Positions 1 through 64,000 of a stretch of 64,000 bases of DNA are shown piece after piece (within the stretch, counting starts at the first letter, position 1; the number at the start of each line of letters is the position of its first letter). Source of the DNA: a virus; IMG/VR virus record IMGVR_UViG_3300008266_000002; one strand, written 5' to 3'. Below the pieces are notes generated by a model. That model made no database searches. It was not told the origin of the DNA and was given only the letters and a program-made list of their open reading frames with translations. The translations under genes were made by a program, and so were the position numbers.

Positions 1-2
1 AT

Positions 3-746
3 GTATTCTTAGACAATGAGGATCTTTATAGTAGAGTAGCTATACAAGCATTCAAACTAAAAGGAATGTCGGCTAAGAAGAACGATGAGAACTATGTCAA
101 GAAGGTTAGACCTGAGATGAGACAAAGAGCAAAAGGTATTGCACTTGCAATTCCATACGGTGCTGGTGCATGGCAGATCAGTCAATCTCTTGGAATCAAG
201 ATAGAAGAAGCTCAGAAACTAATTGACGGTTATCTTGAAGGATTTCCTGAGTTAGCCAAGTGGATGAGTGATACACATCTTAGAGTTCAAAGCTTTGGTT
301 ATATTAAAAACAAAACTGGACGTATTCGACATCTAGACAGAGTGAAAGCAATCTACGAAAAGTTTGAAGACAACTTACTAGAGCCAAAGGCATTTGGAGC
401 TATGAAGAGAATGTGTAAAGATCCAGATCAGTTACAAAAGATCATGCAACTGAGAATGGAGTATAAGAATGGTTTGAATAATAGTAAAAACTTTCAGATC
501 CAGTCACTAGCCGCTTCTATTATGAATCGATCTGCAATTGCAATCCACAAAGAGTTTAAAGAAAAGAATTTAGATGCCTATATCATGCTACAGATTCATG
601 ACGAGTTTGTTGTAAACTCTAATGCAGACATCGCTGATGAAGTTGCTCAGATTGTAAAGTATCATATGGAGAACACTGTACAGATTCCGACTGGATTAGT
701 AGCTGAGCCGAACATCGCATTAAATTTCGGCGAAGGTCACGTTTAA
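3..746 (+). CDS. polA: DNA polymerase family A, C-terminal part (5' truncated by window)
   Basis: Frame open from position 3; motif B RQRAKGIALAIPYG, GRIRHL, NFQIQS and motif C QIHDE. Confidence 0.95.
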   Translation, partial: VFLDNEDLYSRVAIQAFKLKGMSAKKNDENYVKKVRPEMRQRAKGIALAIPYGAGAWQISQSLGIKIEEAQKLIDGYLEGFPELAKWMSDTHLRVQSFGYIKNKTGRIRHLDRVKAIYEKFEDNLLEPKAFGAMKRMCKDPDQLQKIMQLRMEYKNGLNNSKNFQIQSLAASIMNRSAIAIHKEFKEKNLDAYIMLQIHDEFVVNSNADIADEVAQIVKYHMENTVQIPTGLVAEPNIALNFGEGHV

Positions 747-768
747 TTAAAATTGCATATATTTATAT

Positions 769-1255
769 AAGACCTTAGGGCAAACAACGGTTACATTATT
801 TATTAAACATTAAACCATCTTAGGAGGTACATTTATGAAAACACTAAATGAATTTGACATTCTATTCAGAAACCTATTCGATCGCGAATCATACTTCGCA
901 CCCTTTCGTGAAACACGAAGCCCCCATCCAGTAGACATCTATGAGACAGCAGAAGGACTTTTTTTCGAAGTAGCTTGTACAGGTCTCACAAAGGATGATG
1001 TCGAGATAGACATTGAGCACGATATTCTTCGTATCGCTTACAACAGAAAAGTAGATGAACAGTTGGATCGCACCTATCAAGTGAGAGGTATTGCGAGAAG
1101 ATCGTTTGATCTTGCTTACAAGGTTACATCTAGATTCAATCTAACAAATGCACAAGCAACAATGGAAAATGGCTTGTTGGTAATCAAAGTACCAGCAATA
1201 ATTGATGCTGTGTCTAAAAAGTTATTTATTGCTTAAAAGTTTGCTCTAAGGTCTT
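769..1255. repeat. 17-bp inverted repeat enclosing the hsp20 gene
   Basis: aagaccttagggcaaac (769-785) vs gtttgctctaaggtctt (1239-1255): 16/17 complementary, the mismatch is a G-U pair. Confidence 0.85.
835..1236 (+). CDS. Small heat-shock protein (Hsp20/alpha-crystallin)
   Basis: PVDIYE...EVACTGL..DDVEI; RGIARRSF; A.MENGLLVIKVP. Confidence 0.93.
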   Translation: MKTLNEFDILFRNLFDRESYFAPFRETRSPHPVDIYETAEGLFFEVACTGLTKDDVEIDIEHDILRIAYNRKVDEQLDRTYQVRGIARRSFDLAYKVTSRFNLTNAQATMENGLLVIKVPAIIDAVSKKLFIA

Positions 1256-1286
1256 TTTTTCTTATATTATAAAAAACAGTTACATT

Positions 1287-1583
1287 ATGAATGACATTTT
1301 TCAACCAATCGGTGACAGGCTGATATGCAAACCTGTCGAACAAGACGAAATAAGCTCTGGTGGAATTATTTTACCAGAACTTGATGATCAAAAAACTTTA
1401 AAAGCTGAAGTAGTAGCAGCTGGTCCTGGATTTTGGGCAGCGCCTGATTTATTTATCCAAACCACTTTAAAACCTGGAGACATTATTGTATTCCAACGAT
1501 TTGCAGCTCAGGTAATGGAGTATGATGGAGAAGATTATCAGATTGTTCAAGAGCGTGATGTTTTATCTAAAATCAAAAACTAG
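1287..1583 (+). CDS. groES: Co-chaperonin GroES
   Basis: PIGDRL, SSGGIILP mobile loop, VVAAGPG, ERDVL. Confidence 0.95.
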   Translation: MNDIFQPIGDRLICKPVEQDEISSGGIILPELDDQKTLKAEVVAAGPGFWAAPDLFIQTTLKPGDIIVFQRFAAQVMEYDGEDYQIVQERDVLSKIKN

Positions 1584-1585
1584 TT

Positions 1586-3217
1586 ATGAGCAAAACAAAA
1601 AATTTAACTTTTAGTTCGGAAGCACGTGAAAAAGTGCGTAGCGGTGTTAACAAATTGGCATCAGCAGTTCAAGCAACTTTGGGTCCTTGTGGGCGTAATG
1701 TTCTAATTGAAAAGGAGCACGGAGCACCAGTAATTACAAAGGACGGTGTATCAGTTGCAAGAGAAATTTATCTCAAAGATCCAGTTGAAAATATTGGAGC
1801 ACAAGCCATTAAAGAAGTATCGATGAAAGCTGCAAAGTTAGCTGGTGATGGTACAACTACAGCTACTGTATTGGCAAGTTACATGTACAATGAAGGTTTC
1901 AAAGCTATTAACGCAGGAGTCAATCCAGTTGAGTTAAAAAGAGGTATGGATAAAGCTACAACAGCAATTATTGATAACCTACGTAGCTTCAGTCGCGATG
2001 TAAAGACTAATGATGAGATCCGACAAGTAGCAACCATCTCAGCAAACAATGATGCTAGTATTGGAGCGCTTATTGCAGAAGCAATGGAGAGTGTTGGTAA
2101 GAATGGAGTGATCCAAGTTGATGAGTCTAAGACTTCAGAAACCACATTGGAGATTGTTGAAGGTATGCAAATTGATAGAGGATTTGTTTCTCCATACTTT
2201 GCTACAAACAACTCTACAATGACTACCACTTTAGAGAATCCATACATCTTAATCTACGACAGAAAAATTAGTAGCATTAAAGAAATTCTGCCACTATTAG
2301 AGACTTGTAGTAAACAAAACAAACCACTACTTGTTGTAGCAGATGACGTTGATGGAGAGGCACTTGCAGCTATGGTATTAAATAAGGCAAGAGGCATTCT
2401 TCAAGTAGCTGCTATCAAAGCACCTGGATATGGTGATCGTAAGATTCACAATCTAGAAGACATTGCTATTCTTACTGGAGGTACTGTGATTGCAACTCAA
2501 AAAGCAATGAAGTTAGAGAAGCTAACAATTGAAATGCTTGGTACAGCTCGTAGTGTAGTAGTATCTCAAAACGAGACTATTATTGTTGATGGTGCTGGAG
2601 ACAGTGAAGCAATCAAAACCAGAATTGAAGAGATCAAATCTCTCTATGAGAAAGCTGAGTCAGATTATGAAAAGCAATTCTTAAAAGAGCGTATGAGTAA
2701 ACTTATTGGAGGTGTAGCTGTATTAAACATTGGAGCTGCTACTGAGATTGAGTTACGAGAAAAAAAGGATAGAGTGGATGACGCTCTACATGCTACAAGA
2801 GCTGCTGTTGAAGAAGGAATCGTTCCTGGTGGTGGTGTAGCTTTATTAGGTGTTAGTGCTATTCCAGTTGAGTGTGAAAACGAAGATCAACAACTTGGTG
2901 TTAACATTGTTAAGAAGGCTTGCTTTGCACCATTCAAAGCTATTGTAGAGAATGCTGGTAAGAGTGCTGAAGCAATTAAGGCACAATTGGATGCTATTGA
3001 AAAGGAGAATCCAACAGCTGACATCTTTGGTTATGATGCACGTAACGATAAGTTTGTTGTTATGAATGATGCTGGTATTATCGATCCAACCAAAGTAACT
3101 CGTACAGCTTTAGAACTTGCTACCTCTGTTGCAGGCACATTGCTAACTACTGAGTGTATTATTAGTATTGATCCCGAAAGTAATAAGGAGGATAAGACTC
3201 CTAACTACGGCTACTAA
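1586..3217 (+). CDS. groEL: Chaperonin GroEL
   Basis: TLGP.GRNV, ITKDGVSVA, AGDGTTTATVLA, GIVPGGG, GIIDPTKV; no GGM tail. Confidence 0.98.
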   Translation: MSKTKNLTFSSEAREKVRSGVNKLASAVQATLGPCGRNVLIEKEHGAPVITKDGVSVAREIYLKDPVENIGAQAIKEVSMKAAKLAGDGTTTATVLASYMYNEGFKAINAGVNPVELKRGMDKATTAIIDNLRSFSRDVKTNDEIRQVATISANNDASIGALIAEAMESVGKNGVIQVDESKTSETTLEIVEGMQIDRGFVSPYFATNNSTMTTTLENPYILIYDRKISSIKEILPLLETCSKQNKPLLVVADDVDGEALAAMVLNKARGILQVAAIKAPGYGDRKIHNLEDIAILTGGTVIATQKAMKLEKLTIEMLGTARSVVVSQNETIIVDGAGDSEAIKTRIEEIKSLYEKAESDYEKQFLKERMSKLIGGVAVLNIGAATEIELREKKDRVDDALHATRAAVEEGIVPGGGVALLGVSAIPVECENEDQQLGVNIVKKACFAPFKAIVENAGKSAEAIKAQLDAIEKENPTADIFGYDARNDKFVVMNDAGIIDPTKVTRTALELATSVAGTLLTTECIISIDPESNKEDKTPNYGY

Positions 3218-3231
3218 ACATTATTTAACAT

Positions 3232-3258
3232 GAGGGTGGCTTAACAGTCACCCTCTTT
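3232..3258 (+). terminator. Intrinsic terminator after groEL
   Basis: gagggtggct/agtcaccctc stem followed by T-rich tract. Confidence 0.75.
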
Positions 3259-3270
3259 ATTTTTACTATT

Positions 3271-3489
3271 ATGCAAAATCAACTACAAGGATTAGACTTT
3301 TCGGATGCTGAAACCTATGTGTGTGAGAACTGTGGTCACGATCACTTTGAAGTGACATACCTTATTAAGAGGTTCTCTGCACTTATTTCACCAACTGGTC
3401 AAGAGATGTTAACACCTATACAGGCCTTCGCATGTAAGGAGTGTGGTCATATCAACAAGGATTTTTTACCAGAAAATGAAACACTATAA
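3271..3489 (+). CDS. Small zinc-ribbon protein
   Basis: CENCG...CKECG. Confidence 0.7.
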   Translation: MQNQLQGLDFSDAETYVCENCGHDHFEVTYLIKRFSALISPTGQEMLTPIQAFACKECGHINKDFLPENETL

Positions 3490-3492
3490 GTG

Positions 3493-3523
3493 TTGCATAA
3501 GTGATCAGTTATTTGTATCTTTA
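3493..3523 (+). promoter_or_regulatory. Bacteroidota-type promoter (TTG-N20-TATCTTTA)
   Basis: Same motif and spacing as ~20 other intergenic copies. Confidence 0.6.
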
Positions 3524-3527
3524 GGTT

Positions 3528-4418
3528 ATGGCAAACAAAACAATATCATATTCACAATTTACTCTCTATGCAAATTGTCCAAGACGTTGGAAGCTGGATT
3601 ATTTGGATGGATTGAGAACCTATGAGCAGAACATAAATACCTGCTTCGGATCAGCATTTCATAAGACTTTGCAACATTATTTGGAAGTAATGTATACAAA
3701 GACAATTAAGGAGGCTGATTATATAGATCTTGGTGCTTACCTAAAGCAAGCAATGTTTGATGAATATAAGGAGTCTCTAGCTAAAAATGGGAACAAACAC
3801 TATAGCACTCCACAAGAGCTTGGGGAATTTTATCTAGATGGTGAAGCTATTCTCAAATACTTCAAAAGACATAGGTCAGCTTACTTTCAATCTAAACAAC
3901 ATACGTTAGTTGGTATAGAGATACCTCTCAGCTTATCAGTAACGGAAAAAGTAACCTTTAATGGTTTTATTGATCTTGTTATCAAGGATGAGCGTGATGG
4001 TCGTATAAAGATATACGACATCAAGACGAGTACTCAAGGTTGGAACAAATATCAAAAAGCTGATCTTACCAAGACGGCTCAGTTAGTTTTGTACAAGGAA
4101 TTTTATGCAAAGCAGTTTAATATTGATCCAGAAATGATTGATGTTGAATATATTATTGTGAGACGTAAGATTGCTGAAGATACAGAGTTCCCTATGAAAC
4201 GTATTCAAACCTTTGTTCCTGCAAGTGGTAAACCAACAAGAAACAAAGTGAGTAGAATGTTGATGGAGTTTATTGATAATTGCTTTACAGATAGTGGTAC
4301 ATATAACATCGCTGGTAACTTTCCAGCAATTACCTCTTCAGCTTGCAACTACTGTCCATACAAGAACGAGGAAGCATTATGTCCTAAAAAAGACCGAATC
4401 AAAAAAGAAAAAGAATGA
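3528..4418 (+). CDS. PD-(D/E)xK (RecB/Cas4-like) exonuclease
   Basis: ISYSQ..CP, FGSAFH, GFIDLV..IYDIKT, QLVLY, C-terminal CNYC...C. Confidence 0.88.
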   Translation: MANKTISYSQFTLYANCPRRWKLDYLDGLRTYEQNINTCFGSAFHKTLQHYLEVMYTKTIKEADYIDLGAYLKQAMFDEYKESLAKNGNKHYSTPQELGEFYLDGEAILKYFKRHRSAYFQSKQHTLVGIEIPLSLSVTEKVTFNGFIDLVIKDERDGRIKIYDIKTSTQGWNKYQKADLTKTAQLVLYKEFYAKQFNIDPEMIDVEYIIVRRKIAEDTEFPMKRIQTFVPASGKPTRNKVSRMLMEFIDNCFTDSGTYNIAGNFPAITSSACNYCPYKNEEALCPKKDRIKKEKE

Positions 4419-4879
4419 GTAAGTTTTTGGATGTGTCGATGCAGAGAATTAACACACTTAATCCAAAATTAATTCCTTCTGCAACAAGAGTAATGGAAAA
4501 ATGTCGTCAAGACAAAATTCCCGTATACATTGTGTGGGGAAGTCGTACTTTTGATCAACAAGACTTACTATTTAGATTTGGAAGGACAATTCCAGGCTCA
4601 ATACAAACAATACACCGATCAGGTTTTAGTGCTCATAACTACGGGTTAGCATTAGATTTTTGTTTGTTGTTTGGTAATAGTCTAATGAGCTGGGAAGATG
4701 TATATCCGAGAGATTATTGGCGTAACAAGTGGTTGCGAGTTGTGAGGTATTTTGAAGAAGAGGGTTGGGAAGCTGGATGGAGATGGCCATCATTTGAACC
4801 AGGCCATGTTCAAAATTTAATGGATAATAAACTAATTGATCTATATGGACAAGCTAACATTGGGAATGACAGGTTCTAA
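4415..4879 (+). CDS. M15 family peptidoglycan peptidase (L-Ala-D-Glu type)
   Basis: R..QQD.L...GRT, SAHNYGLALD, EPGHVQ. Confidence 0.88.
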   Translation: MSKFLDVSMQRINTLNPKLIPSATRVMEKCRQDKIPVYIVWGSRTFDQQDLLFRFGRTIPGSIQTIHRSGFSAHNYGLALDFCLLFGNSLMSWEDVYPRDYWRNKWLRVVRYFEEEGWEAGWRWPSFEPGHVQNLMDNKLIDLYGQANIGNDRF

Positions 4880-5258
4880 AACATTTGAAAACAAGATCAA
4901 GATCAAAAACTTTATCCATAAACTAAGAGAAAACTTTGAAGGAGAGATAACGATAGTTGGATTAGGTGATCAGTATGGTGCAGATAAGTATATTAAAAAG
5001 TATGCTCTTGAGTTGGGTTACACCTACAAAGAGATGAACCCACCACATACTAACCAGAATCTTTACAGCTTAATGTCTGAGAACTTCTATAGCAAACCTT
5101 ATAGTGCCAAGAACCTCTTTACAAACTCAAAGATATTTTGTTCCTATGTTGATAAGTGTGTGTTATTTGACGATACCAATATTGCAGATAAGAAAATACA
5201 CAATGTGATAAAACAGCTTACGAGATTGAAAAAAAAGGCGATCATTCTAACTCCGTGA
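4845..5258 (+). CDS. SLOG-superfamily (YspA/DUF2493-like) protein
   Basis: GMTGSK..., IVGLG..GADK...YA.ELG pattern. Confidence 0.55.
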   Translation: MDKLTLGMTGSKTFENKIKIKNFIHKLRENFEGEITIVGLGDQYGADKYIKKYALELGYTYKEMNPPHTNQNLYSLMSENFYSKPYSAKNLFTNSKIFCSYVDKCVLFDDTNIADKKIHNVIKQLTRLKKKAIILTP

Positions 5259-5269
5259 TATTTATATAC

Positions 5270-5668
5270 ATGAACAAGTTTAAAAAACAATTAGCGGAGT
5301 TGGCTTGGTATATGCATAAGCAATGTGGTGCAAACGTGCATCCCTACCCTGCAGTCAAACTAAACAATCAACCGCAGACTGGCGAAGATATTTTCAGTAA
5401 CACTGGATACTATGATCCACAAAACAAGACCATAGTATTGTTTACATACGGAAGACATCCAAAGGATATACTAAGAAGTTTTGCACATGAAATGATACAT
5501 CACGATCAAAACCTTAGTGGAGAATTGACAATGGAAAAAGTTGGTGAGGGTGGTAATGATCCAAAGTACGCACAGAACAATAAACATTTACGAAGTCTTG
5601 AGGAAGATGCCTATCAAAGAGGTAACATGATGTTTCGAGACTGGACAGACAGCAAAAAATATAAATAA
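5270..5668 (+). CDS. HExxH zincin-like protein
   Basis: TGYYDP...ILRSFAHEMIHH...EEDAY; preceded by TATTTATA. Confidence 0.65.
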   Translation: MNKFKKQLAELAWYMHKQCGANVHPYPAVKLNNQPQTGEDIFSNTGYYDPQNKTIVLFTYGRHPKDILRSFAHEMIHHDQNLSGELTMEKVGEGGNDPKYAQNNKHLRSLEEDAYQRGNMMFRDWTDSKKYK

Positions 5669-5669
5669 C

Positions 5670-6584
5670 ATGATTTTAAAATTAGGTTCACAAGGTCCAG
5701 AAGTTGTAGCATTACAAACTTATTTAAACTTAACTGCTGATGGTTCATTTGGACCAAAAACAGAAGCGGCAGTAAAACAATGGCAGAGTGCGAATGGTCT
5801 AGTACCAGATGGTGTAGTAGGTCCTAAAACAATAGCCATTATGGGTCTTATTGATACAGACAAGCAAGCTGTACCAGCTTTAGACTTGAAAAAGTACTTC
5901 ATGCCAGTTGGTGAGTATATTGCAGGTCCTACCGACAAAGACTGGATTTTCTTACATCACACAGCAGGTTGGCAGAGTCCATATCAGACAATCGATGGAT
6001 GGAAGGCTGATGCAAGAGGACCAGTAGGTACCGAGTTTGTATTAGGTGGTCAGTCTGTCAAAGGCAATGACAACACGTTTGATGGTGAACTAGTACAAGC
6101 CTTTCCACAAGGTGGATATGGATGGCACCTAAGTATTGGTAATAATGAAATGCATCGCAACTCAGTTGGTATTGAAGTGTGTAACTTTGGATATGTTACT
6201 AAAGGTGGCTTCCAAAATGGAAAAACATGGGCAGCAAGAGATGCTAATAAATTTTACACATACGTTGGTACAGAAGTTCATCCAGATCAAATTGTACAAC
6301 TAAAGCAGGCTTTTAGAGGTCATACTCACTGGCACAAGTACTCTGAGAAGCAAATTGAAAAACTGAAGTTGTGGATTCAGTGGGTGGCAGATAGAGATGA
6401 TATTGATCCAAGAAAAGGGCTTGTGGAGTTAATTCATAAGGTGGGTGCTAATAAGGCTTTTGATACCTGTGATCCAAAAATGTGCGCAGCACAGAAGGGT
6501 CTTTGGTTACATACAAATGTAGTATTAGGAAAAGTGGATTTGTTTCCACAAGAGGATGTTGTTGAAATGCTTTTATCTTTATAA
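5670..6584 (+). CDS. N-acetylmuramoyl-L-alanine amidase (Amidase_2) with N-terminal peptidoglycan-binding domain
   Basis: LKLGSQG..V..LQ, DG.FGPKT..AVKQWQ..GL..DG.VGP; FLHHTAG, SVGIEVCN, LHT...KVD. Confidence 0.88.
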   Translation: MILKLGSQGPEVVALQTYLNLTADGSFGPKTEAAVKQWQSANGLVPDGVVGPKTIAIMGLIDTDKQAVPALDLKKYFMPVGEYIAGPTDKDWIFLHHTAGWQSPYQTIDGWKADARGPVGTEFVLGGQSVKGNDNTFDGELVQAFPQGGYGWHLSIGNNEMHRNSVGIEVCNFGYVTKGGFQNGKTWAARDANKFYTYVGTEVHPDQIVQLKQAFRGHTHWHKYSEKQIEKLKLWIQWVADRDDIDPRKGLVELIHKVGANKAFDTCDPKMCAAQKGLWLHTNVVLGKVDLFPQEDVVEMLLSL

Positions 6585-6595
6585 ACACATAAACA

Positions 6596-7003
6596 ATGAG
6601 TATATCAAAACTAATTAGTGAGCAAATACGTAAAGTCCTTTCCGAAGATGTGTACCAACAGATGACTGGTAAGGTGGATGATCATGAGGTAGAAATGTCT
6701 ATTACCGATCTTAGATCAATAGCTCATAGGGCAGCTGCATTAGCAGACCACTTAGAAAAAGGAGGACATCAGGAACTTGAAGGATGGATTCAAGCCAAGA
6801 TTACAAAAGCTGCTGATTATATTGGAGCTGTATACGATAACTATATGTTCTCTCCCGATCACGAGTGTAACACTTGTGGTGGTGGATTAAACGAAGAAAA
6901 AAGCACTTGTTGTGGTAAATGCGGACACTATCACGTTAAAGGAACCTCATGTCCAAAACCATACCTAACAGGCAAAAGACATTGCAGAAATAGACCAAGA
7001 TAA
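6596..7003 (+). CDS. Hypothetical protein with shared helical leader (LISEQIRKVLSE) and Cys/His-rich tail
   Basis: Leader resembles those at 45-60 kb; LEGWIQAKITKAADY. Confidence 0.6.
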   Translation: MSISKLISEQIRKVLSEDVYQQMTGKVDDHEVEMSITDLRSIAHRAAALADHLEKGGHQELEGWIQAKITKAADYIGAVYDNYMFSPDHECNTCGGGLNEEKSTCCGKCGHYHVKGTSCPKPYLTGKRHCRNRPR

Positions 7004-7054
7004 TTTGGCAATATCAATAAAAAAAGTTATATTCAAGTTACAACAAATTTATTT

Positions 7055-8554
7055 ATGGAAGGTTATATTAAAAAACAAGATCGAAAGACTATTCTGTTCC
7101 TTGCTGATGACATGAGATTGCCATCTGGAATTGGAACAATGACAAGAGAGTTGATTGTAGGTAACGCCCATCGTTACAACTTCATCCATGTAGGAGGAGC
7201 AATCAACCATCCAGAGATGGGAAAAATCCTAGACCTTAGCGATGACATTAACAAGCAGGTTGGTATTAATGATGCCAATGTGATTATCTATCCATATAAT
7301 GGATATGGTGATCCTGATTTGATAAGATTGTTACTAGAGCGTCATCCAATTGATGCAATCGTACATTTTACAGATCCAAGATACTGGATTTGGTTATATA
7401 GAATGTCAGCTGAGATCAGACAAAGAGTACCAATATTCTATTATCATATTTGGGATGACCTACCAGCACCTCATTACAACAGACCTTATTATGAGTCTTG
7501 TGATTTGCTGATGGGCATCAGTAAACAATCTGACAACATTGCTAGAATGGTTCTAGGTGAAGGTAATTATGTAAACCTAGATAATGATCCGCCAGCAGAG
7601 CTTATTAGTAAAACTATCCCAAAAACATGCTTTGTACCTCACGGAATCGATCACAATACGTTTTTTCCAATTGAAAAGACAGATGATCGTGTGAGAGCAA
7701 TGCGTAAGCAGTTATTTGGAGATGCTGATCCTGAGTTTGTACTATTCTACAATAATAGAAACATACGTCGTAAAATGACCTCAGATGCAATATTAGCATT
7801 TAAGAAGTTTTATGATAAGGTTAAGAAGCAATCAAAAGAGAGAGGTGATGTACGTCTGCCAGATTGTCGATTTGTTCTACATACACAAAGAGCTGATGAG
7901 AATGGTACTGATCTTCCAGCAGTGATTAATGTCGTATGTCCAGAGTTAGTTGATAAGATTATCATTACAGACTCAAGACTATCACCACAAGATTTGAATG
8001 CTCTGTATAATTCATGTGATGTTGTTATTAATATTGCATCTAATGAAGGATGGGGATTGAGCAGTACTGAAGGTCTTATGACTGGTCGTGTGTTGATTAA
8101 CAATGTTACTGGAGGATTGCAAGATCAATGTCGCTTTGAGGATGATAATGGCAACTGGATCAAGTTTGATGAAAAATTTGCAACTAATCATGGTGGCAAG
8201 TATCGCAAACATGGTGTATGGGTCAAACCAGTATTTCCGGCTGCTATCAACTTACAAGGATCACTTCCAACACCATATATTTTTGACGACCGTTGCGATG
8301 TGAGAGATGTTGCTAATGCAATCATGGAATGGTACGAAATCCCAGCAGAAGATCGTAAGGTTTGTGGATTAGCTGGTCGTGAATGGGCTTGTTCAGAGGA
8401 AGCTAGTATGACAGCTGAAAAGATGTCATTAAAATTTTCACAGGCTATGAATAAAGTTCTTGATAATTGGGTTGCTCCTAAGCGATTTAATTTGTATAGT
8501 GTGAAAGAGCAGGTAAATAAATTTAAAAACAAAAAATCAGGAATAAGCTTCTAA
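7055..8554 (+). CDS. Glycosyltransferase, GT-B/GT4-like
   Basis: NRNIRRK, LYNSCDV.INIASNEGWGLS..E. Confidence 0.9.
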   Translation: MEGYIKKQDRKTILFLADDMRLPSGIGTMTRELIVGNAHRYNFIHVGGAINHPEMGKILDLSDDINKQVGINDANVIIYPYNGYGDPDLIRLLLERHPIDAIVHFTDPRYWIWLYRMSAEIRQRVPIFYYHIWDDLPAPHYNRPYYESCDLLMGISKQSDNIARMVLGEGNYVNLDNDPPAELISKTIPKTCFVPHGIDHNTFFPIEKTDDRVRAMRKQLFGDADPEFVLFYNNRNIRRKMTSDAILAFKKFYDKVKKQSKERGDVRLPDCRFVLHTQRADENGTDLPAVINVVCPELVDKIIITDSRLSPQDLNALYNSCDVVINIASNEGWGLSSTEGLMTGRVLINNVTGGLQDQCRFEDDNGNWIKFDEKFATNHGGKYRKHGVWVKPVFPAAINLQGSLPTPYIFDDRCDVRDVANAIMEWYEIPAEDRKVCGLAGREWACSEEASMTAEKMSLKFSQAMNKVLDNWVAPKRFNLYSVKEQVNKFKNKKSGISF

Positions 8555-8555
8555 T

Positions 8556-9866
8556 ATGAGTAAACCAGTTTTATTACTAATGGCACCAGTAGCCACAGTT
8601 TCAGGCTACGGAGCAAGATCGAGAGACATTGCAATCTCTCTAATCAAATCAGGAAGATATGACATAAAAATCTGGAACACGCGTTGGGGTAACACTCCAA
8701 TGAATGCTCTCGATCCCACTAACGAGAATCATAAGATGATTTTTGATTGTCTGTTGACTGAGCCCAATCTAAATACTCAACCAGAGGTATTCGTACAGAT
8801 AACCGTACCAAATGAGTTTCAGAGATTGGGTAAGTTTAATATAGGAATCACTGCAGGAATTGAAACAACAATTGCAGCAGCACCTTGGATTGAAGGCTGT
8901 AATAGGATGGATTTAGTGTTGACATCATCCGAGCATTCAAAAAATGTATTAGCGCATTCAGAATGGATTAAGCATGATCAACAAACTAAACAACCAGTTG
9001 AACAGATTAAACTCATAAGACCAATTGAGGTATTGTTTGAAGGTGTTGATTTGGAGACTTATTTTCCAGCTAAAACAATTCACAAAACGATAGCAGACGA
9101 ACTTAAAGGCGTAAAAGAAGATTTTGCTTTCTTGTTTGTAGGACATTGGTTGCAAGGTGATTTTGGTGAGGATAGAAAAAATGTATCTGGTTTGATCAGA
9201 GCTTTCCTAGAAGCCTTCAAGAACAAAGCTCCTCAAAATCAACCAGCGTTAATATTAAAAACATCTTCTGCTGACTTTAGTGCATTGGATCGTGAAGAGA
9301 TAATTCATAAAATAAGTCAAGTGATTAATTCGGTTAACAGTACTAGATTACCAAACATTTATTTACTACATGGTGACCTGACAGATGAAGAAATGAATTC
9401 CCTCTATAACCACCCAAAGGTAAAAGCTCATATTACGTTCACTAAAGGAGAAGGTTATGGAAGACCACTTGCAGAAGCATCATTATCAGGTAAGCCTATT
9501 ATTGCCACTAACTGGTCGGGTCATATAGACTTCTTGTCAGATGCAATCCTATTACCTGGTCAGCTAACAAACGTACATCCATCAGCAGCTTGGCAAGATG
9601 TGTTACTTCAAGAAGCACAATGGATGACTGTAGATTATGGATATGGTGCTAGTATGATGCGTTCAGTGTTTGAGGGATATAAGGACGTAGCACCAATGGG
9701 TAAGAAGCAAGCTAATAACATAAAGAAAAACTTCAGCTTAGACGCTATGAATACGAAATTAATGGAGTATCTTGATAAGTACGTACCAGAGTTTCCAAAA
9801 CAAGTGGCTCTGAAACTACCACAACTTAAAAAAATTGAATTATCAAAATTAACAAAAACAACATGA
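8556..9866 (+). CDS. Glycosyltransferase, GT-B/GT4-like
   Basis: SGYG..SR, RKN, TKGEGYGRPLAEA, IIATNWSGHIDF. Confidence 0.9.
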   Translation: MSKPVLLLMAPVATVSGYGARSRDIAISLIKSGRYDIKIWNTRWGNTPMNALDPTNENHKMIFDCLLTEPNLNTQPEVFVQITVPNEFQRLGKFNIGITAGIETTIAAAPWIEGCNRMDLVLTSSEHSKNVLAHSEWIKHDQQTKQPVEQIKLIRPIEVLFEGVDLETYFPAKTIHKTIADELKGVKEDFAFLFVGHWLQGDFGEDRKNVSGLIRAFLEAFKNKAPQNQPALILKTSSADFSALDREEIIHKISQVINSVNSTRLPNIYLLHGDLTDEEMNSLYNHPKVKAHITFTKGEGYGRPLAEASLSGKPIIATNWSGHIDFLSDAILLPGQLTNVHPSAAWQDVLLQEAQWMTVDYGYGASMMRSVFEGYKDVAPMGKKQANNIKKNFSLDAMNTKLMEYLDKYVPEFPKQVALKLPQLKKIELSKLTKTT

Positions 9867-10096
9867 GTACATCACTAATCAGGTACAATCTAATTGCACA
9901 TTCATCGTTTTCACATACGTATGTGGTAAACGTACTATCATCTCTAGAAGCTCAGTATAGATTCCAAAAAATTGAAAATGAGGAAAATTATAGTTTGTTT
10001 GAGGTGTATAGCACAAATGAAATATTTCAAAGAGTGAGAGATATGGTAGAACAAAATAATGGAACAGCAATAACAATTCAATATGGAACCTATTAA
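9863..10096 (+). CDS. Hypothetical protein
   Basis: Overlaps both neighbours in the operon. Confidence 0.55.
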   Translation: MSTSLIRYNLIAHSSFSHTYVVNVLSSLEAQYRFQKIENEENYSLFEVYSTNEIFQRVRDMVEQNNGTAITIQYGTY

Positions 10097-10556
10097 AACA
10101 ATTTGCCCACACTGTGGGTCACATGAGTGCTTTGAAGAAAGAGAAACATTACCAGATGACACAAAAGTTAATAGCTACATGTGTATGGAGTGTGGATACA
10201 CATCAACAACACTGAACCAAGAAGGATCCATAGTAGTTGAAACTTATGAGCAAGGTACTGCAGAGTTGATTAAGGCTCTTCGTTGGGTAGATCCGAAAAC
10301 AAACCTAGTATGGTATCCAATTGTACTTAACTTTCCATCCTTTGGTATCATTTTTCCAGACGGTACGAATAAAGACAATTGGGCTTGGAGAGCTGCTCCT
10401 GCAATTGATATTCCAGAAGAGGAGCAAACAAAGTATCCAATTCCAGGTCAAGAAGGAAAGTATTATGCAAAACGTGTTGATATGAAAAGCAGTGAAGTTT
10501 TTGATACCACACAATTTTATGACGCATGTAAATTTCTAGGTTTTATTCAATCCTAA
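10083..10556 (+). CDS. Zinc-ribbon hypothetical protein
   Basis: CPHCG...CMECG. Confidence 0.65.
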   Translation: MEPIKTICPHCGSHECFEERETLPDDTKVNSYMCMECGYTSTTLNQEGSIVVETYEQGTAELIKALRWVDPKTNLVWYPIVLNFPSFGIIFPDGTNKDNWAWRAAPAIDIPEEEQTKYPIPGQEGKYYAKRVDMKSSEVFDTTQFYDACKFLGFIQS

Positions 10557-10558
10557 TT

Positions 10559-11182
10559 ATGAAAATAAGTTACGCAGTCACAGTATGTAATGAGTTTCTC
10601 GAGATACAAAAACTTATCCCATTCCTCTTGAATACCAAGAGGAGTGTGGATCAAGTCGTTGTGTTATATGATGAGACAAGTGGTGATACTGGGGTAGAAG
10701 AATATCTACGAGCAACATCCATTGCCAATCCATCCGACTTCATGTGGTATAGCAAGCCTTTCAACAAAAACTTTGCTGAATGGAAAACCTTATTAACTAG
10801 TTTGTGTAATGGGGATTACATTATCAATATTGATGCAGATGAGATGCCATCGCATGAATTTATAACAAATATAGATGAACTGTTGGAAAATAACTCAGAA
10901 ATTGATATGTTCGTTGTACCGAGACGTAATATAGTGAATGGCATCACACCACAACATATTGCTAAATGGGGATGGAGAGTGGATGAGCTGAATCGTATCA
11001 ACTGGCCTGATTACCAAATGAGAGTTTATAAAAATAGTAAGAACATCAAATGGATTAATCCAGTGCATGAAGTACTAACCGGCTTTCAAACATTTGCACC
11101 ACTTCCAGATGAAATGTATTTTGATCATGTGAAGAGTATTGAAAAACAAGAAAAACAAAATAATTTATACGCAAACCTATGA
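10559..11182 (+). CDS. Glycosyltransferase family 2
   Basis: ISYAVTVCNE, IDADE DxD motif, WPDYQ.R, VHE. Confidence 0.9.
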   Translation: MKISYAVTVCNEFLEIQKLIPFLLNTKRSVDQVVVLYDETSGDTGVEEYLRATSIANPSDFMWYSKPFNKNFAEWKTLLTSLCNGDYIINIDADEMPSHEFITNIDELLENNSEIDMFVVPRRNIVNGITPQHIAKWGWRVDELNRINWPDYQMRVYKNSKNIKWINPVHEVLTGFQTFAPLPDEMYFDHVKSIEKQEKQNNLYANL

Positions 11183-12336
11183 GTAATAAAAAAGTATGGT
11201 ACGCCCCTAATAAGTTTGAATCTTATGGGGAAGAGGAAATTAGAGCAGTTGAAGCTTGTCTTAGAGATGGGTGGTTAGCTGGGTTTGGACCTCGTTCAAT
11301 TGAGTTTGAAGAGAAGATTGCAAAGCGATTTGGTAAAAAGTATGGTGTATTTGTAAACTCAGGATCATCAGCTTGCTTATTGGCTATAGCAGCATTAGAT
11401 TTACCAAAAGGTGCTAAAATTATAACACCAGCTTGCACATTCTCAACCACATTAGCACCCATAATTCAATTAGGTTATGAGCCAGTGTTCTGCGATGTTG
11501 GTTTAACATCCTATGTTCCTACTGTTGAGGATATTATAGCTTTGATAACCGAAGAAGTAAAAGCAATAATGGTACCTAACCTTATAGGTAACAAACCTGA
11601 TTGGGCCACATTGAGATCCGAACTAAAACGTCTAGGTAGAGAAGATATTTTTGTAATTGAAGATTCTGCCGATACAATCACTTTCACCGAAGACACTGAT
11701 GTAGCAACTACTAGCTTTTATGCAAGCCACATCATCACTGCAGGTGGTACTGGAGGTATGGTAATGTTTAATGACAAAAAGCATGTAGATAGAGCATTAC
11801 AGTATCGCGATTGGGGTCGTATTGGAGATAATTCTGAGATAATGGATGATCGCTTCAATCACAAAGTTGATGGTATTCCTTACGATCATAAGTTTTTATA
11901 TGGTGTCTTGGGATATAATATGAAGTGTAGTGAAATGAGTGCTGCATTTGGATTAGTACAATTGGAAAGGTTTGAAACATACAAGGATGTTCGTAGAGCT
12001 AACATTGAACGCTACTTAGAGAATTTAAAAGACGTAAAGGAGATTCTTCTACCAGACGATAGTATTCAGCCTAATTGGTTAGCTATTCCTTTACAGACTG
12101 AAAAGCGTTTAGAGCTACTAACTTTCTTAGAAGAGAACAGCATTCAGACTCGCGTAACTTTTGCGGGTAACGTAACGCGTCATCCAATCTATCGTGAGTA
12201 CCTACAACCATTTGAGAATGCCGATCTGATTATGAAAAATGGATTTTTGTTGGGTGCTCATCATGGTATGACGATTGAAGATGTGGATTATGTTTGTGAT
12301 AAAATAAAACAATTTTTTTATGGAATTAATCTTTAG
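11179..12336 (+). CDS. DegT/DnrJ-fold PMP enzyme, RfbH/ColD-like NDP-4-keto-6-deoxysugar 3-dehydratase
   Basis: VNSGSSA.L, IEDSAD, SFYASHIIT (His at the usual catalytic Lys), YDHKF.Y..LGYN.K. Confidence 0.8.
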   Translation: MSNKKVWYAPNKFESYGEEEIRAVEACLRDGWLAGFGPRSIEFEEKIAKRFGKKYGVFVNSGSSACLLAIAALDLPKGAKIITPACTFSTTLAPIIQLGYEPVFCDVGLTSYVPTVEDIIALITEEVKAIMVPNLIGNKPDWATLRSELKRLGREDIFVIEDSADTITFTEDTDVATTSFYASHIITAGGTGGMVMFNDKKHVDRALQYRDWGRIGDNSEIMDDRFNHKVDGIPYDHKFLYGVLGYNMKCSEMSAAFGLVQLERFETYKDVRRANIERYLENLKDVKEILLPDDSIQPNWLAIPLQTEKRLELLTFLEENSIQTRVTFAGNVTRHPIYREYLQPFENADLIMKNGFLLGAHHGMTIEDVDYVCDKIKQFFYGINL

Positions 12337-12736
12337 TAAAAACAACCCTGATAAACTTTTGCATATCATAGTGCGTAAAGACGATCTGCTACCAGGTAGG
12401 AGTGAGGTAGTACCAGAGAATCATTTTATACAATGTGCTTTACTAAACATGGAAAAGGGTAAAACCTTCAAACCACATAAACATATCTGGAAGCCACGGA
12501 AGCGTAGTGTCATAGCACAAGAGAGTTGGATAGTAATACAAGGAAGTGTTAAATGCATCTTCTATGATCTAGATGATCAGATAATAGCCACTCCTATTCT
12601 GAATCCAGGAGACGCATCGTTTACTTTAGAAGGAGGTCATACCTATGAGATATTAGAAGATAATACCTTAGTATATGAATATAAGACCGGACCTTACGAA
12701 GGGCAGGCTCTAGATAAAGTTTTTCTGAATGTATAG
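12320..12736 (+). CDS. Cupin protein (WbuC-like)
   Basis: PHKH...QESW.VIQG...GGH.YE...EYKTGPY. Confidence 0.75.
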   Translation: MELIFSKNNPDKLLHIIVRKDDLLPGRSEVVPENHFIQCALLNMEKGKTFKPHKHIWKPRKRSVIAQESWIVIQGSVKCIFYDLDDQIIATPILNPGDASFTLEGGHTYEILEDNTLVYEYKTGPYEGQALDKVFLNV

Positions 12737-13265
12737 AGATTTAGTGAAGGATGTTTTTATTCATAAGGATGTAGAGTTTACCCATCCCGATAAAATCTAC
12801 CTTGGTGATCATATTGCAATAGATAAGGGTGTATACGTGACAGTAGCGTGTAAAATCGGTTCCTATACTCACATATCCCCTTATGTAACTATCATAGGCG
12901 GTAAAAAGGGATATTTTGAATGTTCTGGCTTCAATAATATAATGGCTGGATCTCGAATTATATGTGGATCTGATCGATTTGATGGTAGTGGTCTATTTGG
13001 AGCAATGATACCTGAAGACTTGAAAGGTCGTCAAATCATCGAACCAGTTATAATGGAGGAATTTTCAAATATAGGAACAAACGCTATAGTAATGCCAGGA
13101 TCTAGACTTCGTCAAGGTGTATTATTAACTGCAGGTAGTCTACTAATCGGTGATACAGAAGAGTGGGGAGTATATAAAGGCAATCCAGCAAAGCTAGTTA
13201 AAAAAATAGATCCAACAACGATATTAAAAAGAGCAGAAATTTTAAAACAAAGAAGCCATGGATAG
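12729..13265 (+). CDS. Left-handed beta-helix sugar acyltransferase
   Basis: Hexapeptide repeats; IGTNAIVMPG; GNPAK. Confidence 0.85.
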   Translation: MYRDLVKDVFIHKDVEFTHPDKIYLGDHIAIDKGVYVTVACKIGSYTHISPYVTIIGGKKGYFECSGFNNIMAGSRIICGSDRFDGSGLFGAMIPEDLKGRQIIEPVIMEEFSNIGTNAIVMPGSRLRQGVLLTAGSLLIGDTEEWGVYKGNPAKLVKKIDPTTILKRAEILKQRSHG

Positions 13266-14076
13266 GATAGCAATTGTAGCATTAACAAGAGGTTATGATA
13301 ATATAAATTCATACGAATCTCTAATCATTAGAAATAATCACATCCGAGAGTGTTTAATTTATAAGTCAAATTATAAATTTGATGTAATTTTATTTCATGA
13401 GGGGAACATCACTCTTGAACATCAAAATTATATTCAAAAAGAAAGCAATCTACCAATCCAGTTTAGGGATATAAGAACTTGTGGAAACAAACAAGCTTTT
13501 AATGATGATAGGAATGTCATCAATATGGAATTATGTCCTCCGACACCATTGTCTGAACAATTCACCGTTGGTTACAAGCATATGTGTCATTTTTGGTCTG
13601 TAGGCTTATTTGAATATTTGGCCGATTACCAGTACGTAATCAGAATGGATGAGGACGTGTTTCTATTAGACATGAATCCGCATATACTGGAAACTATAGT
13701 GAGTCAAAATATAAAATTTGCTATGCCTTGGTTATGTTCAGTCTTAGATGATCCAAATGTCATAGTAGGTATGGATGTTTTGTTAAACAGGTTCTGTAAG
13801 CAAAACAACATAACAATGCTAGTAGACTATGATCAGATTTGTGCTCCAAATACAAACTTCGTTATATTTGATCTTCAGTACTTTAAGAATAATAAAATAG
13901 TGCAAGATTTTCTAACAGCAGTTGATAAATCACATGGAATATATAGCAATCGTTGGGGAGATGCACCAATTTGGGGTATAATATTGTTTGCATTACAAAA
14001 TGAAACAGTTTACCTCTGCGATCAAATAGAATATTATCATGGTAGCCATAATCATCACGTGAATTCTAAAAAATAA
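13258..14076 (+). CDS. GT15 (KRE2/Mnt1-like alpha-mannosyltransferase) family glycosyltransferase
   Basis: VILFHE, GYKHMCHFWS, YVIRMDED, NTNF.I, GIY..RWGDAPI. Confidence 0.75.
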   Translation: MDRIAIVALTRGYDNINSYESLIIRNNHIRECLIYKSNYKFDVILFHEGNITLEHQNYIQKESNLPIQFRDIRTCGNKQAFNDDRNVINMELCPPTPLSEQFTVGYKHMCHFWSVGLFEYLADYQYVIRMDEDVFLLDMNPHILETIVSQNIKFAMPWLCSVLDDPNVIVGMDVLLNRFCKQNNITMLVDYDQICAPNTNFVIFDLQYFKNNKIVQDFLTAVDKSHGIYSNRWGDAPIWGIILFALQNETVYLCDQIEYYHGSHNHHVNSKK

Positions 14077-14079
14077 ACT

Positions 14080-14670
14080 ATGAATTTTAATACAGTAGTA
14101 GAGTTTGAGAAACAAGTAGCTGAATACTTTGCAGCACCCTATGCAGTGGCAGTGGATTCTTGTACACATGGTGTAGAACTTTGCTTAAGATACACTAAAG
14201 CAAAACATATCAGTGTACCAAAAAACACATATCTATCAATTCCATTCTTAGCTGAGAAATTAAACATCGAGCGTGAATGGAGATATGAAAATTGGATTGA
14301 TTATTATTATCTTACCGATATCGTAGTTGATGCGGCTGTCTTATGGAAACCTAACAGCTACATTTCTGGAACTTATATGAATCTATCGTTCCAATATCAA
14401 AAGCATTTGAGCTTAGGAAGAGGAGGAATGATTCTAACAGATAGTAAAGAAGCTGCAGAACAATTAAAGAAGATGTCTTATGACGGCAGACTACCAAATA
14501 TTCCATGGAGAGATCAGGACATCGATACAATAGGTTACCATTACTACATGACACCAGAAACAGCTCAGTTGGGTATAGATAAACTCCCACAGGCAAAACT
14601 TACAACTCCTAGACAGTGGGTTGTCGAAGACTGGCCTGACTTAACACAGATGTCTATATTTAGAAGTTAA
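14080..14670 (+). CDS. Compact DegT/DnrJ-family aminotransferase
   Basis: AVDSCT, VDAA, SFQYQKHL.LGRGG (Lys retained), GYHYYM. Confidence 0.8.
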   Translation: MNFNTVVEFEKQVAEYFAAPYAVAVDSCTHGVELCLRYTKAKHISVPKNTYLSIPFLAEKLNIEREWRYENWIDYYYLTDIVVDAAVLWKPNSYISGTYMNLSFQYQKHLSLGRGGMILTDSKEAAEQLKKMSYDGRLPNIPWRDQDIDTIGYHYYMTPETAQLGIDKLPQAKLTTPRQWVVEDWPDLTQMSIFRS

Positions 14671-14712
14671 AAAAATTTGCAAATTGTAATTTAAAAGTGT
14701 ATTATACATAAT

Positions 14713-15684
14713 ATGAAAAAAGCATTTATCACAGGAATTGGCGGACAAGATGGATCCTATTTAGCTGAGTATCTTTTAGAACTAGGTTACGAAGTTCACG
14801 GAATCATTCGTAGAAACTCAGTACCAGAACATCAACAATCAAGAATAGAGAATGTTAGAGGTAATCTTCATGTATATTATGGGGATCTTCTAGATCAATC
14901 AAGTATTGAACGATTACTAGATCAGATTCAACCTGATGAAATCTACAACATAGCAGCCCAATCGCATGTGAGAATTAGCTATGATATTCCGCAATTCACA
15001 GCACAGACAAACGCTGTAGGTGTATTGAATATATTAGAGGCTTATAGAAGAGCTTGTCCAAAAGCTAAATTCTATCAAGCAAGTAGCTCAGAAATGTTTG
15101 GTAGTTCGGTAGATCCTGACGGCTATCAGAGAGAAACTACACCAATGCATCCAGTATCACCTTATGGATGTACTAAAGTGTTTGGATATAATATTGTGCG
15201 TAATTATCGTAAGGCCTATAGCTTGCATGCAAGTAATGGTATTTTATTCAACCATGAATCACCACGTAGAGGTTCCAACTTTGTTACTAACAAAGTGGTA
15301 AAAGCAGCTGTACTTATTAAATTAGGCTTGCAAGATAAGTTAGAGTTAGGCAATATGGATGCTTATAGAGATTGGGGCCATTCCTTTGATTATGTGAGAG
15401 CAATGCACCTGATTCTACAGCAGGATAATCCAGGTGATTGGGTTGTGGCAACTGGTGAGACTCGATCAGTACGAGATATGTGTGAATATGTGTTTGGTAA
15501 GCTTGGATTAGATTACAAAGAGTACGTTGTGCAAAATCAGAAGTTCTTACGACCAGAAGAGCTACCATACTTGAAAGGAGACTCTTCAAAGATTAGAACT
15601 GAACTAGGTTGGGAGCCTACCTATACCTTTGAGTCTATGATGGATGAGATGATTGATCACTGGATGAAATTTTATAGTAAATGA
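14713..15684 (+). CDS. gmd: GDP-mannose 4,6-dehydratase
   Basis: ITGIGGQDGSYLAE, AAQSHV, QASSSEMFG, FNHESPRRG, RDWGH. Confidence 0.97.
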   Translation: MKKAFITGIGGQDGSYLAEYLLELGYEVHGIIRRNSVPEHQQSRIENVRGNLHVYYGDLLDQSSIERLLDQIQPDEIYNIAAQSHVRISYDIPQFTAQTNAVGVLNILEAYRRACPKAKFYQASSSEMFGSSVDPDGYQRETTPMHPVSPYGCTKVFGYNIVRNYRKAYSLHASNGILFNHESPRRGSNFVTNKVVKAAVLIKLGLQDKLELGNMDAYRDWGHSFDYVRAMHLILQQDNPGDWVVATGETRSVRDMCEYVFGKLGLDYKEYVVQNQKFLRPEELPYLKGDSSKIRTELGWEPTYTFESMMDEMIDHWMKFYSK

Positions 15685-16580
15685 GTTTTATTACAATGAC
15701 TGGATTGGGACAGTCTGGAGGATTATGTTCCCAACTTCAAACCTACGCAAGTTTAGCCGCTGTTGCAAAAGCAAATAACAAAAGAATTGTTTTTACTCAG
15801 GAAAGTGTAGAAGGAGATTTAGTTAAGTATCATACGGGTGAGTATTATCAAACAAATATACGTATACTCGATTTATTAGATATCGATTATGAGATTGTAC
15901 CAAAATCCTTTATAGAGAGCTTTGACAGTAAACACATCAATTATCATACAACAACCTATGATGAAACTCTATTCAATCTAGACGCAAGTATTAACTACAA
16001 CTTAGTGGGTAGATTTGATCTTTACACCTATTGGTATAATAGTATTGGTGATGAGGTAGCAGAATGGAAATTTAAAAGCAATCTGCAACAACAAGCAGAA
16101 AAGAGAATGGAGAGAATTCAAGAGACTTTTGGCAATAATAATCCTACTGTGAGTTTGCATGTTAGGCGTGGGGATTACTTACTACCAAATCATCACTTTG
16201 CAATCTTGGATAATGATTATTACGAGACAGCAATAATTAAACATTTCTGGCATCCAGCAGAGTATAACTTTGTTGTTTTTTCGAATGATATTGAGTATTG
16301 TAGGAATATGATTGATGGGGATAATGTCTATTTTGTAGAGCCTGACGGAGGAGAAAAGGTATGTTCCGATTCGGAAAAAGAGGACTTGGTGTTACTGAGT
16401 TTGTGTGATCACCATATCATAGCAAATAGCTCGTATTCTTGGTGGGCAGCTTACCTATGCAAAAATAAAAATAAAAAAATAATATGTCCAACAAACTGGC
16501 TAAAGGCATACCATCCTTCTTCTTGGATTAATGGTAGATACTACCCATCAAATTGGATCAACATTGATAACATAGCATAA
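15681..16580 (+). CDS. GT11 alpha-1,2-fucosyltransferase-like glycosyltransferase
   Basis: HVRRGDY, FSNDI, IIANSSYSWWAAYL. Confidence 0.9.
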   Translation: MSFITMTGLGQSGGLCSQLQTYASLAAVAKANNKRIVFTQESVEGDLVKYHTGEYYQTNIRILDLLDIDYEIVPKSFIESFDSKHINYHTTTYDETLFNLDASINYNLVGRFDLYTYWYNSIGDEVAEWKFKSNLQQQAEKRMERIQETFGNNNPTVSLHVRRGDYLLPNHHFAILDNDYYETAIIKHFWHPAEYNFVVFSNDIEYCRNMIDGDNVYFVEPDGGEKVCSDSEKEDLVLLSLCDHHIIANSSYSWWAAYLCKNKNKKIICPTNWLKAYHPSSWINGRYYPSNWINIDNIA

Positions 16581-16581
16581 T

Positions 16582-17544
16582 ATGAAAAAAGTAGTTTACG
16601 TAACCGGTTGTTTAGGTTTTATTGGTTCTTATATAACAAGAAAGTGTTTGGATAAGGGTTGGTATGTAAAAGGAGTTGATAAAATTACATACGCAGCTAA
16701 CAAAGATTTGTTAGCAGAATTTAAAAAATATAAGAACTTCTCATTTGTTCATTGTGATATAAATGACCTGAAGTTCTTATATGATTGTGATTTTGTTATT
16801 AATACCGCTGCTGAAACGCATGTTGGCAATAGTATTATGAGCAGTCAAGAGTTTGTAAAATCGAATGTGGATGGTGTGCATAACTTACTAGAGTTGATAA
16901 AGAATCATCGAGGAGAGAATATAAATAAGCCAACTCTAATACATTTTAGTACGGATGAGGTTTATGGAGATATTGTGAATGGTGCTCACACAGAGGATCA
17001 CTTACTAAAACCAAGCAATCCGTATTCAGCCACTAAGGCAGCGGCAGATATGTTAGTAATGGCTTGGGGAAGAACACACGATATACCGTACATGATTATT
17101 AGACCAACTAACAACTATGGAATAGGTCAGTATGTTGAAAAGCTCATTCCGAAAGCAGTGAAGTGTTTAAACTTAGGACGTAAGATTCCACTTCATAACA
17201 ATGGAACTCCATATCGCAATTGGCTGCATGCAGACGACACGGCAGAAGCCGTCATCACTCTGATCGAAAAGGGTCAAGTAGGCGAAATCTACAATGTAGC
17301 AGGAGGTTTTGAGCAACAAAACGTAAACACTGTTCATAAAATAGTAGAGGCTTTTTATGGTGCATCGTTACCTTCTGATGCTGTTGACACACATATTGAT
17401 TTCTCATGCAATAGACCTGGACAAGATGTTCGATATGCGTTAGATGATGCTAAAATTAAAGCACTAGGTTGGTCACCTAAAAAGTTGTTTATTGAAGAAA
17501 TAAGTAGTATAGTTGATTATTATAAACATAAATTTATTTGGTAA
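16582..17544 (+). CDS. NDP-sugar 4,6-dehydratase (RmlB-like)
   Basis: TGCLGFIG, DKITYA, AAETHV, STDEVYG, YSATKAA, RPGQD.RY. Confidence 0.9.
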   Translation: MKKVVYVTGCLGFIGSYITRKCLDKGWYVKGVDKITYAANKDLLAEFKKYKNFSFVHCDINDLKFLYDCDFVINTAAETHVGNSIMSSQEFVKSNVDGVHNLLELIKNHRGENINKPTLIHFSTDEVYGDIVNGAHTEDHLLKPSNPYSATKAAADMLVMAWGRTHDIPYMIIRPTNNYGIGQYVEKLIPKAVKCLNLGRKIPLHNNGTPYRNWLHADDTAEAVITLIEKGQVGEIYNVAGGFEQQNVNTVHKIVEAFYGASLPSDAVDTHIDFSCNRPGQDVRYALDDAKIKALGWSPKKLFIEEISSIVDYYKHKFIW

Positions 17545-18344
17545 TGAATACAAGAGAATTTAAGTGTACAAAAATACTTACGGACCTTATTGAAAATGAA
17601 GGTCTAGTAGGTATTAAAACTAGTTTTGAGGATGAAGGCGCTTTGTTTAATGAGACTATACGACTCAAAGAAGTGTGTAATCAAGCTAAAACAAAAATAA
17701 CTTTAAAAATTGGTGGTCCAGAAGCAATTCGTGATCTAAAAGACTCAACAGTAATTGGAGTTAAGGGATTGGTTGCTCCAATGGTTGAGTCGGAATTTGG
17801 CTTGAAGAAGTTTATCCTAGCAACTAAGACACATATTCCGCAAGACATTCTAACGTCCTTGCAGCTCAATGTTAATATAGAAACGATTACGGCAGTTTCT
17901 AACGCTGAGAAGATGTTAGATACACCAGAAGCTAGTGAATTGTATGGTGTAACAGTTGGTCGTGTTGATTTAGTTTCTTCTATGGGAAAGGATCGTTTGT
18001 ATGTTAATAGTGATGAGGTATACAAGATGGCTCGTACTGTTTTTACAAAAGCTAAAGAAAAAGGATTAAAAGCGTGTTTAGGCGGAGCTATTTCAGTTGA
18101 TTCGTTGGACTTTCTAAAAAAACTTAATTCAGAAGGCTTATTGGATAAATTTGAAACACGCTATGCAATTTTCGATCCGTCTATCACATTAAAGAATTTA
18201 TCCAGAGCTTTGTCTAAGGCGCAGATGTTTGAATACGAGTGGCTTATGTACAAGCACGAACTCTATACGTCAATGGCTAATCAAGATATCCAGCGTATCA
18301 AAATGATTCAAGATCGTATTAACCAATCTGTATCATTCAAGTAA
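17544..18344 (+). CDS. HpcH/HpaI aldolase-citrate lyase family protein
   Basis: K..FEDEG, KIGGPEA, APMVES, NIET, VGRVDL. Confidence 0.75.
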   Translation: MNTREFKCTKILTDLIENEGLVGIKTSFEDEGALFNETIRLKEVCNQAKTKITLKIGGPEAIRDLKDSTVIGVKGLVAPMVESEFGLKKFILATKTHIPQDILTSLQLNVNIETITAVSNAEKMLDTPEASELYGVTVGRVDLVSSMGKDRLYVNSDEVYKMARTVFTKAKEKGLKACLGGAISVDSLDFLKKLNSEGLLDKFETRYAIFDPSITLKNLSRALSKAQMFEYEWLMYKHELYTSMANQDIQRIKMIQDRINQSVSFK

Positions 18345-18979
18345 TGAAAGTACTTATAACTGGTGGTTCGGGAGGTATTGGTAGTGCGATAATGAAGGCA
18401 TTTGTGGATGGCGGACATGAAGTTTATGCTCCTAATAGAAGAGAACTAGATTTGTTAAAACCTATCAAACTTTCCGAATGTGATTTTGAGATTGTAATCA
18501 ATTGTGCAGGGATAAACCCACTCAAGTCGATTTGTGATATCGAGGATGAGGAAGTACTAAGAGTTAATTATCTTTCCGCATTGGAGATTGTTCAGCAGTG
18601 TATTCCTTACATGGTCACAAAGGGTTACGGGAGATTTATCAATATTGGTAGTATATGGATCGATATAGCAAAACCAAGTAGACTTGCTTATAGTGCTAGT
18701 AAAAACGCTCTTCATGCTCTAACAAAAGCAATCACTGCTGAATATGGACCATATAATATACTAGCAAACACAGTCTCACCGGGTTTTATTGCAACTGATC
18801 TTACATTTAAAAATAATACTGATGAAGATATTAAACGAATATCACAAACCATACCTGTCAGACGTTTAGGAATGCCGGAGGAGGTTGCAAAGCTGGTATA
18901 TCAGCTTACAGTAGATAACAATTACATTAGTGGACAAAATATCATAATAGACGGAGGCTTTTCATGCACAACATATTAA
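18344..18979 (+). CDS. Short-chain dehydrogenase/reductase
   Basis: TGGSGGIG, NCAG, YSASK, SPGFIAT, IDGG. Confidence 0.92.
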   Translation: MKVLITGGSGGIGSAIMKAFVDGGHEVYAPNRRELDLLKPIKLSECDFEIVINCAGINPLKSICDIEDEEVLRVNYLSALEIVQQCIPYMVTKGYGRFINIGSIWIDIAKPSRLAYSASKNALHALTKAITAEYGPYNILANTVSPGFIATDLTFKNNTDEDIKRISQTIPVRRLGMPEEVAKLVYQLTVDNNYISGQNIIIDGGFSCTTY

Positions 18980-19977
18980 CAATACCATCAAACATAATAA
19001 ACTACACGGTTCAGTATGCAAACTCGTTAGCTGAAGTGGAAGAGTTTATTGAGAGTCAAAAAGCTATCGTAGTAATTGATGAACTAGTAGCACAGTTATA
19101 CCCAACCTTATGTACACCTGATAGCATACGGATATCTGCTATCGAAACTAACAAAACACTGCAGGGCGCTTCGGATCTATCTCAGTTGCTTATCGACCGT
19201 AGAGCAAACATCAAAACCAAACTAATAGCCATTGGAGGTGGTATTATTCAGGATTTAGTTGGCTTTACTGCATCCATATACTGTAGAGGAATTGACTACA
19301 TTTATATACCAACAACTCTACTATCTCAAGCTGATAGCTGTATAGGTGGAAAAACCTCAATCAATCATGCCAATAGAAAAAATATATTAGGTACCTTCTA
19401 TCCACCAGAAACCATCATCTTATATCCTGGCTTTGTAAACACACTAACTACTACAGACTACTTCAGTGGATGGGGGGAGATTTATAAATTTCACATATTA
19501 CAAGGCATGATGAGTGATTTTTCGCTTTCTAATGCAGAATCCTCAATTATTAATGGTTTATCATATAAAGCGAATATTTTGGCTTTAGACGAGTTTGATC
19601 AGGGTGAGCGAAGGTATCTCAACTTTGGACATACCTTTGGTCATGCCTTAGAAACAACATCCAATCATGCGATTCCTCACGGTCTTGCTGTGATACTTGG
19701 TTGCATGATTGCTACGAAAGTTGCCTATAAGATGGGGTACGTTGTAAAAGATCATAACCTTATTCTGAGTGAAGGAATACGTTTAATTCGTCTTAGTGGT
19801 TTAAAGTTGCAGCAGTCTTGGTTTGAATCTACACAATTACTCGAAGTTGTAAAGTCCGACAAAAAAAGTACCGGAGAGTTGGTTATGGTGCTTGTTGATA
19901 GTAAACCAAATTTGGTAAATATAAAAAATTTGGGTATAGTTATAGAATCACTAAATGAAGTTTATGAGAGTATCTGA
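18964..19977 (+). CDS. 3-dehydroquinate synthase-like / sugar-phosphate cyclase
   Basis: GGGIIQD, PTTLLSQADSCIGGK, KN.LG.FYPP, LNFGHTFGHALE, HG.AV. Confidence 0.88.
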   Translation: MHNILTIPSNIINYTVQYANSLAEVEEFIESQKAIVVIDELVAQLYPTLCTPDSIRISAIETNKTLQGASDLSQLLIDRRANIKTKLIAIGGGIIQDLVGFTASIYCRGIDYIYIPTTLLSQADSCIGGKTSINHANRKNILGTFYPPETIILYPGFVNTLTTTDYFSGWGEIYKFHILQGMMSDFSLSNAESSIINGLSYKANILALDEFDQGERRYLNFGHTFGHALETTSNHAIPHGLAVILGCMIATKVAYKMGYVVKDHNLILSEGIRLIRLSGLKLQQSWFESTQLLEVVKSDKKSTGELVMVLVDSKPNLVNIKNLGIVIESLNEVYESI

Positions 19978-21694
19978 TTACGTTATTCAATTTTTGCGAG
20001 ATCGCTATGGTGTAGATACAGTCTTTACTGTGTCTGGTGGTGGTTGTATTTTTCTTGTTGATTCCTTGGGAAAGACGGATGGTGTAAAGTATGTTGCAAC
20101 TCATCACGAGCAAGCAGCTTCAATAGCAGCTGAAGGTTATGCACGTATCAACAATAAACTAGGAGCTTGTGTGGTGACTAGTGGTCCTGGTGGGACAAAT
20201 GCTATCACTGGCACTCTGTGCAGTTGGCTCGATTCAATCCCTGTTATTGTTATTAGTGGTCAAGTTAATAAGGAGATGACAACTAACTACACTGAACTCC
20301 CTCTGAGACAGCTTGGTGATCAGGAATTCAATATTGTCGAATCAGTAAAAAACATGACCAAATACGCTGTACAAGTTAATGATCCACTTGATATAAAATA
20401 TCATATGGAAAAAGCTTGTCAGTTAGCAACTTCAGGACGGCCTGGCCCAGTGTGGATTGATATTCCACTAAATGTTCAATCAGCAGATATTAATCCTGAT
20501 AGTCTTACTGGTTGTGATGAGCCAACACTAACATACGAACCCTCTACAGAGGATATAGATAAGTTGTTGTTTAATTGGCAAAAAGCAAAGAAGCCTTTAA
20601 TGATTGTGGGTAATGGTATTAGGTTAAGTGGTGGTGTTAAACTTTTATATGATGTATTAGCTAAAACTAATATACCAGTAATATCAGCTGTTAATGGCAA
20701 CGACTTAGTAAACGAAGATTATCCTCAATACTATGGTAGATTTGGTACACATGCTCAAATCTGTGCAAATAAGCTATTAAGTGAGTGTGATTTTGTTTTA
20801 GCAGTCGGTACTAGATTGTATGTAAGACAAACAGGGTATAATTTTAAGGGATTTGCTCAGCAAGCCTATAAAGTTCATGTCGATATCGATGCAGCCGAGT
20901 TAAATAAACCAACCCTTTTTACTGATTTAAAAATTCAATCCGATGCAACGAGTTTTTTGACTAGTGTACTAAAATCAGAGCTTCCAGCCACCGATGGATC
21001 TTGGATAGAGTCTTGCAATCATCTCAAACAAAACTCACCAAAGGTTTTACAAAGACATAGAGATAACAGCAGCTATGTGAGTCATTATGCTTTTGTTGAA
21101 CAACTCTCAGCTGTACTACCAAGAGACCATCATGTGATAACGAGTGACGGCTCAGCTAATGTGGTGACAATGCAAGTGTTGGATCTCCATAATGATCAAA
21201 GGCTTATTACAAATACAGGATGTGCTCCAATGGGTTATGGACTTCCAGCTGCCTTGGGAGCAGCAATCCATCATAATATTGTGTGTTTAGAAGGTGATGG
21301 AAGTTTACATTTGAATATACATGAACTTCAAACCATGAAACACTACAATCTGCCGATCAAGCTTATATTACTAAATAATGATGGTTATACTTCGATAAAA
21401 ATTTCACAAAAGGCTTTTTTTAATGGGTTTTATGTAGCATCAGAAAAGGGTAGTGGAGTATCCTTTCCAAGTTTTGAAAAAGTGATTAAGGCATATGATC
21501 TACCATATATGTGCATCAAATCAAACAAATCCATCCAACCAATATTGAATGAGTTTTTGTCTCAAGAAGGTCCGTGTGTGCTTGAGGTATTTACAGATCC
21601 AGATGAGTTTCATGAACCTAAGGTAGTAGCTAAGCTAGATGAATATGGTAAATTTATTCCCGGAGAATTAAAAAACATACAATGGATCAAATGA
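19964..21694 (+). CDS. Thiamine-diphosphate enzyme, acetolactate synthase-like (YerE-like)
   Basis: HHEQAA..AAEGY, TSGPGGTN, RPGPVW.DIP, GDGS...NN ThDP motif. Confidence 0.9.
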   Translation: MRVSDYVIQFLRDRYGVDTVFTVSGGGCIFLVDSLGKTDGVKYVATHHEQAASIAAEGYARINNKLGACVVTSGPGGTNAITGTLCSWLDSIPVIVISGQVNKEMTTNYTELPLRQLGDQEFNIVESVKNMTKYAVQVNDPLDIKYHMEKACQLATSGRPGPVWIDIPLNVQSADINPDSLTGCDEPTLTYEPSTEDIDKLLFNWQKAKKPLMIVGNGIRLSGGVKLLYDVLAKTNIPVISAVNGNDLVNEDYPQYYGRFGTHAQICANKLLSECDFVLAVGTRLYVRQTGYNFKGFAQQAYKVHVDIDAAELNKPTLFTDLKIQSDATSFLTSVLKSELPATDGSWIESCNHLKQNSPKVLQRHRDNSSYVSHYAFVEQLSAVLPRDHHVITSDGSANVVTMQVLDLHNDQRLITNTGCAPMGYGLPAALGAAIHHNIVCLEGDGSLHLNIHELQTMKHYNLPIKLILLNNDGYTSIKISQKAFFNGFYVASEKGSGVSFPSFEKVIKAYDLPYMCIKSNKSIQPILNEFLSQEGPCVLEVFTDPDEFHEPKVVAKLDEYGKFIPGELKNIQWIK

Positions 21695-22470
21695 AAGTAT
21701 TGATAACTGGTGGAAGTGGGTATATTGCACAGAGCCTATTGAACGGATTAGATTGCAAAAAATATGATATCACTATCGTCGATCGAAGTCATTTTGACTT
21801 AACAAACTATAATGCTGTGTGTAATTTCTTTAGCGAGAAATATTTTGACGTCGTGATACATACAGCTATAGTTGGTGGTAATCGCCTAAAAGAAGAGGAT
21901 GATTCGATTATTAGGCAAAACCTTGATATGTACTACAATCTTATGAATAACAACCAGCATTTTGGAAAGTTTATAAGTTTTGGATCTGGTGCTGAGCTTG
22001 GTTGGCCTACTACTCCATATGGATATAGTAAACGTATTATTGCTGAATCTATGTCAAAACGGGACAATTGTCTTAATCTAAGAATTTTTGCAGTATTTGA
22101 TGAGAATGAAGAGGACCGTAGGTTTATCAAAAGCAATATAAAGCGATATCTAAACAGAGAAGATATGCTTGTACATGAGGATAAGTATATGGATTTCTTT
22201 TATATGCAGGACTTAATCACTTTAGTGGATTATCATCTTTGCCGGCAAGACTGGCTCTTTTCAGAGATTGATTGTAGGTATACCGATTGTTATAAACTAT
22301 CAGAAATAGCCTCTATAATAAACAAACTAGATAATTACAAAGTTGATATTTGTGTTGCACAATCGGAAGGAAAGCCTTATGTTGGAAATTATGTAGGGTT
22401 ACCTATCTCTCTAGTTGGATTAGAGAATGGTATCAGAAATGTTTATAAAACACTCAAAGCAAATATATGA
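21691..22470 (+). CDS. NAD-dependent epimerase/reductase
   Basis: ITGGSGYI, FGSGAE, YGYSK. Confidence 0.85.
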   Translation: MKVLITGGSGYIAQSLLNGLDCKKYDITIVDRSHFDLTNYNAVCNFFSEKYFDVVIHTAIVGGNRLKEEDDSIIRQNLDMYYNLMNNNQHFGKFISFGSGAELGWPTTPYGYSKRIIAESMSKRDNCLNLRIFAVFDENEEDRRFIKSNIKRYLNREDMLVHEDKYMDFFYMQDLITLVDYHLCRQDWLFSEIDCRYTDCYKLSEIASIINKLDNYKVDICVAQSEGKPYVGNYVGLPISLVGLENGIRNVYKTLKANI

Positions 22471-23765
22471 AACCAATAACATTTTGCATTGCTTCAGCCA
22501 AAAACGAAAAGGAGTACACTAAACTTTTATTAAAATCTTTAAAAGATCATACCCAATTTAATACACACGAAGTTTTAATCTTTATTGACTCGGATAATCA
22601 AAATACATACGAAGAACTCTGTGATTTACAGAAGGACCATGATAATATAAAAATTTATCGAAACGAAAGTGCTTTTCCGATAGGAAGTCAACGTAACGTG
22701 ACCCTCATGTTCAATGCTGCAAGTAATGATGTGGTATGTTACCTGCAATCAGATATGGTTGTTGGAAAGAATTTTGATGAGCATATTAACAACAACATTG
22801 ATGAGAATACTGTATTGTCCTGTGCTCGAATAGAGCCACCCCTACATCCAGCATCTCCTGAGAAGGTTGTAAAGGATTTTGGTATAACACCCGACACCTT
22901 TAATTACGATTCTTTTAATAAGTTTGTTGACGAGTTACAAGCTGAAAATCGACCAAACATGGTAGGTCACTTTGCACCGTTTGCTGTATACAGATCAACT
23001 TGGATTGATCGACTTGGTGGATTTGATACTCAGTTTAGATGCTCACGTGAGGATTCCGATACAATAATAAGAATGGAGCTGTGTGGATTGAGTATGATCC
23101 AATCATGGAATGCTTGTGTTTATCATTTTACTTGTGTTTCCAGCAGAGGTGATGGTTGGTTCAAAAAGAATGAAGATGCTGATTACAAAAATGCACTCCA
23201 GACTCAAGCCGATCTCCAAGAGCTAAAGAGATTCATAAGAAAGTGGGGATATTTTGGTCATCATCCAAAGCCAGTATATGATGTAACCTTTAAGATTGAA
23301 ATGGACCATTATGCCGACTTTAATCTACTAAAAATGATCGAACCTTATTGTACACAAATGGTTCTTTCGGATAGTAAGGTTGCACACCAACTAGCATCGC
23401 AGCTTGAATTCGAAGCACATTATTTTAGTAATCTACGTTGGAATTATACTCAAGATCATTGGAATAAGGTTCAATATCTCTTTAATCCTACCGACTTCTA
23501 CAAACGTATTAATTCAAATCAAGAAGAAGTAGGAGATATAATTATATCGTTCAAATTCTCACAACTCATAAGTAACTGGAATATCCCCGATACTCAAGGA
23601 TTGTTTCAGAATATTCACGAAGTAGTTAACCAAAGTGAAATTGGTGTTTATGAGGCCGGTCCTTTTATTATTGATATTAGGGCTAAGAATGACTTAGGTT
23701 CTAAGTATGCTAAGCATAGAGATATAGATTTACTTCTTAATGAACAAAAGTTTGAGTTTATATAA
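22467..23765 (+). CDS. Glycosyltransferase family 2
   Basis: ITFCI..KNE, YLQSDM, GGFD..F..SREDSD, VYHF. Confidence 0.85.
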   Translation: MKPITFCIASAKNEKEYTKLLLKSLKDHTQFNTHEVLIFIDSDNQNTYEELCDLQKDHDNIKIYRNESAFPIGSQRNVTLMFNAASNDVVCYLQSDMVVGKNFDEHINNNIDENTVLSCARIEPPLHPASPEKVVKDFGITPDTFNYDSFNKFVDELQAENRPNMVGHFAPFAVYRSTWIDRLGGFDTQFRCSREDSDTIIRMELCGLSMIQSWNACVYHFTCVSSRGDGWFKKNEDADYKNALQTQADLQELKRFIRKWGYFGHHPKPVYDVTFKIEMDHYADFNLLKMIEPYCTQMVLSDSKVAHQLASQLEFEAHYFSNLRWNYTQDHWNKVQYLFNPTDFYKRINSNQEEVGDIIISFKFSQLISNWNIPDTQGLFQNIHEVVNQSEIGVYEAGPFIIDIRAKNDLGSKYAKHRDIDLLLNEQKFEFI

Positions 23766-24010
23766 TGCAATATTTTTTACTAATGCCAGGTGACACAGAA
23801 GAGGATGTATTAAACGAAGCAAACCTTCTTGGAGAAGATTCGTTTGGTACATTCTGGGCTGGTAGTGGATTAACAACTTTGATGAAGATTGTTGACTCGC
23901 ATCCAGAAGTCTTACCAATGATAAGAATACGAACTGACATGGATCAGCGATCATATACAATAGAGCAGTTTTTAACAAACATATCAAAACTCAAGATTAG
24001 AACAAGATGA
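23765..24010 (+). CDS. Hypothetical protein
   Basis: Translationally coupled to GT2. Confidence 0.6.
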   Translation: MQYFLLMPGDTEEDVLNEANLLGEDSFGTFWAGSGLTTLMKIVDSHPEVLPMIRIRTDMDQRSYTIEQFLTNISKLKIRTR

Positions 24011-24159
24011 TATATTACTTCTATTCAAAAGCAGACCCAAAACAAGAGCCGATAAATAAAGTAATAGCTATCTCACGAATGTCAGCAGCTAAATATTTTG
24101 CGGCACAAAAAAGACTACTACTAAAACCATTCCTAACAATATATGGAGTAAGCAAGTAG
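24007..24159 (+). CDS. Small hypothetical protein (50 aa, not in ORF track)
   Basis: ATGA overlap with upstream stop; MIYYFYSKADPKQEP...GVSK*. Confidence 0.55.
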   Translation: MIYYFYSKADPKQEPINKVIAISRMSAAKYFAAQKRLLLKPFLTIYGVSK

Positions 24160-24186
24160 AAACTATTTATATAAAAATACAAGGCC

Positions 24187-24666
24187 ATGAAGATAGTTGT
24201 GAAGTCTCAAGGAAAGAAGAATAGTAAGGTGTTTACTATTGATGTTGTGGATGGCGAAAGTGTTGTACATAGTGAGTCTGTAAAGGGATTAAAAGAAAGA
24301 GATGAATTGGTATGGAAGCTTGCTGATCTTTATGGAGCAATGGATATAGAAATAATACAAGACAAACCTGAGGAATTTAAGTTTACTGAAGTACCATCCA
24401 TCCCAGTACTGGAAGAAGACGAAGCTGAGATCTTTTTTGATGAGAACAGTGAGTATGTCTACAATCGTATACTACAAGCTGTTGAGGAAGGTATAAGATC
24501 TGGAAGTGATATAATTAATTTGTTTGAGCTTAATGGTAGTGGTGTATGTATAACTTCTAATCGAGATAATTGGAAACATGGCGTACAGCAAGCATTAGAT
24601 TATTATGCCGCAAACGAATTGTATGATAGGTGCATACGTGCAAATGGAATCCTAAGCCAACTTTAG
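24187..24666 (+). CDS. Hypothetical protein
   Basis: 159 aa ORF preceded by TATTTATA (24164). Confidence 0.65.
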   Translation: MKIVVKSQGKKNSKVFTIDVVDGESVVHSESVKGLKERDELVWKLADLYGAMDIEIIQDKPEEFKFTEVPSIPVLEEDEAEIFFDENSEYVYNRILQAVEEGIRSGSDIINLFELNGSGVCITSNRDNWKHGVQQALDYYAANELYDRCIRANGILSQL

Positions 24667-24668
24667 TT

Positions 24669-25301
24669 ATGATAAAAAAAGCAAGAACAACTGTACTGAT
24701 GCAATCTCAAATTGAGAATGCTATGAAGGTCACTAGATCAAATAGGGCAGCAGCCGAATACCTTCGTGTAAGCTATAATCTGTATAAGAGGTTTGCTAAA
24801 TTATACAAAAACAAAGAAGGTGTGAGTTTGTTTGATGCTCACAAAAATCAAGCTGGATCGGGTATACCTAAAACACACGTTTCACAAAAGCGATTGGAAC
24901 TTGATGAAATATTGTTAGGTAAACATCCACAATACTCAAGAGACAAGTTGATGCGAAGACTTGTTGTTAATGGATATGTTGAAGAGAAGTGTTGTAACTG
25001 TGGATTCCATCAAAAACGACCTACTGATTTAAAAGTACCCTTAGTTATACACCATATTAATGGTGATCGTAGAGATCATCGCAGAGATAATCTCGAGCTA
25101 CTGTGTTATAATTGTTATTTCATTCTCGTTGGCAATCTTAATCCCAAAGATTATAAGACAGATGTCTATGATAGACCTGAAGAGCATATATCAGTTGACA
25201 AGATTCTTGAGAGTGATGAGCATGCACAAGCATTACATAGTATGGAGCTACTTAGCGAAGAAGAAAAACAAGAACTGTTACGAAATCTGAACAATATATG
25301 A
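24669..25301 (+). CDS. HNH endonuclease with N-terminal HTH-like region
   Basis: CCNCG...HHINGD..DH..DNL.LLCYNC. Confidence 0.85.
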   Translation: MIKKARTTVLMQSQIENAMKVTRSNRAAAEYLRVSYNLYKRFAKLYKNKEGVSLFDAHKNQAGSGIPKTHVSQKRLELDEILLGKHPQYSRDKLMRRLVVNGYVEEKCCNCGFHQKRPTDLKVPLVIHHINGDRRDHRRDNLELLCYNCYFILVGNLNPKDYKTDVYDRPEEHISVDKILESDEHAQALHSMELLSEEEKQELLRNLNNI

Positions 25302-25726
25302 GGTGGTTAAGAATATTAGAAAGAAAATATATACCAAATGTAAGCCGAACTAAGACTTACATCTTTTTTAAAATAGCTCTACTCGCACCAATAGTAGTAC
25401 CATTTGTACTACTTCAAGCCTCAATCAAATGGCTTATTAGTAAGATTAGGATCAAACGTAAAGGTAAGCCAGACATAATATTACAAAACATTGTAGACGG
25501 TTGGACAAATTTAATACTCCCCGATCAAGTAAGTGAAGAGTTAGCAGTGAAGAGAGCTAACATCTGTGCTAGATGTCCCTTTGCCGAAATGTCTAGTGGT
25601 ACGTATACAATTGTAGTTGATAACAGAACCAAAAACATTAGAGGAATGTCCTGCGGTAGATGTGGATGTCCTTTGAGTGCTAAGGTTCGTGCAAAAAATG
25701 ACTCATGTCCAATAGGAAACTGGTAA
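25298..25726 (+). CDS. Membrane-associated Cys-rich hypothetical protein
   Basis: Hydrophobic segment; R..ICARC...CGRCGCPLSAK...CP.GNW. Confidence 0.65.
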   Translation: MRWLRILERKYIPNVSRTKTYIFFKIALLAPIVVPFVLLQASIKWLISKIRIKRKGKPDIILQNIVDGWTNLILPDQVSEELAVKRANICARCPFAEMSSGTYTIVVDNRTKNIRGMSCGRCGCPLSAKVRAKNDSCPIGNW

Positions 25727-25962
25727 GGAAAATAGGTATCGTTGTGTTTCACGATGAGTTTAACAGCTATGAGTTTTTAACTGAGGCACTGAGTCAGGTG
25801 TTTGGTTATGAGCTCAGTCAAGCCGCTAATTGTGCTCACATAATCACAGAGAGAGGTAACTATGTTGTAAAAACGTTTGATCAAAAGGATCTCGAAAAGG
25901 CATCTGCATATCGAGACATTCTTGAAGAACATCAAATCCCAGTAAAATTAATTCCTCTTTAG
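25705..25962 (+). CDS. ClpS-like protease adaptor
   Basis: VVFHDEFNSYEFL...L..VFG....QA...A..I..RG..VVK. Confidence 0.7.
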   Translation: MSNRKLVRKIGIVVFHDEFNSYEFLTEALSQVFGYELSQAANCAHIITERGNYVVKTFDQKDLEKASAYRDILEEHQIPVKLIPL

Positions 25963-25964
25963 TG

Positions 25965-25995
25965 TTGTCTCGTGTGTAATAAAGTAGTATCTTTA
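25965..25995 (+). promoter_or_regulatory. Bacteroidota-type promoter of uvsE
   Basis: TTG-N20-TATCTTTA followed by ACACACA leader. Confidence 0.65.
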
Positions 25996-26018
25996 CTAAA
26001 CAAAACACACAACAAGAT

Positions 26019-26930
26019 ATGACAAACTTTGGCTATGCATGTATTAACATGGAACTACGAGAGCAGAACATCTTTGCTGGTAGAACTTGTCGTAAGGATA
26101 AGTTTACTAAGCAGGGTTTGCAGTACGTAGGAGACTTAGGTGTACAGAACCTAAGAGACTTATTTCAGATCGTACAATGGAACGAACGTAATGGTATCAA
26201 GCTCTATCGTATAGGATCTGATATCTTTCCTTGGAGTAGTGAGTATGAGTATGTTGACTTACCACAGTATGAGACTATTAAGAAGCTTTGCAAAGCTATT
26301 GGTGATTATGTTACTAAGGTAGGTCAACGATTATCGTTTCATCCAGGACCTTTCAATATTCTTGGTTCAAAGAATCCAGAAGTAGTTAGACGTACTATGA
26401 TTGACCTTAGACATCATTCAGAGTTGTTTGACCTTATGGGATTGGAGCCAAGCGTATACAATAAAATTAACATTCACGTAGGTGCTGCATACGATGACAA
26501 GTATGCTGTACTACAAAACTGGTGTAACAATTATGAGAAACTCGACGACAACACAAGAAAGAGAATTACCATCGAGAACGATGACAAACCAAGCCTTTAC
26601 ACAACTGATGAGCTTTATCATGGCGTTTACCGTATGGTCGGTTGTCCTATTGTTTTCGATTATCATCATCATTCCTGTCATCCTGGTGATTTATCCCATA
26701 GAGCTGCTATGGAATTGGCTATCTCGACTTGGCCGGAAGGGATCAAACCGGTCGTACATTATTCATCGTGTAGACAAATAGAGGATCCAAAAGCTAAGGT
26801 TCAGGCTCATGCAGATTACATTTACGAGACTATCGATACATTTGGTCACGATGTGGATGTAATGTTGGAGTGTAAACTTAAAGAAAGAGCATTGTTGCAA
26901 TATAGAAAAAAACATAGTATATTAGTGTAA
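26019..26930 (+). CDS. uvsE: UV-damage endonuclease UvsE
   Basis: FGYACIN, YRIGSD.FP, SFHPG.F, INIHVG, IENDDK, FDYHHH, HYS, AHADY, MLECK.KE. Confidence 0.95.
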   Translation: MTNFGYACINMELREQNIFAGRTCRKDKFTKQGLQYVGDLGVQNLRDLFQIVQWNERNGIKLYRIGSDIFPWSSEYEYVDLPQYETIKKLCKAIGDYVTKVGQRLSFHPGPFNILGSKNPEVVRRTMIDLRHHSELFDLMGLEPSVYNKINIHVGAAYDDKYAVLQNWCNNYEKLDDNTRKRITIENDDKPSLYTTDELYHGVYRMVGCPIVFDYHHHSCHPGDLSHRAAMELAISTWPEGIKPVVHYSSCRQIEDPKAKVQAHADYIYETIDTFGHDVDVMLECKLKERALLQYRKKHSILV

Positions 26931-26950
26931 ACATTTTAAAACAATAAGTT

Positions 26951-27181
26951 ATGACAAAGTATTTTCAAGTAGTAGTAAAAATTAAACGTGAAGATGACAA
27001 GGGTAAGGTAAAAACATTTACTGAGCGTTATCTTGTAGATGCATTAACAATTACAGAGGCTGAAGCCCGTGTAGTAGCTTTTATGGAAGATAGTATGCTG
27101 GAGTATGAAATCTCTTCTGCAACTGAAAGTCGTATTATGCAAATCATTTCTCAAAACGAAACTCCTGAAGTTTATGCCTAA
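26951..27181 (+). CDS. DUF4494-like protein (Bacteroidota)
   Basis: YF.V.VK.....GK.K...E.YLVDALTITEAEAR. Confidence 0.7.
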   Translation: MTKYFQVVVKIKREDDKGKVKTFTERYLVDALTITEAEARVVAFMEDSMLEYEISSATESRIMQIISQNETPEVYA

Positions 27182-27392
27182 CCAATTTGTACCAGATAGT
27201 ATTGTCCAAGCTGTTGTTGAGAGATTCTTAACGAGAGCTGAGTTCGGTAAGAAAAAGTATGGTACTGATTTAGACCGTCAAGACCTCAGCTTACTAGATT
27301 GGATTCAGCATGCACAAGAAGAGATGCATGATGGTATATTATATCTGGAACGTATTAAGCAGGAGTTATTGAAACAGCAAGCAGATAAATAA
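27174..27392 (+). CDS. Conserved phage all-alpha protein (NTP pyrophosphohydrolase-like)
   Basis: RAEFGKKKYG..LDR.DL...WIQHAQEE..D.ILYLE. Confidence 0.6.
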   Translation: MPNQFVPDSIVQAVVERFLTRAEFGKKKYGTDLDRQDLSLLDWIQHAQEEMHDGILYLERIKQELLKQQADK

Positions 27393-27473
27393 TTCTGCTT
27401 GGCTGTTTTCTTAAACTGTTGCCTATTTAAAGTTAAAGTCTTATTTTTATAAACACAAAACATAACACAAGAG

Positions 27474-27701
27474 ATGAGAGTTTGTATATCATGTGGTGAA
27501 GAAATACCAGCAGCAAGACTAAAAGCCGTACCAGGCACAAGAACGTGTGTACAGCATTCCAAAGCAGAGAGGTTTGCCGTTAATATAGTACAACATGGAG
27601 ATATAGAAGATGATGGATTTCAAGAGTTTGAGATTATCAGAGATGCAGAGGTGCTAGAGAGACTTAACGAGTATAAAGAACAATTAGGCACCTATAAATA
27701 A
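27474..27701 (+). CDS. TraR/DksA-type zinc-finger protein
   Basis: CISCGEEIP.ARL.A.P....CV.H; own promoter TTG(27419)-N20-TATTTTTA. Confidence 0.75.
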   Translation: MRVCISCGEEIPAARLKAVPGTRTCVQHSKAERFAVNIVQHGDIEDDGFQEFEIIRDAEVLERLNEYKEQLGTYK

Positions 27702-27705
27702 AAAC

Positions 27706-28086
27706 ATGGAAAGTTTCGAATACAACATTACAAAGATTGAACCAATATATAATTTCCAAGATGTTTCTGGCGGTTACTTTGAAGTGTATTTTGGTTACAA
27801 TCATAAGGATGCGTTTAAGGTTAGTTTTGTTCCTTTCTTGGAAAGACGTGTCAAGCAAGATCAGAGATTGTTTGATTACCTCAAGACCACCTCAAAAGAC
27901 AAGACAATATCCGATGCAATCTTTGATTTATACGATATTGGCTTCCCCGTTGATTCTTGGGTTAAAGAGTATGTCGATTATGCAAAGGAGAACGTGAGTG
28001 TCAATTTATTTAATGCTTTGGTTTTATTTTTTAACACCCTCCAAGCTCCATCCAGTGGTAGTAAGGATGATACAGAAATGGCTTAG
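27706..28086 (+). CDS. Hypothetical protein
   Basis: 126 aa ORF in operon context. Confidence 0.6.
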   Translation: MESFEYNITKIEPIYNFQDVSGGYFEVYFGYNHKDAFKVSFVPFLERRVKQDQRLFDYLKTTSKDKTISDAIFDLYDIGFPVDSWVKEYVDYAKENVSVNLFNALVLFFNTLQAPSSGSKDDTEMA

Positions 28087-28088
28087 TT

Positions 28089-28505
28089 ATGGAATCTTAT
28101 GCAGATTATATTGAATGTGTGAAGTGTGGTAGTGAGGCTTATCAAGAGTTTAACTTATCAACTGGAGAAGAATCAATAATGTGCCCTCATTGTGGGTATA
28201 ACAGAAAGTTTACTATTGTGAGTACAGAGGATACGTTTTCGTTTCCTATATTTGATCTTCAAGAGAGTGGTGGATTTGGTGCATACAAAGTTAGACACAA
28301 AGACTCTGTTGGTCACGAAATTGGTAGCTTTACAGAACCAGCAAGTGAGCAAGAGTTTATTAGATTAATTGAGGAAAATAAGGATAAGGTTGATCATGCG
28401 GAGTATACAACTTTTGTAGATGGCCACTTAACAAATGTAGTTTTAATTTTAGGAGACATAGAATCACATGGCGAAGAAATCCCAGCCCACATCGAGCAAC
28501 AGTAA
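28089..28505 (+). CDS. Zinc-ribbon hypothetical protein
   Basis: CVKCG...CPHCG. Confidence 0.65.
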   Translation: MESYADYIECVKCGSEAYQEFNLSTGEESIMCPHCGYNRKFTIVSTEDTFSFPIFDLQESGGFGAYKVRHKDSVGHEIGSFTEPASEQEFIRLIEENKDKVDHAEYTTFVDGHLTNVVLILGDIESHGEEIPAHIEQQ

Positions 28506-28653
28506 GTTTATTAGAGTATTTGAATATGATGAAGCCACTACCATTTGGACTTATGATTATTCGGTAACAAAAAACGGTCCCGTGAGTGTTGAGGTGAAAT
28601 ATAAAAATGAACCAAAAGCAAAAAAACGTAAAACTAAAAAACAAGTTATATGA
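28468..28653 (+). CDS. Small basic hypothetical protein
   Basis: Fills operon gap; coupled to next gene. Confidence 0.5.
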   Translation: MAKKSQPTSSNSKFIRVFEYDEATTIWTYDYSVTKNGPVSVEVKYKNEPKAKKRKTKKQVI

Positions 28654-29315
28654 GTAAAATTGGTTTTATCATTTTAACAATCGTTACAGTTATTATTTTA
28701 GTCAAAGCTAATAAAGCTCGCGAGCTTGATCAATCCAACATCCAACATCACTTAACTTACCAAAATCATGAACTTTCTGATGATATTTACAATGCTGCTA
28801 ATCCTGCAACTGCTGTTGGCAATGCGTTTACTGATGCGCAAAAAAGACGACTAGCTAAGAAATCCAATCTCCATAAGGAACAAATCGTTCAAGCCTATAT
28901 CAATCGTTTTAAGCAAACAGCTCTTCGTGAAGCTGAGTTGTTTAATATTCCAGTTAGTATTAAACTCGCTCAAGGTATCATTGAATCAAATGCTGGTCAA
29001 TCCAAACTTGCACGTAAAGAAAATAACCATTTTGGTATTAAGTGTGTGAAGCGACAACCAAGATGTAAGTGTGCCGTATATGCTGATGATTCACCTACTG
29101 ATAGATTTAGAGTGTTCTCTGATGCATGGTCAAGTTATCGTGAGCACTCTCTAATACTAAAGAAAGATCGCTACAGACATCTACGTAAACTAGATCCTCG
29201 CGATTATAAAGGTTGGGCTTACGGCTTGCAAAAAGCAGGTTATGCTACTAATCCAAATTATGCCAAGCTACTAATTTCAGTTATTGAAAGATATCAGTTA
29301 CATAGGATTCAATAA
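28650..29315 (+). CDS. GH73 glucosaminidase/muramidase (FlgJ-like) with N-terminal hydrophobic anchor
   Basis: IP.SI.LAQGIIES..G.S.LA...NNHFGIKC, YATNPNYA. Confidence 0.92.
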   Translation: MSKIGFIILTIVTVIILVKANKARELDQSNIQHHLTYQNHELSDDIYNAANPATAVGNAFTDAQKRRLAKKSNLHKEQIVQAYINRFKQTALREAELFNIPVSIKLAQGIIESNAGQSKLARKENNHFGIKCVKRQPRCKCAVYADDSPTDRFRVFSDAWSSYREHSLILKKDRYRHLRKLDPRDYKGWAYGLQKAGYATNPNYAKLLISVIERYQLHRIQ

Positions 29316-29345
29316 TTTTAAACAATTAAAACCACTAACAAGACA

Positions 29346-30212
29346 ATGAAAAAACACTCTCTGCATTCCTCTTTTTACCCACACATTGATGCCGATAAGT
29401 TTACAACGGTCGTAAAGAAGCTTCGACAGTTTTTTGATTCAAAAGGTCTGCTCGAAGTCCATACACAAAATAGACTTAGTATCTTAGCCGCATGTGAAGA
29501 TCCATTCAATATTAGAACTTTCCATTACGATGATAAAATTTGGCCACTTCCACAAACTGGACAGATGTGGTTGGAGCATGAACTACTTACTCAACCAGAC
29601 GCAAAAGGTTTTTATTGTGTCAGTACGAGTTATAGAAGAGAGGAGAATCCAATTGAGGGAAGACATTGCTTAATTTTTCCTATGTTTGAGTTCGAATTTC
29701 CTGGTAACGTAGCTGATCTTGCATTGATGGAAGCTGAGTTGCTTATTTACTTGGGTTTTGATCATCGACAGACCTATAGAAACTATGAGCAAATTTGTAG
29801 TGAGTATAATGTCTCTATTATTGATTCTGAGTTGGAAGGCAAGCTCGCTGAGGAATTATCTAATTCACTATTCTTAATGAACTTTCCAGAAAGAACAAGT
29901 CCATTCTGGAACATGTCAAGATGGGAAACTGATCACGAATATGCAGGTACTGCTAAAAAGATTGATGTAATCCTACACGGACAAGAGACAATTGGTAGTG
30001 CCGAAAGAAGTTGTGATCCGGAGTTAATGAGAGAAATCTTCTTCTCAATTGAGAATGGAAAATACGCAGAGAAATTATTTGACTTGTTTGGATATGGTAG
30101 AGTTATTGATGAACTTAATGAATTTTTATCAAACAAATTTATACCTCGAGTAGGTGGTGGTATCGGAATCACACGACTTATAAGAGCTATGGAACTAAGT
30201 AACTTAATATAA
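29346..30212 (+). CDS. Class II aaRS-like catalytic domain only (Asp/Asn/Lys type; no anticodon-binding domain)
   Basis: LRQFF..KG..EV.T, LPQTGQ, motif 2 YRRE...GRH..F...EFE, E.IGSAER, motif 3 GGGIGITRL. Confidence 0.85.
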   Translation: MKKHSLHSSFYPHIDADKFTTVVKKLRQFFDSKGLLEVHTQNRLSILAACEDPFNIRTFHYDDKIWPLPQTGQMWLEHELLTQPDAKGFYCVSTSYRREENPIEGRHCLIFPMFEFEFPGNVADLALMEAELLIYLGFDHRQTYRNYEQICSEYNVSIIDSELEGKLAEELSNSLFLMNFPERTSPFWNMSRWETDHEYAGTAKKIDVILHGQETIGSAERSCDPELMREIFFSIENGKYAEKLFDLFGYGRVIDELNEFLSNKFIPRVGGGIGITRLIRAMELSNLI

Positions 30213-30213
30213 T

Positions 30214-30552
30214 ATGACAGAACAAAGGCCTTGGGGTCAGTTTACGATCCTTTATGAAGATGAAACATGCAAAGTTAAGCGTATTGTAGTCAATCCTGGA
30301 TGCAGGTTGTCATTGCAATACCATCACAAGAGAGATGAGACTTGGAAAATCATATCAGGAATTGGTGAGTTAACTTTGGATGATGATAGATCCTTTGTGT
30401 ATGCTGACGATACCATATGGATTGATCGCCAAGTGGTACACCGTATTGAAAACATAGATCAAGAACCTTTGGTGTTTATTGAAGTACAAACGGGATCATA
30501 CTTTGGTGAGGATGATATTATTCGCATCGAAGACGATTATAATAGGTTATAG
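30214..30552 (+). CDS. Type II mannose-6-phosphate isomerase cupin domain
   Basis: RPWG.F, VKRI.V.PG.RLSLQYH..R.E.W, HRIEN, IEVQTGSYFGEDDI.R. Confidence 0.9.
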   Translation: MTEQRPWGQFTILYEDETCKVKRIVVNPGCRLSLQYHHKRDETWKIISGIGELTLDDDRSFVYADDTIWIDRQVVHRIENIDQEPLVFIEVQTGSYFGEDDIIRIEDDYNRL

Positions 30553-30556
30553 AAAC

Positions 30557-31006
30557 GGAGGTAGTTTATTTGGTTACAAACCCAATTTATTTTTATGAAT
30601 ATAACATTAGCATTTACTCTTGGAGTACTCTCGGTTTTTTTTGTGGCATGTGTCATAATACTTGCTTGGGGTATTGTTAGGGTATTACAATTAAGCAAAA
30701 AGATTACTCAAATCGAAACTAGACTTGAGAATAACATTGAACAGCTTTGGTCACAAAGTACAAAAATCAACGACTATTGTGATCGATCTATTGCAGATGC
30801 ACACTTACATATAGATCGTCGTTTAGAATACTTGGAGCGCGATACAACTGAGCGATTTAAAGATGTCCATAATGCGATTAATGATATGACTAAACACTGT
30901 ATATCGTATACGGACTCTCGTGTTGATAAAATGACAAGTAGAGGCAAAACTTTACTTAAGGATGATATAAATTAATAATTTCTTAAACTACCAAATAACT
31001 ACCTCC
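30557..31006. repeat. 17-bp inverted repeat enclosing ORF 30595-30975
   Basis: ggaggtagtttatttggt (30557-30574) vs accaaataactacctcc (30990-31006), one bulged base. Confidence 0.8.
30595..30975 (+). CDS. N-terminally membrane-anchored coiled-coil protein
   Basis: Hydrophobic residues 3-30, then helical charged region. Confidence 0.65.
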   Translation: MNITLAFTLGVLSVFFVACVIILAWGIVRVLQLSKKITQIETRLENNIEQLWSQSTKINDYCDRSIADAHLHIDRRLEYLERDTTERFKDVHNAINDMTKHCISYTDSRVDKMTSRGKTLLKDDIN

Positions 31007-31008
31007 TT

Positions 31009-31560
31009 ATGAAATATTCTATTTATTATCGTATTAAAGATTTCTTAATAATAGAGTTCCCTCAGTTTATTAAAAACATCTGGAAGTTCAGAAAAGCTCT
31101 TTGGCGTCATCGATGGTATGATTATAGTGGTGCTCTTCACTTTCTTGAAATTGGTGTGCAGGACATAGCAAGTAATGTCAAGACGAAAGGAATAGAAGTT
31201 GGGTATAGTCGCGACAAGAAAGTGGTTAAAATGGAAAGAGTTGTTGAGATTCTCACAAACATTCGTGAAGATCGCTACTTTGATATTGTTGAGGAGGAAT
31301 TGGGAAGAGGTTATAATACTGGAAACATAAAATTTATTCCGTATGAATCTATGCCAGATCATTATGAGATGGTTGATTATGATTCTGAAGAGGAAAGGGA
31401 GTTTAATAGTAAGTACTTTGAAAGAGTTACCGAACTTGAAAACCAACAATGGGATGAACTTTGGAATATATTGAAAGGTCAGGACTATGACAAATTTGAC
31501 AAACAAAAGGACTGGGATGATCAATTTGATGGTTCAGGTATGAGAGGCTGGTGGGATTAG
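31009..31560 (+). CDS. Hypothetical phage protein
   Basis: 183 aa; KNIWKFRK.LW..RW.D...GWWD. Confidence 0.7.
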   Translation: MKYSIYYRIKDFLIIEFPQFIKNIWKFRKALWRHRWYDYSGALHFLEIGVQDIASNVKTKGIEVGYSRDKKVVKMERVVEILTNIREDRYFDIVEEELGRGYNTGNIKFIPYESMPDHYEMVDYDSEEEREFNSKYFERVTELENQQWDELWNILKGQDYDKFDKQKDWDDQFDGSGMRGWWD

Positions 31561-31732
31561 TTATGAAGAGTCAAAAGCAAATAAAAAAACAGATCAAACA
31601 ATATGAGGCTAAGCTAAAAAGCGGTACCTTAAAGGATCACGAAGCTGATAAGATGCTAAGCGAATTAGAAGTTATGATCAATCAATTAGAACAAGTAATC
31701 AATATTAGTGTTAATAAATTAAAAAATAAGTT

Positions 31733-31945
31733 ATGAAAGACAATCTTAAAGTTATTTTGGCCTATTTTCTCACATGGGCTATTACTACAATTGGAGTATT
31801 CAGCGTAATAAGCTATGTGTATTCCGATCATTCACAAATTTCAATGTATGCTTTAATATGGGTGTTGGGTGCGATGGTTGTTTTCCATCCAACGTTTGAC
31901 TATTGGCTAAAAGTAAGTAAACGATTTTTAAATATAAAACCTTAA
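31733..31945 (+). CDS. Small two-TM membrane protein
   Basis: Two hydrophobic segments. Confidence 0.55.
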   Translation: MKDNLKVILAYFLTWAITTIGVFSVISYVYSDHSQISMYALIWVLGAMVVFHPTFDYWLKVSKRFLNIKP

Positions 31946-31955
31946 TCCTAAATTT

Positions 31956-33218
31956 ATGAAAAACCTTTTTATTGTACTCTTAGCTTTAGTTGCACTATTG
32001 CAGTCATGTAAACAAAAAGACGCTTGTGCGGATACTGTTTGTCCAAATGGTCAGATTTGTGTTGATGGAACTTGTCAAGGTTCAAATACAAACACAATTG
32101 TTACATCAAACATTACGAATGATGTATATTGGACAAAAGATAAAATCTACGAGATTAACGGACGTGTTACTGTAGTAAGTGGTGCAACATTATTTATTGA
32201 AGCTGGTACAATAATTAAGTTTCAAACTGGTACTGGTGCCAATGCATCTGCATTACTTGTAGCAAGAGGTGGTAGTATTGTTGCTGCCGGAACTCCAATT
32301 GCACCTATTATAATGACTTCTGTTGCAGATGATATTACAATAGAGCAAGTAGCTAGTGGTAATTTTGCTAGTCCCAATCTACAACCAACTACCTCAGGTT
32401 TGTGGGGTGGTTTGATTATTCTTGGTAAAGCTCCAATCTCTGCTTCTGCAAACGAAATTCAAATTGAAGGTATTCCAACAACTGATGCTAACGGTCTTTA
32501 TGGTGGTAGTAACCCTAATGATAATTCAGGAATACTAAAGTATGTATCGATTCGACATGGAGGTGCCAATATTGGTAACGGAAATGAAATCAATGGCCTT
32601 ACTTTGGGTGGTGTTGGTTCTGGTACAGTTGTTGAAAATATTGAAATTGTAGGTAATCAGGATGATGGTATTGAATTTTTTGGCGGTACTGTGACTGTGA
32701 ATCACCTTTTAGTATCTTACTCTGGAGATGATGCTATTGATGTTGATCAATCTTGGTCTGGTACTCTTGATAACTTTTTGGTTGTGTGTGGTCCTGCTAC
32801 AGATCACGCATTAGAAATCGATGGTCCGGAAGGTTTATTACTAGGTGCTTGTAATATTAAAAACGGATCTGTGCAAGGTGCATTTGATTCTGAACTAGCT
32901 GATTTTAGAGCTTGTCCAAGAGGAACATTTGAAAACATATTCTTTTTTGGCTTCTCAGACCCAGCATTGAATAATAGGGGAGACTTCTCTATAACCAATC
33001 CATCCACATCAACTTGTTCAACAGACAATCTAGCAAATGGAATATTAGTGTTCTCAAACCTACAAGCAATATTACCAATTAATTCTAGTATAGGCTCTAT
33101 ATTCTTGAATGGTATAGATGCGTATGCAACAAGTGTAACTACCAACTCAGTTGGAGGATCTAAATCAGTATTTACTTGGACTTGGACCAGTCAGGCAAAC
33201 TTACTATCAGCATTCTAA
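31956..33218 (+). CDS. Lipoprotein with Cys-rich module and beta-helix-like body (Bacteroidota surface-protein type)
   Basis: Lipobox LQSC; CADTVC..GQIC..GTC; WGGLIILG.AP, NEINGLTLGGVG, DDGIEFFGG. Confidence 0.8.
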   Translation: MKNLFIVLLALVALLQSCKQKDACADTVCPNGQICVDGTCQGSNTNTIVTSNITNDVYWTKDKIYEINGRVTVVSGATLFIEAGTIIKFQTGTGANASALLVARGGSIVAAGTPIAPIIMTSVADDITIEQVASGNFASPNLQPTTSGLWGGLIILGKAPISASANEIQIEGIPTTDANGLYGGSNPNDNSGILKYVSIRHGGANIGNGNEINGLTLGGVGSGTVVENIEIVGNQDDGIEFFGGTVTVNHLLVSYSGDDAIDVDQSWSGTLDNFLVVCGPATDHALEIDGPEGLLLGACNIKNGSVQGAFDSELADFRACPRGTFENIFFFGFSDPALNNRGDFSITNPSTSTCSTDNLANGILVFSNLQAILPINSSIGSIFLNGIDAYATSVTTNSVGGSKSVFTWTWTSQANLLSAF

Positions 33219-33240
33219 AATAAAGTTGCAAAATAACAAG

Positions 33241-33273
33241 AAAGTCTGTATATTCATTTATACAGACTTTTTT
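33241..33273 (+). terminator. Hairpin/terminator overlapping the putative thyX promoter
   Basis: aaagtctgtata/tatacagacttt stem plus T-tract. Confidence 0.6.
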
Positions 33274-33288
33274 AATCAAATTAGTTAT

Positions 33289-33939
33289 ATGAAAAACAAA
33301 GTAGAGTTATTGGGTTATTATGGTGATGATCTGATCCATGCATGTTCCGCATGGACAAGTACATCAAGAGAATTGACAGAGGAAAAGATACAGAGAGTAC
33401 CTAAACTATTAAAGATGCTCGCACAGGAAGGTCATCATACTCCATTTGAAAAGAGTAGCTTGCACTTTTTAGTGACTGTCGATCAAGCAACACACATTCA
33501 CTTACTTAAGCATCGTATTGGTGTTAGTATAAATGGGGAGTCAGCTAGATATAAAGAGTTGAAGGAAGATAAGTTTTATTTACCTGAAGATTGGACTCAA
33601 ATTCTAATTAAAGATGATGTTAATGGTAACACTTGGGCAACTATGCTTGAAACTATGTCAACTTTAAGTAACAAATGGTATCATCAATGTTTGGAAGAAC
33701 TTACTCCTATACTTGGTAGAAAAAGAGCTAAAGAGTCTGCTCGATTCTTCAAGACTTTCAACTCCCAAATCACAATGGATGTTATGTTTAACTGGAGAAG
33801 CTTTGCTCACTTCCAGCAACTACGTAACAGTGAGCATGCTCAAATAGAAGTTAGAGAGCTGGCACAAATGATGCTAGAGTCAGTTAGAAATATAGAAGGG
33901 AATCCATTTGAACACACAATACAAGCCTTTGGTTTATGA
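33289..33939 (+). CDS. thyX: Flavin-dependent thymidylate synthase
   Basis: GHHTPFE, HR.GVS.N.ESARY (ThyX motif variant), NWRS..HF..LR...HAQ.E.R; likely start MKNKV at 33289. Confidence 0.93.
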   Translation: MKNKVELLGYYGDDLIHACSAWTSTSRELTEEKIQRVPKLLKMLAQEGHHTPFEKSSLHFLVTVDQATHIHLLKHRIGVSINGESARYKELKEDKFYLPEDWTQILIKDDVNGNTWATMLETMSTLSNKWYHQCLEELTPILGRKRAKESARFFKTFNSQITMDVMFNWRSFAHFQQLRNSEHAQIEVRELAQMMLESVRNIEGNPFEHTIQAFGL

Positions 33940-34090
33940 AAATATCAATCGATCAAGTAATGTGTCAACTATACATTACACCTTATATTAAGATCACCTA
34001 TGACAAGACCTTAACTGGAAATTATGAATTCATAGTAGGCTGGCTTAAATGGCAGTTAACATTATCAATATAATCACGTCACATAACAAC

Positions 34091-34378
34091 ATGAAGCAGG
34101 AATCACAGGACTCAACTTTTATGGAGTCGTTCATCTCAAAACTTAAAGAACAATCGTTCACCATCATAATACTTGTTGGTGTGATGTACTATCAAAATTA
34201 TCTGTTTATGTCACAGATGGAAGAATATAAGAAGGTAGTGCAGAGCAAAGATGAGCTAATACTAAAACTAACCAATGATGAACGAGCTCGTCTATTAGAA
34301 CGAGAAACTTATCTCATACAACAAAGAGATAAGTTTATTGAGGATCTGAGACAAAAAGAACTAACACCCAACAACTAA
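34091..34378 (+). CDS. Single-TM coiled-coil protein
   Basis: FTIIILVGVMYY followed by heptad-like region. Confidence 0.5.
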   Translation: MKQESQDSTFMESFISKLKEQSFTIIILVGVMYYQNYLFMSQMEEYKKVVQSKDELILKLTNDERARLLERETYLIQQRDKFIEDLRQKELTPNN

Positions 34379-34390
34379 AATAATTCAGTT

Positions 34391-34687
34391 ATGACATACG
34401 AAAACTTTTTAAAATTAACTCTTGGACTTCAAAAGCAGGATAGAGTTATTGAGGATCTTTACAAACATAAAATCGATGTGCTTGACTTTGTGGATCCATA
34501 TCACGGATTCATAACCCTATTACTAAAAGAGATATACGGAGACGAAGGATATGACTGGTTTAGCTGGTTCTGCTATGAGAATGAGTTTGGACAGAGAGGT
34601 CTAGAGGCATTTGATGAAAATAAAAATAGAATCTGCTACAGTCACGAATCACTTTGGGAATATCTAGAACAAAATTACAAACAATAA
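34391..34687 (+). CDS. Hypothetical phage protein
   Basis: DWFSWFCYE.EFG...LWEYL. Confidence 0.65.
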   Translation: MTYENFLKLTLGLQKQDRVIEDLYKHKIDVLDFVDPYHGFITLLLKEIYGDEGYDWFSWFCYENEFGQRGLEAFDENKNRICYSHESLWEYLEQNYKQ

Positions 34688-34688
34688 T

Positions 34689-35135
34689 ATGGAATTAGTT
34701 ACAACTTATATATGCAAGACCTCTGACGTAGGTGTGCATGAGAATATTTTTGGAGGAACAATCTTAGGTCTTATAGATCAAAGTGCTGGTGCCTATGCAG
34801 CACAAATATGTGATACTCCTAGAATGGTCACTATCAAGATTGATGAGCTTATCTTCAAGAATGCTGTTAAGGTAGGTAATATTATAAAAATATATGCTAC
34901 AGTAAAAGAGTTTGGTAATACCTCAATCACTCTATACATGGAAGTGAGAAAGCATAACGTGTACACAGGCAAACAAGAAGTGGTAGTATCCACAAACATA
35001 AAATTTGTAAGAATAGATGAAGAAGGTTATCCTATCCCAATCTCTGAGCGTATCAAAAACCGATATAACGAAAGATTAGAGAAACACGGAAAAGGCTTAT
35101 TAACTTCTGAAGAAACTAAAAAATCCAAAAAATGA
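34689..35135 (+). CDS. Hotdog-fold acyl-CoA thioesterase (YciA-like)
   Basis: D.GVH.NIFGG.IL..ID..A; MVT..ID...FK..V..G; FV.IDE.G.P.PI. Confidence 0.88.
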   Translation: MELVTTYICKTSDVGVHENIFGGTILGLIDQSAGAYAAQICDTPRMVTIKIDELIFKNAVKVGNIIKIYATVKEFGNTSITLYMEVRKHNVYTGKQEVVVSTNIKFVRIDEEGYPIPISERIKNRYNERLEKHGKGLLTSEETKKSKK

Positions 35136-35854
35136 TAGTTACATTCATCTCTGACACACATGGCAAACACAATCAAATCACACAAGACTTAAAAGGTGGT
35201 GACTTGCTTATTCACTCTGGTGACATCTCCTCTATGGGATATCATTATGAACTTACAGCATTCTATGAGTGGTTTGATAGTATACCAAACTACACCACAA
35301 AAGTATTCATTGCTGGGAACCATGATTGGGGATTCTTAGATGCTCACAGATACATCCTATATAAGGAAGCTAAAATGCCACAACGTACTCAAGAGCTAAT
35401 TGATTCCTATCCCAATATTCACTATCTACAAGATCAGGCTCTACAAGTTGCAATAGAAAATGAACTTACTATTAACCTATATGGAAGTCCATGGCAACCA
35501 GCGTTTAATAATTGGGCTTTTAATTCGCCAAGAAACGGAGACCAATTAAAAGAGATATGGGATAACATTCCAAATAATACTGATATCTTGATCACACACG
35601 GACCAGCTTATGGTTATTTAGATCAGGTGCTTGGACGATCCGAAAATCTAGGTTGTGAGTTGTTGGCTGAAAGAATTAAGACACTCAAACCAAAAATTCA
35701 CGTATGTGGTCATATTCATAGTGGTCACGGTTACACCTATGATAAAGATACTCACTTTATAAATGCTTCAGTACTAAACGAGTCTTACAACTATGCTAAC
35801 CGACCACTCACTATTAATTGGAACCCAGAAACCAATGATGTAGAATTTTTGTAA
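35132..35854 (+). CDS. Calcineurin-like metallophosphoesterase
   Basis: SDTH, HSGD, AGNHD, ITHGP, CGHIH. Confidence 0.93.
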   Translation: MIVTFISDTHGKHNQITQDLKGGDLLIHSGDISSMGYHYELTAFYEWFDSIPNYTTKVFIAGNHDWGFLDAHRYILYKEAKMPQRTQELIDSYPNIHYLQDQALQVAIENELTINLYGSPWQPAFNNWAFNSPRNGDQLKEIWDNIPNNTDILITHGPAYGYLDQVLGRSENLGCELLAERIKTLKPKIHVCGHIHSGHGYTYDKDTHFINASVLNESYNYANRPLTINWNPETNDVEFL

Positions 35855-35871
35855 CTTTTTTTGTCTAACTG

Positions 35872-35910
35872 TTGTCTCACGTGTTTTTTTAGCGTATATT
35901 TAGTTATAAT
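35872..35910 (+). promoter_or_regulatory. Early-type promoter
   Basis: aactgTTGtct-N-TATATTTA-gtTATAAT, 20-nt spacer. Confidence 0.7.
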
Positions 35911-35926
35911 TAAAAACACACAAGCT

Positions 35927-36265
35927 ATGACAAATTATCCACCAACAGTCGAAGAGAAACTGGAGTTAGTTAATGATATATTGACTAACATCGACTACAA
36001 GTATCCAGTATACGAACATTGTGTTCGTGAAGTATTTGGTCCTATTTTCTTGCAACAATGGCTCGATGGTAAGGAGGTGGGATTTGAATTAGAAGAGTTC
36101 GAAAGATTACTAAAGTTGACAATCGCTAGAAGTCTTGTTGAAGAGATGAGAGAAGAAGGATTGATTGATACTATTGAAGATCCTGACAGAAATGATGATG
36201 TTGTATTCTTAACCGAGAAAGGAAAAAAGGTTGCTGAATTATTACATAACGTAAATTTAAACTAA
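35927..36265 (+). CDS. Hypothetical protein with possible winged-helix C-terminus
   Basis: Start after promoter and ACACACA leader; GLID...LTEKGKK. Confidence 0.6.
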   Translation: MTNYPPTVEEKLELVNDILTNIDYKYPVYEHCVREVFGPIFLQQWLDGKEVGFELEEFERLLKLTIARSLVEEMREEGLIDTIEDPDRNDDVVFLTEKGKKVAELLHNVNLN

Positions 36266-36266
36266 C

Positions 36267-36653
36267 ATGACACAAGAAGTTACAGCTCAAATCGATCGAT
36301 TCTACGATGACGTTATATTCTTGAAAGAAGATACGTGGCTATCATTTCACAGAGAGCACTACAAAGGACATAAGGATGTTGTGATCATATCTCTTGTAGA
36401 TGGTTTACTAGAAACTACAACAGTATTAGCTACCTATGTGGATGGTGTATGGAAATTTCCTAACCAACGTAGTGCGTCATTATTCTGGAAGTATGCTAAG
36501 GTGTTTGATAGTCGTATGAGACGTATTGTACATAAACTTGTTGTTCCTCTTCCTGAGGATATGACAATGAGAATTACTTGGCGTTGCTTTCAGCGCAAAG
36601 TAAGAATGCAGTATAGATTAATTCGACGAAATATAAAATTATTGTTTAACTAA
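36267..36653 (+). CDS. Hypothetical protein
   Basis: 128 aa ORF, tightly packed. Confidence 0.6.
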   Translation: MTQEVTAQIDRFYDDVIFLKEDTWLSFHREHYKGHKDVVIISLVDGLLETTTVLATYVDGVWKFPNQRSASLFWKYAKVFDSRMRRIVHKLVVPLPEDMTMRITWRCFQRKVRMQYRLIRRNIKLLFN

Positions 36654-36666
36654 AATTCAAAAGGTT

Positions 36667-36966
36667 ATGAACATGAATAGTGAAAGCTTAAAAGCATTAG
36701 GCAAAAAGACATTGAATGTTGTATGGGCAATCTGCCTATTAATTTGTGGTTTTTTTATTGGTCATTATAGTTATATAATACGCGGCTACGATAATGAACC
36801 CAAAGCGGTTATAAAAACTACTAAGGACGTTTCAGTCGCAATTAATGAAAATAATCAGGTTTTAATAATCGATCGAGCTACTGGTCGTTTTGAAACCTAC
36901 TCTGATTCTGTTGGTACAAATATCTTTAAATTGTATGCAGCTAAAATGTATCAGAGTAACAACTAA
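36667..36966 (+). CDS. Membrane-anchored hypothetical protein
   Basis: TM segment VVWAICLLICGFFIG; directly upstream of the SLT gene. Confidence 0.6.
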   Translation: MNMNSESLKALGKKTLNVVWAICLLICGFFIGHYSYIIRGYDNEPKAVIKTTKDVSVAINENNQVLIIDRATGRFETYSDSVGTNIFKLYAAKMYQSNN

Positions 36967-36976
36967 AACATGACGA

Positions 36977-37510
36977 ATGTATAAAATTAAAACAGCAATA
37001 TTAACAACCTCCGTACTTGTATTAACTATCTTCACCACAAACTATTTATATCCAGAGCAACTATCTCACATTGAGGTACCTACACCAAAGTTAATTGATC
37101 CAAACGATCCACCATGCATTCAGATGTATTATTGTATTAAGCACTACGCAAAAGAATATAACATTCCAGAAACGTATGTCTTTGCAATTGCCTATTATGA
37201 AACGGGATATCAAGGCCCAGCACATTGGAAGTATGATCATGCTTTGGGTAAGGAAGGAGGTGCTGCAGGACCAATGCAAATACTCCCAATAGCAGATAGA
37301 GCAATTAACAAGAAGCCTAACTTTAATCGATTGAATAATGATATTGAATACAATATTGTAACAAGTGTGAAAATACTACGTGTACTTCACGATCGTTATA
37401 AAGACTGGCCTATAGTATTTGGATTTTACAACACTGGAAGACCACAGGTAACTAATTATTCTAGATTGATTTGCAACTTTCAACTTGATACAAAATGGAT
37501 ACGATGCTAG
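36977..37510 (+). CDS. Lytic transglycosylase (SLT) with N-terminal anchor
   Basis: AIAYYETG catalytic Glu, AAGPMQI, N....KIL, YNTG. Confidence 0.85.
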   Translation: MYKIKTAILTTSVLVLTIFTTNYLYPEQLSHIEVPTPKLIDPNDPPCIQMYYCIKHYAKEYNIPETYVFAIAYYETGYQGPAHWKYDHALGKEGGAAGPMQILPIADRAINKKPNFNRLNNDIEYNIVTSVKILRVLHDRYKDWPIVFGFYNTGRPQVTNYSRLICNFQLDTKWIRC

Positions 37511-38238
37511 ACCCAACCCAACCAACTCCAACCCGACTTATCGAACAGCGTAATGGCTTTGATATTTCGATTGTACTTCCTAGGTTTACACCAATGTTTG
37601 AGATTACTAAACCTTTGGAAGATCCTACAATATTGTTGACAGGTGGTTGTCATGTTGATCATGAGGGATATGATCTTAATGAGATCGAGCAAGCGTATTA
37701 TAAAAATGAAGGTGTGAGTCTTGTGAAAGATCCGACTTGGTATAAGGATGGTGGTGGTGAAAGAGTTACTACTGCTATCCTTCAACCTTGGATAGAGCAA
37801 CTTAATGAAATAACCTTTGGTCAAGATCAGTTGATATTAGATCACTCACACTATGTATTCAAGTTTCCAATAAGAGGTGAAGCTGAACAGCAAGTAAGAC
37901 AATATGCCAAACAAAGACCTGAGCTATTAAGATTAGTCTCAACTACTTACAAGTGTGGTCTGGATGTGTGTATTGATTTACTAGATGGTGATGAGAATGG
38001 ATCGATCCAGCCTATTGTACATATTGAATGGGACTATGATGATTTCCAGGACATGTATGATGAGGCTATCGTAGTATCTAATATACTTAAATTCACAAAC
38101 TGGCAAGATCACATTCCAACCATCAAAAGATTTAATGAACAAGCCAAGCAAGGAAAGATCGAAGCATTCTTTCAAGCAGACTTCAGAGCTCGCAAGTTAT
38201 TTGGCAAAAAGGCCTACAAACTAATACCCACTCTATGA
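37495..38238 (+). CDS. Hypothetical protein
   Basis: 247 aa ORF. Confidence 0.65.
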   Translation: MDTMLDPTQPTPTRLIEQRNGFDISIVLPRFTPMFEITKPLEDPTILLTGGCHVDHEGYDLNEIEQAYYKNEGVSLVKDPTWYKDGGGERVTTAILQPWIEQLNEITFGQDQLILDHSHYVFKFPIRGEAEQQVRQYAKQRPELLRLVSTTYKCGLDVCIDLLDGDENGSIQPIVHIEWDYDDFQDMYDEAIVVSNILKFTNWQDHIPTIKRFNEQAKQGKIEAFFQADFRARKLFGKKAYKLIPTL

Positions 38239-38516
38239 TAGACATGGACAGATATGTAGCTAGTATAGCTTACGGTAAAATAATCATGGAAACCTTAACT
38301 GGAGACTCTCTACCTCCTTTTAGCTATTCCAACACAGACGAAGGATTACTCCAATGGTTTTTAGACACCTTTGACATTGATAGACTTTACAATGATCCAT
38401 TGGCACTAGACTTACAACTCACACTCAATAGATGGGTTGTTGATGGAGAACCAGCTAGTGAAATAAGACAGCAGCTTATAAACATCCTAGTTGATCACTA
38501 CGGATTTTATTGTTAA
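38235..38516 (+). CDS. Hypothetical protein
   Basis: Coupled ORF. Confidence 0.55.
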   Translation: MIDMDRYVASIAYGKIIMETLTGDSLPPFSYSNTDEGLLQWFLDTFDIDRLYNDPLALDLQLTLNRWVVDGEPASEIRQQLINILVDHYGFYC

Positions 38517-38544
38517 TTTTTTTTTAAAAAAAATGTGTTAACTG

Positions 38545-38575
38545 TTGTCTCACAGCTACAAAGTGTGTATATTTA
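38545..38575 (+). promoter_or_regulatory. Early-type promoter
   Basis: T/A-tract, aactgTTGtct-N20-TATATTTA. Confidence 0.7.
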
Positions 38576-38601
38576 GTCTGTAATCAAATCACACACAAGT
38601 T

Positions 38602-40493
38602 ATGAAACAAACAACAAAAAGCACTTCCGGAACACACTTCTTAGATGTAACAGTGTTCGCTTCTCACAATGAGATAACTGCTATCTGTGGTAAACCACAA
38701 TCCTCTTCTGATGACTTTAAGTGTCGTTACTGTTGGGACATGGAAACCGAAGATGGTGATGTCTTCACCGTCTATGACTGGAAAGACCTATTCATTAGAA
38801 AAAAGGATGAACCAATCACATGGCACATAGGTAGCTTTGATTACCTTGCTGCTGATACTGCTCGATATGAAATTAATCAAGCCTTAAAACAATTACGAAA
38901 TGAAAAAGAGATACCTTCTTAAAAGAGTGAATGATGGCCAGCAATGGATATCCACAAATATCAAGTATGTCGATTGGGAAGATAACATTTTTGGAGACCT
39001 TTGTGAAGATATTGCTGTTGGTCGATCATGTATGTTGAATCCAGAACGAGGGATGGAGTTTGTATGGTTAACTACTCCAATAAGTAGAATAGACCAGAGA
39101 GCCGATGAAACTCACTTTTTTACAGTTAACAGTCACTATATTCTTAAACAATTAGATTAATAAAGTTATGACACCATCACAAAAAAGAATCCTAAGAGAT
39201 TTTAATAGATTTAATGAGATCCTATTTTTCATATTGCTTACGTTGAAACTCGCACAAGTTGGAGAAGTACAACACTGGTCTTGGTATTATGTTACAATGC
39301 CTCTATGGTTACCGTTTGCTATTTTTTCTATTACTTGGGTCATTTTATCGATACTAATATTTTTTCTTAAACTAATACCAAAAAACTAAATATATGCCAA
39401 ATTTTCGTGTGTTTACTGAAGTAGATATTGAAATAGACGAGATCGTAGATGATCTCAGTCCTTTAGAAGTAGAAGAGCTTATTGATTATCTAAAAGAAGA
39501 AGGGTATCTTAAAAATGGGAAATATAAACACAACTACGATAATGGAAGTGAAAACTTACACGATCGTATGTGGTCTGAGACCTGTAAAAAGCTCTTGGAT
39601 AACAGATTGCAGCTCACTAATGAAGAGCAGGAAATTATTGAAAAGATTGCGTCACGATTTATTTAAACAACATGGGAACAAATTATTATAGAATACCATC
39701 ACAAGAAGAGATGTTAGAACGAAAGGAGCTACTAATTCAAAGAGCTCAGAACTTAGACATTAACTCCTCAAACATTGCATGTGAGTTCCGAAACATTAAG
39801 AAAATGGATCGTGATTGGGATGCATTTAACATGTGGGATGATTTCACTAAGGATATGCTAGTTCATATTGGCAAGCGTAGCTCTGGTTGGAAGTTTCTTT
39901 GGAATTTCAATAAAAAAGCGTATTATAGTGACAGAGAAGAGCTCTTTCAATTTTTACGTAGAGGCAGAGTTGTTAATGAGTACTATGAAGAGATAGATGT
40001 TGAGGAGTTTATTACAATGGCCTTAGAGTGGGGACAACCTGATGGTTATGACCTTAATGCCTATTATAAGAGACATCCAAGACAATACCATTACGATTAC
40101 ATTGAAAAGGAATCCTATATCGATGGGCTAAGAGTTTCACCTTCCACAGATTTTAGTTAATAATAAAACATAAACACAATGGCAAAAAGATTATCGAGAG
40201 AGGAAAAAAAAGACAAAGCAATAGTTGATTTGATTAACCAAATGTTTATATTTGCAGGTCACGCAGTAACTTTTGATGACATCAAAGATCGTAAAGATGC
40301 TTGGTATAGTGAATGGACTATAACAATAGAGCAATATGAAGCATGGATGGCATGGGGTCGCAAGTACTTACAGAAAAACTTCAGGTACATGAATAAGACT
40401 TGGGCTACACGTGAGATGGCTATGATTGGTTTGAATTGGGGATTAAAGTTTGACAGAATGCCAACTCCTGAAGATTTTGATAAAATAAATTAG
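38602..40493 (+). other. Run of six small early hypothetical ORFs (38602-38922, 38900-39160, 39168-39389, 39394-39666, 39672-40160, 40179-40493)
   Basis: Tightly packed + strand ORFs behind one promoter; 39168 is a membrane protein (LKL..V..WSW.YV..PLW). Confidence 0.65.
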
Positions 40494-40501
40494 CAAAACT
40501 G

Positions 40502-40540
40502 TTGTCTCGTGTGTAAAAACATAGTATCTTCAGGTATAAC
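40502..40540 (+). promoter_or_regulatory. Early-type promoter
   Basis: aactgTTGtct-N20-TATCTTCA-ggTATAAC. Confidence 0.7.
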
Positions 40541-40558
40541 AAAAATAAAAGCAATTAT

Positions 40559-42221
40559 ATGAAACCAAACATGAAAGATCCATTACTTCAAGCTCTATAT
40601 GTTGCAACTTATAGATTAGATGATGAGCAGCTAGAGTACATTCTTGAAAATGCTACTGAGGAAGAGTTAAAACACTTTCATGTTATCTCTCAACAAGAGT
40701 TGCCTTCCCATGAACAATTCATCGAAGGATTGAAGGTTAGTCATAAGTACGTGAAACAATATAATCAACTTTAAAATCATACACACATGCAAAACACACA
40801 AGTTTCCAGACAACTATCTCAAGAAGAAACATTAGCTAAAAAAATGACAACGGATATCTTACAAGCGCTAAGAGCTTCTGATAACCCAATGGCTATTTTA
40901 ATTGAGAGCTACATTCAAAAACAACTCGAGACTTATCGAGATGAAATCTTCGAAGCTATTGAAGGTGATCCTTTTAGTATTGATAGCAGAACTTACGAAG
41001 AGTATGAGGCTGATACACGATTAGAAAAGGAGGATCATTATGAATAGTTTGTCATTTTTAAAAATATTACTCTCTCCTTTCCAACCTTTCAAGGTCAAGG
41101 TGTATTGTGGTAAAACTGCTATAGGTGTTCCTTACTTTTATCCTCGAAAATGGGTGAAGGGTACTCCTAAGTTAGCTCACAAAGCTACACTACAGTATAT
41201 ACAAAAGGAAGAGAACTACAATAAAATGAATCCTAACTATACTCGTACGATACGTCCATATGAAGAGGTGTATCAACAATACTTAGGATATTCGTTTCCA
41301 GTACCTCTCAAGGTTGGGTTTAGTTTCTGTGGCTTAGGATATAAGACTAAATGGTCTGACACTGACTACAGATATGAGTATGGACCTGTATTCTCCTTTG
41401 TATTCTTTGGTTACCAATTAGCTATAACAATTGGTCATAAGCATGCAGATCACTACTGGGAGGCTTGGTTGTATTACGAAAATCATACTGACAAGTCTAA
41501 ATCTAAGAAGGAGAGGATCCAACAATGCATTAAAGAGTACCCTCAGACAGTTACTCGATACTCCGGTAACAAAAAGGAAAAAATTGATTATTATCCACTT
41601 ATATTAAAAACAAAATATATAAAATAATATGGAAGATAGAATTCAAATTAATGGTGTTTGGTATATCAAAGCAGAAGATGATAATGATTTATGGAATGAC
41701 GAAGATACGCTAGATGTAGCTTGGTCTAAAAATTGCTTATATGAAACTCATGACTATTGTTGGGAAGCTAGTAGATGCATTACAGATGTTGAGGATTACG
41801 ATTATATGTACGATACTACAATCGACTTCTATATAGATTTCACCGACAAGACCGAAAAACCATGGAAAACAGATACTTGGGATAATCATAGATGGGTACT
41901 TGGAATTCTTGATAACGATCCAGACGCTATGAAAATAGCTAGAAACGAGATGAACGAACAAGGAATCAAAGACTTTAGAAGATTTATCAAACTACTACAA
42001 GACAAAGGATGGATACCAACCGAAAAGTAACAGTGGAGTTTAATGAGTATGATCATACTTGTGCTGATGGATGTTGTAATAGTTGGGGCTTCGAAGTGAG
42101 AGTGAATGGAGTTGAGTTGGATGCACAAAACCTTGACGTACAAACTCAGGTCAGACAGATCCTAGAACACCTAGGTTATGAAGTCGAGATCATTAACAAA
42201 TATAATGGTGAGGAATATTAA
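40559..42221 (+). other. Run of five early hypothetical ORFs (40559-40774, 40787-41047, 41040-41627, 41629-42030, 42009-42221)
   Basis: Tightly packed + strand ORFs. Confidence 0.65.
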
Positions 42222-42230
42222 GTAAGTATT

Positions 42231-42254
42231 GGTCAGGTGGTAGAATTGAAACCA
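42231..42254 (+). pseudogene. 5' fragment of a GTCAGG-type tRNA-like element
   Basis: ggtcaggtggtagaattg matches the 5' ends at 43366 and 49117; no T-arm follows. Confidence 0.55.
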
Positions 42255-42263
42255 TATCATTTG

Positions 42264-42291
42264 GGACAGCATTTTAAAGCTGTCCTTTTTT
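42264..42291 (+). terminator. Intrinsic terminator
   Basis: ggacagc/gctgtcc stem plus T6. Confidence 0.8.
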
Positions 42292-42317
42292 ATTTTAAAA
42301 AAAAATCGTACAAACTG

Positions 42318-42356
42318 TTGTCTATATGAATCAGAGTGGGGACCTTTAGGTATAAT
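42318..42356 (+). promoter_or_regulatory. Strong early-type promoter
   Basis: TTG-N20-GACCTTTA-gg-TATAAT; 33 nt from 42341 identical to 48168. Confidence 0.75.
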
Positions 42357-42392
42357 CAAAAATGAAACAGTTAACAATTAAAAAATCAAGTT

Positions 42393-42626
42393 ATGTACAC
42401 TTCAATCGGTCAAGCACTTAAAGCCCTTAGTTACGGAACCTTTGTTAATGAGTCAGGTGAGTATTGCAGAATATCAAGATACTATCTCAAAAACACTCTC
42501 AGATTCCAAATTGTTTTTAGCGAGAATAATAGCATTACTGCTACTAGACCTGCCATCAACACCGTGTCCGAGAGTAAAGTTCTGAAAATATTAAATTCCG
42601 AAAATTTTAAAAATATTTGTGCTTAA
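42393..42626 (+). CDS. Hypothetical early protein
   Basis: Single-gene unit behind promoter. Confidence 0.6.
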   Translation: MYTSIGQALKALSYGTFVNESGEYCRISRYYLKNTLRFQIVFSENNSITATRPAINTVSESKVLKILNSENFKNICA

Positions 42627-42629
42627 CCG

Positions 42630-42668
42630 TTGCTAGTCTGGATCCGAGTCGTGATCTTTAGGTATAAT
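42630..42668 (+). promoter_or_regulatory. Strong early-type promoter
   Basis: aaccgTTG-N20-GATCTTTA-gg-TATAAT. Confidence 0.75.
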
Positions 42669-42684
42669 CAAAAATAGATACATT

Positions 42685-42846
42685 ATGAAAATTTTAAAAA
42701 CAAATTCTCGTATTGACAATTCAAAAGGATATCTAATTACAAAAAAGGAATATTCTGTTTCAATTGTAAAAATGTTAAAATTCAATTTTGCGTTAATTAA
42801 AATTGGAAATCAAATTTTTACAACCGATTTAGCAAATTTAAAATAA
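42685..42846 (+). CDS. Small hypothetical early protein (53 aa, not in ORF track)
   Basis: ATG directly after promoter; open to TAA at 42846. Confidence 0.5.
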   Translation: MKILKTNSRIDNSKGYLITKKEYSVSIVKMLKFNFALIKIGNQIFTTDLANLK

Positions 42847-42872
42847 TAATCATAATCAAAAATAGAACAGTT

Positions 42873-43091
42873 ATGAATAATCCAAGTAAAATTCAAGATC
42901 TTAAATCAGTTATCGGTAAAAGAGTTTCACAGAATCAATCTCCTACTGGTACTGCCAAGTTAATTAAGATTAAAGGTGCCTACTGTATCTTTGAAAGTCT
43001 TCAAAGTGAGTACATTAAGAAGCCTAAGTCTATGGTTGGTGTTAAATATAATGTCCCAACTGCGTATGCCTGGAATGCTTACTTTTTTTAA
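42873..43091 (+). CDS. Hypothetical early protein
   Basis: Leader ataatcaaaaataga duplicated from 42664. Confidence 0.6.
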   Translation: MNNPSKIQDLKSVIGKRVSQNQSPTGTAKLIKIKGAYCIFESLQSEYIKKPKSMVGVKYNVPTAYAWNAYFF

Positions 43092-43109
43092 AAATATTTC
43101 CTCAAACAG

Positions 43110-43146
43110 TTGTCTAGGAAGAAAATTAGTACTATCTTTCATAATA
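43110..43146 (+). promoter_or_regulatory. Early-type promoter
   Basis: TTG-N20-TATCTTTC followed by (AC)n leader. Confidence 0.6.
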
Positions 43147-43164
43147 ATTCAAAAACACACACAC

Positions 43165-43398
43165 ATGCGAAACGCAATCTTCACCGTTACTTGTCCGAAA
43201 TCTAATGAGGTCGTTAAACAATACGAACTCGAATATGAAACCCTTCAAGGACTAGAAGCCGACTTCTTGGAAAGTCGTCAGGTTTGGTCTGAGTATATGG
43301 TGACTGTTGACGCTGATGAGTGTCATCTTTCTGCTCCTCTCACTTGGAGAGAAGAGGTATGCATTGGTCAGGTGGCGGAATTGGTAGACGCTAAGTAA
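43165..43398 (+). CDS. Hypothetical protein whose 3' end runs into a tRNA-like element
   Basis: MRNAIF start after ACACACACAC; the last 10 codons plus stop are the tRNA-like 5' arm. Confidence 0.55.
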   Translation: MRNAIFTVTCPKSNEVVKQYELEYETLQGLEADFLESRQVWSEYMVTVDADECHLSAPLTWREEVCIGQVAELVDAK

Positions 43399-43478
43399 AT
43401 GGGACAAGAAGAAGTTGCTGGAGGACATTCCCAAGTCAAGCAACATTATTCATATGGGTTCGAATCCCATCCTGACTA
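43366..43478 (+). ncRNA. tRNA-like element with expanded, non-canonical anticodon region (113 nt)
   Basis: Acceptor ggtcagg/cctgact, D-arm tggcggaattggtagacgc, T-arm atgggttcgaatcccat; ~60 nt middle with no 7-nt anticodon loop. Confidence 0.75.
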
Positions 43479-43570
43479 CAAGGAGTTCCAATCTCAAGTG
43501 CTGATTAGTTTAAAGACTGTTCGATGAGCCCATCAAAATTGGTGACATCTTGGAAAGACAAGAGCTTTAA

Positions 43571-43641
43571 TGACTTATGGTGTAATGGTAGCACTACAGA
43601 TTTTGATTCTGTCTGTCTTGGTTCGAATCCAGGTAGGTCAA
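43571..43641 (+). tRNA. tRNA-Gln(TTG)
   Basis: Acceptor tgactta/taggtca, anticodon stem acaga-ttTTGat-tctgt, T-arm cttggttcgaatccagg; CCA not encoded. Confidence 0.93.
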
Positions 43642-43655
43642 CAAAAACAACAACA

Positions 43656-43973
43656 ATGGACAAAGTAATCAAAGACGGTAAAGTAGCAGTAATCATATCA
43701 ACTAACTGGGGATCTGGTTGGTCAAGTTGGAATCCACAATATCCACAATTACTATTTGAACCAAAGATAGTGCAGATGATATTGGATGATAAACGAGAAG
43801 AGATCACACAGCAATGGTTAATTGATAACTTGGGACTACCTGATGTTTGGATACCTTCACCTGATACCTTAAAGATAGTATGGGTACCACAAGGATCTAG
43901 ATTCTTGATAGACGAGTACGATGGGTCAGAGACACTAATATTGGAGGAAGACTTAAATTTGCATACAGCTTAA
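43656..43973 (+). CDS. Conserved phage hypothetical protein
   Basis: DGKVAVI.S...G.GWS.WN...LLFEP...W.P.G..F.I.EYDGSE; true start downstream of the tRNA. Confidence 0.7.
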   Translation: MDKVIKDGKVAVIISTNWGSGWSSWNPQYPQLLFEPKIVQMILDDKREEITQQWLIDNLGLPDVWIPSPDTLKIVWVPQGSRFLIDEYDGSETLILEEDLNLHTA

Positions 43974-43991
43974 AAAAAATAGGCTAAAGTG

Positions 43992-44029
43992 TTGCTTATT
44001 GTTAAAAAAGGGTGATCTTTAGATATAAT
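43992..44029 (+). promoter_or_regulatory. Strong early-type promoter
   Basis: TTG-N19-GATCTTTA-ga-TATAAT. Confidence 0.72.
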
Positions 44030-44044
44030 CAAACATACACAGTT

Positions 44045-44626
44045 ATGACACACGAAATTATTAAAACAGATGATTATCTACTTGTTGTAGATGATTCAGA
44101 AATTAAAGAAGGTGATTACCGAATGAACATTCAAAGAGGTTATGTAAAATTAGTTGATGATGCACCTGAATACTATAACCAAAGGAACGATGTTTTTAAG
44201 AGGGTAATTGCTCACCTACCACTCAACAACTCACCAATTTTAGAGGGTATAGATTTATTACCACCACTTGAACAAGAAGATGATGTTGAGAAGATGGCAG
44301 AAGAAGAAGCAAAGAAGTTGCACGATAAAGGCAAACACGAAGACTATGATATATACAATCAACTTGTTTATGAAGATAAAGAGATGATTAAAATTGGCTA
44401 CAACAAAGCCAAAGAGAAGTACAGATGGTCTGATAAAGATGTAATAAGAATAGTAGAAAAAAGTAGAGAGACAGGACTTACTGCTGAATACCTCCTATTA
44501 TCATTATCACAACCAAAATATCCTATTGCTTTTGAACAAGGAAACGCAGTTAATGATAAAACTTACACATCAGTAATAAGAAGAACTGATGGTTTTACTT
44601 TGTGGATCGGAAAATACATTTACTAA
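44045..44626 (+). CDS. Hypothetical early protein
   Basis: MTHEIIKT start; IAHLPL...LEG..LLPP. Confidence 0.65.
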   Translation: MTHEIIKTDDYLLVVDDSEIKEGDYRMNIQRGYVKLVDDAPEYYNQRNDVFKRVIAHLPLNNSPILEGIDLLPPLEQEDDVEKMAEEEAKKLHDKGKHEDYDIYNQLVYEDKEMIKIGYNKAKEKYRWSDKDVIRIVEKSRETGLTAEYLLLSLSQPKYPIAFEQGNAVNDKTYTSVIRRTDGFTLWIGKYIY

Positions 44627-44627
44627 T

Positions 44628-44840
44628 ATGGAAAAACAACAAACACCAGTACAGTGGCTGTTTAATCAAATGGAACAAATGCAGTATTATATTGGCAATG
44701 ATCTCTATGCAGCATACAAAGAGGCTCTAGAAATAGAAAGGAACTCAATACAAAGTGCATACAATCAAGGTGAATTTGATTGTGGTTGTAATGGTACAGC
44801 AGAGGACTATTACAATAAAACCTATAATGAAAAACTATGA
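44628..44840 (+). CDS. Hypothetical phage protein
   Basis: QTPVQWL...EALE.E...I..AY..G....EDYYNKTY. Confidence 0.65.
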   Translation: MEKQQTPVQWLFNQMEQMQYYIGNDLYAAYKEALEIERNSIQSAYNQGEFDCGCNGTAEDYYNKTYNEKL

Positions 44841-45052
44841 ATGAAGAGGATGTAGTTTTATTACAAACTTATATGATTGGTTTCTCTGATGAATTGAAAG
44901 GTGAAACAAGGGAATTCCAAGACCCAATTTTAATGAGAGCGTATGAGTTGGGAAAAGTTGATGCCTTTGTTGGTGATGATGTTAGAAGCGTAGATTATCA
45001 ATCTGATGAACATTTATTAAAACGAATTAAAAATTTGAATATTTATATATAG
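44837..45052 (+). CDS. Hypothetical protein
   Basis: Coupled ORF. Confidence 0.55.
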   Translation: MNEEDVVLLQTYMIGFSDELKGETREFQDPILMRAYELGKVDAFVGDDVRSVDYQSDEHLLKRIKNLNIYI

Positions 45053-45072
45053 AATAAAAACTATTTAAGAAT

Positions 45073-45552
45073 ATGGAACTAAGAAAATTTATAAAGACCA
45101 CCATACGTGAATATTTGAATGAAAATATTCAAAATAATAAAAACATCAAAACAATAAATTTTGATGAATTATATCATGGAACAACAATGGATAGGTTTGA
45201 AGGTATATCAAAAAACGGATTTTCAATCGAAAAACAAGGTGAAAAAAGTGGTCATGGTAGTGTTCTTGGTGTGTCAATGACAGCCAATATAGAAATTGCA
45301 AAAGAACATGCAGAATGGGCGGTGGAAAAGTTTGGGGGTGAAGAATATATTGTAACTATTAATTCTAAATCATTAAAAATATTGAGTGGTAGTGATTTTG
45401 CACGTATAGATAATGACTACAATAAAGCGTTTATTTTATATAAAAATAGATTAATTGATGGTGTAGAGTTATGTGATATGGAAACTGGTGATGGATGTGA
45501 AGAATTTGAGGTTTTTGTATTTAATATTAATAAATTAAATCAATTACTTTAA
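45073..45552 (+). CDS. Putative ADP-ribosyltransferase-fold protein with shared leader
   Basis: Leader MELRKFIKTTIREYLNE; LYHGT...GF...GVSMT....A..HA...DG....E.EVFVF. Confidence 0.6.
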   Translation: MELRKFIKTTIREYLNENIQNNKNIKTINFDELYHGTTMDRFEGISKNGFSIEKQGEKSGHGSVLGVSMTANIEIAKEHAEWAVEKFGGEEYIVTINSKSLKILSGSDFARIDNDYNKAFILYKNRLIDGVELCDMETGDGCEEFEVFVFNINKLNQLL

Positions 45553-45717
45553 TTGTGTGGTGAAAAAATAAAACATAAAAATTATAACCACGAAACTTAA
45601 TACGAAGCGATAACGTAGCATTGCATATAACGTCCGATGATAAACAATCGTTTTAATGTTGTTTATCATTTGTTATATTTAGTTGAAAAATCATTTTACA
45701 AAAAAAAGAATAAAAAT

Positions 45718-45924
45718 ATGGAAAACAAAATTGAGTGGGGAAAATTAGGACCACATTACAAAAGAAAGTTTATGATTCCTGTTGGTCGTAGGAAGAGATG
45801 GTGGGAATTTTGGAAGAAGGATGAAAGTAAAAAGGCGATAGAAAAACTTATGTCTCAATATAAACAGGAATTAATATTGGGTGAGGATGGTGATATTTTT
45901 ATTCCATCAAATGACTCAAAATGA
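45718..45924 (+). CDS. Cassette A hypothetical protein
   Basis: MENKIEWG...KRWWEFWK...DIFIPS; stop lies within cassette-end repeat. Confidence 0.6.
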   Translation: MENKIEWGKLGPHYKRKFMIPVGRRKRWWEFWKKDESKKAIEKLMSQYKQELILGEDGDIFIPSNDSK

Positions 45925-46054
45925 TTTTTTTCAATTGAATATAACGTTGAGCGTATGTGCTGTGCAGCCTTGCACGTACTTTCAACTTACAAAACAGTTT
46001 ATTGGCTGCATAGCATATACGCATTATTGTGCGTAGTGCTTTAATAATTAAACA

Positions 46055-46240
46055 ATGAGAACACCAGACGAAATAATTGACGAAATAATGAAACTGGCAA
46101 TCGAAATTGATGCACTAAAAAAAATACATTCAGAATTGCATTCAGTTGACGATTCAGAAGAATGGGAACAATCGTTTTTAACTTTATCTGTTAAAAATTC
46201 AAGATTAGATGCATTAAGGTGGGTAATGTCTTTTTCTTAG
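46055..46240 (+). CDS. Cassette B hypothetical protein
   Basis: MRTPDEI...LRWVM; stop overlaps cassette-end repeat. Confidence 0.6.
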   Translation: MRTPDEIIDEIMKLAIEIDALKKIHSELHSVDDSEEWEQSFLTLSVKNSRLDALRWVMSFS

Positions 46241-46324
46241 CATTACGCACAACGTTTTCGGGCTTTGTGTCCGTGCCGTAATAGAAGTAGAAAAGTTCAA
46301 TTAATAACTAAAATTAAATAAAAG

Positions 46325-46666
46325 ATGAAAAGCTCAATTAAAGAACTAAAGCAGGCATGGCACAAAACCCGTGTTATGTGCAGCCTTTTTTACAAAAATG
46401 TTAAGAAAGACGTAAACGAAAGACGAGTTAAGTATTGGTTTCAACAATATTTTGAAGACAATGATTTGCACTCTGGAATATGGCAATTACACCATATCGG
46501 AGTTGTAACAAGTAAAACAGATATTGTTGTAACCATTACACTTGGAAGACCAGGATTATTGATTGGTAAAGGTGGACGAACTATTGACGAAATAACTAAA
46601 CGTCTTTCTGATTGGTTAGAAAAACCTGTCAAAATTAAGATAAATGAGTATAGTGTGTGGTCGTAA
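46325..46666 (+). CDS. Cassette C: KH-domain protein resembling the ribosomal protein uS3 KH domain
   Basis: VTITLGRPGLLIGKGGRTIDEI..RL....KPVKIKINE (GxxG loop). Confidence 0.75.
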   Translation: MKSSIKELKQAWHKTRVMCSLFYKNVKKDVNERRVKYWFQQYFEDNDLHSGIWQLHHIGVVTSKTDIVVTITLGRPGLLIGKGGRTIDEITKRLSDWLEKPVKIKINEYSVWS

Positions 46667-46721
46667 GGTTGCACATAACGGTTCTCAGATATACGCAGTT
46701 CTAACGCAAAATTAAATAGAT

Positions 46722-46907
46722 ATGAAAAACTTAAATAATACAGACAAAACTTCGGACAACGCAGAAAAAGAATTGCGTATATCTGATGTTAGCGGACAGT
46801 TAGTTGATTTTCTAACTTGGTATATACACGAATCAGAATTTAGTAAAGATACTTATAGTATTAAATTAATTGTTGATGAATATTTAAAATCAACTAATTT
46901 ACGCTAA
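46722..46907 (+). CDS. Cassette D hypothetical protein
   Basis: Starts in hairpin loop; stop TAA inside CGCTAAC. Confidence 0.6.
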   Translation: MKNLNNTDKTSDNAEKELRISDVSGQLVDFLTWYIHESEFSKDTYSIKLIVDEYLKSTNLR

Positions 46908-46944
46908 CTAGGATATACACACCACTCTATAACAACAAAAACAA

Positions 46945-47301
46945 ATGGAAATAAGAAGCATCACATACTCACAAGTGCAAGAGGAATTTAGTCATATCAA
47001 ACCAGACTTACTAGATACACAAGCCGTTTACTTTGGATGCTTTATAGATAATGAACTTGCTGGGATCGTATCATATGTAGAACACCCACACGTCATATAC
47101 CTTTGTCATGCATATGTGAAATCACAATACCGAAATGCAGGGATATATAAAATGCTATGGAATTACAGGGACATTCATATTAAAGATAGTAACAAACAAA
47201 CATATGCCCATTGCAATGTAGATAGCTTAAAGCACTTTATTAACAATGGGTATAGTATAGAAAAGGCCCTCTTTAAAGTAGTAAAGCACTCCTCCCAATA
47301 A
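46945..47301 (+). CDS. GNAT acetyltransferase
   Basis: YFGCF....LAGIV...AYVKSQYRNAGIYKML...N..S...F...GY. Confidence 0.8.
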   Translation: MEIRSITYSQVQEEFSHIKPDLLDTQAVYFGCFIDNELAGIVSYVEHPHVIYLCHAYVKSQYRNAGIYKMLWNYRDIHIKDSNKQTYAHCNVDSLKHFINNGYSIEKALFKVVKHSSQ

Positions 47302-47442
47302 TAACATAATAACCCAGTATAACACCCAGTATAGTAGAGGGGGGTCAATAAGGATAAACACTGCGTAATAGAATATCACTAATTAGCTTAGCGGTATATT
47401 TATAAGAGAAATGCATAACGGCTAAAAAAAGAACAACAGTAA

Positions 47443-47781
47443 ATGAAATCACAAACAACATCCAAAAGTAAACTGGCTGAGCTTCGAAAAATAATCAGGG
47501 AGCATGTACGTAAGGTAATACTCAAAGAGCAGGGATCTCTGTACCAAGAAAATAATCAAGAGGATATTATAGACTACTATAAGTCAAGAAACATCATATC
47601 GGTTGGCATGAAAACTAATTTACTATCTAACATGAAGAGTAGATATGATTTTAAGGTCAATGGTGATGAGATCTACTTTTTTGATAAGGGATTCCACTTC
47701 GCAACATTATTCAAAGAAGGTAGCTTTTATGAATTGAAGCATGATGGGACATTAGACCAGTATGGATGGAGAAAGCCTTAA
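47443..47781 (+). CDS. Hypothetical protein with shared leader (LRKIIREHVRKVILKE)
   Basis: Preceded by TATTTATA at 47397. Confidence 0.6.
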   Translation: MKSQTTSKSKLAELRKIIREHVRKVILKEQGSLYQENNQEDIIDYYKSRNIISVGMKTNLLSNMKSRYDFKVNGDEIYFFDKGFHFATLFKEGSFYELKHDGTLDQYGWRKP

Positions 47782-47811
47782 AGAGTACTTTTTATAATAG
47801 TATAAACAAAC

Positions 47812-47843
47812 AAGGGAGTAACAACAAACATTACTCCCTTTTT
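47812..47843 (+). terminator. Intrinsic terminator
   Basis: aagggagtaa/ttactccctt stem plus T-tract. Confidence 0.7.
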
Positions 47844-48120
47844 CTATGCCCCTATAGTGTAACAATAGCCCATAGTATATACGATAGTACTCAGTATAGT
47901 ATACAGTATAGTAGACGGGGTAATTGGGGTAGATATAAGATAGACACTTTTATAGCAGGTTACTTAGGTCGTATAAAATAGACATTATGTGGGGAGGTCC
48001 GGAAATGTCTATCTTAGAAAATTCGCGTTTTGATACACAAACACATCGAGACGCGAAATTTTTTTTGTATAGGAATCAACACTTTTTGTCGATCGTCTAC
48101 CCCCCGCTATCCACACAATC
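47844..48120. repeat. Non-coding boundary module 1
   Basis: cagtatagta repeats (47892, 47904, also 47327); CGCG hairpin 48022-48057; AA-T8-G-TATAGG-A-ATC-A-ACACTT 48057-48084; C-run. Confidence 0.6.
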
Positions 48121-48144
48121 AATACAAAAAATATTATAAAACCG

Positions 48145-48183
48145 TTGCCTACCCGGATCAAAGGCCGGACCTTTAGGTATAAT
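48145..48183 (+). promoter_or_regulatory. Strong early-type promoter
   Basis: aaccgTTG-N20-GACCTTTA-gg-TATAAT. Confidence 0.78.
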
Positions 48184-48199
48184 CAAAAATGAAACAGTT

Positions 48200-48451
48200 A
48201 TGAATATTAGAACATTTGATCGCCAAGCCCTAATGAGTGACAATACTAGAGAAGAGATCCTTGATATTATTTTTGAATTACAGATCCTTGACAACTGTAG
48301 ACCTAATGCCTTGATCAATATGATGTACGGGTTGTTTGATGGGTTTGACTATAGTGAGATGATTAGTAATCATTCCATCCTCGATGAGTTAGAAAGTGAG
48401 TTGGTTGATAGGATTGTTACTGTTGCTGAGACTATCCAAAAATATTTTTAA
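48200..48451 (+). CDS. Hypothetical early protein
   Basis: Single-gene unit behind promoter. Confidence 0.65.
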   Translation: MNIRTFDRQALMSDNTREEILDIIFELQILDNCRPNALINMMYGLFDGFDYSEMISNHSILDELESELVDRIVTVAETIQKYF

Positions 48452-48469
48452 AATAATTTTCCCAAACTG

Positions 48470-48507
48470 TTGCCTAGTGTTTAAAAAGGCGGATCTTTAG
48501 ATATAAC
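48470..48507 (+). promoter_or_regulatory. Strong early-type promoter
   Basis: aactgTTG-N19-GATCTTTA-ga-TATAAC. Confidence 0.75.
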
Positions 48508-48525
48508 AATTAAACAACATAAATT

Positions 48526-48741
48526 ATGAAAAACATTGAAGTAGGTTCCATCGTTAGATATGAAAATGGTTATTACAGAGTAAGTGCCGATAAAGGGTAC
48601 GGTGACAAGAGATGGGTTAACTTGAAGGCTGTATTTGGTAGTAAGATATACCACAAACAAGTTCCTGCCAGCCAGGTAGTTGAAGCTCAAGAAGAATGGT
48701 ATGCTAGTTGGACTAGATCAGAGTCTTACATGTGCATGTAA
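48526..48741 (+). CDS. Hypothetical early protein
   Basis: Single-gene unit behind promoter. Confidence 0.65.
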   Translation: MKNIEVGSIVRYENGYYRVSADKGYGDKRWVNLKAVFGSKIYHKQVPASQVVEAQEEWYASWTRSESYMCM

Positions 48742-48770
48742 AAATAATTTAAAAAAAATCCGGTTAACTG

Positions 48771-48809
48771 TTGCCAGTCTGGATAATGTACCCGATCTTT
48801 AGATATAAT
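48771..48809 (+). promoter_or_regulatory. Strong early-type promoter
   Basis: aactgTTG-N20-GATCTTTA-ga-TATAAT. Confidence 0.78.
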
Positions 48810-48829
48810 CAATTAAAAACGATAACATC

Positions 48830-49030
48830 ATGAAACAGTTAGTTAATAAAGCCCAGAAAGTATTTGATCAGTGTATTATGAATCTAAGACTGCAGGGTAA
48901 AAGTCACAAAGAAGCTCAGGACACTGTACTAGTGATTGTTAGTGAGTTCAAGAAGCCTAACATGTCTAAAGAGGACCTTGTTGATATGATCCTTACCCTT
49001 GAGATGACTTTCCTCGGAAAAAAGTTTTAA
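48830..49030 (+). CDS. Hypothetical early protein
   Basis: Single-gene unit behind promoter. Confidence 0.6.
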   Translation: MKQLVNKAQKVFDQCIMNLRLQGKSHKEAQDTVLVIVSEFKKPNMSKEDLVDMILTLEMTFLGKKF

Positions 49031-49049
49031 AAAAAAATCCGGTTAACTG

Positions 49050-49110
49050 TTGCCTACCGGTAAAAAAGGGTGATCTTTAAGTATAGGAAAAAAGGAAACG
49101 AGTTCTTTAA
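49050..49110 (+). promoter_or_regulatory. Early-type promoter plus boxA-like element
   Basis: TTG-N19-GATCTTTA; agttctttaa (49101-49110) just upstream of the tRNA-like gene. Confidence 0.6.
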
Positions 49111-49116
49111 TAATAC

Positions 49117-49186
49117 AGTCAGGTGGTGTAATTGGTAACATAGGTCTTAATTGGCTTGGATGCAGGTTCGAATCCTGTCCTGACTA
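49117..49186 (+). ncRNA. tRNA-like element with defective anticodon arm (70 nt)
   Basis: Acceptor agtcagg/cctgact, T-arm gcaggttcgaatcctgt; weak aggtc/ggctt stem closes a 6-nt loop (ttaatt). Confidence 0.75.
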
Positions 49187-49227
49187 CAAAATTAACAATA
49201 TTCACACACACAATAAAATTTAAGTCT

Positions 49228-50388
49228 ATGTCAAACGTTATTATTGCTAAAGTACAAATGGGCGCTAATGCCAAAGGTGGTCAATCTGTTAGAGCTTATG
49301 AAGCTGTTACTGGAATGGACATCACAAAAGAGATAGTTTATGCCACTTTGAAGAACGCCTACGATGCTGGTAATTGGTTAGAAAACTCTGCTGGTAAGTG
49401 GAAGCAAGTAAGTATTGCTGATGCAGAGCGCTTCTTGAAAGACCTTGAGAATCCCGTCAAATCTTCCGTCTCACAAGAGAAAAATGAAATGGCGATGTTT
49501 CTATCCACTTGCTCTGAGAAACGCCCAGAGAGCTTATTCTGTGAAGATTTAACTTGGAAATTCTTATGCCGCTCAGTGATGAGAGGTAAGAACATATTGC
49601 TTACAGGTCCTACTGGTTGTGGTAAATCACAGACTGCCATTGCGGTAGCAAAGGCCTTAGATAAACCCTTCTTCTATGTTAACTTGGGTGCTACTCAGGA
49701 TCCAAGAGGTACTCTAATTGGTAATACTCACTTCAGTAAAGATGCTGGTACTTACTTCAACGAGTCTGCCTTTGTTAAGGCAATACAAACCCCTGACACT
49801 GTGATACTTCTAGACGAGGTGTCAAGAGCACATCCAGAGGCTTGGAACATTCTTATGACAGTACTTGATCCAGGTCAAAGATACTTGAGATTAGATGAGG
49901 CTGTTAACACTCCTACAGTAAAGGTAGCAGAAGGTGTAAGCTTCATTGGTACTGCAAACATCGGTAACGAGTATACTGCAGTAAGAGTAATGGACAGAGC
50001 GTTACTTGATAGGTTTGTAATCGCAGAGATTCCTTACTTGACTATCGCTCAAGAGACCCAGTTAATCAGTCAGTTATACCCTACCTTGGATGTCACTCTT
50101 GCTAAGAATCTTGCAGAGATTGCTACTCTTACTAGAGCTGAGGTGAAGTCTGACAGTGCTAGAATACAGACTCCAATCTCCACAAGATCGATAGTAGAGA
50201 TGGCTGGTTTGATTAACGATGGCTTCTCCCTTACAGAATGTGCCGAGGTTAGTATCTACCCACTATACTCTCAGGATGGTGGTCTACAATCAGAAAGGAC
50301 CTTTGTAAAGCAATTGGTACAGAAGTTTGTTCCAGATGGAACTAGTGATAGCTTGATGGGTGATGAGAGTGTTGAGAATCCTTTCTAA
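49228..50388 (+). CDS. MoxR/CbbQ-family AAA+ ATPase
   Basis: Walker A GPTGCGKS, Walker B ILLDEVSR, FIGTAN.G..Y, ALLDRF, ISTR; start MSNV downstream of the tRNA-like element. Confidence 0.93.
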   Translation: MSNVIIAKVQMGANAKGGQSVRAYEAVTGMDITKEIVYATLKNAYDAGNWLENSAGKWKQVSIADAERFLKDLENPVKSSVSQEKNEMAMFLSTCSEKRPESLFCEDLTWKFLCRSVMRGKNILLTGPTGCGKSQTAIAVAKALDKPFFYVNLGATQDPRGTLIGNTHFSKDAGTYFNESAFVKAIQTPDTVILLDEVSRAHPEAWNILMTVLDPGQRYLRLDEAVNTPTVKVAEGVSFIGTANIGNEYTAVRVMDRALLDRFVIAEIPYLTIAQETQLISQLYPTLDVTLAKNLAEIATLTRAEVKSDSARIQTPISTRSIVEMAGLINDGFSLTECAEVSIYPLYSQDGGLQSERTFVKQLVQKFVPDGTSDSLMGDESVENPF

Positions 50389-50414
50389 TTGATAACCAAT
50401 AAAGTATACAGCAT

Positions 50415-50711
50415 ATGAAACAGACTATAGATAAAGAATTCCTCAAGGTGAAGCGTTTTGTACAGAAGCGCTTCCCAGGAGCGAGAACGGTAGCCAAGCC
50501 AAGTGGAGACACAATGTACTATCAGGTAGTGGATGGCAATGGGTACGCAGTAGTGGATCCCGCATTATTGATCCCACCAGCTACAACGGTCAAACAGGCA
50601 TGGACCAATGCGAAGTATAGTGCATGGTTCTCTAACATGATCCACAAGTCCAACATAGCATTTAGCGACGAGAAAATCATCAAGAAGCTTGCTCGCGAAT
50701 CCGGAGAATAG
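50415..50711 (+). CDS. Hypothetical protein
   Basis: 98 aa ORF between ATPase and VWA genes. Confidence 0.6.
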   Translation: MKQTIDKEFLKVKRFVQKRFPGARTVAKPSGDTMYYQVVDGNGYAVVDPALLIPPATTVKQAWTNAKYSAWFSNMIHKSNIAFSDEKIIKKLARESGE

Positions 50712-50744
50712 TGAAAAATTTTTTTAAAAAAAATCGATAAACTG

Positions 50745-50782
50745 TTGTCTATTGTTTAGAAAGGGTGATCTTTAGGTATAAT
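50745..50782 (+). promoter_or_regulatory. Strong early-type promoter
   Basis: TTG-N19-GATCTTTA-gg-TATAAT; near-identical to 56224. Confidence 0.78.
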
Positions 50783-50796
50783 CAATTATCACACAC

Positions 50797-52965
50797 ATGA
50801 AAGCTAACAAATCAATCTTCACAAGAAAAACCGCCATCTCGGGGTTCAATACTAAGAAAAACTACTCTTCCTTTTGGATGGATGACGATAGTGATATCAC
50901 CAGTAGATACGGTGGTCTTAGTTCTGAGGTAAGAAGTAGTAGTGACCTATTCAAAGTTATCAAGCTTAACAACTATCGTAGAGCGATAACCAACTTCGTG
51001 AAGATCGTTACTAACATGGATATTCCAGTTACTTGGTTCAGTGGTGGTTCTTATACCGATAGCAAGAGTATCAACCTAACCTCTGACATTAAAGACAACA
51101 ACTTTGACGTGACTGTCGGTCTTGCACTTCACGAAGCTTCTCACATCAAACTTACTGATTTCGGGATACTTCAGGACTTGTATGCAAACGATATTGCAAT
51201 AGTAAATGACCTCGAATCTAAACACCAACGCATGTGTAAGGAGTTAGTTAAGGAGATGCTTAACTGGGTTGAGGACAGACGTATTGACCACTACATCTTC
51301 AGTACTTCTCCTGGATACAAAGCTTACTATCACAAGTTGTATGACTACTACTGGAATGATAAGAATGTTAACAAAGGTTTCAAGAGTACTCAGTTTAATG
51401 ATCCTACCAGTATCCAGAGCTATGAGTTCCACATCATTAACATGTTGAACCCATTATTCGATAGCAAAGCACTTCCAGGTCTAGAAGAGATTACAAAGCT
51501 TATTAACGTAAGAAACATTAGCAGACTAAAGAGTACTTCCGAAGCTCTAGAGGTTGCAGTAGGAGTAGTTGACATTATCTTAACTAACGTTGCCTCTGCC
51601 AAAGCCGAAGGTACAATGGCTCAGGAAGGTGAGAGTGAAGAGTCACAGGAATCACAAGAGCAGGGAGAAGGAGAAGGTCAAGGTGGTAGTGGTGAAGGAG
51701 CAGAGCAAAAGGAAGGTGCAGGTGAGGGTCAAGAGCAAGAGAACACTGAGCTAAGTGATAAGGAGATGAGAGAAGTACAAAAGGCTCTTGATAAAATGAG
51801 AGACTTCTTGAATGGCAAGACTGACAAGAAACGTACTACTAAAGGGCTACAAAAGCAACTAGACAGCACAGCTAACGAGAACATGCAGATACAAGCAGTA
51901 GGTGGTAGTGATGGAGTCAAGAGTATGTCAAGCATCATGATGGATGGTATAACTGGTTCATTATCACAGCTGTTAGCTAACAGTGAGGTATTGAAGGAGT
52001 TAAGAGATGAGAGATACAAACTTCCATACGGTGAGGGACTAAAGAGAGCAGAATTGAACAAGGAGATTGAAAGACTAAGCGAAGCTGTGGAAACCCATGC
52101 AATGAATAGATATTTCCAGGCAAGTACATGGACCAGTAAAGAAACTAAAGAGGCAGTACAGAAGGGACTTGAGATGGGAGCTTTACTTGGTAAGAAGCTA
52201 CAACTACACAACGAAAGTAGAGAGAAGGTAGACAACAGACTTAGAAGTGGCAAAATCGATAACAGACGTCTTGCACATGCAGGTTATGGTATCGAGAGTG
52301 TGTTCCAACAAATCACTATCGATAAGTACAAGAAAGCTAACCTACACATCTCTTTGGATGGTAGTGGTAGTATGAATGGAAGATGTTGGAACTCAGCAGC
52401 ACAAATGACAGCAGCAATCGGTAAGGCAATCAGCTACACCCAGAACATAGAACTACAGGTATCAATCAGAGCAACGGATACAGCAGGTAACGGTGACATA
52501 CCAGTAGTAATCAACATCTATGACTCTCGCAAGAACAACCTTAATCACTTAGTGAAAGCACTTACTAACTACCATTGTGGCTCTAACACTCCAGAAGGAT
52601 TATGCTTCGAAGCAATGCACAAGCAACACCAAATCCTCTCTGGGACTAGTGACATGGATTCCTACTTCTTAAACATTAGTGATGGAATGCCAGGTATGGG
52701 TAACTACGGAGGATACGAAGCAGTAAGACATACAGCTAAGTGGGTTAACAAAATCAAGGCAGACCTTAATGTAAAGGTGCTAAGCTTCTTCTTAGATGAT
52801 AGCTATGGTAGTGAAGATATGGCACAGATGATTAAGAGATTTAACGGCGCATATGGAGCTGGGAACTCATTCAGACAAATGTACGGAAAGGATGCAGCAG
52901 CAGTTAATCCAAGCTCAGTGCTAGACATCGCAAGAGAACTTAACAAGAAGTTCATGAGCAAATAA
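50797..52965 (+). CDS. VWA-domain partner of MoxR ATPase (CobT-like), N-terminal HExxH and acidic linker
   Basis: LALHEASH...EDRRI; E/G/Q-rich linker; SG.ID..RL; MIDAS LDGSGS, TPEG, ISDGMP. Confidence 0.9.
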   Translation: MKANKSIFTRKTAISGFNTKKNYSSFWMDDDSDITSRYGGLSSEVRSSSDLFKVIKLNNYRRAITNFVKIVTNMDIPVTWFSGGSYTDSKSINLTSDIKDNNFDVTVGLALHEASHIKLTDFGILQDLYANDIAIVNDLESKHQRMCKELVKEMLNWVEDRRIDHYIFSTSPGYKAYYHKLYDYYWNDKNVNKGFKSTQFNDPTSIQSYEFHIINMLNPLFDSKALPGLEEITKLINVRNISRLKSTSEALEVAVGVVDIILTNVASAKAEGTMAQEGESEESQESQEQGEGEGQGGSGEGAEQKEGAGEGQEQENTELSDKEMREVQKALDKMRDFLNGKTDKKRTTKGLQKQLDSTANENMQIQAVGGSDGVKSMSSIMMDGITGSLSQLLANSEVLKELRDERYKLPYGEGLKRAELNKEIERLSEAVETHAMNRYFQASTWTSKETKEAVQKGLEMGALLGKKLQLHNESREKVDNRLRSGKIDNRRLAHAGYGIESVFQQITIDKYKKANLHISLDGSGSMNGRCWNSAAQMTAAIGKAISYTQNIELQVSIRATDTAGNGDIPVVINIYDSRKNNLNHLVKALTNYHCGSNTPEGLCFEAMHKQHQILSGTSDMDSYFLNISDGMPGMGNYGGYEAVRHTAKWVNKIKADLNVKVLSFFLDDSYGSEDMAQMIKRFNGAYGAGNSFRQMYGKDAAAVNPSSVLDIARELNKKFMSK

Positions 52966-52969
52966 TAAC

Positions 52970-53335
52970 CAATCATATAGGGGGCCTACCTAAAGTGTGT
53001 GTGATAGGGGTAGGCATACATTAGGGGTGCCATAGGGTACCCCTCCCCATATAGTAACCCGTATATACGCAGGGGATCCCTCCCATGTTTTTAGCGTTAA
53101 AACCGGTGTTTTTAGGGGGGGTATAGGGTGCGATAATTACGTGAAAACCGAGAAGGGAAGGTCGATATGCCGCCAGCTAAACGCGTATATATTGCGCGCA
53201 TAATTTTTTTTCCTATAGGCGATCGACACTTGGGGTACACTGCGTGTAAGTGTATATCCTCCCCCCTATGATGCCTATTACCCCCTACTATCCCCCCACT
53301 ACACCTACTACCCCCCCTATTACCCCCTTTCTACT
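52970..53335. repeat. Non-coding boundary module 2 (GC-rich; G-runs switching to C-runs)
   Basis: Hairpins from 52984; AA-T8-CC-TATAGG-CG-ATC-G-ACACTT at 53202-53231 matches 48057-48084; C5-C7 runs 53261-53327. Confidence 0.65.
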
Positions 53336-53390
53336 TGACAACTGACAACGCAACAAGGGACTATTTATAAGGGCAATACACACAGTAAAA

Positions 53391-54203
53391 ATGAAAACAC
53401 TAAAACGCATATTACAAGAATTAGACTACGGGAACACATTGTTTGGGGATCCAAATCCGGAAATCAGTCTTGATATCAACACACCAGCATATACTGACTA
53501 TCTCAAGAGTATTGGGGTAGATGCGGAAGAAAACACACCGGAAGAAAACAAGATCTTTGATGAACTTGCAAGTTATTTACGTTATCCAAAATCATCGCGA
53601 CACTCACAGACTGAACTCGTTAAGTATCTTAAACAATTGTTACCGCTGAAAAGCAAGTTTCCGTTAATACTTGATCCATTACAGGACCGTGAGGTAAACA
53701 ATGATGGCTATGTGTACAGAGGGGCTACAGTAGACACTAAGGATCTTATAGCTCTTGTGAAAGCAGCGAAACTAGATTGGTCTAGTCAAGATACAAGTGA
53801 TTTTGCTAGTATCAATGTGAATGGGAAAACAGTGAGTAGCAGCTCAACAAGAGGCTTTTTATCTTTTACATTCAAAAGACGTATAGCTGAGACATTTGCA
53901 ACTAATACAGAGAAAAGTCAATTATCAAGTAGCGATTTAGCTCGTAGATATCCAGTAGTCCTGCAGTGCAGTATAAACAACCTGAGTGACAAGTTAATAC
54001 TCACTCCATCCCTATTAAATGCCATACAATACATAGAGAATGAAACTCTATATCTAGACACACAAATCCCATGTGACAAAATACTAATCGCACCTCCAAT
54101 GGCGTTTGATAACTTAGGCTCGCCAAGTGATCTTGAGGACAAGTTTGAAGATGATTTACCACCAATATTATGGGATTTTCTTCGAGCAACTAACTATGTA
54201 TAA
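53391..54203 (+). CDS. Putative R-S-E ADP-ribosyltransferase-fold protein with shared leader
   Basis: Leader MKTLKRILQE; VYRG...FLSFT....AE.FA...ENE; TATTTATA at 53362. Confidence 0.6.
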   Translation: MKTLKRILQELDYGNTLFGDPNPEISLDINTPAYTDYLKSIGVDAEENTPEENKIFDELASYLRYPKSSRHSQTELVKYLKQLLPLKSKFPLILDPLQDREVNNDGYVYRGATVDTKDLIALVKAAKLDWSSQDTSDFASINVNGKTVSSSSTRGFLSFTFKRRIAETFATNTEKSQLSSSDLARRYPVVLQCSINNLSDKLILTPSLLNAIQYIENETLYLDTQIPCDKILIAPPMAFDNLGSPSDLEDKFEDDLPPILWDFLRATNYV

Positions 54204-54218
54204 TAAACACAAATCATA

Positions 54219-54575
54219 ATGAAACTATCACAATTCAAACAAATTATTAGAGAAGAAATCCGTAAGGCTATTAACGAAGCAGGCGGACTAATGGGAACGC
54301 TAGGTGGTGAAACTCCAATGCAAGATTTCGAAATGAGAAAGAAGGTTGTTGAGCCAACACTCGGACCTAACTACAATGCTTACATCATGTTTAAAGATCC
54401 GGAGTACAACCAAATGAAAGCTAAATATCCATACACCGTAACGGAAAAATGGAAACCTCTTTATCGTTCTAGCAACTATCAAGGATACGCTAGCGTGTCT
54501 CCCGATGGCAAAGTGATCCGTGCTGCCATACTAGACAAAGGTGGTATAGTTGGCGCCTTTTATATTAAAAAATAA
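54219..54575 (+). CDS. Hypothetical protein with shared leader (MKLSQFKQIIREEIRKAINE)
   Basis: Leader motif. Confidence 0.65.
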   Translation: MKLSQFKQIIREEIRKAINEAGGLMGTLGGETPMQDFEMRKKVVEPTLGPNYNAYIMFKDPEYNQMKAKYPYTVTEKWKPLYRSSNYQGYASVSPDGKVIRAAILDKGGIVGAFYIKK

Positions 54576-54587
54576 AAAACAAACACT

Positions 54588-55019
54588 ATGAAACTAACGC
54601 AACTAAAAAAGATTATAAAAGAGGAGATCAAAAAAGTATTATCTGAGACAGTAGATAATATGCCACAATTAATTAAAGAGATGCCATATACTATAACAAG
54701 CGAAGGGATGTTTATGGCCGCCTATTTTGGTGAAAATGCCCTACGTTATAGATCAAGGGAATATCCAAATATTAATGATGGTGATGAGGTATTAGAAATG
54801 CATATCGATATTCAACCTAAGGATCAAGGAAAAGGTCTAGCTGAAAAAATGATCAAGGTATTTTTATATAAAGAAGGTGGTGTTGCTTTTTTTAACCATA
54901 ATCGCATAACTAATCCCGCCGTATATAAGGTGTTTGATAAAATTGCAACAGACCCTAAATGGTTAGTGCAAGAAGAAGAAGATGGATCACCAGCTGGAAT
55001 AACAATACAAGAAAAATAA
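54588..55019 (+). CDS. GNAT-like protein with shared leader (MKLTQLKKIIKEEIKKVLSE)
   Basis: HIDIQPKDQGKGLA acetyl-CoA binding motif A. Confidence 0.65.
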   Translation: MKLTQLKKIIKEEIKKVLSETVDNMPQLIKEMPYTITSEGMFMAAYFGENALRYRSREYPNINDGDEVLEMHIDIQPKDQGKGLAEKMIKVFLYKEGGVAFFNHNRITNPAVYKVFDKIATDPKWLVQEEEDGSPAGITIQEK

Positions 55020-55033
55020 AAACAACAAACACT

Positions 55034-55165
55034 ATGAAACAAGTTATCGCAATCGTATTAGTCGCTGCATTACTAACTGCATGCAAAACGGCACAACCAT
55101 GTCCTTCTTTCAAGGACCAAGCTGACAAATGCCATACATCACAAAAACCTAAATGTTGCAAGTAA
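55034..55165 (+). CDS. Small lipoprotein
   Basis: MKQVIAIVLVAALLTAC lipobox. Confidence 0.6.
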   Translation: MKQVIAIVLVAALLTACKTAQPCPSFKDQADKCHTSQKPKCCK

Positions 55166-55169
55166 CCAT

Positions 55170-55658
55170 ATGAACCTACTACCATTACTTGAAGACTTAC
55201 GTGCCTGGTTTGGATCGGGTGGTAAAGGAGGTGTAGGTGGTGGTGGATGGGATCGCTACAATACTAGTGGAGATCGAGTTGGCAAATGTGGGGATGCTAA
55301 AGAGGGTGATCCATACTCCGCTTGTTTAAGTAAGGAAAAAGCTCGTAAGTTAGGCAAAGCTGGTAGAGCTGCATTTGTGAAAAGAAAAAGAGCAGCTCAA
55401 AACAAAGGTGGCGATGCCAAAAAAGGTGGAGAACGTACCAAAGGTCAAAAACCAATCAAAGTGTCAACTGGCACTAGTGAATCCACATTATTACGCATCA
55501 ACATGCTACTTGAAAAAAACACCCCAACTGATCCACAAAAATGGTCATATTACAAATCACAAGCTAAAAAGAAATTTGATGTGTATCCAAGTGCATATGC
55601 AAATGCATGGGCAGCCAAAAAGTATAAAGCAGCTGGTGGTGGTTGGAGAAAAAATTAA
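55170..55658 (+). CDS. Conserved basic phage protein (two modules, each preceded by LLE)
   Basis: LLEDLRAWF...KCG...ACL; LLEKN.PT.P..W....AK.KFDVYPSAYANAWA.K.YK..GG.W. Confidence 0.7.
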   Translation: MNLLPLLEDLRAWFGSGGKGGVGGGGWDRYNTSGDRVGKCGDAKEGDPYSACLSKEKARKLGKAGRAAFVKRKRAAQNKGGDAKKGGERTKGQKPIKVSTGTSESTLLRINMLLEKNTPTDPQKWSYYKSQAKKKFDVYPSAYANAWAAKKYKAAGGGWRKN

Positions 55659-55680
55659 TATTTATTAGCAAAATCATCAC

Positions 55681-55926
55681 ATGAAACTATCAAGAATTAG
55701 ACTACAAGAAATCGCTGGCTTAGAGCCGGATAACATTGAGGAAACACGTGCTTTCACTCTTCATGAATTAGAGCAAGATGCAATGGAATTGCTCGCAAAA
55801 ATAGGTATGAAAAACCCAACAAACGACCAATTGAAATCCGTAGTGCAAATGATAGCTGACCTCATTAAAAAGAGCAATGCTGGTGTAATGTTAGCACCGA
55901 GTGTACAATTTGAATCACGTGACTAA
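55681..55926 (+). CDS. Hypothetical protein with leader (RLQEIAGL)
   Basis: Preceded by TATTTAT at 55659. Confidence 0.6.
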   Translation: MKLSRIRLQEIAGLEPDNIEETRAFTLHELEQDAMELLAKIGMKNPTNDQLKSVVQMIADLIKKSNAGVMLAPSVQFESRD

Positions 55927-56095
55927 ACTCATGGACATATTGCAAGGCTATATTAAAGTTAAACACTTTGATCGTGCAAAGTATTATGAAAAACACATAC
56001 GCAATTTGCTACCATCATCATTCACAATTACACGCAAAGATAACAAAATCATCATAACAGTCAAGTAATAATACCCCAACCCCCTGTCAACAATG

Positions 56096-56119
56096 AACCC
56101 GCTTTATGCGGGTTTTTTT
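56096..56119 (+). terminator. Intrinsic terminator
   Basis: aacccgc/gcgggtt stem plus T-tract. Confidence 0.85.
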
Positions 56120-56223
56120 GGTTTGCTTTGTTATTAAAAATGCTAAGCTGTGAGTTAAAAAATGTTAAGATTGGGGAGGAGGCTCGCGCCGAAAAAAAAA
56201 TTTAAAAATAATCGTGTAAACTG

Positions 56224-56261
56224 TTGTCTATTGTTTAGAAAGGGGGATCTTTAAATATAAT
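56224..56261 (+). promoter_or_regulatory. Strong early-type promoter
   Basis: TTG-N19-GATCTTTA-aa-TATAAT. Confidence 0.75.
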
Positions 56262-56281
56262 TAAAAGATAACGATAATCAT

Positions 56282-56485
56282 ATGAAAACTAACAAATTCA
56301 ACTACAACAAATCAAGTCACTACGATTTCAAATCCAAAGAATTAGAGTTTGAATTAGGGCATGAAACTAAGGTAAAATCTTCTGACCCTGTTTTGCGTTT
56401 TGGTAAATATCAAGGACAGAGATTGTCTGAAACTCCAATGTCTTATCGTATTTGGTTAAAGTCACAATCTTGGTGGAAAGGATAA
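56282..56485 (+). CDS. DUF3820-like small protein
   Basis: LRFGKYQG..L...P.SY..WL. Confidence 0.65.
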   Translation: MKTNKFNYNKSSHYDFKSKELEFELGHETKVKSSDPVLRFGKYQGQRLSETPMSYRIWLKSQSWWKG

Positions 56486-56504
56486 AAAAAAATTGCACAA
56501 ACCG

Positions 56505-56543
56505 TTGCCTCAACGGTAAAAAAGGAGGACCTTTAGATATAAT
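56505..56543 (+). promoter_or_regulatory. Strong early-type promoter
   Basis: aaccgTTG-N20-GACCTTTA-ga-TATAAT. Confidence 0.75.
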
Positions 56544-56570
56544 TAAAAAACACTTTAAAATTTATCACAC

Positions 56571-56915
56571 ATGAAAAACTTAATTCTTGCTTTTTTGCTT
56601 TTTGCTAGCACTGTTTTATCTGCTCAAACTTACTACTGTGTACAGATTATGAGTACCCAAAATCCACAACTTTTAACTAAAGAACATGTGGAATTTACTG
56701 GTGACCCTGCCTTCTTTGAAATGGTCGTAGTTAACAATGTTACATACTATAGAGTAATGTTTGTATACACTGATGAGATTGAAGCTAAAGTTACGTTAGA
56801 TTTAGTGTCTGGAGCAGGTTATCAGTACTCGCTTATATGCACTAGAACTAAGGAGCAAATTGCGAAAATGATACCCGTATTTACGCTTAGTATGGTGAAT
56901 CCCGATAACCAATAA
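56571..56915 (+). CDS. Secreted protein, possibly SPOR-like
   Basis: Signal peptide ending LSA-Q; YCVQI...YYRV......EA...L.....GY. Confidence 0.5.
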   Translation: MKNLILAFLLFASTVLSAQTYYCVQIMSTQNPQLLTKEHVEFTGDPAFFEMVVVNNVTYYRVMFVYTDEIEAKVTLDLVSGAGYQYSLICTRTKEQIAKMIPVFTLSMVNPDNQ

Positions 56916-56950
56916 TTTATATTTTTTAACTCTTTAAACTAGTATTTTTT

Positions 56951-57163
56951 ATGAGAATTGTTGATGCTTTTTGGCTTGGTGGTGTTGGTTTTGTTAAGGT
57001 TAGTAACAACTTTGAAACCAAGGTTTTGGTTGGTGTTGTACAAGGAGTAAATGAGACGTATGACACAGAATTTATCGCTAAAAACGGTGTTATTGTTCCT
57101 CCAGGTTCCTTGTTAAGATTCTTGGAAAATGACTCTTACAAAGATGAATACGTACCCGAATAA
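56951..57163 (+). CDS. Hypothetical phage protein
   Basis: 70 aa ORF; GV..G.NE..D...IA..G. Confidence 0.55.
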   Translation: MRIVDAFWLGGVGFVKVSNNFETKVLVGVVQGVNETYDTEFIAKNGVIVPPGSLLRFLENDSYKDEYVPE

Positions 57164-57194
57164 CTCTTTTTTTCACACACACAAATATTTATAT

Positions 57195-57446
57195 ATGACT
57201 AAGTTTTTTGCATTTATCACTACTACTTTATTACTTATTTCATGTGGTAAATCTTCCCAACTTGAAGAGTACACTCGTGACGTAAAAAAAGGCGTAATTG
57301 TTGAGATTTTTCGTAAAAATCCTTGTGGAATTCATGAGGAAATTAGTCCAAAATTTTATGCAATTACACATGAAAGTGATACGGTAACTTGCACTCGTTA
57401 TAGTAAAATTGGAGATTCGGTATACTTTATAAAATATAGCAAATAA
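57195..57446 (+). CDS. Small lipoprotein
   Basis: MTKFFAFITTTLLLISC lipobox. Confidence 0.55.
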   Translation: MTKFFAFITTTLLLISCGKSSQLEEYTRDVKKGVIVEIFRKNPCGIHEEISPKFYAITHESDTVTCTRYSKIGDSVYFIKYSK

Positions 57447-58201
57447 TGAAATTATCACAACTGAAGAAGATTATTAAAGAGGAGATCGCAAACGTAATGC
57501 AAGAGGGAGTTTATGATCCAGGAATACTAAAAGCTGTGTTCTTAGCAGGAGGTCCTGGAAGTGGAAAATCTACAGTAGGAAACGCTCTATTTGGTGTGAC
57601 AAAAGCAGGGTTTTCTATGGAAGGTTTGAAGAATGTAAACAGTGATAAATTCTTTGAATTTTTGCTCCAAAAAGGTGGATTTTCATCTAATTTGGCAGCT
57701 GCCTCAAAGGAGGATTTTTTAAAGATTACTACCGGTGAAACATCGCCTAGAGAGCGTGCAAAAGTAATGTCAAATAAGGCGTATGCTTCCTACTTAGTAG
57801 GTCGTTTAGGAGTGTTGATTGACGGTACTGGGGATGATCCTAATAAGTTAATAACTAAGGCTGAAATGCTAAAAAACGACTTTGGATACGATGTCTGTAT
57901 GGTGTTTGTAAACACACCTTTGGAGAAGGCTCAAGAGCGTAATTTAGGTCGTGATAGAAAATTACCTGCCAGTACAGTTGAGGAGATTTGGAATGCTGCT
58001 CAAGCCGCTAAAAAGGTGTACGAAGGTTACTTTGGAAACGCGTTTATGGAAGCTATAAACGACAAGGATTCTGCACCTGGCCAACCTATTTCAATCGATC
58101 CTCAAGTGGAAAAATTTGCACGTTCTTTCATGCGTAAACCAATACAAAATCCAGTTGGGAAAGAGTGGGTATCTCAGCAATTAGCCGCTAAAAAACGATA
58201 A
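57446..58201 (+). CDS. P-loop kinase (zeta-toxin/AAA_33-like) with shared leader
   Basis: Leader MKLSQLKKIIKEEIANVMQE; AVFLAGGPGSGKS, VNSD, IDGTG, A.ERN..R.R. Confidence 0.8.
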   Translation: MKLSQLKKIIKEEIANVMQEGVYDPGILKAVFLAGGPGSGKSTVGNALFGVTKAGFSMEGLKNVNSDKFFEFLLQKGGFSSNLAAASKEDFLKITTGETSPRERAKVMSNKAYASYLVGRLGVLIDGTGDDPNKLITKAEMLKNDFGYDVCMVFVNTPLEKAQERNLGRDRKLPASTVEEIWNAAQAAKKVYEGYFGNAFMEAINDKDSAPGQPISIDPQVEKFARSFMRKPIQNPVGKEWVSQQLAAKKR

Positions 58202-58854
58202 TGATAAAACTCAAAAAACTACTACGAGAACTAGCTTATTACGACCTTACCAGTGAAGATCCTGATAAGGTCTTTGCTCGTAGTAATGATGAGTTTGGAC
58301 TGCTGATTTCCCGTGATATTGTTAATGCCTTCAAGAGAGGTGATAAGAAATATTACAAAGAAATCTACTTGGATAGAGCTGGGGACTATGCTGAATTTCA
58401 AGTCAAAGCTCGCTTTATAAAACGTCCAAAACAAGAGTATAGCCACTCGATTGAGGGTGGTGGTAGTTCTGAATATCTAGAGTTAATTATTGAATACAAT
58501 CCTAAGATGTTTCCAGCTGCAATGAATAAATTAATTGCTGAAATTAAAGAAACAATTGTGCATGAATTAGAACACGTAGGTCAGCAAAACTTTGAGGATA
58601 TGTTTGTAGTTGCTGGTCGTAATCACCATGATTATGCTCAATACCTTGTAGATGCTGAGGAAGTTCCTGCCTTTGTTAAGGGACTTATAAAACGTGCTAA
58701 AGTTACAAAACAATCCCTTGATGCAACAATGGAAGATTGGTATCGTGATAATATAAGGCAGTTTGAATTCCATAATGTTAGTTGGCCGTCAATTAAAAAA
58801 GTGTGGATGGATTGGGCTCAAGCAAACAAAGATAAAATTAAAAAATTTGCATAA
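58201..58854 (+). CDS. HExxH zincin-like protein with shared leader
   Basis: MIKLKKLLRE; ETIVHELEH..Q...Y....EEVPA. Confidence 0.65.
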   Translation: MIKLKKLLRELAYYDLTSEDPDKVFARSNDEFGLLISRDIVNAFKRGDKKYYKEIYLDRAGDYAEFQVKARFIKRPKQEYSHSIEGGGSSEYLELIIEYNPKMFPAAMNKLIAEIKETIVHELEHVGQQNFEDMFVVAGRNHHDYAQYLVDAEEVPAFVKGLIKRAKVTKQSLDATMEDWYRDNIRQFEFHNVSWPSIKKVWMDWAQANKDKIKKFA

Positions 58855-59396
58855 TGATAAAGTTGATGTCCCTTCTTAGAGAGGCTTTTTCTGATGACTA
58901 TAATAAGAACGTGTGGGTTGAATTACCTCGCCAAAAGGTCTTAGATTATGCTGATAATATTGCGGATCTAATATCAAATGCTTACGCTGCAAAGGGTGGT
59001 AATTTTGAGATTCAAACAGGCGCCGATTTAAAAAATTCAGATGTAACTTACTGGGTTGCTAATGACCTAGATCAGGATCCTGAAGCAGATGTTGTGGTGG
59101 GAGGTAAGAAAACTTCAGCTGGCACAAAAATGACAATGTTAGGTCAAGATGGCTCTGCAGAAGCAAAAAAAGAGGCTATTGTTAAGATGGTTCGGTTAAT
59201 GAAACAGAGAGGCTTTTATGCTGAGATGGATCCAGATTTAGCTGAGAAACTAGGCTTACCGCATGTTGATGATGAGGCTACTATACGTAAAGTAATTAAT
59301 AAAGATCTTACAATGAATCCTGATGGTAGCTATACAAGACTAATATCAGGTACCCACAAACATATAAAAGTATTAGTTGGTATTCCAAAGGTATGA
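58854..59396 (+). CDS. Hypothetical protein with shared leader (MIKLMSLLRE)
   Basis: Leader; LI..AYA..GG. Confidence 0.65.
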   Translation: MIKLMSLLREAFSDDYNKNVWVELPRQKVLDYADNIADLISNAYAAKGGNFEIQTGADLKNSDVTYWVANDLDQDPEADVVVGGKKTSAGTKMTMLGQDGSAEAKKEAIVKMVRLMKQRGFYAEMDPDLAEKLGLPHVDDEATIRKVINKDLTMNPDGSYTRLISGTHKHIKVLVGIPKV

Positions 59397-59992
59397 TAAG
59401 ACTTACAAACATATTAAACGAAATCGGAGAAGGTGTTAAGCCATTCCCTTTTAAAGTATGGACTGGTAGTTCAACTCCTGAATCATGGCTGAAAAAAATC
59501 TATGCGGACGATATGCTAAACCGACTTGGATTAGAGCCACCAATCGCTTATTTGTTTAGTAGTGATCAGGCAGATTATGTAGTCTACATAAATGGTGATG
59601 CAGCTAGTGAAAGCTTCCTCAAAGATATGGGAAAAGTTCCTGAGGATGCAACACTCGATCATCAGTATGAAATTAGACTTGAAGTAGCTTTTGATGTTAA
59701 GGGCTCCGGAGAACAAAAACTCACCAACTTTGGTGAGCAGTTTCGTGTTATATCTACAGTAACCGAGTGTGTAGTTGATACAGTGAAAAAACTAGTACAG
59801 GATAAGAATATATGGGTAAAAGAGGTTCACATTGGGCCTAAAAAGGAAAAAGGTGAAGGCTTACATAATGCTGATGAAACAAAACGTGGTCGCTTATATT
59901 TAGCTTATATCAATAAACAACTATCACGTTTTGAAGGTAATTGGAGAGTGCGTATTGATCGGCATGAATTTGTCTTAATAAGAGAATCATAG
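59393..59992 (+). CDS. Hypothetical protein with shared leader (MIRLTNILNE)
   Basis: Leader; TN.GEQFRV.STV...KRGRLY..Y. Confidence 0.65.
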   Translation: MIRLTNILNEIGEGVKPFPFKVWTGSSTPESWLKKIYADDMLNRLGLEPPIAYLFSSDQADYVVYINGDAASESFLKDMGKVPEDATLDHQYEIRLEVAFDVKGSGEQKLTNFGEQFRVISTVTECVVDTVKKLVQDKNIWVKEVHIGPKKEKGEGLHNADETKRGRLYLAYINKQLSRFEGNWRVRIDRHEFVLIRES

Positions 59993-60003
59993 CCATCAAA
60001 GAT

Positions 60004-60075
60004 ACGGTTAGGACCGTTTGCCGTTACGGCAATTTTTAACCACTCAAGTGTCGCTACCTGGGTGGTTATTTTTTT
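60004..60075 (+). ncRNA. Candidate structured RNA: hairpin cluster ending in a terminator
   Basis: acggt/accgt, ttgccg/cggcaa, taaccactca/tgggtggtta plus T7. Confidence 0.45.
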
Positions 60076-60292
60076 GTTACCTATTTATTATAGTAACATT
60101 GCTAATCTAGCACCATCATAACGTACTATGAATAATAAAGATTTAATTGAAGAGATGCTATGGGTTGCTTTTAAAAATGGTGTTGGAGTTGAGTTAGCAG
60201 AAGCAGCTGGACAATATATCCGAATTGAAAAGCTAACTCGCTTAGAAGCTTACACCAAGGCCTTTGCAGAACTTAACCTAAAACTATAATCT

Positions 60293-60589
60293 ATGAAAAA
60301 ATTACTCGAGCGCATTGATAAATTTTCTTTTGCTCAGATGACTTCAAACGAATCTGGAAAAACCTCTGCATCAGGTACAATGGGTGTTATTATTTGTACT
60401 ATTGGCACACTATGTTTTTTAATTGGATGTCTCGATAAGGTATTTGTGAGTAAGGATATTGACATTATTACGCAAAGTATTATCTTTGTTGGTATAGGAG
60501 CCAGCTTACTTGGATTAAGAAAGTTTACCACAGCCAATAGCTCTATTGACAACACCCAAGAGGAAAAATCTCCCGAATCTTTAGGATAA
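60293..60589 (+). CDS. Two-TM membrane protein (holin-like topology)
   Basis: GKTS.S motif, then two hydrophobic helices and a charged tail. Confidence 0.55.
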   Translation: MKKLLERIDKFSFAQMTSNESGKTSASGTMGVIICTIGTLCFLIGCLDKVFVSKDIDIITQSIIFVGIGASLLGLRKFTTANSSIDNTQEEKSPESLG

Positions 60590-60626
60590 CGTTGTCTAAA
60601 TAATTTTATTTTGCTATATTACTAGC

Positions 60627-61133
60627 ATGAATAAAATATTATATACACCATGGCAAATCGAGGATGTAGTTGATGGTATTGCTACGCATCTTAACACCCT
60701 CTATAATCAAGAAAACGAAGACGAGGTCGTTTTTGCACCAATCCTTCAAGGGGTTGTGCCTTTTTTCTCTGATATTAGTAGAAACCTGCTCTTTAATCCA
60801 TACGTGGATTATATAGGCGTAAGTTCTTATACTGGTGAAGAGCAAACCGAATTTAATCTATACAAAGCTCCAGATCCAACTATCGTAAAAGATAAAGTTG
60901 TATGGTTGTTTGATGATATCGCTGATTCAGGTAAGACACTCGAATTTCTTCAAACCCTACTAATATCCTTAGGTGCTAAAGAAGTTAAAACATGCGTTCT
61001 TTTGAAAAAGAGTCATTGTCCTTTTCCAGTAGATCTTTATGGCTTTCCTATGAATGATGAGTGGGTTTGGGGATATGGCATGGATGCTCCTGATGGAAGA
61101 GGAAGACTCTTAAATGCTATATTTTGTAAATGA
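60627..61133 (+). CDS. hpt: Hypoxanthine phosphoribosyltransferase
   Basis: ILQG..PF.SD, VSSY.G, PRPP loop LFDDIADSGKTL, WVWGYGMD. Confidence 0.9.
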   Translation: MNKILYTPWQIEDVVDGIATHLNTLYNQENEDEVVFAPILQGVVPFFSDISRNLLFNPYVDYIGVSSYTGEEQTEFNLYKAPDPTIVKDKVVWLFDDIADSGKTLEFLQTLLISLGAKEVKTCVLLKKSHCPFPVDLYGFPMNDEWVWGYGMDAPDGRGRLLNAIFCK

Positions 61134-61483
61134 AAAAACACAGCTTTAACATGTTAGTTTTAATATCTCTTGTGCTATTTTTCATTGCCCAAATGATAGC
61201 ATGGATCCAGATTAATGGTCAGTTTGTTTGGCCTTGGATGAAGAATTATAAATTTCTTATTAGCTTGTCAGGAGTGCCAATTAGCTACCTTTTAATGATA
61301 GCAACTGACTATGCATACGAAGGCATGAATGGTAAAATTTGGCCTGGAAGACTTATGGCTTTTGCAGTTGGCATTCTCGTGTTTACCATTTTCACAAACG
61401 TGTTTCTAGGTGAGGGCATTGATACAAGAGCTGCTGTGAGTTTAATATTAGCCACTATATTATTAGCAATCCAGATGATATAA
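61130..61483 (+). CDS. Four-TM small membrane protein (DMT/SMR-like topology)
   Basis: Four hydrophobic helices; FLGE before the last helix. Confidence 0.6.
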   Translation: MKKHSFNMLVLISLVLFFIAQMIAWIQINGQFVWPWMKNYKFLISLSGVPISYLLMIATDYAYEGMNGKIWPGRLMAFAVGILVFTIFTNVFLGEGIDTRAAVSLILATILLAIQMI

Positions 61484-61512
61484 AAAAACCCTCTTTTGAG
61501 GGTTCTTTTTTT
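61482..61512. terminator. Bidirectional terminator between convergent genes
   Basis: A7-ccctc-tttt-gaggg followed by T-rich tract. Confidence 0.8.
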
Positions 61513-61897
61513 AGATGCTTGGTTGTAGGATGGTTACTGAATCCGGAAGAAATACCTCCATAGTTAGTTTTTCAATAATGGGCACACCACCAATACTAAC
61601 TTGTCTCACCAAATTTGGCATAGTAATTACTAACACTCCATTTTCCAATTTTGCTACGTGATCATATCTTCCTGCGGTAGCCAATGAACCTAATATAGAT
61701 TCGCTAACATTTGACTCAATTGTAAGATAAATACGTAGATAGCTATTATTCCAGTTCTTTATAACCTTCGAGCATTCAGTTTCAATAGCAACCTGGTTTG
61801 AAGAGTTAACAAAAGATTTAATAAACGTCTTGCTTGATTGGGCTTGACCAGTCACCGAAGCAAAAAGCAAAAGTCCTCCTAAAATAAACTTTTTCAT
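61511..61897 (-). CDS. Secreted hypothetical protein; the only convincing minus-strand gene
   Basis: Signal peptide MKKFILGGLLLFASVTGQA-Q; minus-strand TATTTAT at 61927-61933; shared terminator. Confidence 0.75.
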   Translation of the reverse strand: MKKFILGGLLLFASVTGQAQSSKTFIKSFVNSSNQVAIETECSKVIKNWNNSYLRIYLTIESNVSESILGSLATAGRYDHVAKLENGVLVITMPNLVRQVSIGGVPIIEKLTMEVFLPDSVTILQPSI

Positions 61898-61992
61898 AAA
61901 TTATAAGTTTTAGTGAATTATATATCATAAATATAGACCTTTTTCATTGAAATACAAATTATATTCTGTTAAAATAAATTTTATAATAGCTG

Positions 61993-62023
61993 TTGTTTTT
62001 TGTTTTAAGTTGGTGTATATTTA
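61993..62023 (+). promoter_or_regulatory. tmRNA promoter
   Basis: TTG-N20-TATATTTA ending 8 nt before the tmRNA 5' end. Confidence 0.65.
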
Positions 62024-62031
62024 TATTATAA

Positions 62032-62404
62032 GGGGATGAATGGAATCGACAGATAGATGCGCTCTTTGAAATGATGCAAGTAAGGTTAGATGGAAACCTT
62101 TGACGACCTATCGCAAAAATATTCGGCAACGAACTTTCTGATTGGACCTGGGAAGATGCTATGGCATTCGTAGGTGCAGATTTAGCAATTGCAGCTTAGT
62201 CTCTCTCGTATCACTCACGAGACCTATTAAATGAAGTGAACCAACCGCTTTTGTAATTTGAGCTTGTCAAATAGCCTACAGTTTGCAAGTAGGAGTAGCA
62301 ATACAAACTTGATATTTTGTTCGTTAAGAAAAACGTACTAAACTTGTGAATGAATTTTACTTGATCGACTAGACTGGACGTGGGTTCGAATCCCACCATC
62401 TCCA
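62032..62404 (+). ncRNA. ssrA: tmRNA (SsrA)
   Basis: 5' ggggatg...ggaatcgac; 3' gacgtgggttcgaatcccaccatctcca with G3-U70 alanyl identity pair; tag ORF 62125-62199 GNELSDWTWEDAMAFVGADLAIAA*. Confidence 0.95.
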
Positions 62405-62486
62405 CAAAAAAAGCAAACGTGTTGCCTACACAAAAAAAAGGTAGTATATTTATTATTATTAGTTAATTAACAAAACAATTTTTAAA

Positions 62487-62645
62487 ATGAAAAGATTTAT
62501 GTTCGCTGCATTGGTAGTAGCTCTTTTAGCAAGCTGTAGTTCTAAAGCTACCGAAGAAACAACAACTACAACAACTGATTCAACCTCTGTTGATTCTGCT
62601 ACAGTGGTTACTGATTCAACAGCTACTACTACAATCAGCAAGTAA
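62487..62645 (+). CDS. Small Thr/Ser-rich lipoprotein (52 aa, not in ORF track)
   Basis: MKRFMFAALVVALLASC lipobox; three D-S-(T/A) motifs; own promoter TTG(62422)-N20-TATATTTA. Confidence 0.8.
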   Translation: MKRFMFAALVVALLASCSSKATEETTTTTTDSTSVDSATVVTDSTATTTISK

Positions 62646-62698
62646 CTTTTATGTTACTTTTTCTACGAAATATGGCGTAAAAGTAACTTTTATGTTAC
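62640..62698. repeat. Two copies of an 18-bp repeat with internal palindrome
   Basis: aagtaacttttatgttac at 62640-62657 and 62681-62698. Confidence 0.8.
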
Positions 62699-62727
62699 AT
62701 TTTGTAGCTTGTGTGTGTGTTAAATTT

Positions 62728-62754
62728 GGCCGGTCTTTATGATCGGCCTTTTTT
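62728..62754 (+). terminator. Intrinsic terminator
   Basis: ggccggtc/gatcggcc stem plus T6. Confidence 0.85.
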
Positions 62755-62798
62755 GTTATATGATATTTATATACAGTAACAATTAAATATCATACGTC

Positions 62799-62942
62799 AT
62801 GTCAGCAAAAACAAAAGTTCAAACTACAGTTAAATTCAAACTCAAATCTAAAAAAAGACGACCAGGAATACACGCTAAAACCAAACAGAGTACTAACAAA
62901 TCAAATAAAAATTATGTCAAAGTTAGCGTAGGTCAGGGTTAA
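62799..62942 (+). CDS. Small highly basic protein (47 aa, not in ORF track)
   Basis: MSAKTKV...KKRRPGIHAKTK...KNY....GQG*; TATTTATA at 62764. Confidence 0.65.
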   Translation: MSAKTKVQTTVKFKLKSKKRRPGIHAKTKQSTNKSNKNYVKVSVGQG

Positions 62943-63014
62943 AAGAGTTGACTTTTTGCGCAAAAAACCGTATGTTACATATTATAAATTTTTTACAATT
63001 TTAAAATAAAAGTT

Positions 63015-63308
63015 ATGTTATTTATTACTATTAGTGTTCTATCCTTTATTGGATTTTGTATTTTAGGCTTCTGTGTTTATGATTATCGCAATAAAGCAAT
63101 TGATTGTAAAATCAAATACAACTCAACAAAGGATTTTGCTGAAAATGCTGCAAAAAAGATTTTAGAGCTAGAAGCAGTAAAATCTGAAATGGCTGCAAAG
63201 CTTATTGAAAAAGATCGAATTATAACTAAATACGAAGCTGGAAAAGAAGAGGTAAAAAAGGCTATGAAATCGATAGCATCTACACCACCTCGCAATGATA
63301 ATAATTAA
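63015..63308 (+). CDS. Membrane-anchored coiled-coil protein
   Basis: N-terminal TM plus heptads. Confidence 0.6.
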   Translation: MLFITISVLSFIGFCILGFCVYDYRNKAIDCKIKYNSTKDFAENAAKKILELEAVKSEMAAKLIEKDRIITKYEAGKEEVKKAMKSIASTPPRNDNN

Positions 63309-63320
63309 ACACACTGGATT

Positions 63321-63743
63321 ATGGGATGCTTTGAAAAATTAGTCAAATCGAAGTTTTTAACAAACATCTCCAAAGAGTTAGATATGGCTCGTGAGGCTGT
63401 TAAGTCCATGAGCCTAACTCATCTCCCACCCCAAATCTTACCAAACAAAAAAGATAGAAAAGCTCTCTACGATGAATACGTTTATGAGCTTATGTTACTA
63501 GAAGAGATAGAGGACACTATACTCGAAGGTATGGATCCTAAGTTTGTTTACTATATGCAGGCTGATCAGTTTCTATTTGTATATAGCCAAAATCAACAGC
63601 TAGTCAAGGATGCTATTGTGTATGCATACAATCTAAACGGTGATTGGCCGATCTACAAAGCAAGACATCGATTTGGCTCTGTAACTATTCACGCAGTATT
63701 ATTAGATACACGTTTTGAATTTATTCCAGCCTCCCCTAACTAA
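63321..63743 (+). CDS. Hypothetical protein
   Basis: 140 aa ORF. Confidence 0.6.
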   Translation: MGCFEKLVKSKFLTNISKELDMAREAVKSMSLTHLPPQILPNKKDRKALYDEYVYELMLLEEIEDTILEGMDPKFVYYMQADQFLFVYSQNQQLVKDAIVYAYNLNGDWPIYKARHRFGSVTIHAVLLDTRFEFIPASPN

Positions 63744-63800
63744 AGTTGCTTGTTTGTATTTTTATACCTATATTTATCGAATAATAAAATATATCAAAGT

Positions 63801-64000
63801 ATGGGTATAACATTAGAATGTATGAAATGTGGGGTGACAATGCCTAATAGAAGCACGGGTGCTACTGCCGCAATATGCTGGCAATGCGTTAATGAATCTA
63901 TGAAGGAGTTTAATCAGCCCATCAAAACAAAACAGGCGCCTGCGCAAGGTTTTCCAAAGGGTTGGAGGTTTATGAAAGAGTTTGTTCATGCTAATGGTAC
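63801..64000 (+). CDS. Zinc-finger hypothetical protein (3' truncated by window)
   Basis: CMKCG...CWQC...GFPKGWRFMKEFV; promoter TTG(63746)-N20-TATATTTA. Confidence 0.6.
   Translation, partial: MGITLECMKCGVTMPNRSTGATAAICWQCVNESMKEFNQPIKTKQAPAQGFPKGWRFMKEFVHANG

Follow-up and report, generated by a model that had tools for sequence, protein, structure and literature searches.

The window, the whole stretch of DNA analysed here, comprises 64,000 nucleotides and corresponds to bases 1–64000 of a 164-kb metagenomic myophage contig. The contig that carries it encodes a T4 portal and a Gp23 capsid protein, and the phage is T4-like, of Flavobacteriia. The original prediction held that twelve proteins encoded in this window share an N-terminal leader ending in (L/I/M)-x-E. 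The genes, named by their first nucleotide, and the boxes ahead of some of them are as follows.

45073–45552, + strand, 159-aa gene; long-class leader at residues 1–17 (nt 45073–45123), ending L-N-E
47443–47781, + strand, 112-aa gene; long-class leader at about residues 11–29 (nt 47473–47529), L-K-E
53391–54203, + strand, 270-aa gene; short leader at residues 1–10 (nt 53391–53420), T4 register, L-Q-E
54219–54575, + strand, 118-aa gene; long-class leader at residues 1–20 (nt 54219–54278), I-N-E
54588–55019, + strand, 143-aa gene; long-class leader at residues 1–20 (nt 54588–54647), L-S-E
55170–55658, + strand, 162-aa basic, Gly/Lys-rich protein; possible 8-aa leader (nt 55170–55193), L-L-E
55681–55926, + strand, 81-aa gene; 10-aa leader (nt 55681–55710), L-Q-E, with Ser at position 4
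57446–58201, + strand, 251-aa P-loop kinase; long-class leader at residues 1–20 (nt 57446–57505), M-Q-E
58201–58854, + strand, 217-aa HExxH protein; short leader at residues 1–10 (nt 58201–58230), T4 register, L-R-E
58854–59396, + strand, 180-aa gene; short leader at residues 1–10 (nt 58854–58883), T4 register, L-R-E
59393–59992, + strand, 199-aa gene; short leader at residues 1–10 (nt 59393–59422), T4 register, L-N-E
6596–7003, + strand, 135-aa gene outside the cluster; long-like leader at residues 1–17 (nt 6596–6646), L-S-E
53362–53368, + strand, TATTTAT(A) box, candidate late promoter upstream of 53391
45040, 47397, and 55659, TATTTAT(A) copies ahead of other leader genes

All 12 ORFs were found at the predicted starts with the predicted N-termini, and the start codons were unambiguous, the ATG being the first Met and lying 1–21 codons past an in-frame stop. 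A leader of the described kind was present in every protein, the exception being its position in 47443, where it does not begin at residue 1. The bodies were indeed unrelated, no BLASTP pair being found at E < 0.05. Of the 120 plus-strand genes in the window, a set of 30 contained eleven of the 12 leader genes (P = 5e-7). Two leader classes were distinguished: a long, amphipathic class of 17–20 aa (45073, 47443, 54219, 54588, 57446, and 6596) and a short class of 8–10 aa (53391, 55170, 55681, 58201, 58854, and 59393).

The T4 targeting sequence consists of residues 1–10 of IPIII; targeting requires residues 4 and 7, and processing requires 8 and 10 (PMC9026906). This sequence, MKTYQEFIAE, was verified against the T4 genome. 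A pattern set in advance from it (^M..[hyd]..[hyd][LIVM].E), requiring hydrophobic residues at 4 and 7, L/I/V/M at 8, and E at 10, matched four N-termini in the window (53391, 58201, 58854, and 59393) with 0.29 expected (P = 2e-4, 14-fold enrichment), and six over 123 kb of the contig with 0.36 expected. For the long type, an HMM was trained on leaders outside the window only, namely those of the head module. This independent profile, a genome-wide check proposed with the original prediction, recovered five long-type leaders in the window: 54219 (24.8 bits at residue 1, independent E-value 1e-7), 57446 (20.0 bits), 54588 (19.5 bits), 47443 (12.8 bits, residues 10–26), and 45073 (7.6 bits, residues 2–18). 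Four of these matches were placed at residue 1 and that of 47443 at residue 10. The top score on reversed proteins was 4.7 bits, and 6596 (1.6 bits) lay below detection.

Two observations weigh against reading these leaders as capsid-targeting signals: [LIVM]-x-E is short and common (approximately 2–6 sites per 100 residues), and a 10-residue profile alone did not separate true short leaders from noise. The short-class profile alone also gave noise-level scores in immuto, the nearest cultured relative, and the genome has 30–42% G+C, which favours Lys, Ile, Leu, and Glu. Both facts would fit a resemblance that is an artefact of AT-rich composition or of a repeated DNA cassette (promoter, ribosome site, first codons). 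Such an origin is very improbable. The leaders were enriched at N-termini relative to internal positions of the same proteins and relative to reversed sequences, and they are retained in homologues down to 29–40% identity. About a third of the identical leader residues (4–5 of 12–15) were encoded by different codons, with upstream DNA at most 50% identical, so that conservation is at the peptide level and not at the DNA level. An artefact or cassette is thus largely refuted by the pattern enrichment, the independent HMM, and the codon comparison.

The leader had been proposed to be modular, and this agrees with orthologues in other T4-superfamily phages, which carry different leaders with the same junction end. 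In four families (58201, 57446, 54588, and 53391), the leader is swapped while [LIVM]-x-E at the junction is fixed. Most of 78 homologues of 58201 have a MIKLK-type 10-mer, and one subclade has a 20-aa long-class leader instead. Most of 18 homologues of 54588 have short or long leaders of varied length with [LIV]-x-E at a single alignment column; 3 gene calls begin within the body. In 57446, the leader end directly abuts a conserved G-V-Y-D-P, and at the same junction 8–10-aa leaders end L-x-E in the kinase orthologues of HTVC008M, Melnitz, and RsoM2USA. Among 124 representatives of the kinase family, the junction E was present in 98 and [LIVMF]-x-E in 97. Alignment of 53391 with 5 homologues showed M1, L4, I7, E10, R110, S152, E216, and E218 to be invariant; since conservation in this family continues beyond E10, its leader is possibly not a discrete module. 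In 6596, the L-S-E precedes D-V-Y, and the body matches, at 41% identity (E = 4e-20), an internal module of an 841-aa immuto protein at 114006, which has L-N-E before D-D-Y at the homologous position. The leader-junction conservation extends to this module, and 6596 was retained as a member because of it, its low HMM score notwithstanding. Together with 55681 and 55170, it is among the weakest members. The weakest of all is 55170, a possible member judged from sequence alone, with a leader comparable in length to the T4 Alt propeptide (6–7 aa) and the HTVC008M kinase leader (8 aa).

The leaders were computed to be amphipathic helices with a high hydrophobic moment, and such helices might be neither cleaved nor head-targeting, serving some other shared purpose (e.g., oligomerisation, binding of a common partner, or holding toxic enzymes inactive) with [LIVM]-x-E as the helix end. 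The kinase family lends this some weight, for its motif is also kept where the domain is internal and could therefore be part of the fold and not a cleavage site, and in one subclade N replaces E at the junction. We nevertheless consider it quite unlikely, because it leaves unexplained the exact T4 register, the co-occurrence with a gp21-family protease, the single junction end shared by leaders of 4–40 residues, the replacement of a short by a long leader on the same cargo in the 58201 family, and the migration at fragment size of a kinase homologue in virions of the jumbo phage Atu_ph07. This homologue, gp53, has a predicted mass of 87 kDa, and V-T-E (E252, followed by G253) and L-T-E flank its kinase domain. 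In published proteomics, gp53 was represented in virions by 31 peptides, its abundance peaking in the gel band of 21–22 kDa proteins; the fragment between the two motifs has a predicted mass of 23.0 kDa, and gp53 appears to be processed in virions.

The prohead protease, whose location had been proposed as a further check, was found on the same contig as the window at 114,679–115,296 and belongs to the T4 gp21 family (Peptidase_S77, 91.8 bits), which cleaves after L/I-x-E (PMC9026906). Portal, Gp23, and S77 protease are likewise present in immuto. In the capsid protein, which shares only about 28% identity with its counterparts in T-even-like phages, L-K-E55 precedes the region corresponding to the T4 L-T-E65 cleavage site. 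Both leader types recur in the head module, on genes for small acidic or basic proteins (115298, 115644, 113930, and 119767) situated between the portal, protease, scaffold, and capsid genes. The long leader had no sequence similarity to T4 gp67, gp68, gp21, gp22, or gp23. Another leader-like gene, 75517, lies just 5′ of the baseplate gene gp25, which argues against capsid targeting.

In position, these head-module proteins resemble gp67 and gp68 of the T4 core, both of which undergo cleavage and are mostly lost (PMC9026906). Furthermore, 55170 is basic and Gly/Lys-rich, and most bodies could not be assigned to an enzyme family from Pfam or PHROG. The leaders might accordingly target the prohead and be cleaved, with cargo made up of assembly/core or DNA-condensing internal proteins that are used or degraded in the head and not injected. 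This is unlikely, however, as the P-loop kinase is a clear enzyme, invariant catalytic-looking motifs occur in the 53391 and 58201 families, the cargo is hypervariable among relatives, unlike assembly proteins, and the internal proteins of T4, like its packaged enzyme Alt, are ejected (PMC9026906, PMC12373910). None of the 11 genes of the 45–60 kb cluster has a homologue in immuto, only 6596 having one, as expected of a swappable cargo set; T-even internal-protein loci are likewise variable (PMC3012670, PMC12373910).

By predicted domains, the cargo would include a P-loop kinase, an HExxH protein, and two ART-like proteins. The kinase is the only one firmly identified, its Pfam Zeta_toxin score of 27.4 bits exceeding the cut-off (22.3), with CPT also above cut-off. 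For 58201, the proposed zincin assignment is supported by the family-invariant H121, E122, H125, and E154 and not by the fold, comparison with the PDB giving no match; in the AF2 model (pLDDT 85.9), the fold begins at residue 12 and the leader is predicted to be disordered (residues 1–9 below 50). The two ART-like folds drew support from motifs, one sub-threshold Pfam match, and language-model look-alikes. The 45073 body is possibly an ADP-ribosyltransferase of the H-Y-E type, with a sub-threshold PARP match (17.2 vs 26.7) and Atlas look-alikes all of the ART clan (scores 0.87–0.89). The 53391 body has an ART-like R / S-x-S / E-x-E triad, and its Atlas look-alikes are viral ADPrib_exo_Tox / Mod_ADP_RT (0.90); no Pfam match was found, ART families included, and its AF2 model was unusable (pLDDT 41). 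The claimed GNAT was unsupported, 54588 having no Pfam match even at E ≤ 1. Weak matches were obtained for 47443 (phrog_16997) and 55170 (DUF5872 and two PHROGs), whereas 58854 had none in Pfam and PHROG and 59393 none in Pfam.

Most of the leader genes had been placed behind TATTTAT. The first 123 kb contained 37 copies on the + strand and 18 on the − strand, and 24 lay within 60 nt 5′ of a start codon, including those of portal, neck, tail, and baseplate genes; 8 of the 24 preceded leader genes, with 3.1 expected (P = 0.004). The sequence TATTTATA was located 33, 46, and 29 nt upstream of 45073, 47443, and 53391, respectively, the last heading the transcription unit 53391–55658. TATTTAT lies 22 nt upstream of 55681, whose unit ends at a terminator-like hairpin (56095–56115). 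Seven of the 12 leader genes belong to units headed by the box, but 6596 and the operon 57446–59992 are without it. The four leader genes in this operon, the final one (59393) being followed by a terminator-like hairpin at 60018–60032, count against capsid targeting.

Comparison with known systems showed most likeness to the T4 internal proteins, which also have a 10-residue N-terminal leader (hydrophobic at 4, 7, and 8, Glu at 10), unrelated mature parts with only the leader in common, a gp21-family protease in the same genome, and a repertoire hypervariable among related phages (PMC9026906, PMC3012670, PMC12373910). They differ in that the host here is of the Bacteroidota, about 22 candidate genes occur in 123 kb compared with 3 in T4, the 17–20-residue leader type has no T4 counterpart, and the cargo looks enzymatic, whereas that of T4 consists of small inhibitors. 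Another likeness is to T4 Alt, an ADP-ribosyltransferase that is packaged and injected and whose very short N-terminal propeptide ends I-T-E (PMC9026906): 53391 likewise has a leader, and its R / S-x-S / E-x-E triad is ART-like. Alt is about 680 aa long compared with 270 aa for 53391, and no sequence or profile similarity between it and the 53391 family was detectable (hhalign probability 0.15%). In phiKZ, 201phi2-1, and SPN3US, of another phage lineage, many head-internal (inner-body/ejection) proteins are cut by a diverged gp21 homologue after the Glu of a three-residue motif, some at multiple sites (PMC9026906, PMC5694885), but the motif is S/A-x-E instead of L/I/V/M-x-E, and there is no shared short leader, the propeptides being long. 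Packaging and injection have also been predicted for the polyvalent proteins of phages and conjugative elements (Iyer et al. 2017, PMC5512222), which contain ART, metallopeptidase-like, and other enzymatic domains; two of the window cargos have relatives that are domains within a larger protein, Atu_ph07 gp53 in one case and the 841-aa immuto protein in the other. The window genes, in contrast, are single-domain with a leader each, and their processing is proposed to be carried out by the prohead protease and not by an embedded zincin.

The computational checks proposed with the original prediction were all favourable to its leader-plus-cargo interpretation, and the leaders are probably capsid-targeting propeptides of the T4 kind, carried by a hypervariable repertoire of packaged proteins. 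The leader genes would be expressed together with the structural genes, and, by analogy to T4, a basic, amphipathic leader, interchangeably the 10-residue type in T4 register or the 17–20-residue helix, would bring the precursor into the scaffolding core as the prohead assembles. A gp21-type serine protease would then cut after the Glu of [L/I/V/M]-x-E, as suggested by the known specificity of the family and the junction conservation, freeing the mature protein inside the head. Cargo cleaved and packaged in this way in the source phage would be ejected along with the DNA, as are the T4 internal proteins and Alt, and may serve host takeover or anti-defence. The underlying idea is established T4 biology and not new; relative to T4, the system would be larger in scale and have a second leader type.

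The twelve ORFs of the window, named here by their start coordinates, had been predicted to carry unrelated proteins behind a shared N-terminal leader ending in a hydrophobic residue, any residue, and Glu. All twelve ORFs and their quoted N-termini were confirmed as stated, and BLASTP among the bodies gave no pair at E<0.05. The leader of 47443 is present but starts near residue 11, not at the N-terminus. Two classes were distinguished, a short one of 8–10 residues (53391, 55170, 55681, 58201, 58854, and 59393) and a long amphipathic one of 17–20 residues (45073, 47443, 54219, 54588, 57446, and 6596). The leaders were basic, with a hydrophobic moment close to or above the 95th percentile of background, and the signal was found at the peptide level, not the DNA level. 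The leader genes were clustered in the window (P=5e-7). An interpretation as secretion signal peptides was rejected, since the leaders carry charges along their whole length and have no hydrophobic core.

Exact-protein matching placed the window at bases 1–64000 of a 164,316-bp JGI metagenome contig, Ga0114879_102056, which was examined up to 123,057 bp. Profiles made from the window's own leaders overfit, and a 10-residue profile run on Flavobacterium phage immuto gave a signal not separable from noise; therefore, the tests relied on a pattern fixed beforehand and on a profile trained independently. The pattern was set from published T4 mutagenesis, which showed that targeting depends on residues 4 and 7 of the targeting sequence and processing on residues 8 and 10 (PMC9026906). 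The pattern consisted of an N-terminal peptide of about 10 residues, hydrophobic at 4 and 7, with L/I at position 8 and E at position 10. The T4 sequence itself, MKTYQEFIAE, was confirmed against the T4 genome. Four window N-termini fitted this register exactly (53391, 58201, 58854, and 59393) versus 0.29 expected, and 6 did so in the first 123 kb of the contig versus 0.36 expected; 55170 and 55681 fitted only loosely. The long-class profile was trained solely outside the window, on leaders of immuto and of head- and baseplate-module genes of the contig. It recovered 54219, 57446, 54588, 47443, and 45073 at scores from 24.8 down to 7.6 bits (4.7 bits at best on reversed proteins), with matches beginning at residue 1 in four of these genes and at residue 10 in 47443. 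N-termini of leader genes outside the window were also confirmed up to 123 kb, and about 22 candidate leader genes were counted in that part of the contig, with the caveat that the leader-end motif is short.

When the leader HMMs were applied to T4 gp67, gp68, gp21, and gp22 and to the N-terminus of gp23, scores of 0.8 bits or less were obtained. Judged from these scores, the long class would work like a targeting sequence but does not appear to be one by descent. Leader-bearing genes of immuto, whose host is Flavobacterium sp. LMO8, include those at 24569, 103366, 112261, 113188, and 123355 of its record. Further leader types were seen elsewhere. In immuto (NC_055915), a third repeated leader starting M-E-N-F-D-L-K-K-F-L and running to L-L-(K)-E occurs on four or five otherwise different genes (1803, 103806, 117631, 118632, and, more loosely, 125241), two of which directly precede the terminase; none of this type was seen in the window. 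The 148-kb metagenome contig Ga0480356_0000010 has three tandem genes (1303–2719) with different bodies and a common leader of about 22 residues, M-K-K-[VI]-I-R-L-T-E-[ST]-D-L ... V-I-x-E, located 7 kb from a long-leader homologue of 58201.

The point at which leader and body meet was best seen in the family of 57446. This protein had been taken for a P-loop kinase, and the assignment held: Pfam Zeta_toxin and CPT were matched at 27.4 bits (cut-off 22.3) and 22.5 bits (cut-off 22), respectively, and a Walker A motif, GGPGSGKS, is present; the kinase identity is secure. No sequence relative was found in the PDB. Orthologues in pelagiphage HTVC008M, Methylophilales phage Melnitz, and Ralstonia phage RsoM2USA have leaders of 8, 9, and 10 residues ending in L-K-E, L-Q-E, and L-L-E, respectively, each directly abutting the same conserved G-[VLI]-x-D segment. 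An exhaustive search of representative proteins gave 1,853 matches, and the junction was counted in the 124 top representatives with a P-loop. Glu stood just before the conserved Gly in 98 of the 124, and L/I/V/M/F occupied the position two residues before this Glu in 97 of the 98, the residue in between being free. This pattern reads as the gp21 logo. The kinase domain was N-terminal in 65 proteins, with a pre-domain stretch of 4 to 40 residues that included both leader types, and internal in 33, with the same motif in front. The motif could also be part of the domain itself. In 18 of the 124 representatives, Asn replaced Glu before the conserved Gly, mostly with Arg at the hydrophobic position two residues earlier; since the two positions co-vary, these proteins may form a clade that follows another processing rule or none.

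Atu_ph07, a T4-related jumbo phage with a gp21 homologue, encodes a virion protein homologous to this kinase, gp53 (778 aa; 87.07 kDa, in agreement with 87.08 kDa in the published table), in which the kinase domain lies between V-T-E252 and L-T-E458. In Atu_ph07 virions, gp53 was detected with 31 unique peptides (45.5% coverage) and reached its highest abundance in gel band 9, to which proteins of 20.8–22.0 kDa migrate (PMC6102473 Table S5). The bracketed kinase fragment has a predicted mass of 23.0 kDa, consistent with cuts at the flanking [LV]-T-E sites. These proteomic data are the strongest outside evidence for the head as the destination. The kinase was not among the proteins covered in the ten-band proteome of RsoM2USA, and no virion proteome for the window phage or immuto was found in the literature.

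The prohead protease expected under the original prediction was located at contig positions 114,679–115,296 (Peptidase_S77, PF03420; 91.8 bits against a cut-off of 27, E=5e-26), in a T4-type head module together with Portal_T4 (E=4e-67) and the Gp23 capsid protein (E=3e-74). Tail and baseplate genes, a terminase, and a scaffold-like acidic protein were also found on the contig up to 123,057 bp, and the head module is shared with immuto. Both leader types are found on small genes located between the portal, protease, scaffold, and capsid genes and immediately before the terminase. The capsid protein carries L-K-E55 ahead of a conserved VRR / QPMN region, and T4 gp23 is cleaved at the corresponding place, at L-T-E65. 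The S77 protease had more than 548 metagenome relatives; the protease scan of metagenomes returned immuto-like loci only, the window's own contig being absent from them.

Most leader genes had been placed behind TATTTAT, a candidate late promoter box. TATTTAT(A) precedes portal, neck, tail-fibre, and baseplate genes, and the box was over-represented before leader genes (8 versus 3.1 expected, P=0.004). The 57446–59992 operon is without the box. The TATTTATA box of the 53391 unit is closely preceded by a C-rich run of repeated CCCCC(T)A-like units (window 53240–53335), unlike the remainder of the genome, which is AT-rich. A 152-aa gene at contig 75517–75975, behind a TATTTATA box and directly upstream of the baseplate gene gp25, also has a long-class-like leader, as does its immuto counterpart (81525). 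Either this gene is head cargo situated within the baseplate cluster, or it points to another use for the helix.

By protein, the nearest cultured relatives of the phage were immuto and Microcystis phage Mel-JY01. Capsid protein identities were 53% to immuto, 54% to Mel-JY01, 38% to Rhodothermus phage RM378, and about 28% to T-even-like phages, and the window phage is accordingly a deep branch of the T4 superfamily. Among cultured phages, no close DNA relative of the window was found and megablast of the 15-kb region gave no match; an exact-pattern scan of viral_contigs gave 0 matches. The window also contains phage-encoded GroES/GroEL and a glycan cluster (1287–3217 and 7055–23765). The latter spans about 17 kb and contains genes for glycosyltransferases, aminotransferases, and epimerases in an order syntenic with immuto (47% identity between the glycosyltransferases), which suggests phage-directed glycan synthesis. 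ARAGORN detected a tRNA-Gln at 43571–43642 and a tRNA-like element at 49117–49187, the latter with an abnormal two-base anticodon loop call and overlapping a TTG-started ORF at 49156. Between the two groups of leader genes, at 49228–52965, are a MoxR/CbbQ-type AAA+ ATPase of 386 aa (AAA_5 and CbbQ_C matches), called from the ATG at 49228, and a 722-aa protein whose linker is acidic and rich in Gly/Glu.

The bodies behind the leaders differed in how well they could be assigned. For 58201, a predicted zincin, 78 homologues were obtained, most with a 10-residue MIKLK-type leader; one subclade (~40% identity) has a 20-residue long-class leader in its place, and both types end in [LI]-x-E followed by a small residue. 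The AF2 model (pLDDT 85.9) gave values below 50 for residues 1–9, and the fold begins at residue 12. H121, E122, H125, and E154, an HExxH motif with a Glu downstream as in gluzincin metallopeptidases, were invariant in 45 sequences, but no convincing fold match was obtained: the top Foldseek match had E=0.04, minigluzincins followed at E=0.1–0.4, and the best VIA score (Z 5.5) was to unrelated helical proteins. Tblastn with 58201 and its long-leader relative gave no match among cultured phages.

The ART-like assignment of 53391 was upheld in part. An ordered triad of Arg, S-x-S, and E-x-E (R110, S152, E216, and E218) was unchanged across 6 sequences with identities as low as 31%, but no significant profile match to ADPrib_exo_Tox, Alt, or Mod was found. 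Six members gave 0 Pfam matches at E<=10, hhalign against T4 Alt gave a probability of 0.15%, and the family profile found nothing among PDB sequences and did not match the N-terminal domain of Atu_ph07 gp53. Look-alikes in a language-model atlas were viral ART clusters at 0.90, to be taken as a lead only, and the AF2 model was unusable (pLDDT 41). In the leader of this family, M1, L4, I7, and E10 were invariant down to 31% identity, with conservation running past E10. The other ART-like protein, 45073, a candidate PARP-like (H-Y-E) enzyme, matched PARP (PF00644) at 17.2 bits, under the cut-off of 26.7, and its atlas look-alikes were ART-PolyVal, PARP, and Arr-ms at 0.88–0.89. The GNAT assignment of 54588 was not sustained, there being no Pfam match at E<=1 and none precomputed for 18 homologues; its family showed the same junction and leader picture as the kinase family.

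The predicted swapping of the repertoire was borne out: 0 of the 11 cluster genes had a homologue in immuto, and leaders are exchanged within families. The body of 6596, the leader gene outside the cluster, recurs as an internal module in an immuto protein of 841 aa, with L-N-E in front of it. This multi-module protein (record 114006–116531) has its own short leader, an acidic Gly/Glu-rich tail, and two copies of the 6596 module, the L-N-E preceding the better-matched copy. From its sequence it looks like a polyprotein cargo. Polyvalent proteins have two or more disparate effector domains per polypeptide (PMC5512222), whereas the window genes each encode a single body of 81–270 aa; several domains in one chain are seen only in their relatives, Atu_ph07 gp53 and the immuto protein of 841 aa. 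Three points are established: the leader architecture, a protease encoded on the contig, and the occurrence of one homologue in virions.

In T4, diverse internal proteins of a hypervariable set share a conserved leader, which gp21 cleaves off. The window phage resembles T4 in leader register, a gp21-family protease, unrelated bodies, and a repertoire that varies between relatives. By analogy to T4, from which targeting, cleavage, timing, and injection are inferred (PMC9026906, PMC3012670, PMC12373910), the leader genes would be expressed late, the leader would bring about co-assembly with the scaffolding core, the S77 protease would take it off after [LIVM]-x-E, and the cargo would be retained in the DNA-filled head and ejected with the DNA. 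New relative to T4 are the lineage and host phylum, the scale (~22 candidates in 123 kb), the apparently enzymatic cargo, a second, helix-type leader without a T4 counterpart and interchangeable with the short one, and a connection with the polyprotein forms of larger phages.

A broader reading, which we hold at slightly less than even confidence, is that the T4 superfamily shares a packaging code readable from sequence, in which a basic amphipathic helix ending in [L/I/V/M]-x-E directs head loading and release by the S77 protease. This code may span T-evens, marine Kyanoviridae, immuto-like Bacteroidota phages, and Rak2-like jumbo phages. The leader types would be interchangeable, any protein or domain behind a leader would be loaded, and jumbo phages would string several cargos into polyproteins cut at the same motif. 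To our knowledge, injected proteins outside T4 and a few jumbo phages are known from virion proteomics only; were the code true, the packaged and injected proteome would be predictable from sequence alone, and more than one-tenth of the genes of this phage would encode packaged proteins, including kinases, ART-like enzymes, and metalloprotease-like enzymes. Proteins injected with phage DNA act ahead of any phage gene expression, which makes them leading candidates for counter-defence and host takeover. If the grammar holds, packaged cargo in an abundant lineage of aquatic phages would be readable from genome and metagenome sequences, new targeting tags, including the second, helix-type tag, would become available for putting foreign proteins into phage heads, and attention would be drawn to the enzyme families of the kinase, the HExxH protein, and the ART-like proteins for the study of early infection.

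Follow-up and report, generated by a model that had tools for sequence, protein, structure and literature searches.

The window, that is, the whole 64,000-nt stretch of virus DNA analysed here (IMG/VR record IMGVR_UViG_3300008266_000002), contains between positions 45073 and 46908 what is very probably (we put this at about 0.8) an orphan array of four mobile gene cassettes that follows one remnant cassette and is part of an integron-like system found in large aquatic phages. A row of integron-like mobile gene cassettes had been put forward in the original prediction for this DNA, and this was borne out by a natural deletion variant and by homology break-points at TAAC. All genes in view are on the + strand, and they include those for a family-A DNA polymerase, a GroEL-type chaperonin, UvdE, ThyX, lysis enzymes and tRNAs, together with a long sugar-nucleotide and glycosyltransferase cluster. 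From its sequence the window can be assigned to a large phage, with Bacteroidota being a plausible host phylum.

The array in the window comprises four sites and a terminal core, the sites being imperfect hairpins with AAC and GTT boxes that lie between single ORFs in one orientation. The four hairpins and four offset long-range pairings that had been predicted are all present. Each long-range helix encloses one small ORF, the stop codon of which falls inside the 3' arm of the helix or touches it, in agreement with the predicted arrangement of one ORF per unit with its stop in the end repeat. Upstream lies the remnant cassette (45073-45631, + strand), made up of a 159-aa ORF (45073-45552) with a weak PARP/ART-like Pfam match and of a 3' arm that ends in TAAC at 45628-45631; it has neither a 5' hairpin nor a 5' arm of its own. 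Homologues of this ORF were found in three related viral loci (L002, L072 and L100) within complete cassettes that have a hairpin ahead of the gene and share the remnant's 3' arm.

Cassette 1 (45632-45945, + strand) begins with a spacer (45632-45636), followed by hairpin S1 (45637-45669; stem 45637-45647 / 45659-45669) and GTTA at 45672-45675, with which the 5' arm opens (45672-45697). This arm pairs with the 3' arm at 45918-45945, which ends in TAAC (45942-45945), and the enclosed 68-aa ORF (45718-45924) has a weak DUF7516 match; a homologous hairpin-plus-ORF unit is carried by L072. In cassette 2 (45946-46253, + strand), the spacer (45946-45950) and hairpin S2 (45951-46022; stem 45951-45969 / 46004-46022) precede a 5' arm (46026-46040), a 61-aa ORF (46055-46240) and the 3' arm that pairs with the first (46239-46253), ending in CAAC (46250-46253). 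Its partner box (46026-46029) is degenerate, reading ATTG and not GTTG, which leaves an A.C pair adjoining the core. Cassette 3 (46254-46679, + strand) consists of a spacer (46254-46258), hairpin S3 (46259-46371; stem 46259-46277 / 46354-46371, with one base bulged), GTTA (46373-46376) and paired arms at 46373-46387 and 46665-46679, the latter ending in TAAC (46676-46679). Its 113-aa ORF (46325-46666) encodes a KH_2 domain (Pfam, 4.6e-8) and starts at 46325 in the S3 loop, with an alternative in-frame ATG at 46376; no relatives of this KH-domain protein were detected among the viral contigs searched. Cassette 4 (46680-46908, + strand) follows the same plan, with a spacer (46680-46684), hairpin S4 (46685-46786; stem 46685-46702 / 46769-46786), GTTA (46788-46791) and paired arms at 46788-46811 and 46886-46908, ending in TAAC (46905-46908). 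The start of its 61-aa ORF (46722-46907) is likewise placed in the hairpin loop, at 46722, and the stop codon lies within the terminal TAAC. A G.T pair occupies position 11 of the long-range helix in cassettes 1-3 and position 12, after a bulge, in cassette 4.

These helices are not due to chance. Counting those with at least 12 Watson-Crick pairs and interruptions by G.T only, the region 45600-46920 holds nine, against a mean of 0.39 in shuffled sequences (n = 100; maximum 2) and a mean of 0.13 in 46 other 1.3-kb tiles of the window (maximum 2). When the units were circularised and folded as single-stranded DNA, each gave one long hairpin, as had been anticipated, with a dG between -22 and -29 kcal/mol and a z-score, relative to shuffled sequences, of -5.7 to -7.8; each was also 7-14 kcal/mol stabler than in its array context. 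Folding does not separate an AAC from a GTT boundary, as a long junction hairpin arises either way.

The boundaries were fixed by a two-cassette variant in lake metagenomes, which determines where the units start and stop. Contigs from four metagenome runs (X1, X2, X6 and X7) were aligned to positions 44000-48500, and regions lacking contig cover were not taken as absent unless a contig bridged the gap; the runs that hold this stretch are lake and other freshwater metagenomes. One contig each from X1 and X2 follows 45655-46250 with 0 differences and resumes at 46906, omitting 655 nt that correspond exactly to cassettes 3 and 4 (46254-46908). The left end of the deletion is the CAAC of cassette 2 and the right end is the AAC of cassette 4, so that the only letters shared at the joint are AAC (46251-46253 and 46906-46908), a three-letter ambiguity. 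The shorter sides of the two joints measure 249 and 255 nt, which is too long for an assembly slip over three letters. Runs X6 and X7 have the form of the window across 46250-46254, with cassette 3 present, and in another X6 contig the match begins at 46906 and is preceded by 88 unlike letters. In this phage, two cassettes have thus been cleanly gained or lost in nature at AAC cores, in a single rearrangement that may have run in either direction. The original prediction had called for junction-precise variation in related sequences; such variation does exist, in runs X1 and X2, but at AAC and not at GTT. Further joints in X6 (45677 or 45684 to 46675) and joints within 44100-44509 were set aside on account of short sides of 23-50 nt in low-likeness contigs, and probably stem from other phages with the same hairpins.

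Comparisons among related viral loci gave the same boundary. Across 259 units, 60 homologous pairs were identified. Where the downstream neighbour of a unit differed, the downstream hairpin differed as well (6/6), whereas the upstream hairpin was unchanged in 8 of the 10 cases in which the upstream neighbour differed. The hairpins thus co-vary with the downstream unit, so that a hairpin and the ORF that follows it go together; the units as originally drawn have to be shifted by one hairpin. Alignments anchored at TAAC passed from near-identity on one side to unrelated sequence on the other, and in one cassette shared by L009 and L113 this switch occurs at TAAC at both ends. High-identity blocks ended either at TAAC or, past a near-universal S1 hairpin, at GTTA, and none of 21 blocks started at GTTA. 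The mobile unit accordingly runs, in order, through spacer, hairpin, GTTA, arm, ORF, arm and TAAC. Because of the 655-nt deletion variant and the homology break-points in related phages, the crossover has to be moved from G/TT, where it had been predicted, to the coding-strand AAC core that precedes the hairpin; the break-points at AAC are observed, and the exact position of the cut within these letters is what we infer from them. With the boundary at AAC, the start codons in the S3 and S4 loops sit in the same cassettes as their ORFs.

The related loci were collected with a degenerate S1-hairpin pattern, which fished 120 stretches of viral contigs, and their sites were located by scanning for TAAC, a 4-6-nt spacer, a hairpin, 1-3 nt and GTTA. 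In 119 related viral loci, one strand bears 390 such sites and the opposite strand 16, and as many as 18 units follow one another on a single strand within 8 kb. The arms of these units self-pair over 10-26 nt. Although these unit helices had played no role in site detection, G.T pairs within them far outnumber A.C pairs (186 versus 13), from which it follows that the coding strand is the folding strand, and position 11 is a G.T pair in 142 of the 146 unit helices. That the sites are defined by structure, with a tiny conserved core, was upheld. That they share almost no primary sequence holds within the window but not across phages: the four hairpins of the window differ from each other, yet each is a member of a family that other phages conserve, and S1 recurs in near-identical form in over 100 viral contigs. 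Similarity to a phage record was limited to LR756500.1 (462 kb), whose hairpins match those of the window, whilst its ORFs do not and its order differs.

Integrons are the textbook gene-capture device of bacteria, and to act on folded single-stranded sites their integrase is considered to require an extra, inserted domain. A tyrosine recombinase had been predicted as the driver of the array in the window, and a gene of this kind is indeed linked to the arrays of relatives. It encodes 265-268 aa and was found once per record in three of the five records searched. Among the hairpin-fished loci, 14 hold the full gene, and in all of these (14/14) the sites lie upstream of it on the same strand, with none downstream. 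The last TAAC of the array is followed, at 40-70 nt from the start of the recombinase gene, by a common AT-rich sequence that contains no hairpin (12 loci aligned) and that we read as attI-like. The linked enzyme scored best against the NCBIfam model for archaeal XerA (184 bits, cut-off 220), and it remained under every curated Xer cut-off. Against the integron-integrase model it reached 151 bits (cut-off 265) in a split match, the best stretch of which covered positions 3-205 of 315. Its best solved relative is XerA (PDB 4A8E, 1.4e-37), which is of similar size, while the alignment with IntI4 (PDB 2A3V) is broken past residue 180. The enzyme is thus Xer-like and appears to be devoid of the IntI-specific insertion that IntI needs for folded attC sites. 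Among its ten closest bacterial relatives, the gene had an array next to it in L128 only, and a single site was present at L131. In the literature searched, we found no description of such an Xer-like enzyme or of the self-pairing design, which is no proof of absence.

In the window, cassette 4 is followed by a terminal attI-like sequence (46909-46944, + strand) in which TAAC leads into TAGGATATA..ACACC with no hairpin. This sequence resembles that found after the arrays of relatives (12 loci aligned, and L100 besides), the likeness being moderate. The next gene, 46945-47301 on the + strand, encodes a GNAT acetyltransferase (Pfam Acetyltransf_1, 2.9e-6) and stands where relatives have the recombinase gene. 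In L100 the order is array, attI-like sequence, recombinase remnant and a GNAT gene whose protein is 70% identical to that of the window; in this remnant, 14 of the 16 first codons match the start of the recombinase, with stop codons a few codons further on. As had been predicted, no integrase was detected in the window, either by tblastn with the recombinase family (best E 0.2) or by Pfam scans of 46 of the 49 listed ORFs of at least 150 aa, the other three being of 180-217 aa. The recombinase gene would then have been lost from this phage or be located outside the window, and since L100 keeps a remnant in front of a homologous GNAT gene, it was evidently lost in this lineage. The array is thus orphan and may be partly decayed, given the remnant without a hairpin at its upstream end and the ATTG in place of GTTG at site 2.

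On the coding strand, a cassette extends from the nucleotide that follows one (T/C)AAC core up to and including the C of the next core. Both arms of a cassette pair with each other, position 11 being a fixed G.T, and excision would therefore yield a circle that folds into a single long, imperfect hairpin whose 5' side carries the AAC core. We propose that a small Xer-like tyrosine recombinase, of the kind encoded just downstream of the arrays in relatives, would cleave within AAC on the coding strand in its folded state and would swap cassettes among the sites as well as with the attI-like site at the end of the array; in the present phage, new events would call for enzyme supplied in trans. 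The single-stranded DNA substrate and the Xer-like catalyst are steps that we infer. On balance, we lean towards regarding this system as the phages' own counterpart of the integron, active in present-day lakes, in which an Xer-like enzyme without the IntI insertion recombines folded single-stranded coding-strand sites, with the site placed before the gene, private arms and the position-11 G.T as a recognition mark. Integron logic would thereby be found in large phages of virulent type, but here the enzyme is of plain Xer-like type, the genes are turned round with respect to the sites, and the cassette ends are long and self-pairing. If the enzyme works in this way, it would represent a second, independent solution to cassette capture and a mechanism for the rapid turnover of small accessory phage genes.

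Three other explanations were weighed against this reading. Exchange by homologous recombination between repeated hairpin linkers, without a dedicated site-specific enzyme, has a documented precedent in the PeSL elements of T4-type phages, the shuffling of which is ascribed to homologous recombination between promoter/terminator repeats (PMC2839356, PMC4122927). PeSL regions are similar to the arrays described here in that small accessory ORFs lie in a hyperplastic region with repeated stem-loops between them and are reshuffled among related phages, and S1-like hairpin families, which recur within and between genomes, could seed such exchange. The present arrays differ in breaking at a 4-nt core with unrelated flanks, in the private self-pairing ends of their units and in the tyrosine recombinase gene and specific end site that are tied to them; the joint of the deletion shares AAC only, and homology gives neither the self-pairing arms nor the fixed G.T a role. 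We therefore consider this explanation improbable. About as improbable is the view that the structures act in RNA only, as helices of a polycistronic mRNA that close every ORF with a long-range stem of its own, hairpins standing in between, and that serve processing, stability or translation control, with the mosaic pattern produced by slower-evolving structured spacers. The preference of non-Watson-Crick pairs for sense-strand G.U, the fixed G.U at position 11, the start codons within the S3 and S4 loops and the RNA-binding KH domain encoded by one cassette all speak for such a function, but it explains neither a 655-nt DNA deletion that ends exactly at two AAC cores nor identical TAAC-bounded units in unrelated contexts, nor does it account for the constant recombinase gene and the attI-like array end. 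An Rfam scan of 42500-50000 at E-values up to 1 returned tRNAs and one chance match only, so that no Rfam family matches the region. As the whole explanation, an RNA function is thus quite improbable; the strand-biased G.T pairs would suit an RNA structure just as well, and an additional RNA role beside cassette mobility may exist.

The last of the three retains mobile cassettes in the classical orientation, with the hairpin at the 3' end of the ORF and the crossover at G/TT after it. The GTT box is as well conserved as AAC, a long hairpin would form across the circular junction in this case too, and a few high-identity blocks end just past GTTA. In addition, a homologue of the cassette-4 ORF body in L106 starts at GTTA, with a different N-terminus before it. 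All of the blocks that end at GTTA, however, extend across the S1 hairpin of the following cassette, which is near-universal, the count of blocks starting there is nil, hairpins co-vary with the downstream and not the upstream unit, and the natural deletion joins AAC to AAC. A G/TT crossover is hence highly improbable.

Among known systems, the array of mobile cassettes described here is closest in build to integrons and to clusters of attC sites lacking an integrase (CALINs). Shared features are single-gene cassettes in one orientation, structure-defined imperfect hairpins with only AAC and GTT conserved, a crossover in AAC on the folding strand and, read along that strand, the order of cassettes, attI-like site and a recombinase gene reading away from the array; integrase-less orphan arrays exist among integrons as well. 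The classical integrase cuts between A and C of AAC on the folded bottom strand (PMC5027507). The differences concern both enzyme and site. The phage-linked enzyme is short and Xer-like and appears to be without the IntI-specific insertion. In the classical integron, attC is located at the 3' end of the ORF and it is the antisense strand of the genes that folds, an arrangement that the phage arrays do not fit: their ORFs are sense on the folding strand, which places the hairpin before the gene and directs transcription towards the recombinase. The ends of the phage cassettes pair over 10-28 nt, compared with about 7, with G.T at position 11, and the spacer of the phage sites is asymmetric (5 nt versus 1-3 nt). 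In sequence, the linked enzyme has archaeal XerA as its nearest match and in this respect resembles the Xer recombinases (XerA, and XerC/D acting at dif), but it is encoded at the ends of phage arrays and not for a chromosomal dif site, and its presumed substrates are folded hairpins.

Clusters of attC sites on phages have already been published: Qi et al. (2023) described a CALIN with methyltransferase genes in Polaribacter phage P12002L, and one attC site of this phage was recombined by IntI1 (PMC9892861). Sites of the build reported here are present in P12002L, the comparison being one of build. In this phage, such sites flank the DNA methyltransferase gene gp54, which has a Mom-like gene adjoining it.

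Some long-loop hairpins code for a conserved N-terminal leader, approximately 25 amino acids in length and ending in L-x-I-S-D-V, found at 5925-6230 and 7290-7619 of the related viral locus L010 and, within the window, at 46722-46791, the start of the cassette 4 ORF. The V of this ending is the in-frame GTT of the GTTA box, and the protein bodies that follow the leader are unrelated to one another. Furthermore, a homologue of the cassette 4 body within another related locus, L106, has a different N-terminus. Taken together, the shared leader up to GTTA, the unrelated bodies and the alternative N-terminus in L106 suggest that hairpin modules may be joined to new genes at GTTA during cassette making. 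The short S1 hairpin of cassette 1 (45637-45669) is common to very many phages of the lake and freshwater waters sampled. Across 45510-45811, summed contig depth in three lake and freshwater metagenome runs (X1, X2 and X6) was 250-780 over the hairpin, compared to 5-40 alongside it.

Outside the present array, a 112-aa ORF (47443-47781) was homologous to a cassette ORF of L010 (2667-2957; 61% over 82 aa). Its 5' side carries only TAAC and a spacer (near 47416) and its 3' side an ordinary terminator hairpin. The gene was probably once part of a cassette.

A repeated motif of approximately 45 nt (..CTGTTGCC.., about 20 nt, ..GATCTTTAGATATAAT) was detected at 43985-44030, 48135-48185, 48465-48510, 48765-48810 and 49045-49090, and immediately precedes the tRNA gene at 49117 as well as five or more other genes. 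This motif is probably a phage promoter; no copy was found within the cassette array. The related locus L002 has its own repeated promoter-like motif, TTTGG.TCCCC, about 10 nt and CGTTCGTATATTTAC, on the reverse strand (4940-4900, 3760-3700, 2070-2020 and 1760-1720). These copies occur 5' of tRNA genes and also within cassettes, indicating that some cassettes have their own promoter.

For the tRNA gene at 49117-49187 (ARAGORN; Rfam, 46 bits), ARAGORN assigned no type and gave an anticodon of only two letters, 'aa', which suggests an odd anticodon loop. The 113-nt Rfam tRNA match at 43366-43478 (36 bits, no ARAGORN call) resembles a tRNA gene into which approximately 40 nt have been inserted, and its relative in L002 is uninterrupted, with a long variable arm. 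Elsewhere in the window, a long gene cluster (7000-24000) serves the synthesis of sugar nucleotides and glycosyl transfer, and encodes a GDP-mannose dehydratase, epimerases, DegT aminotransferases, several glycosyltransferases and a TPP enzyme.
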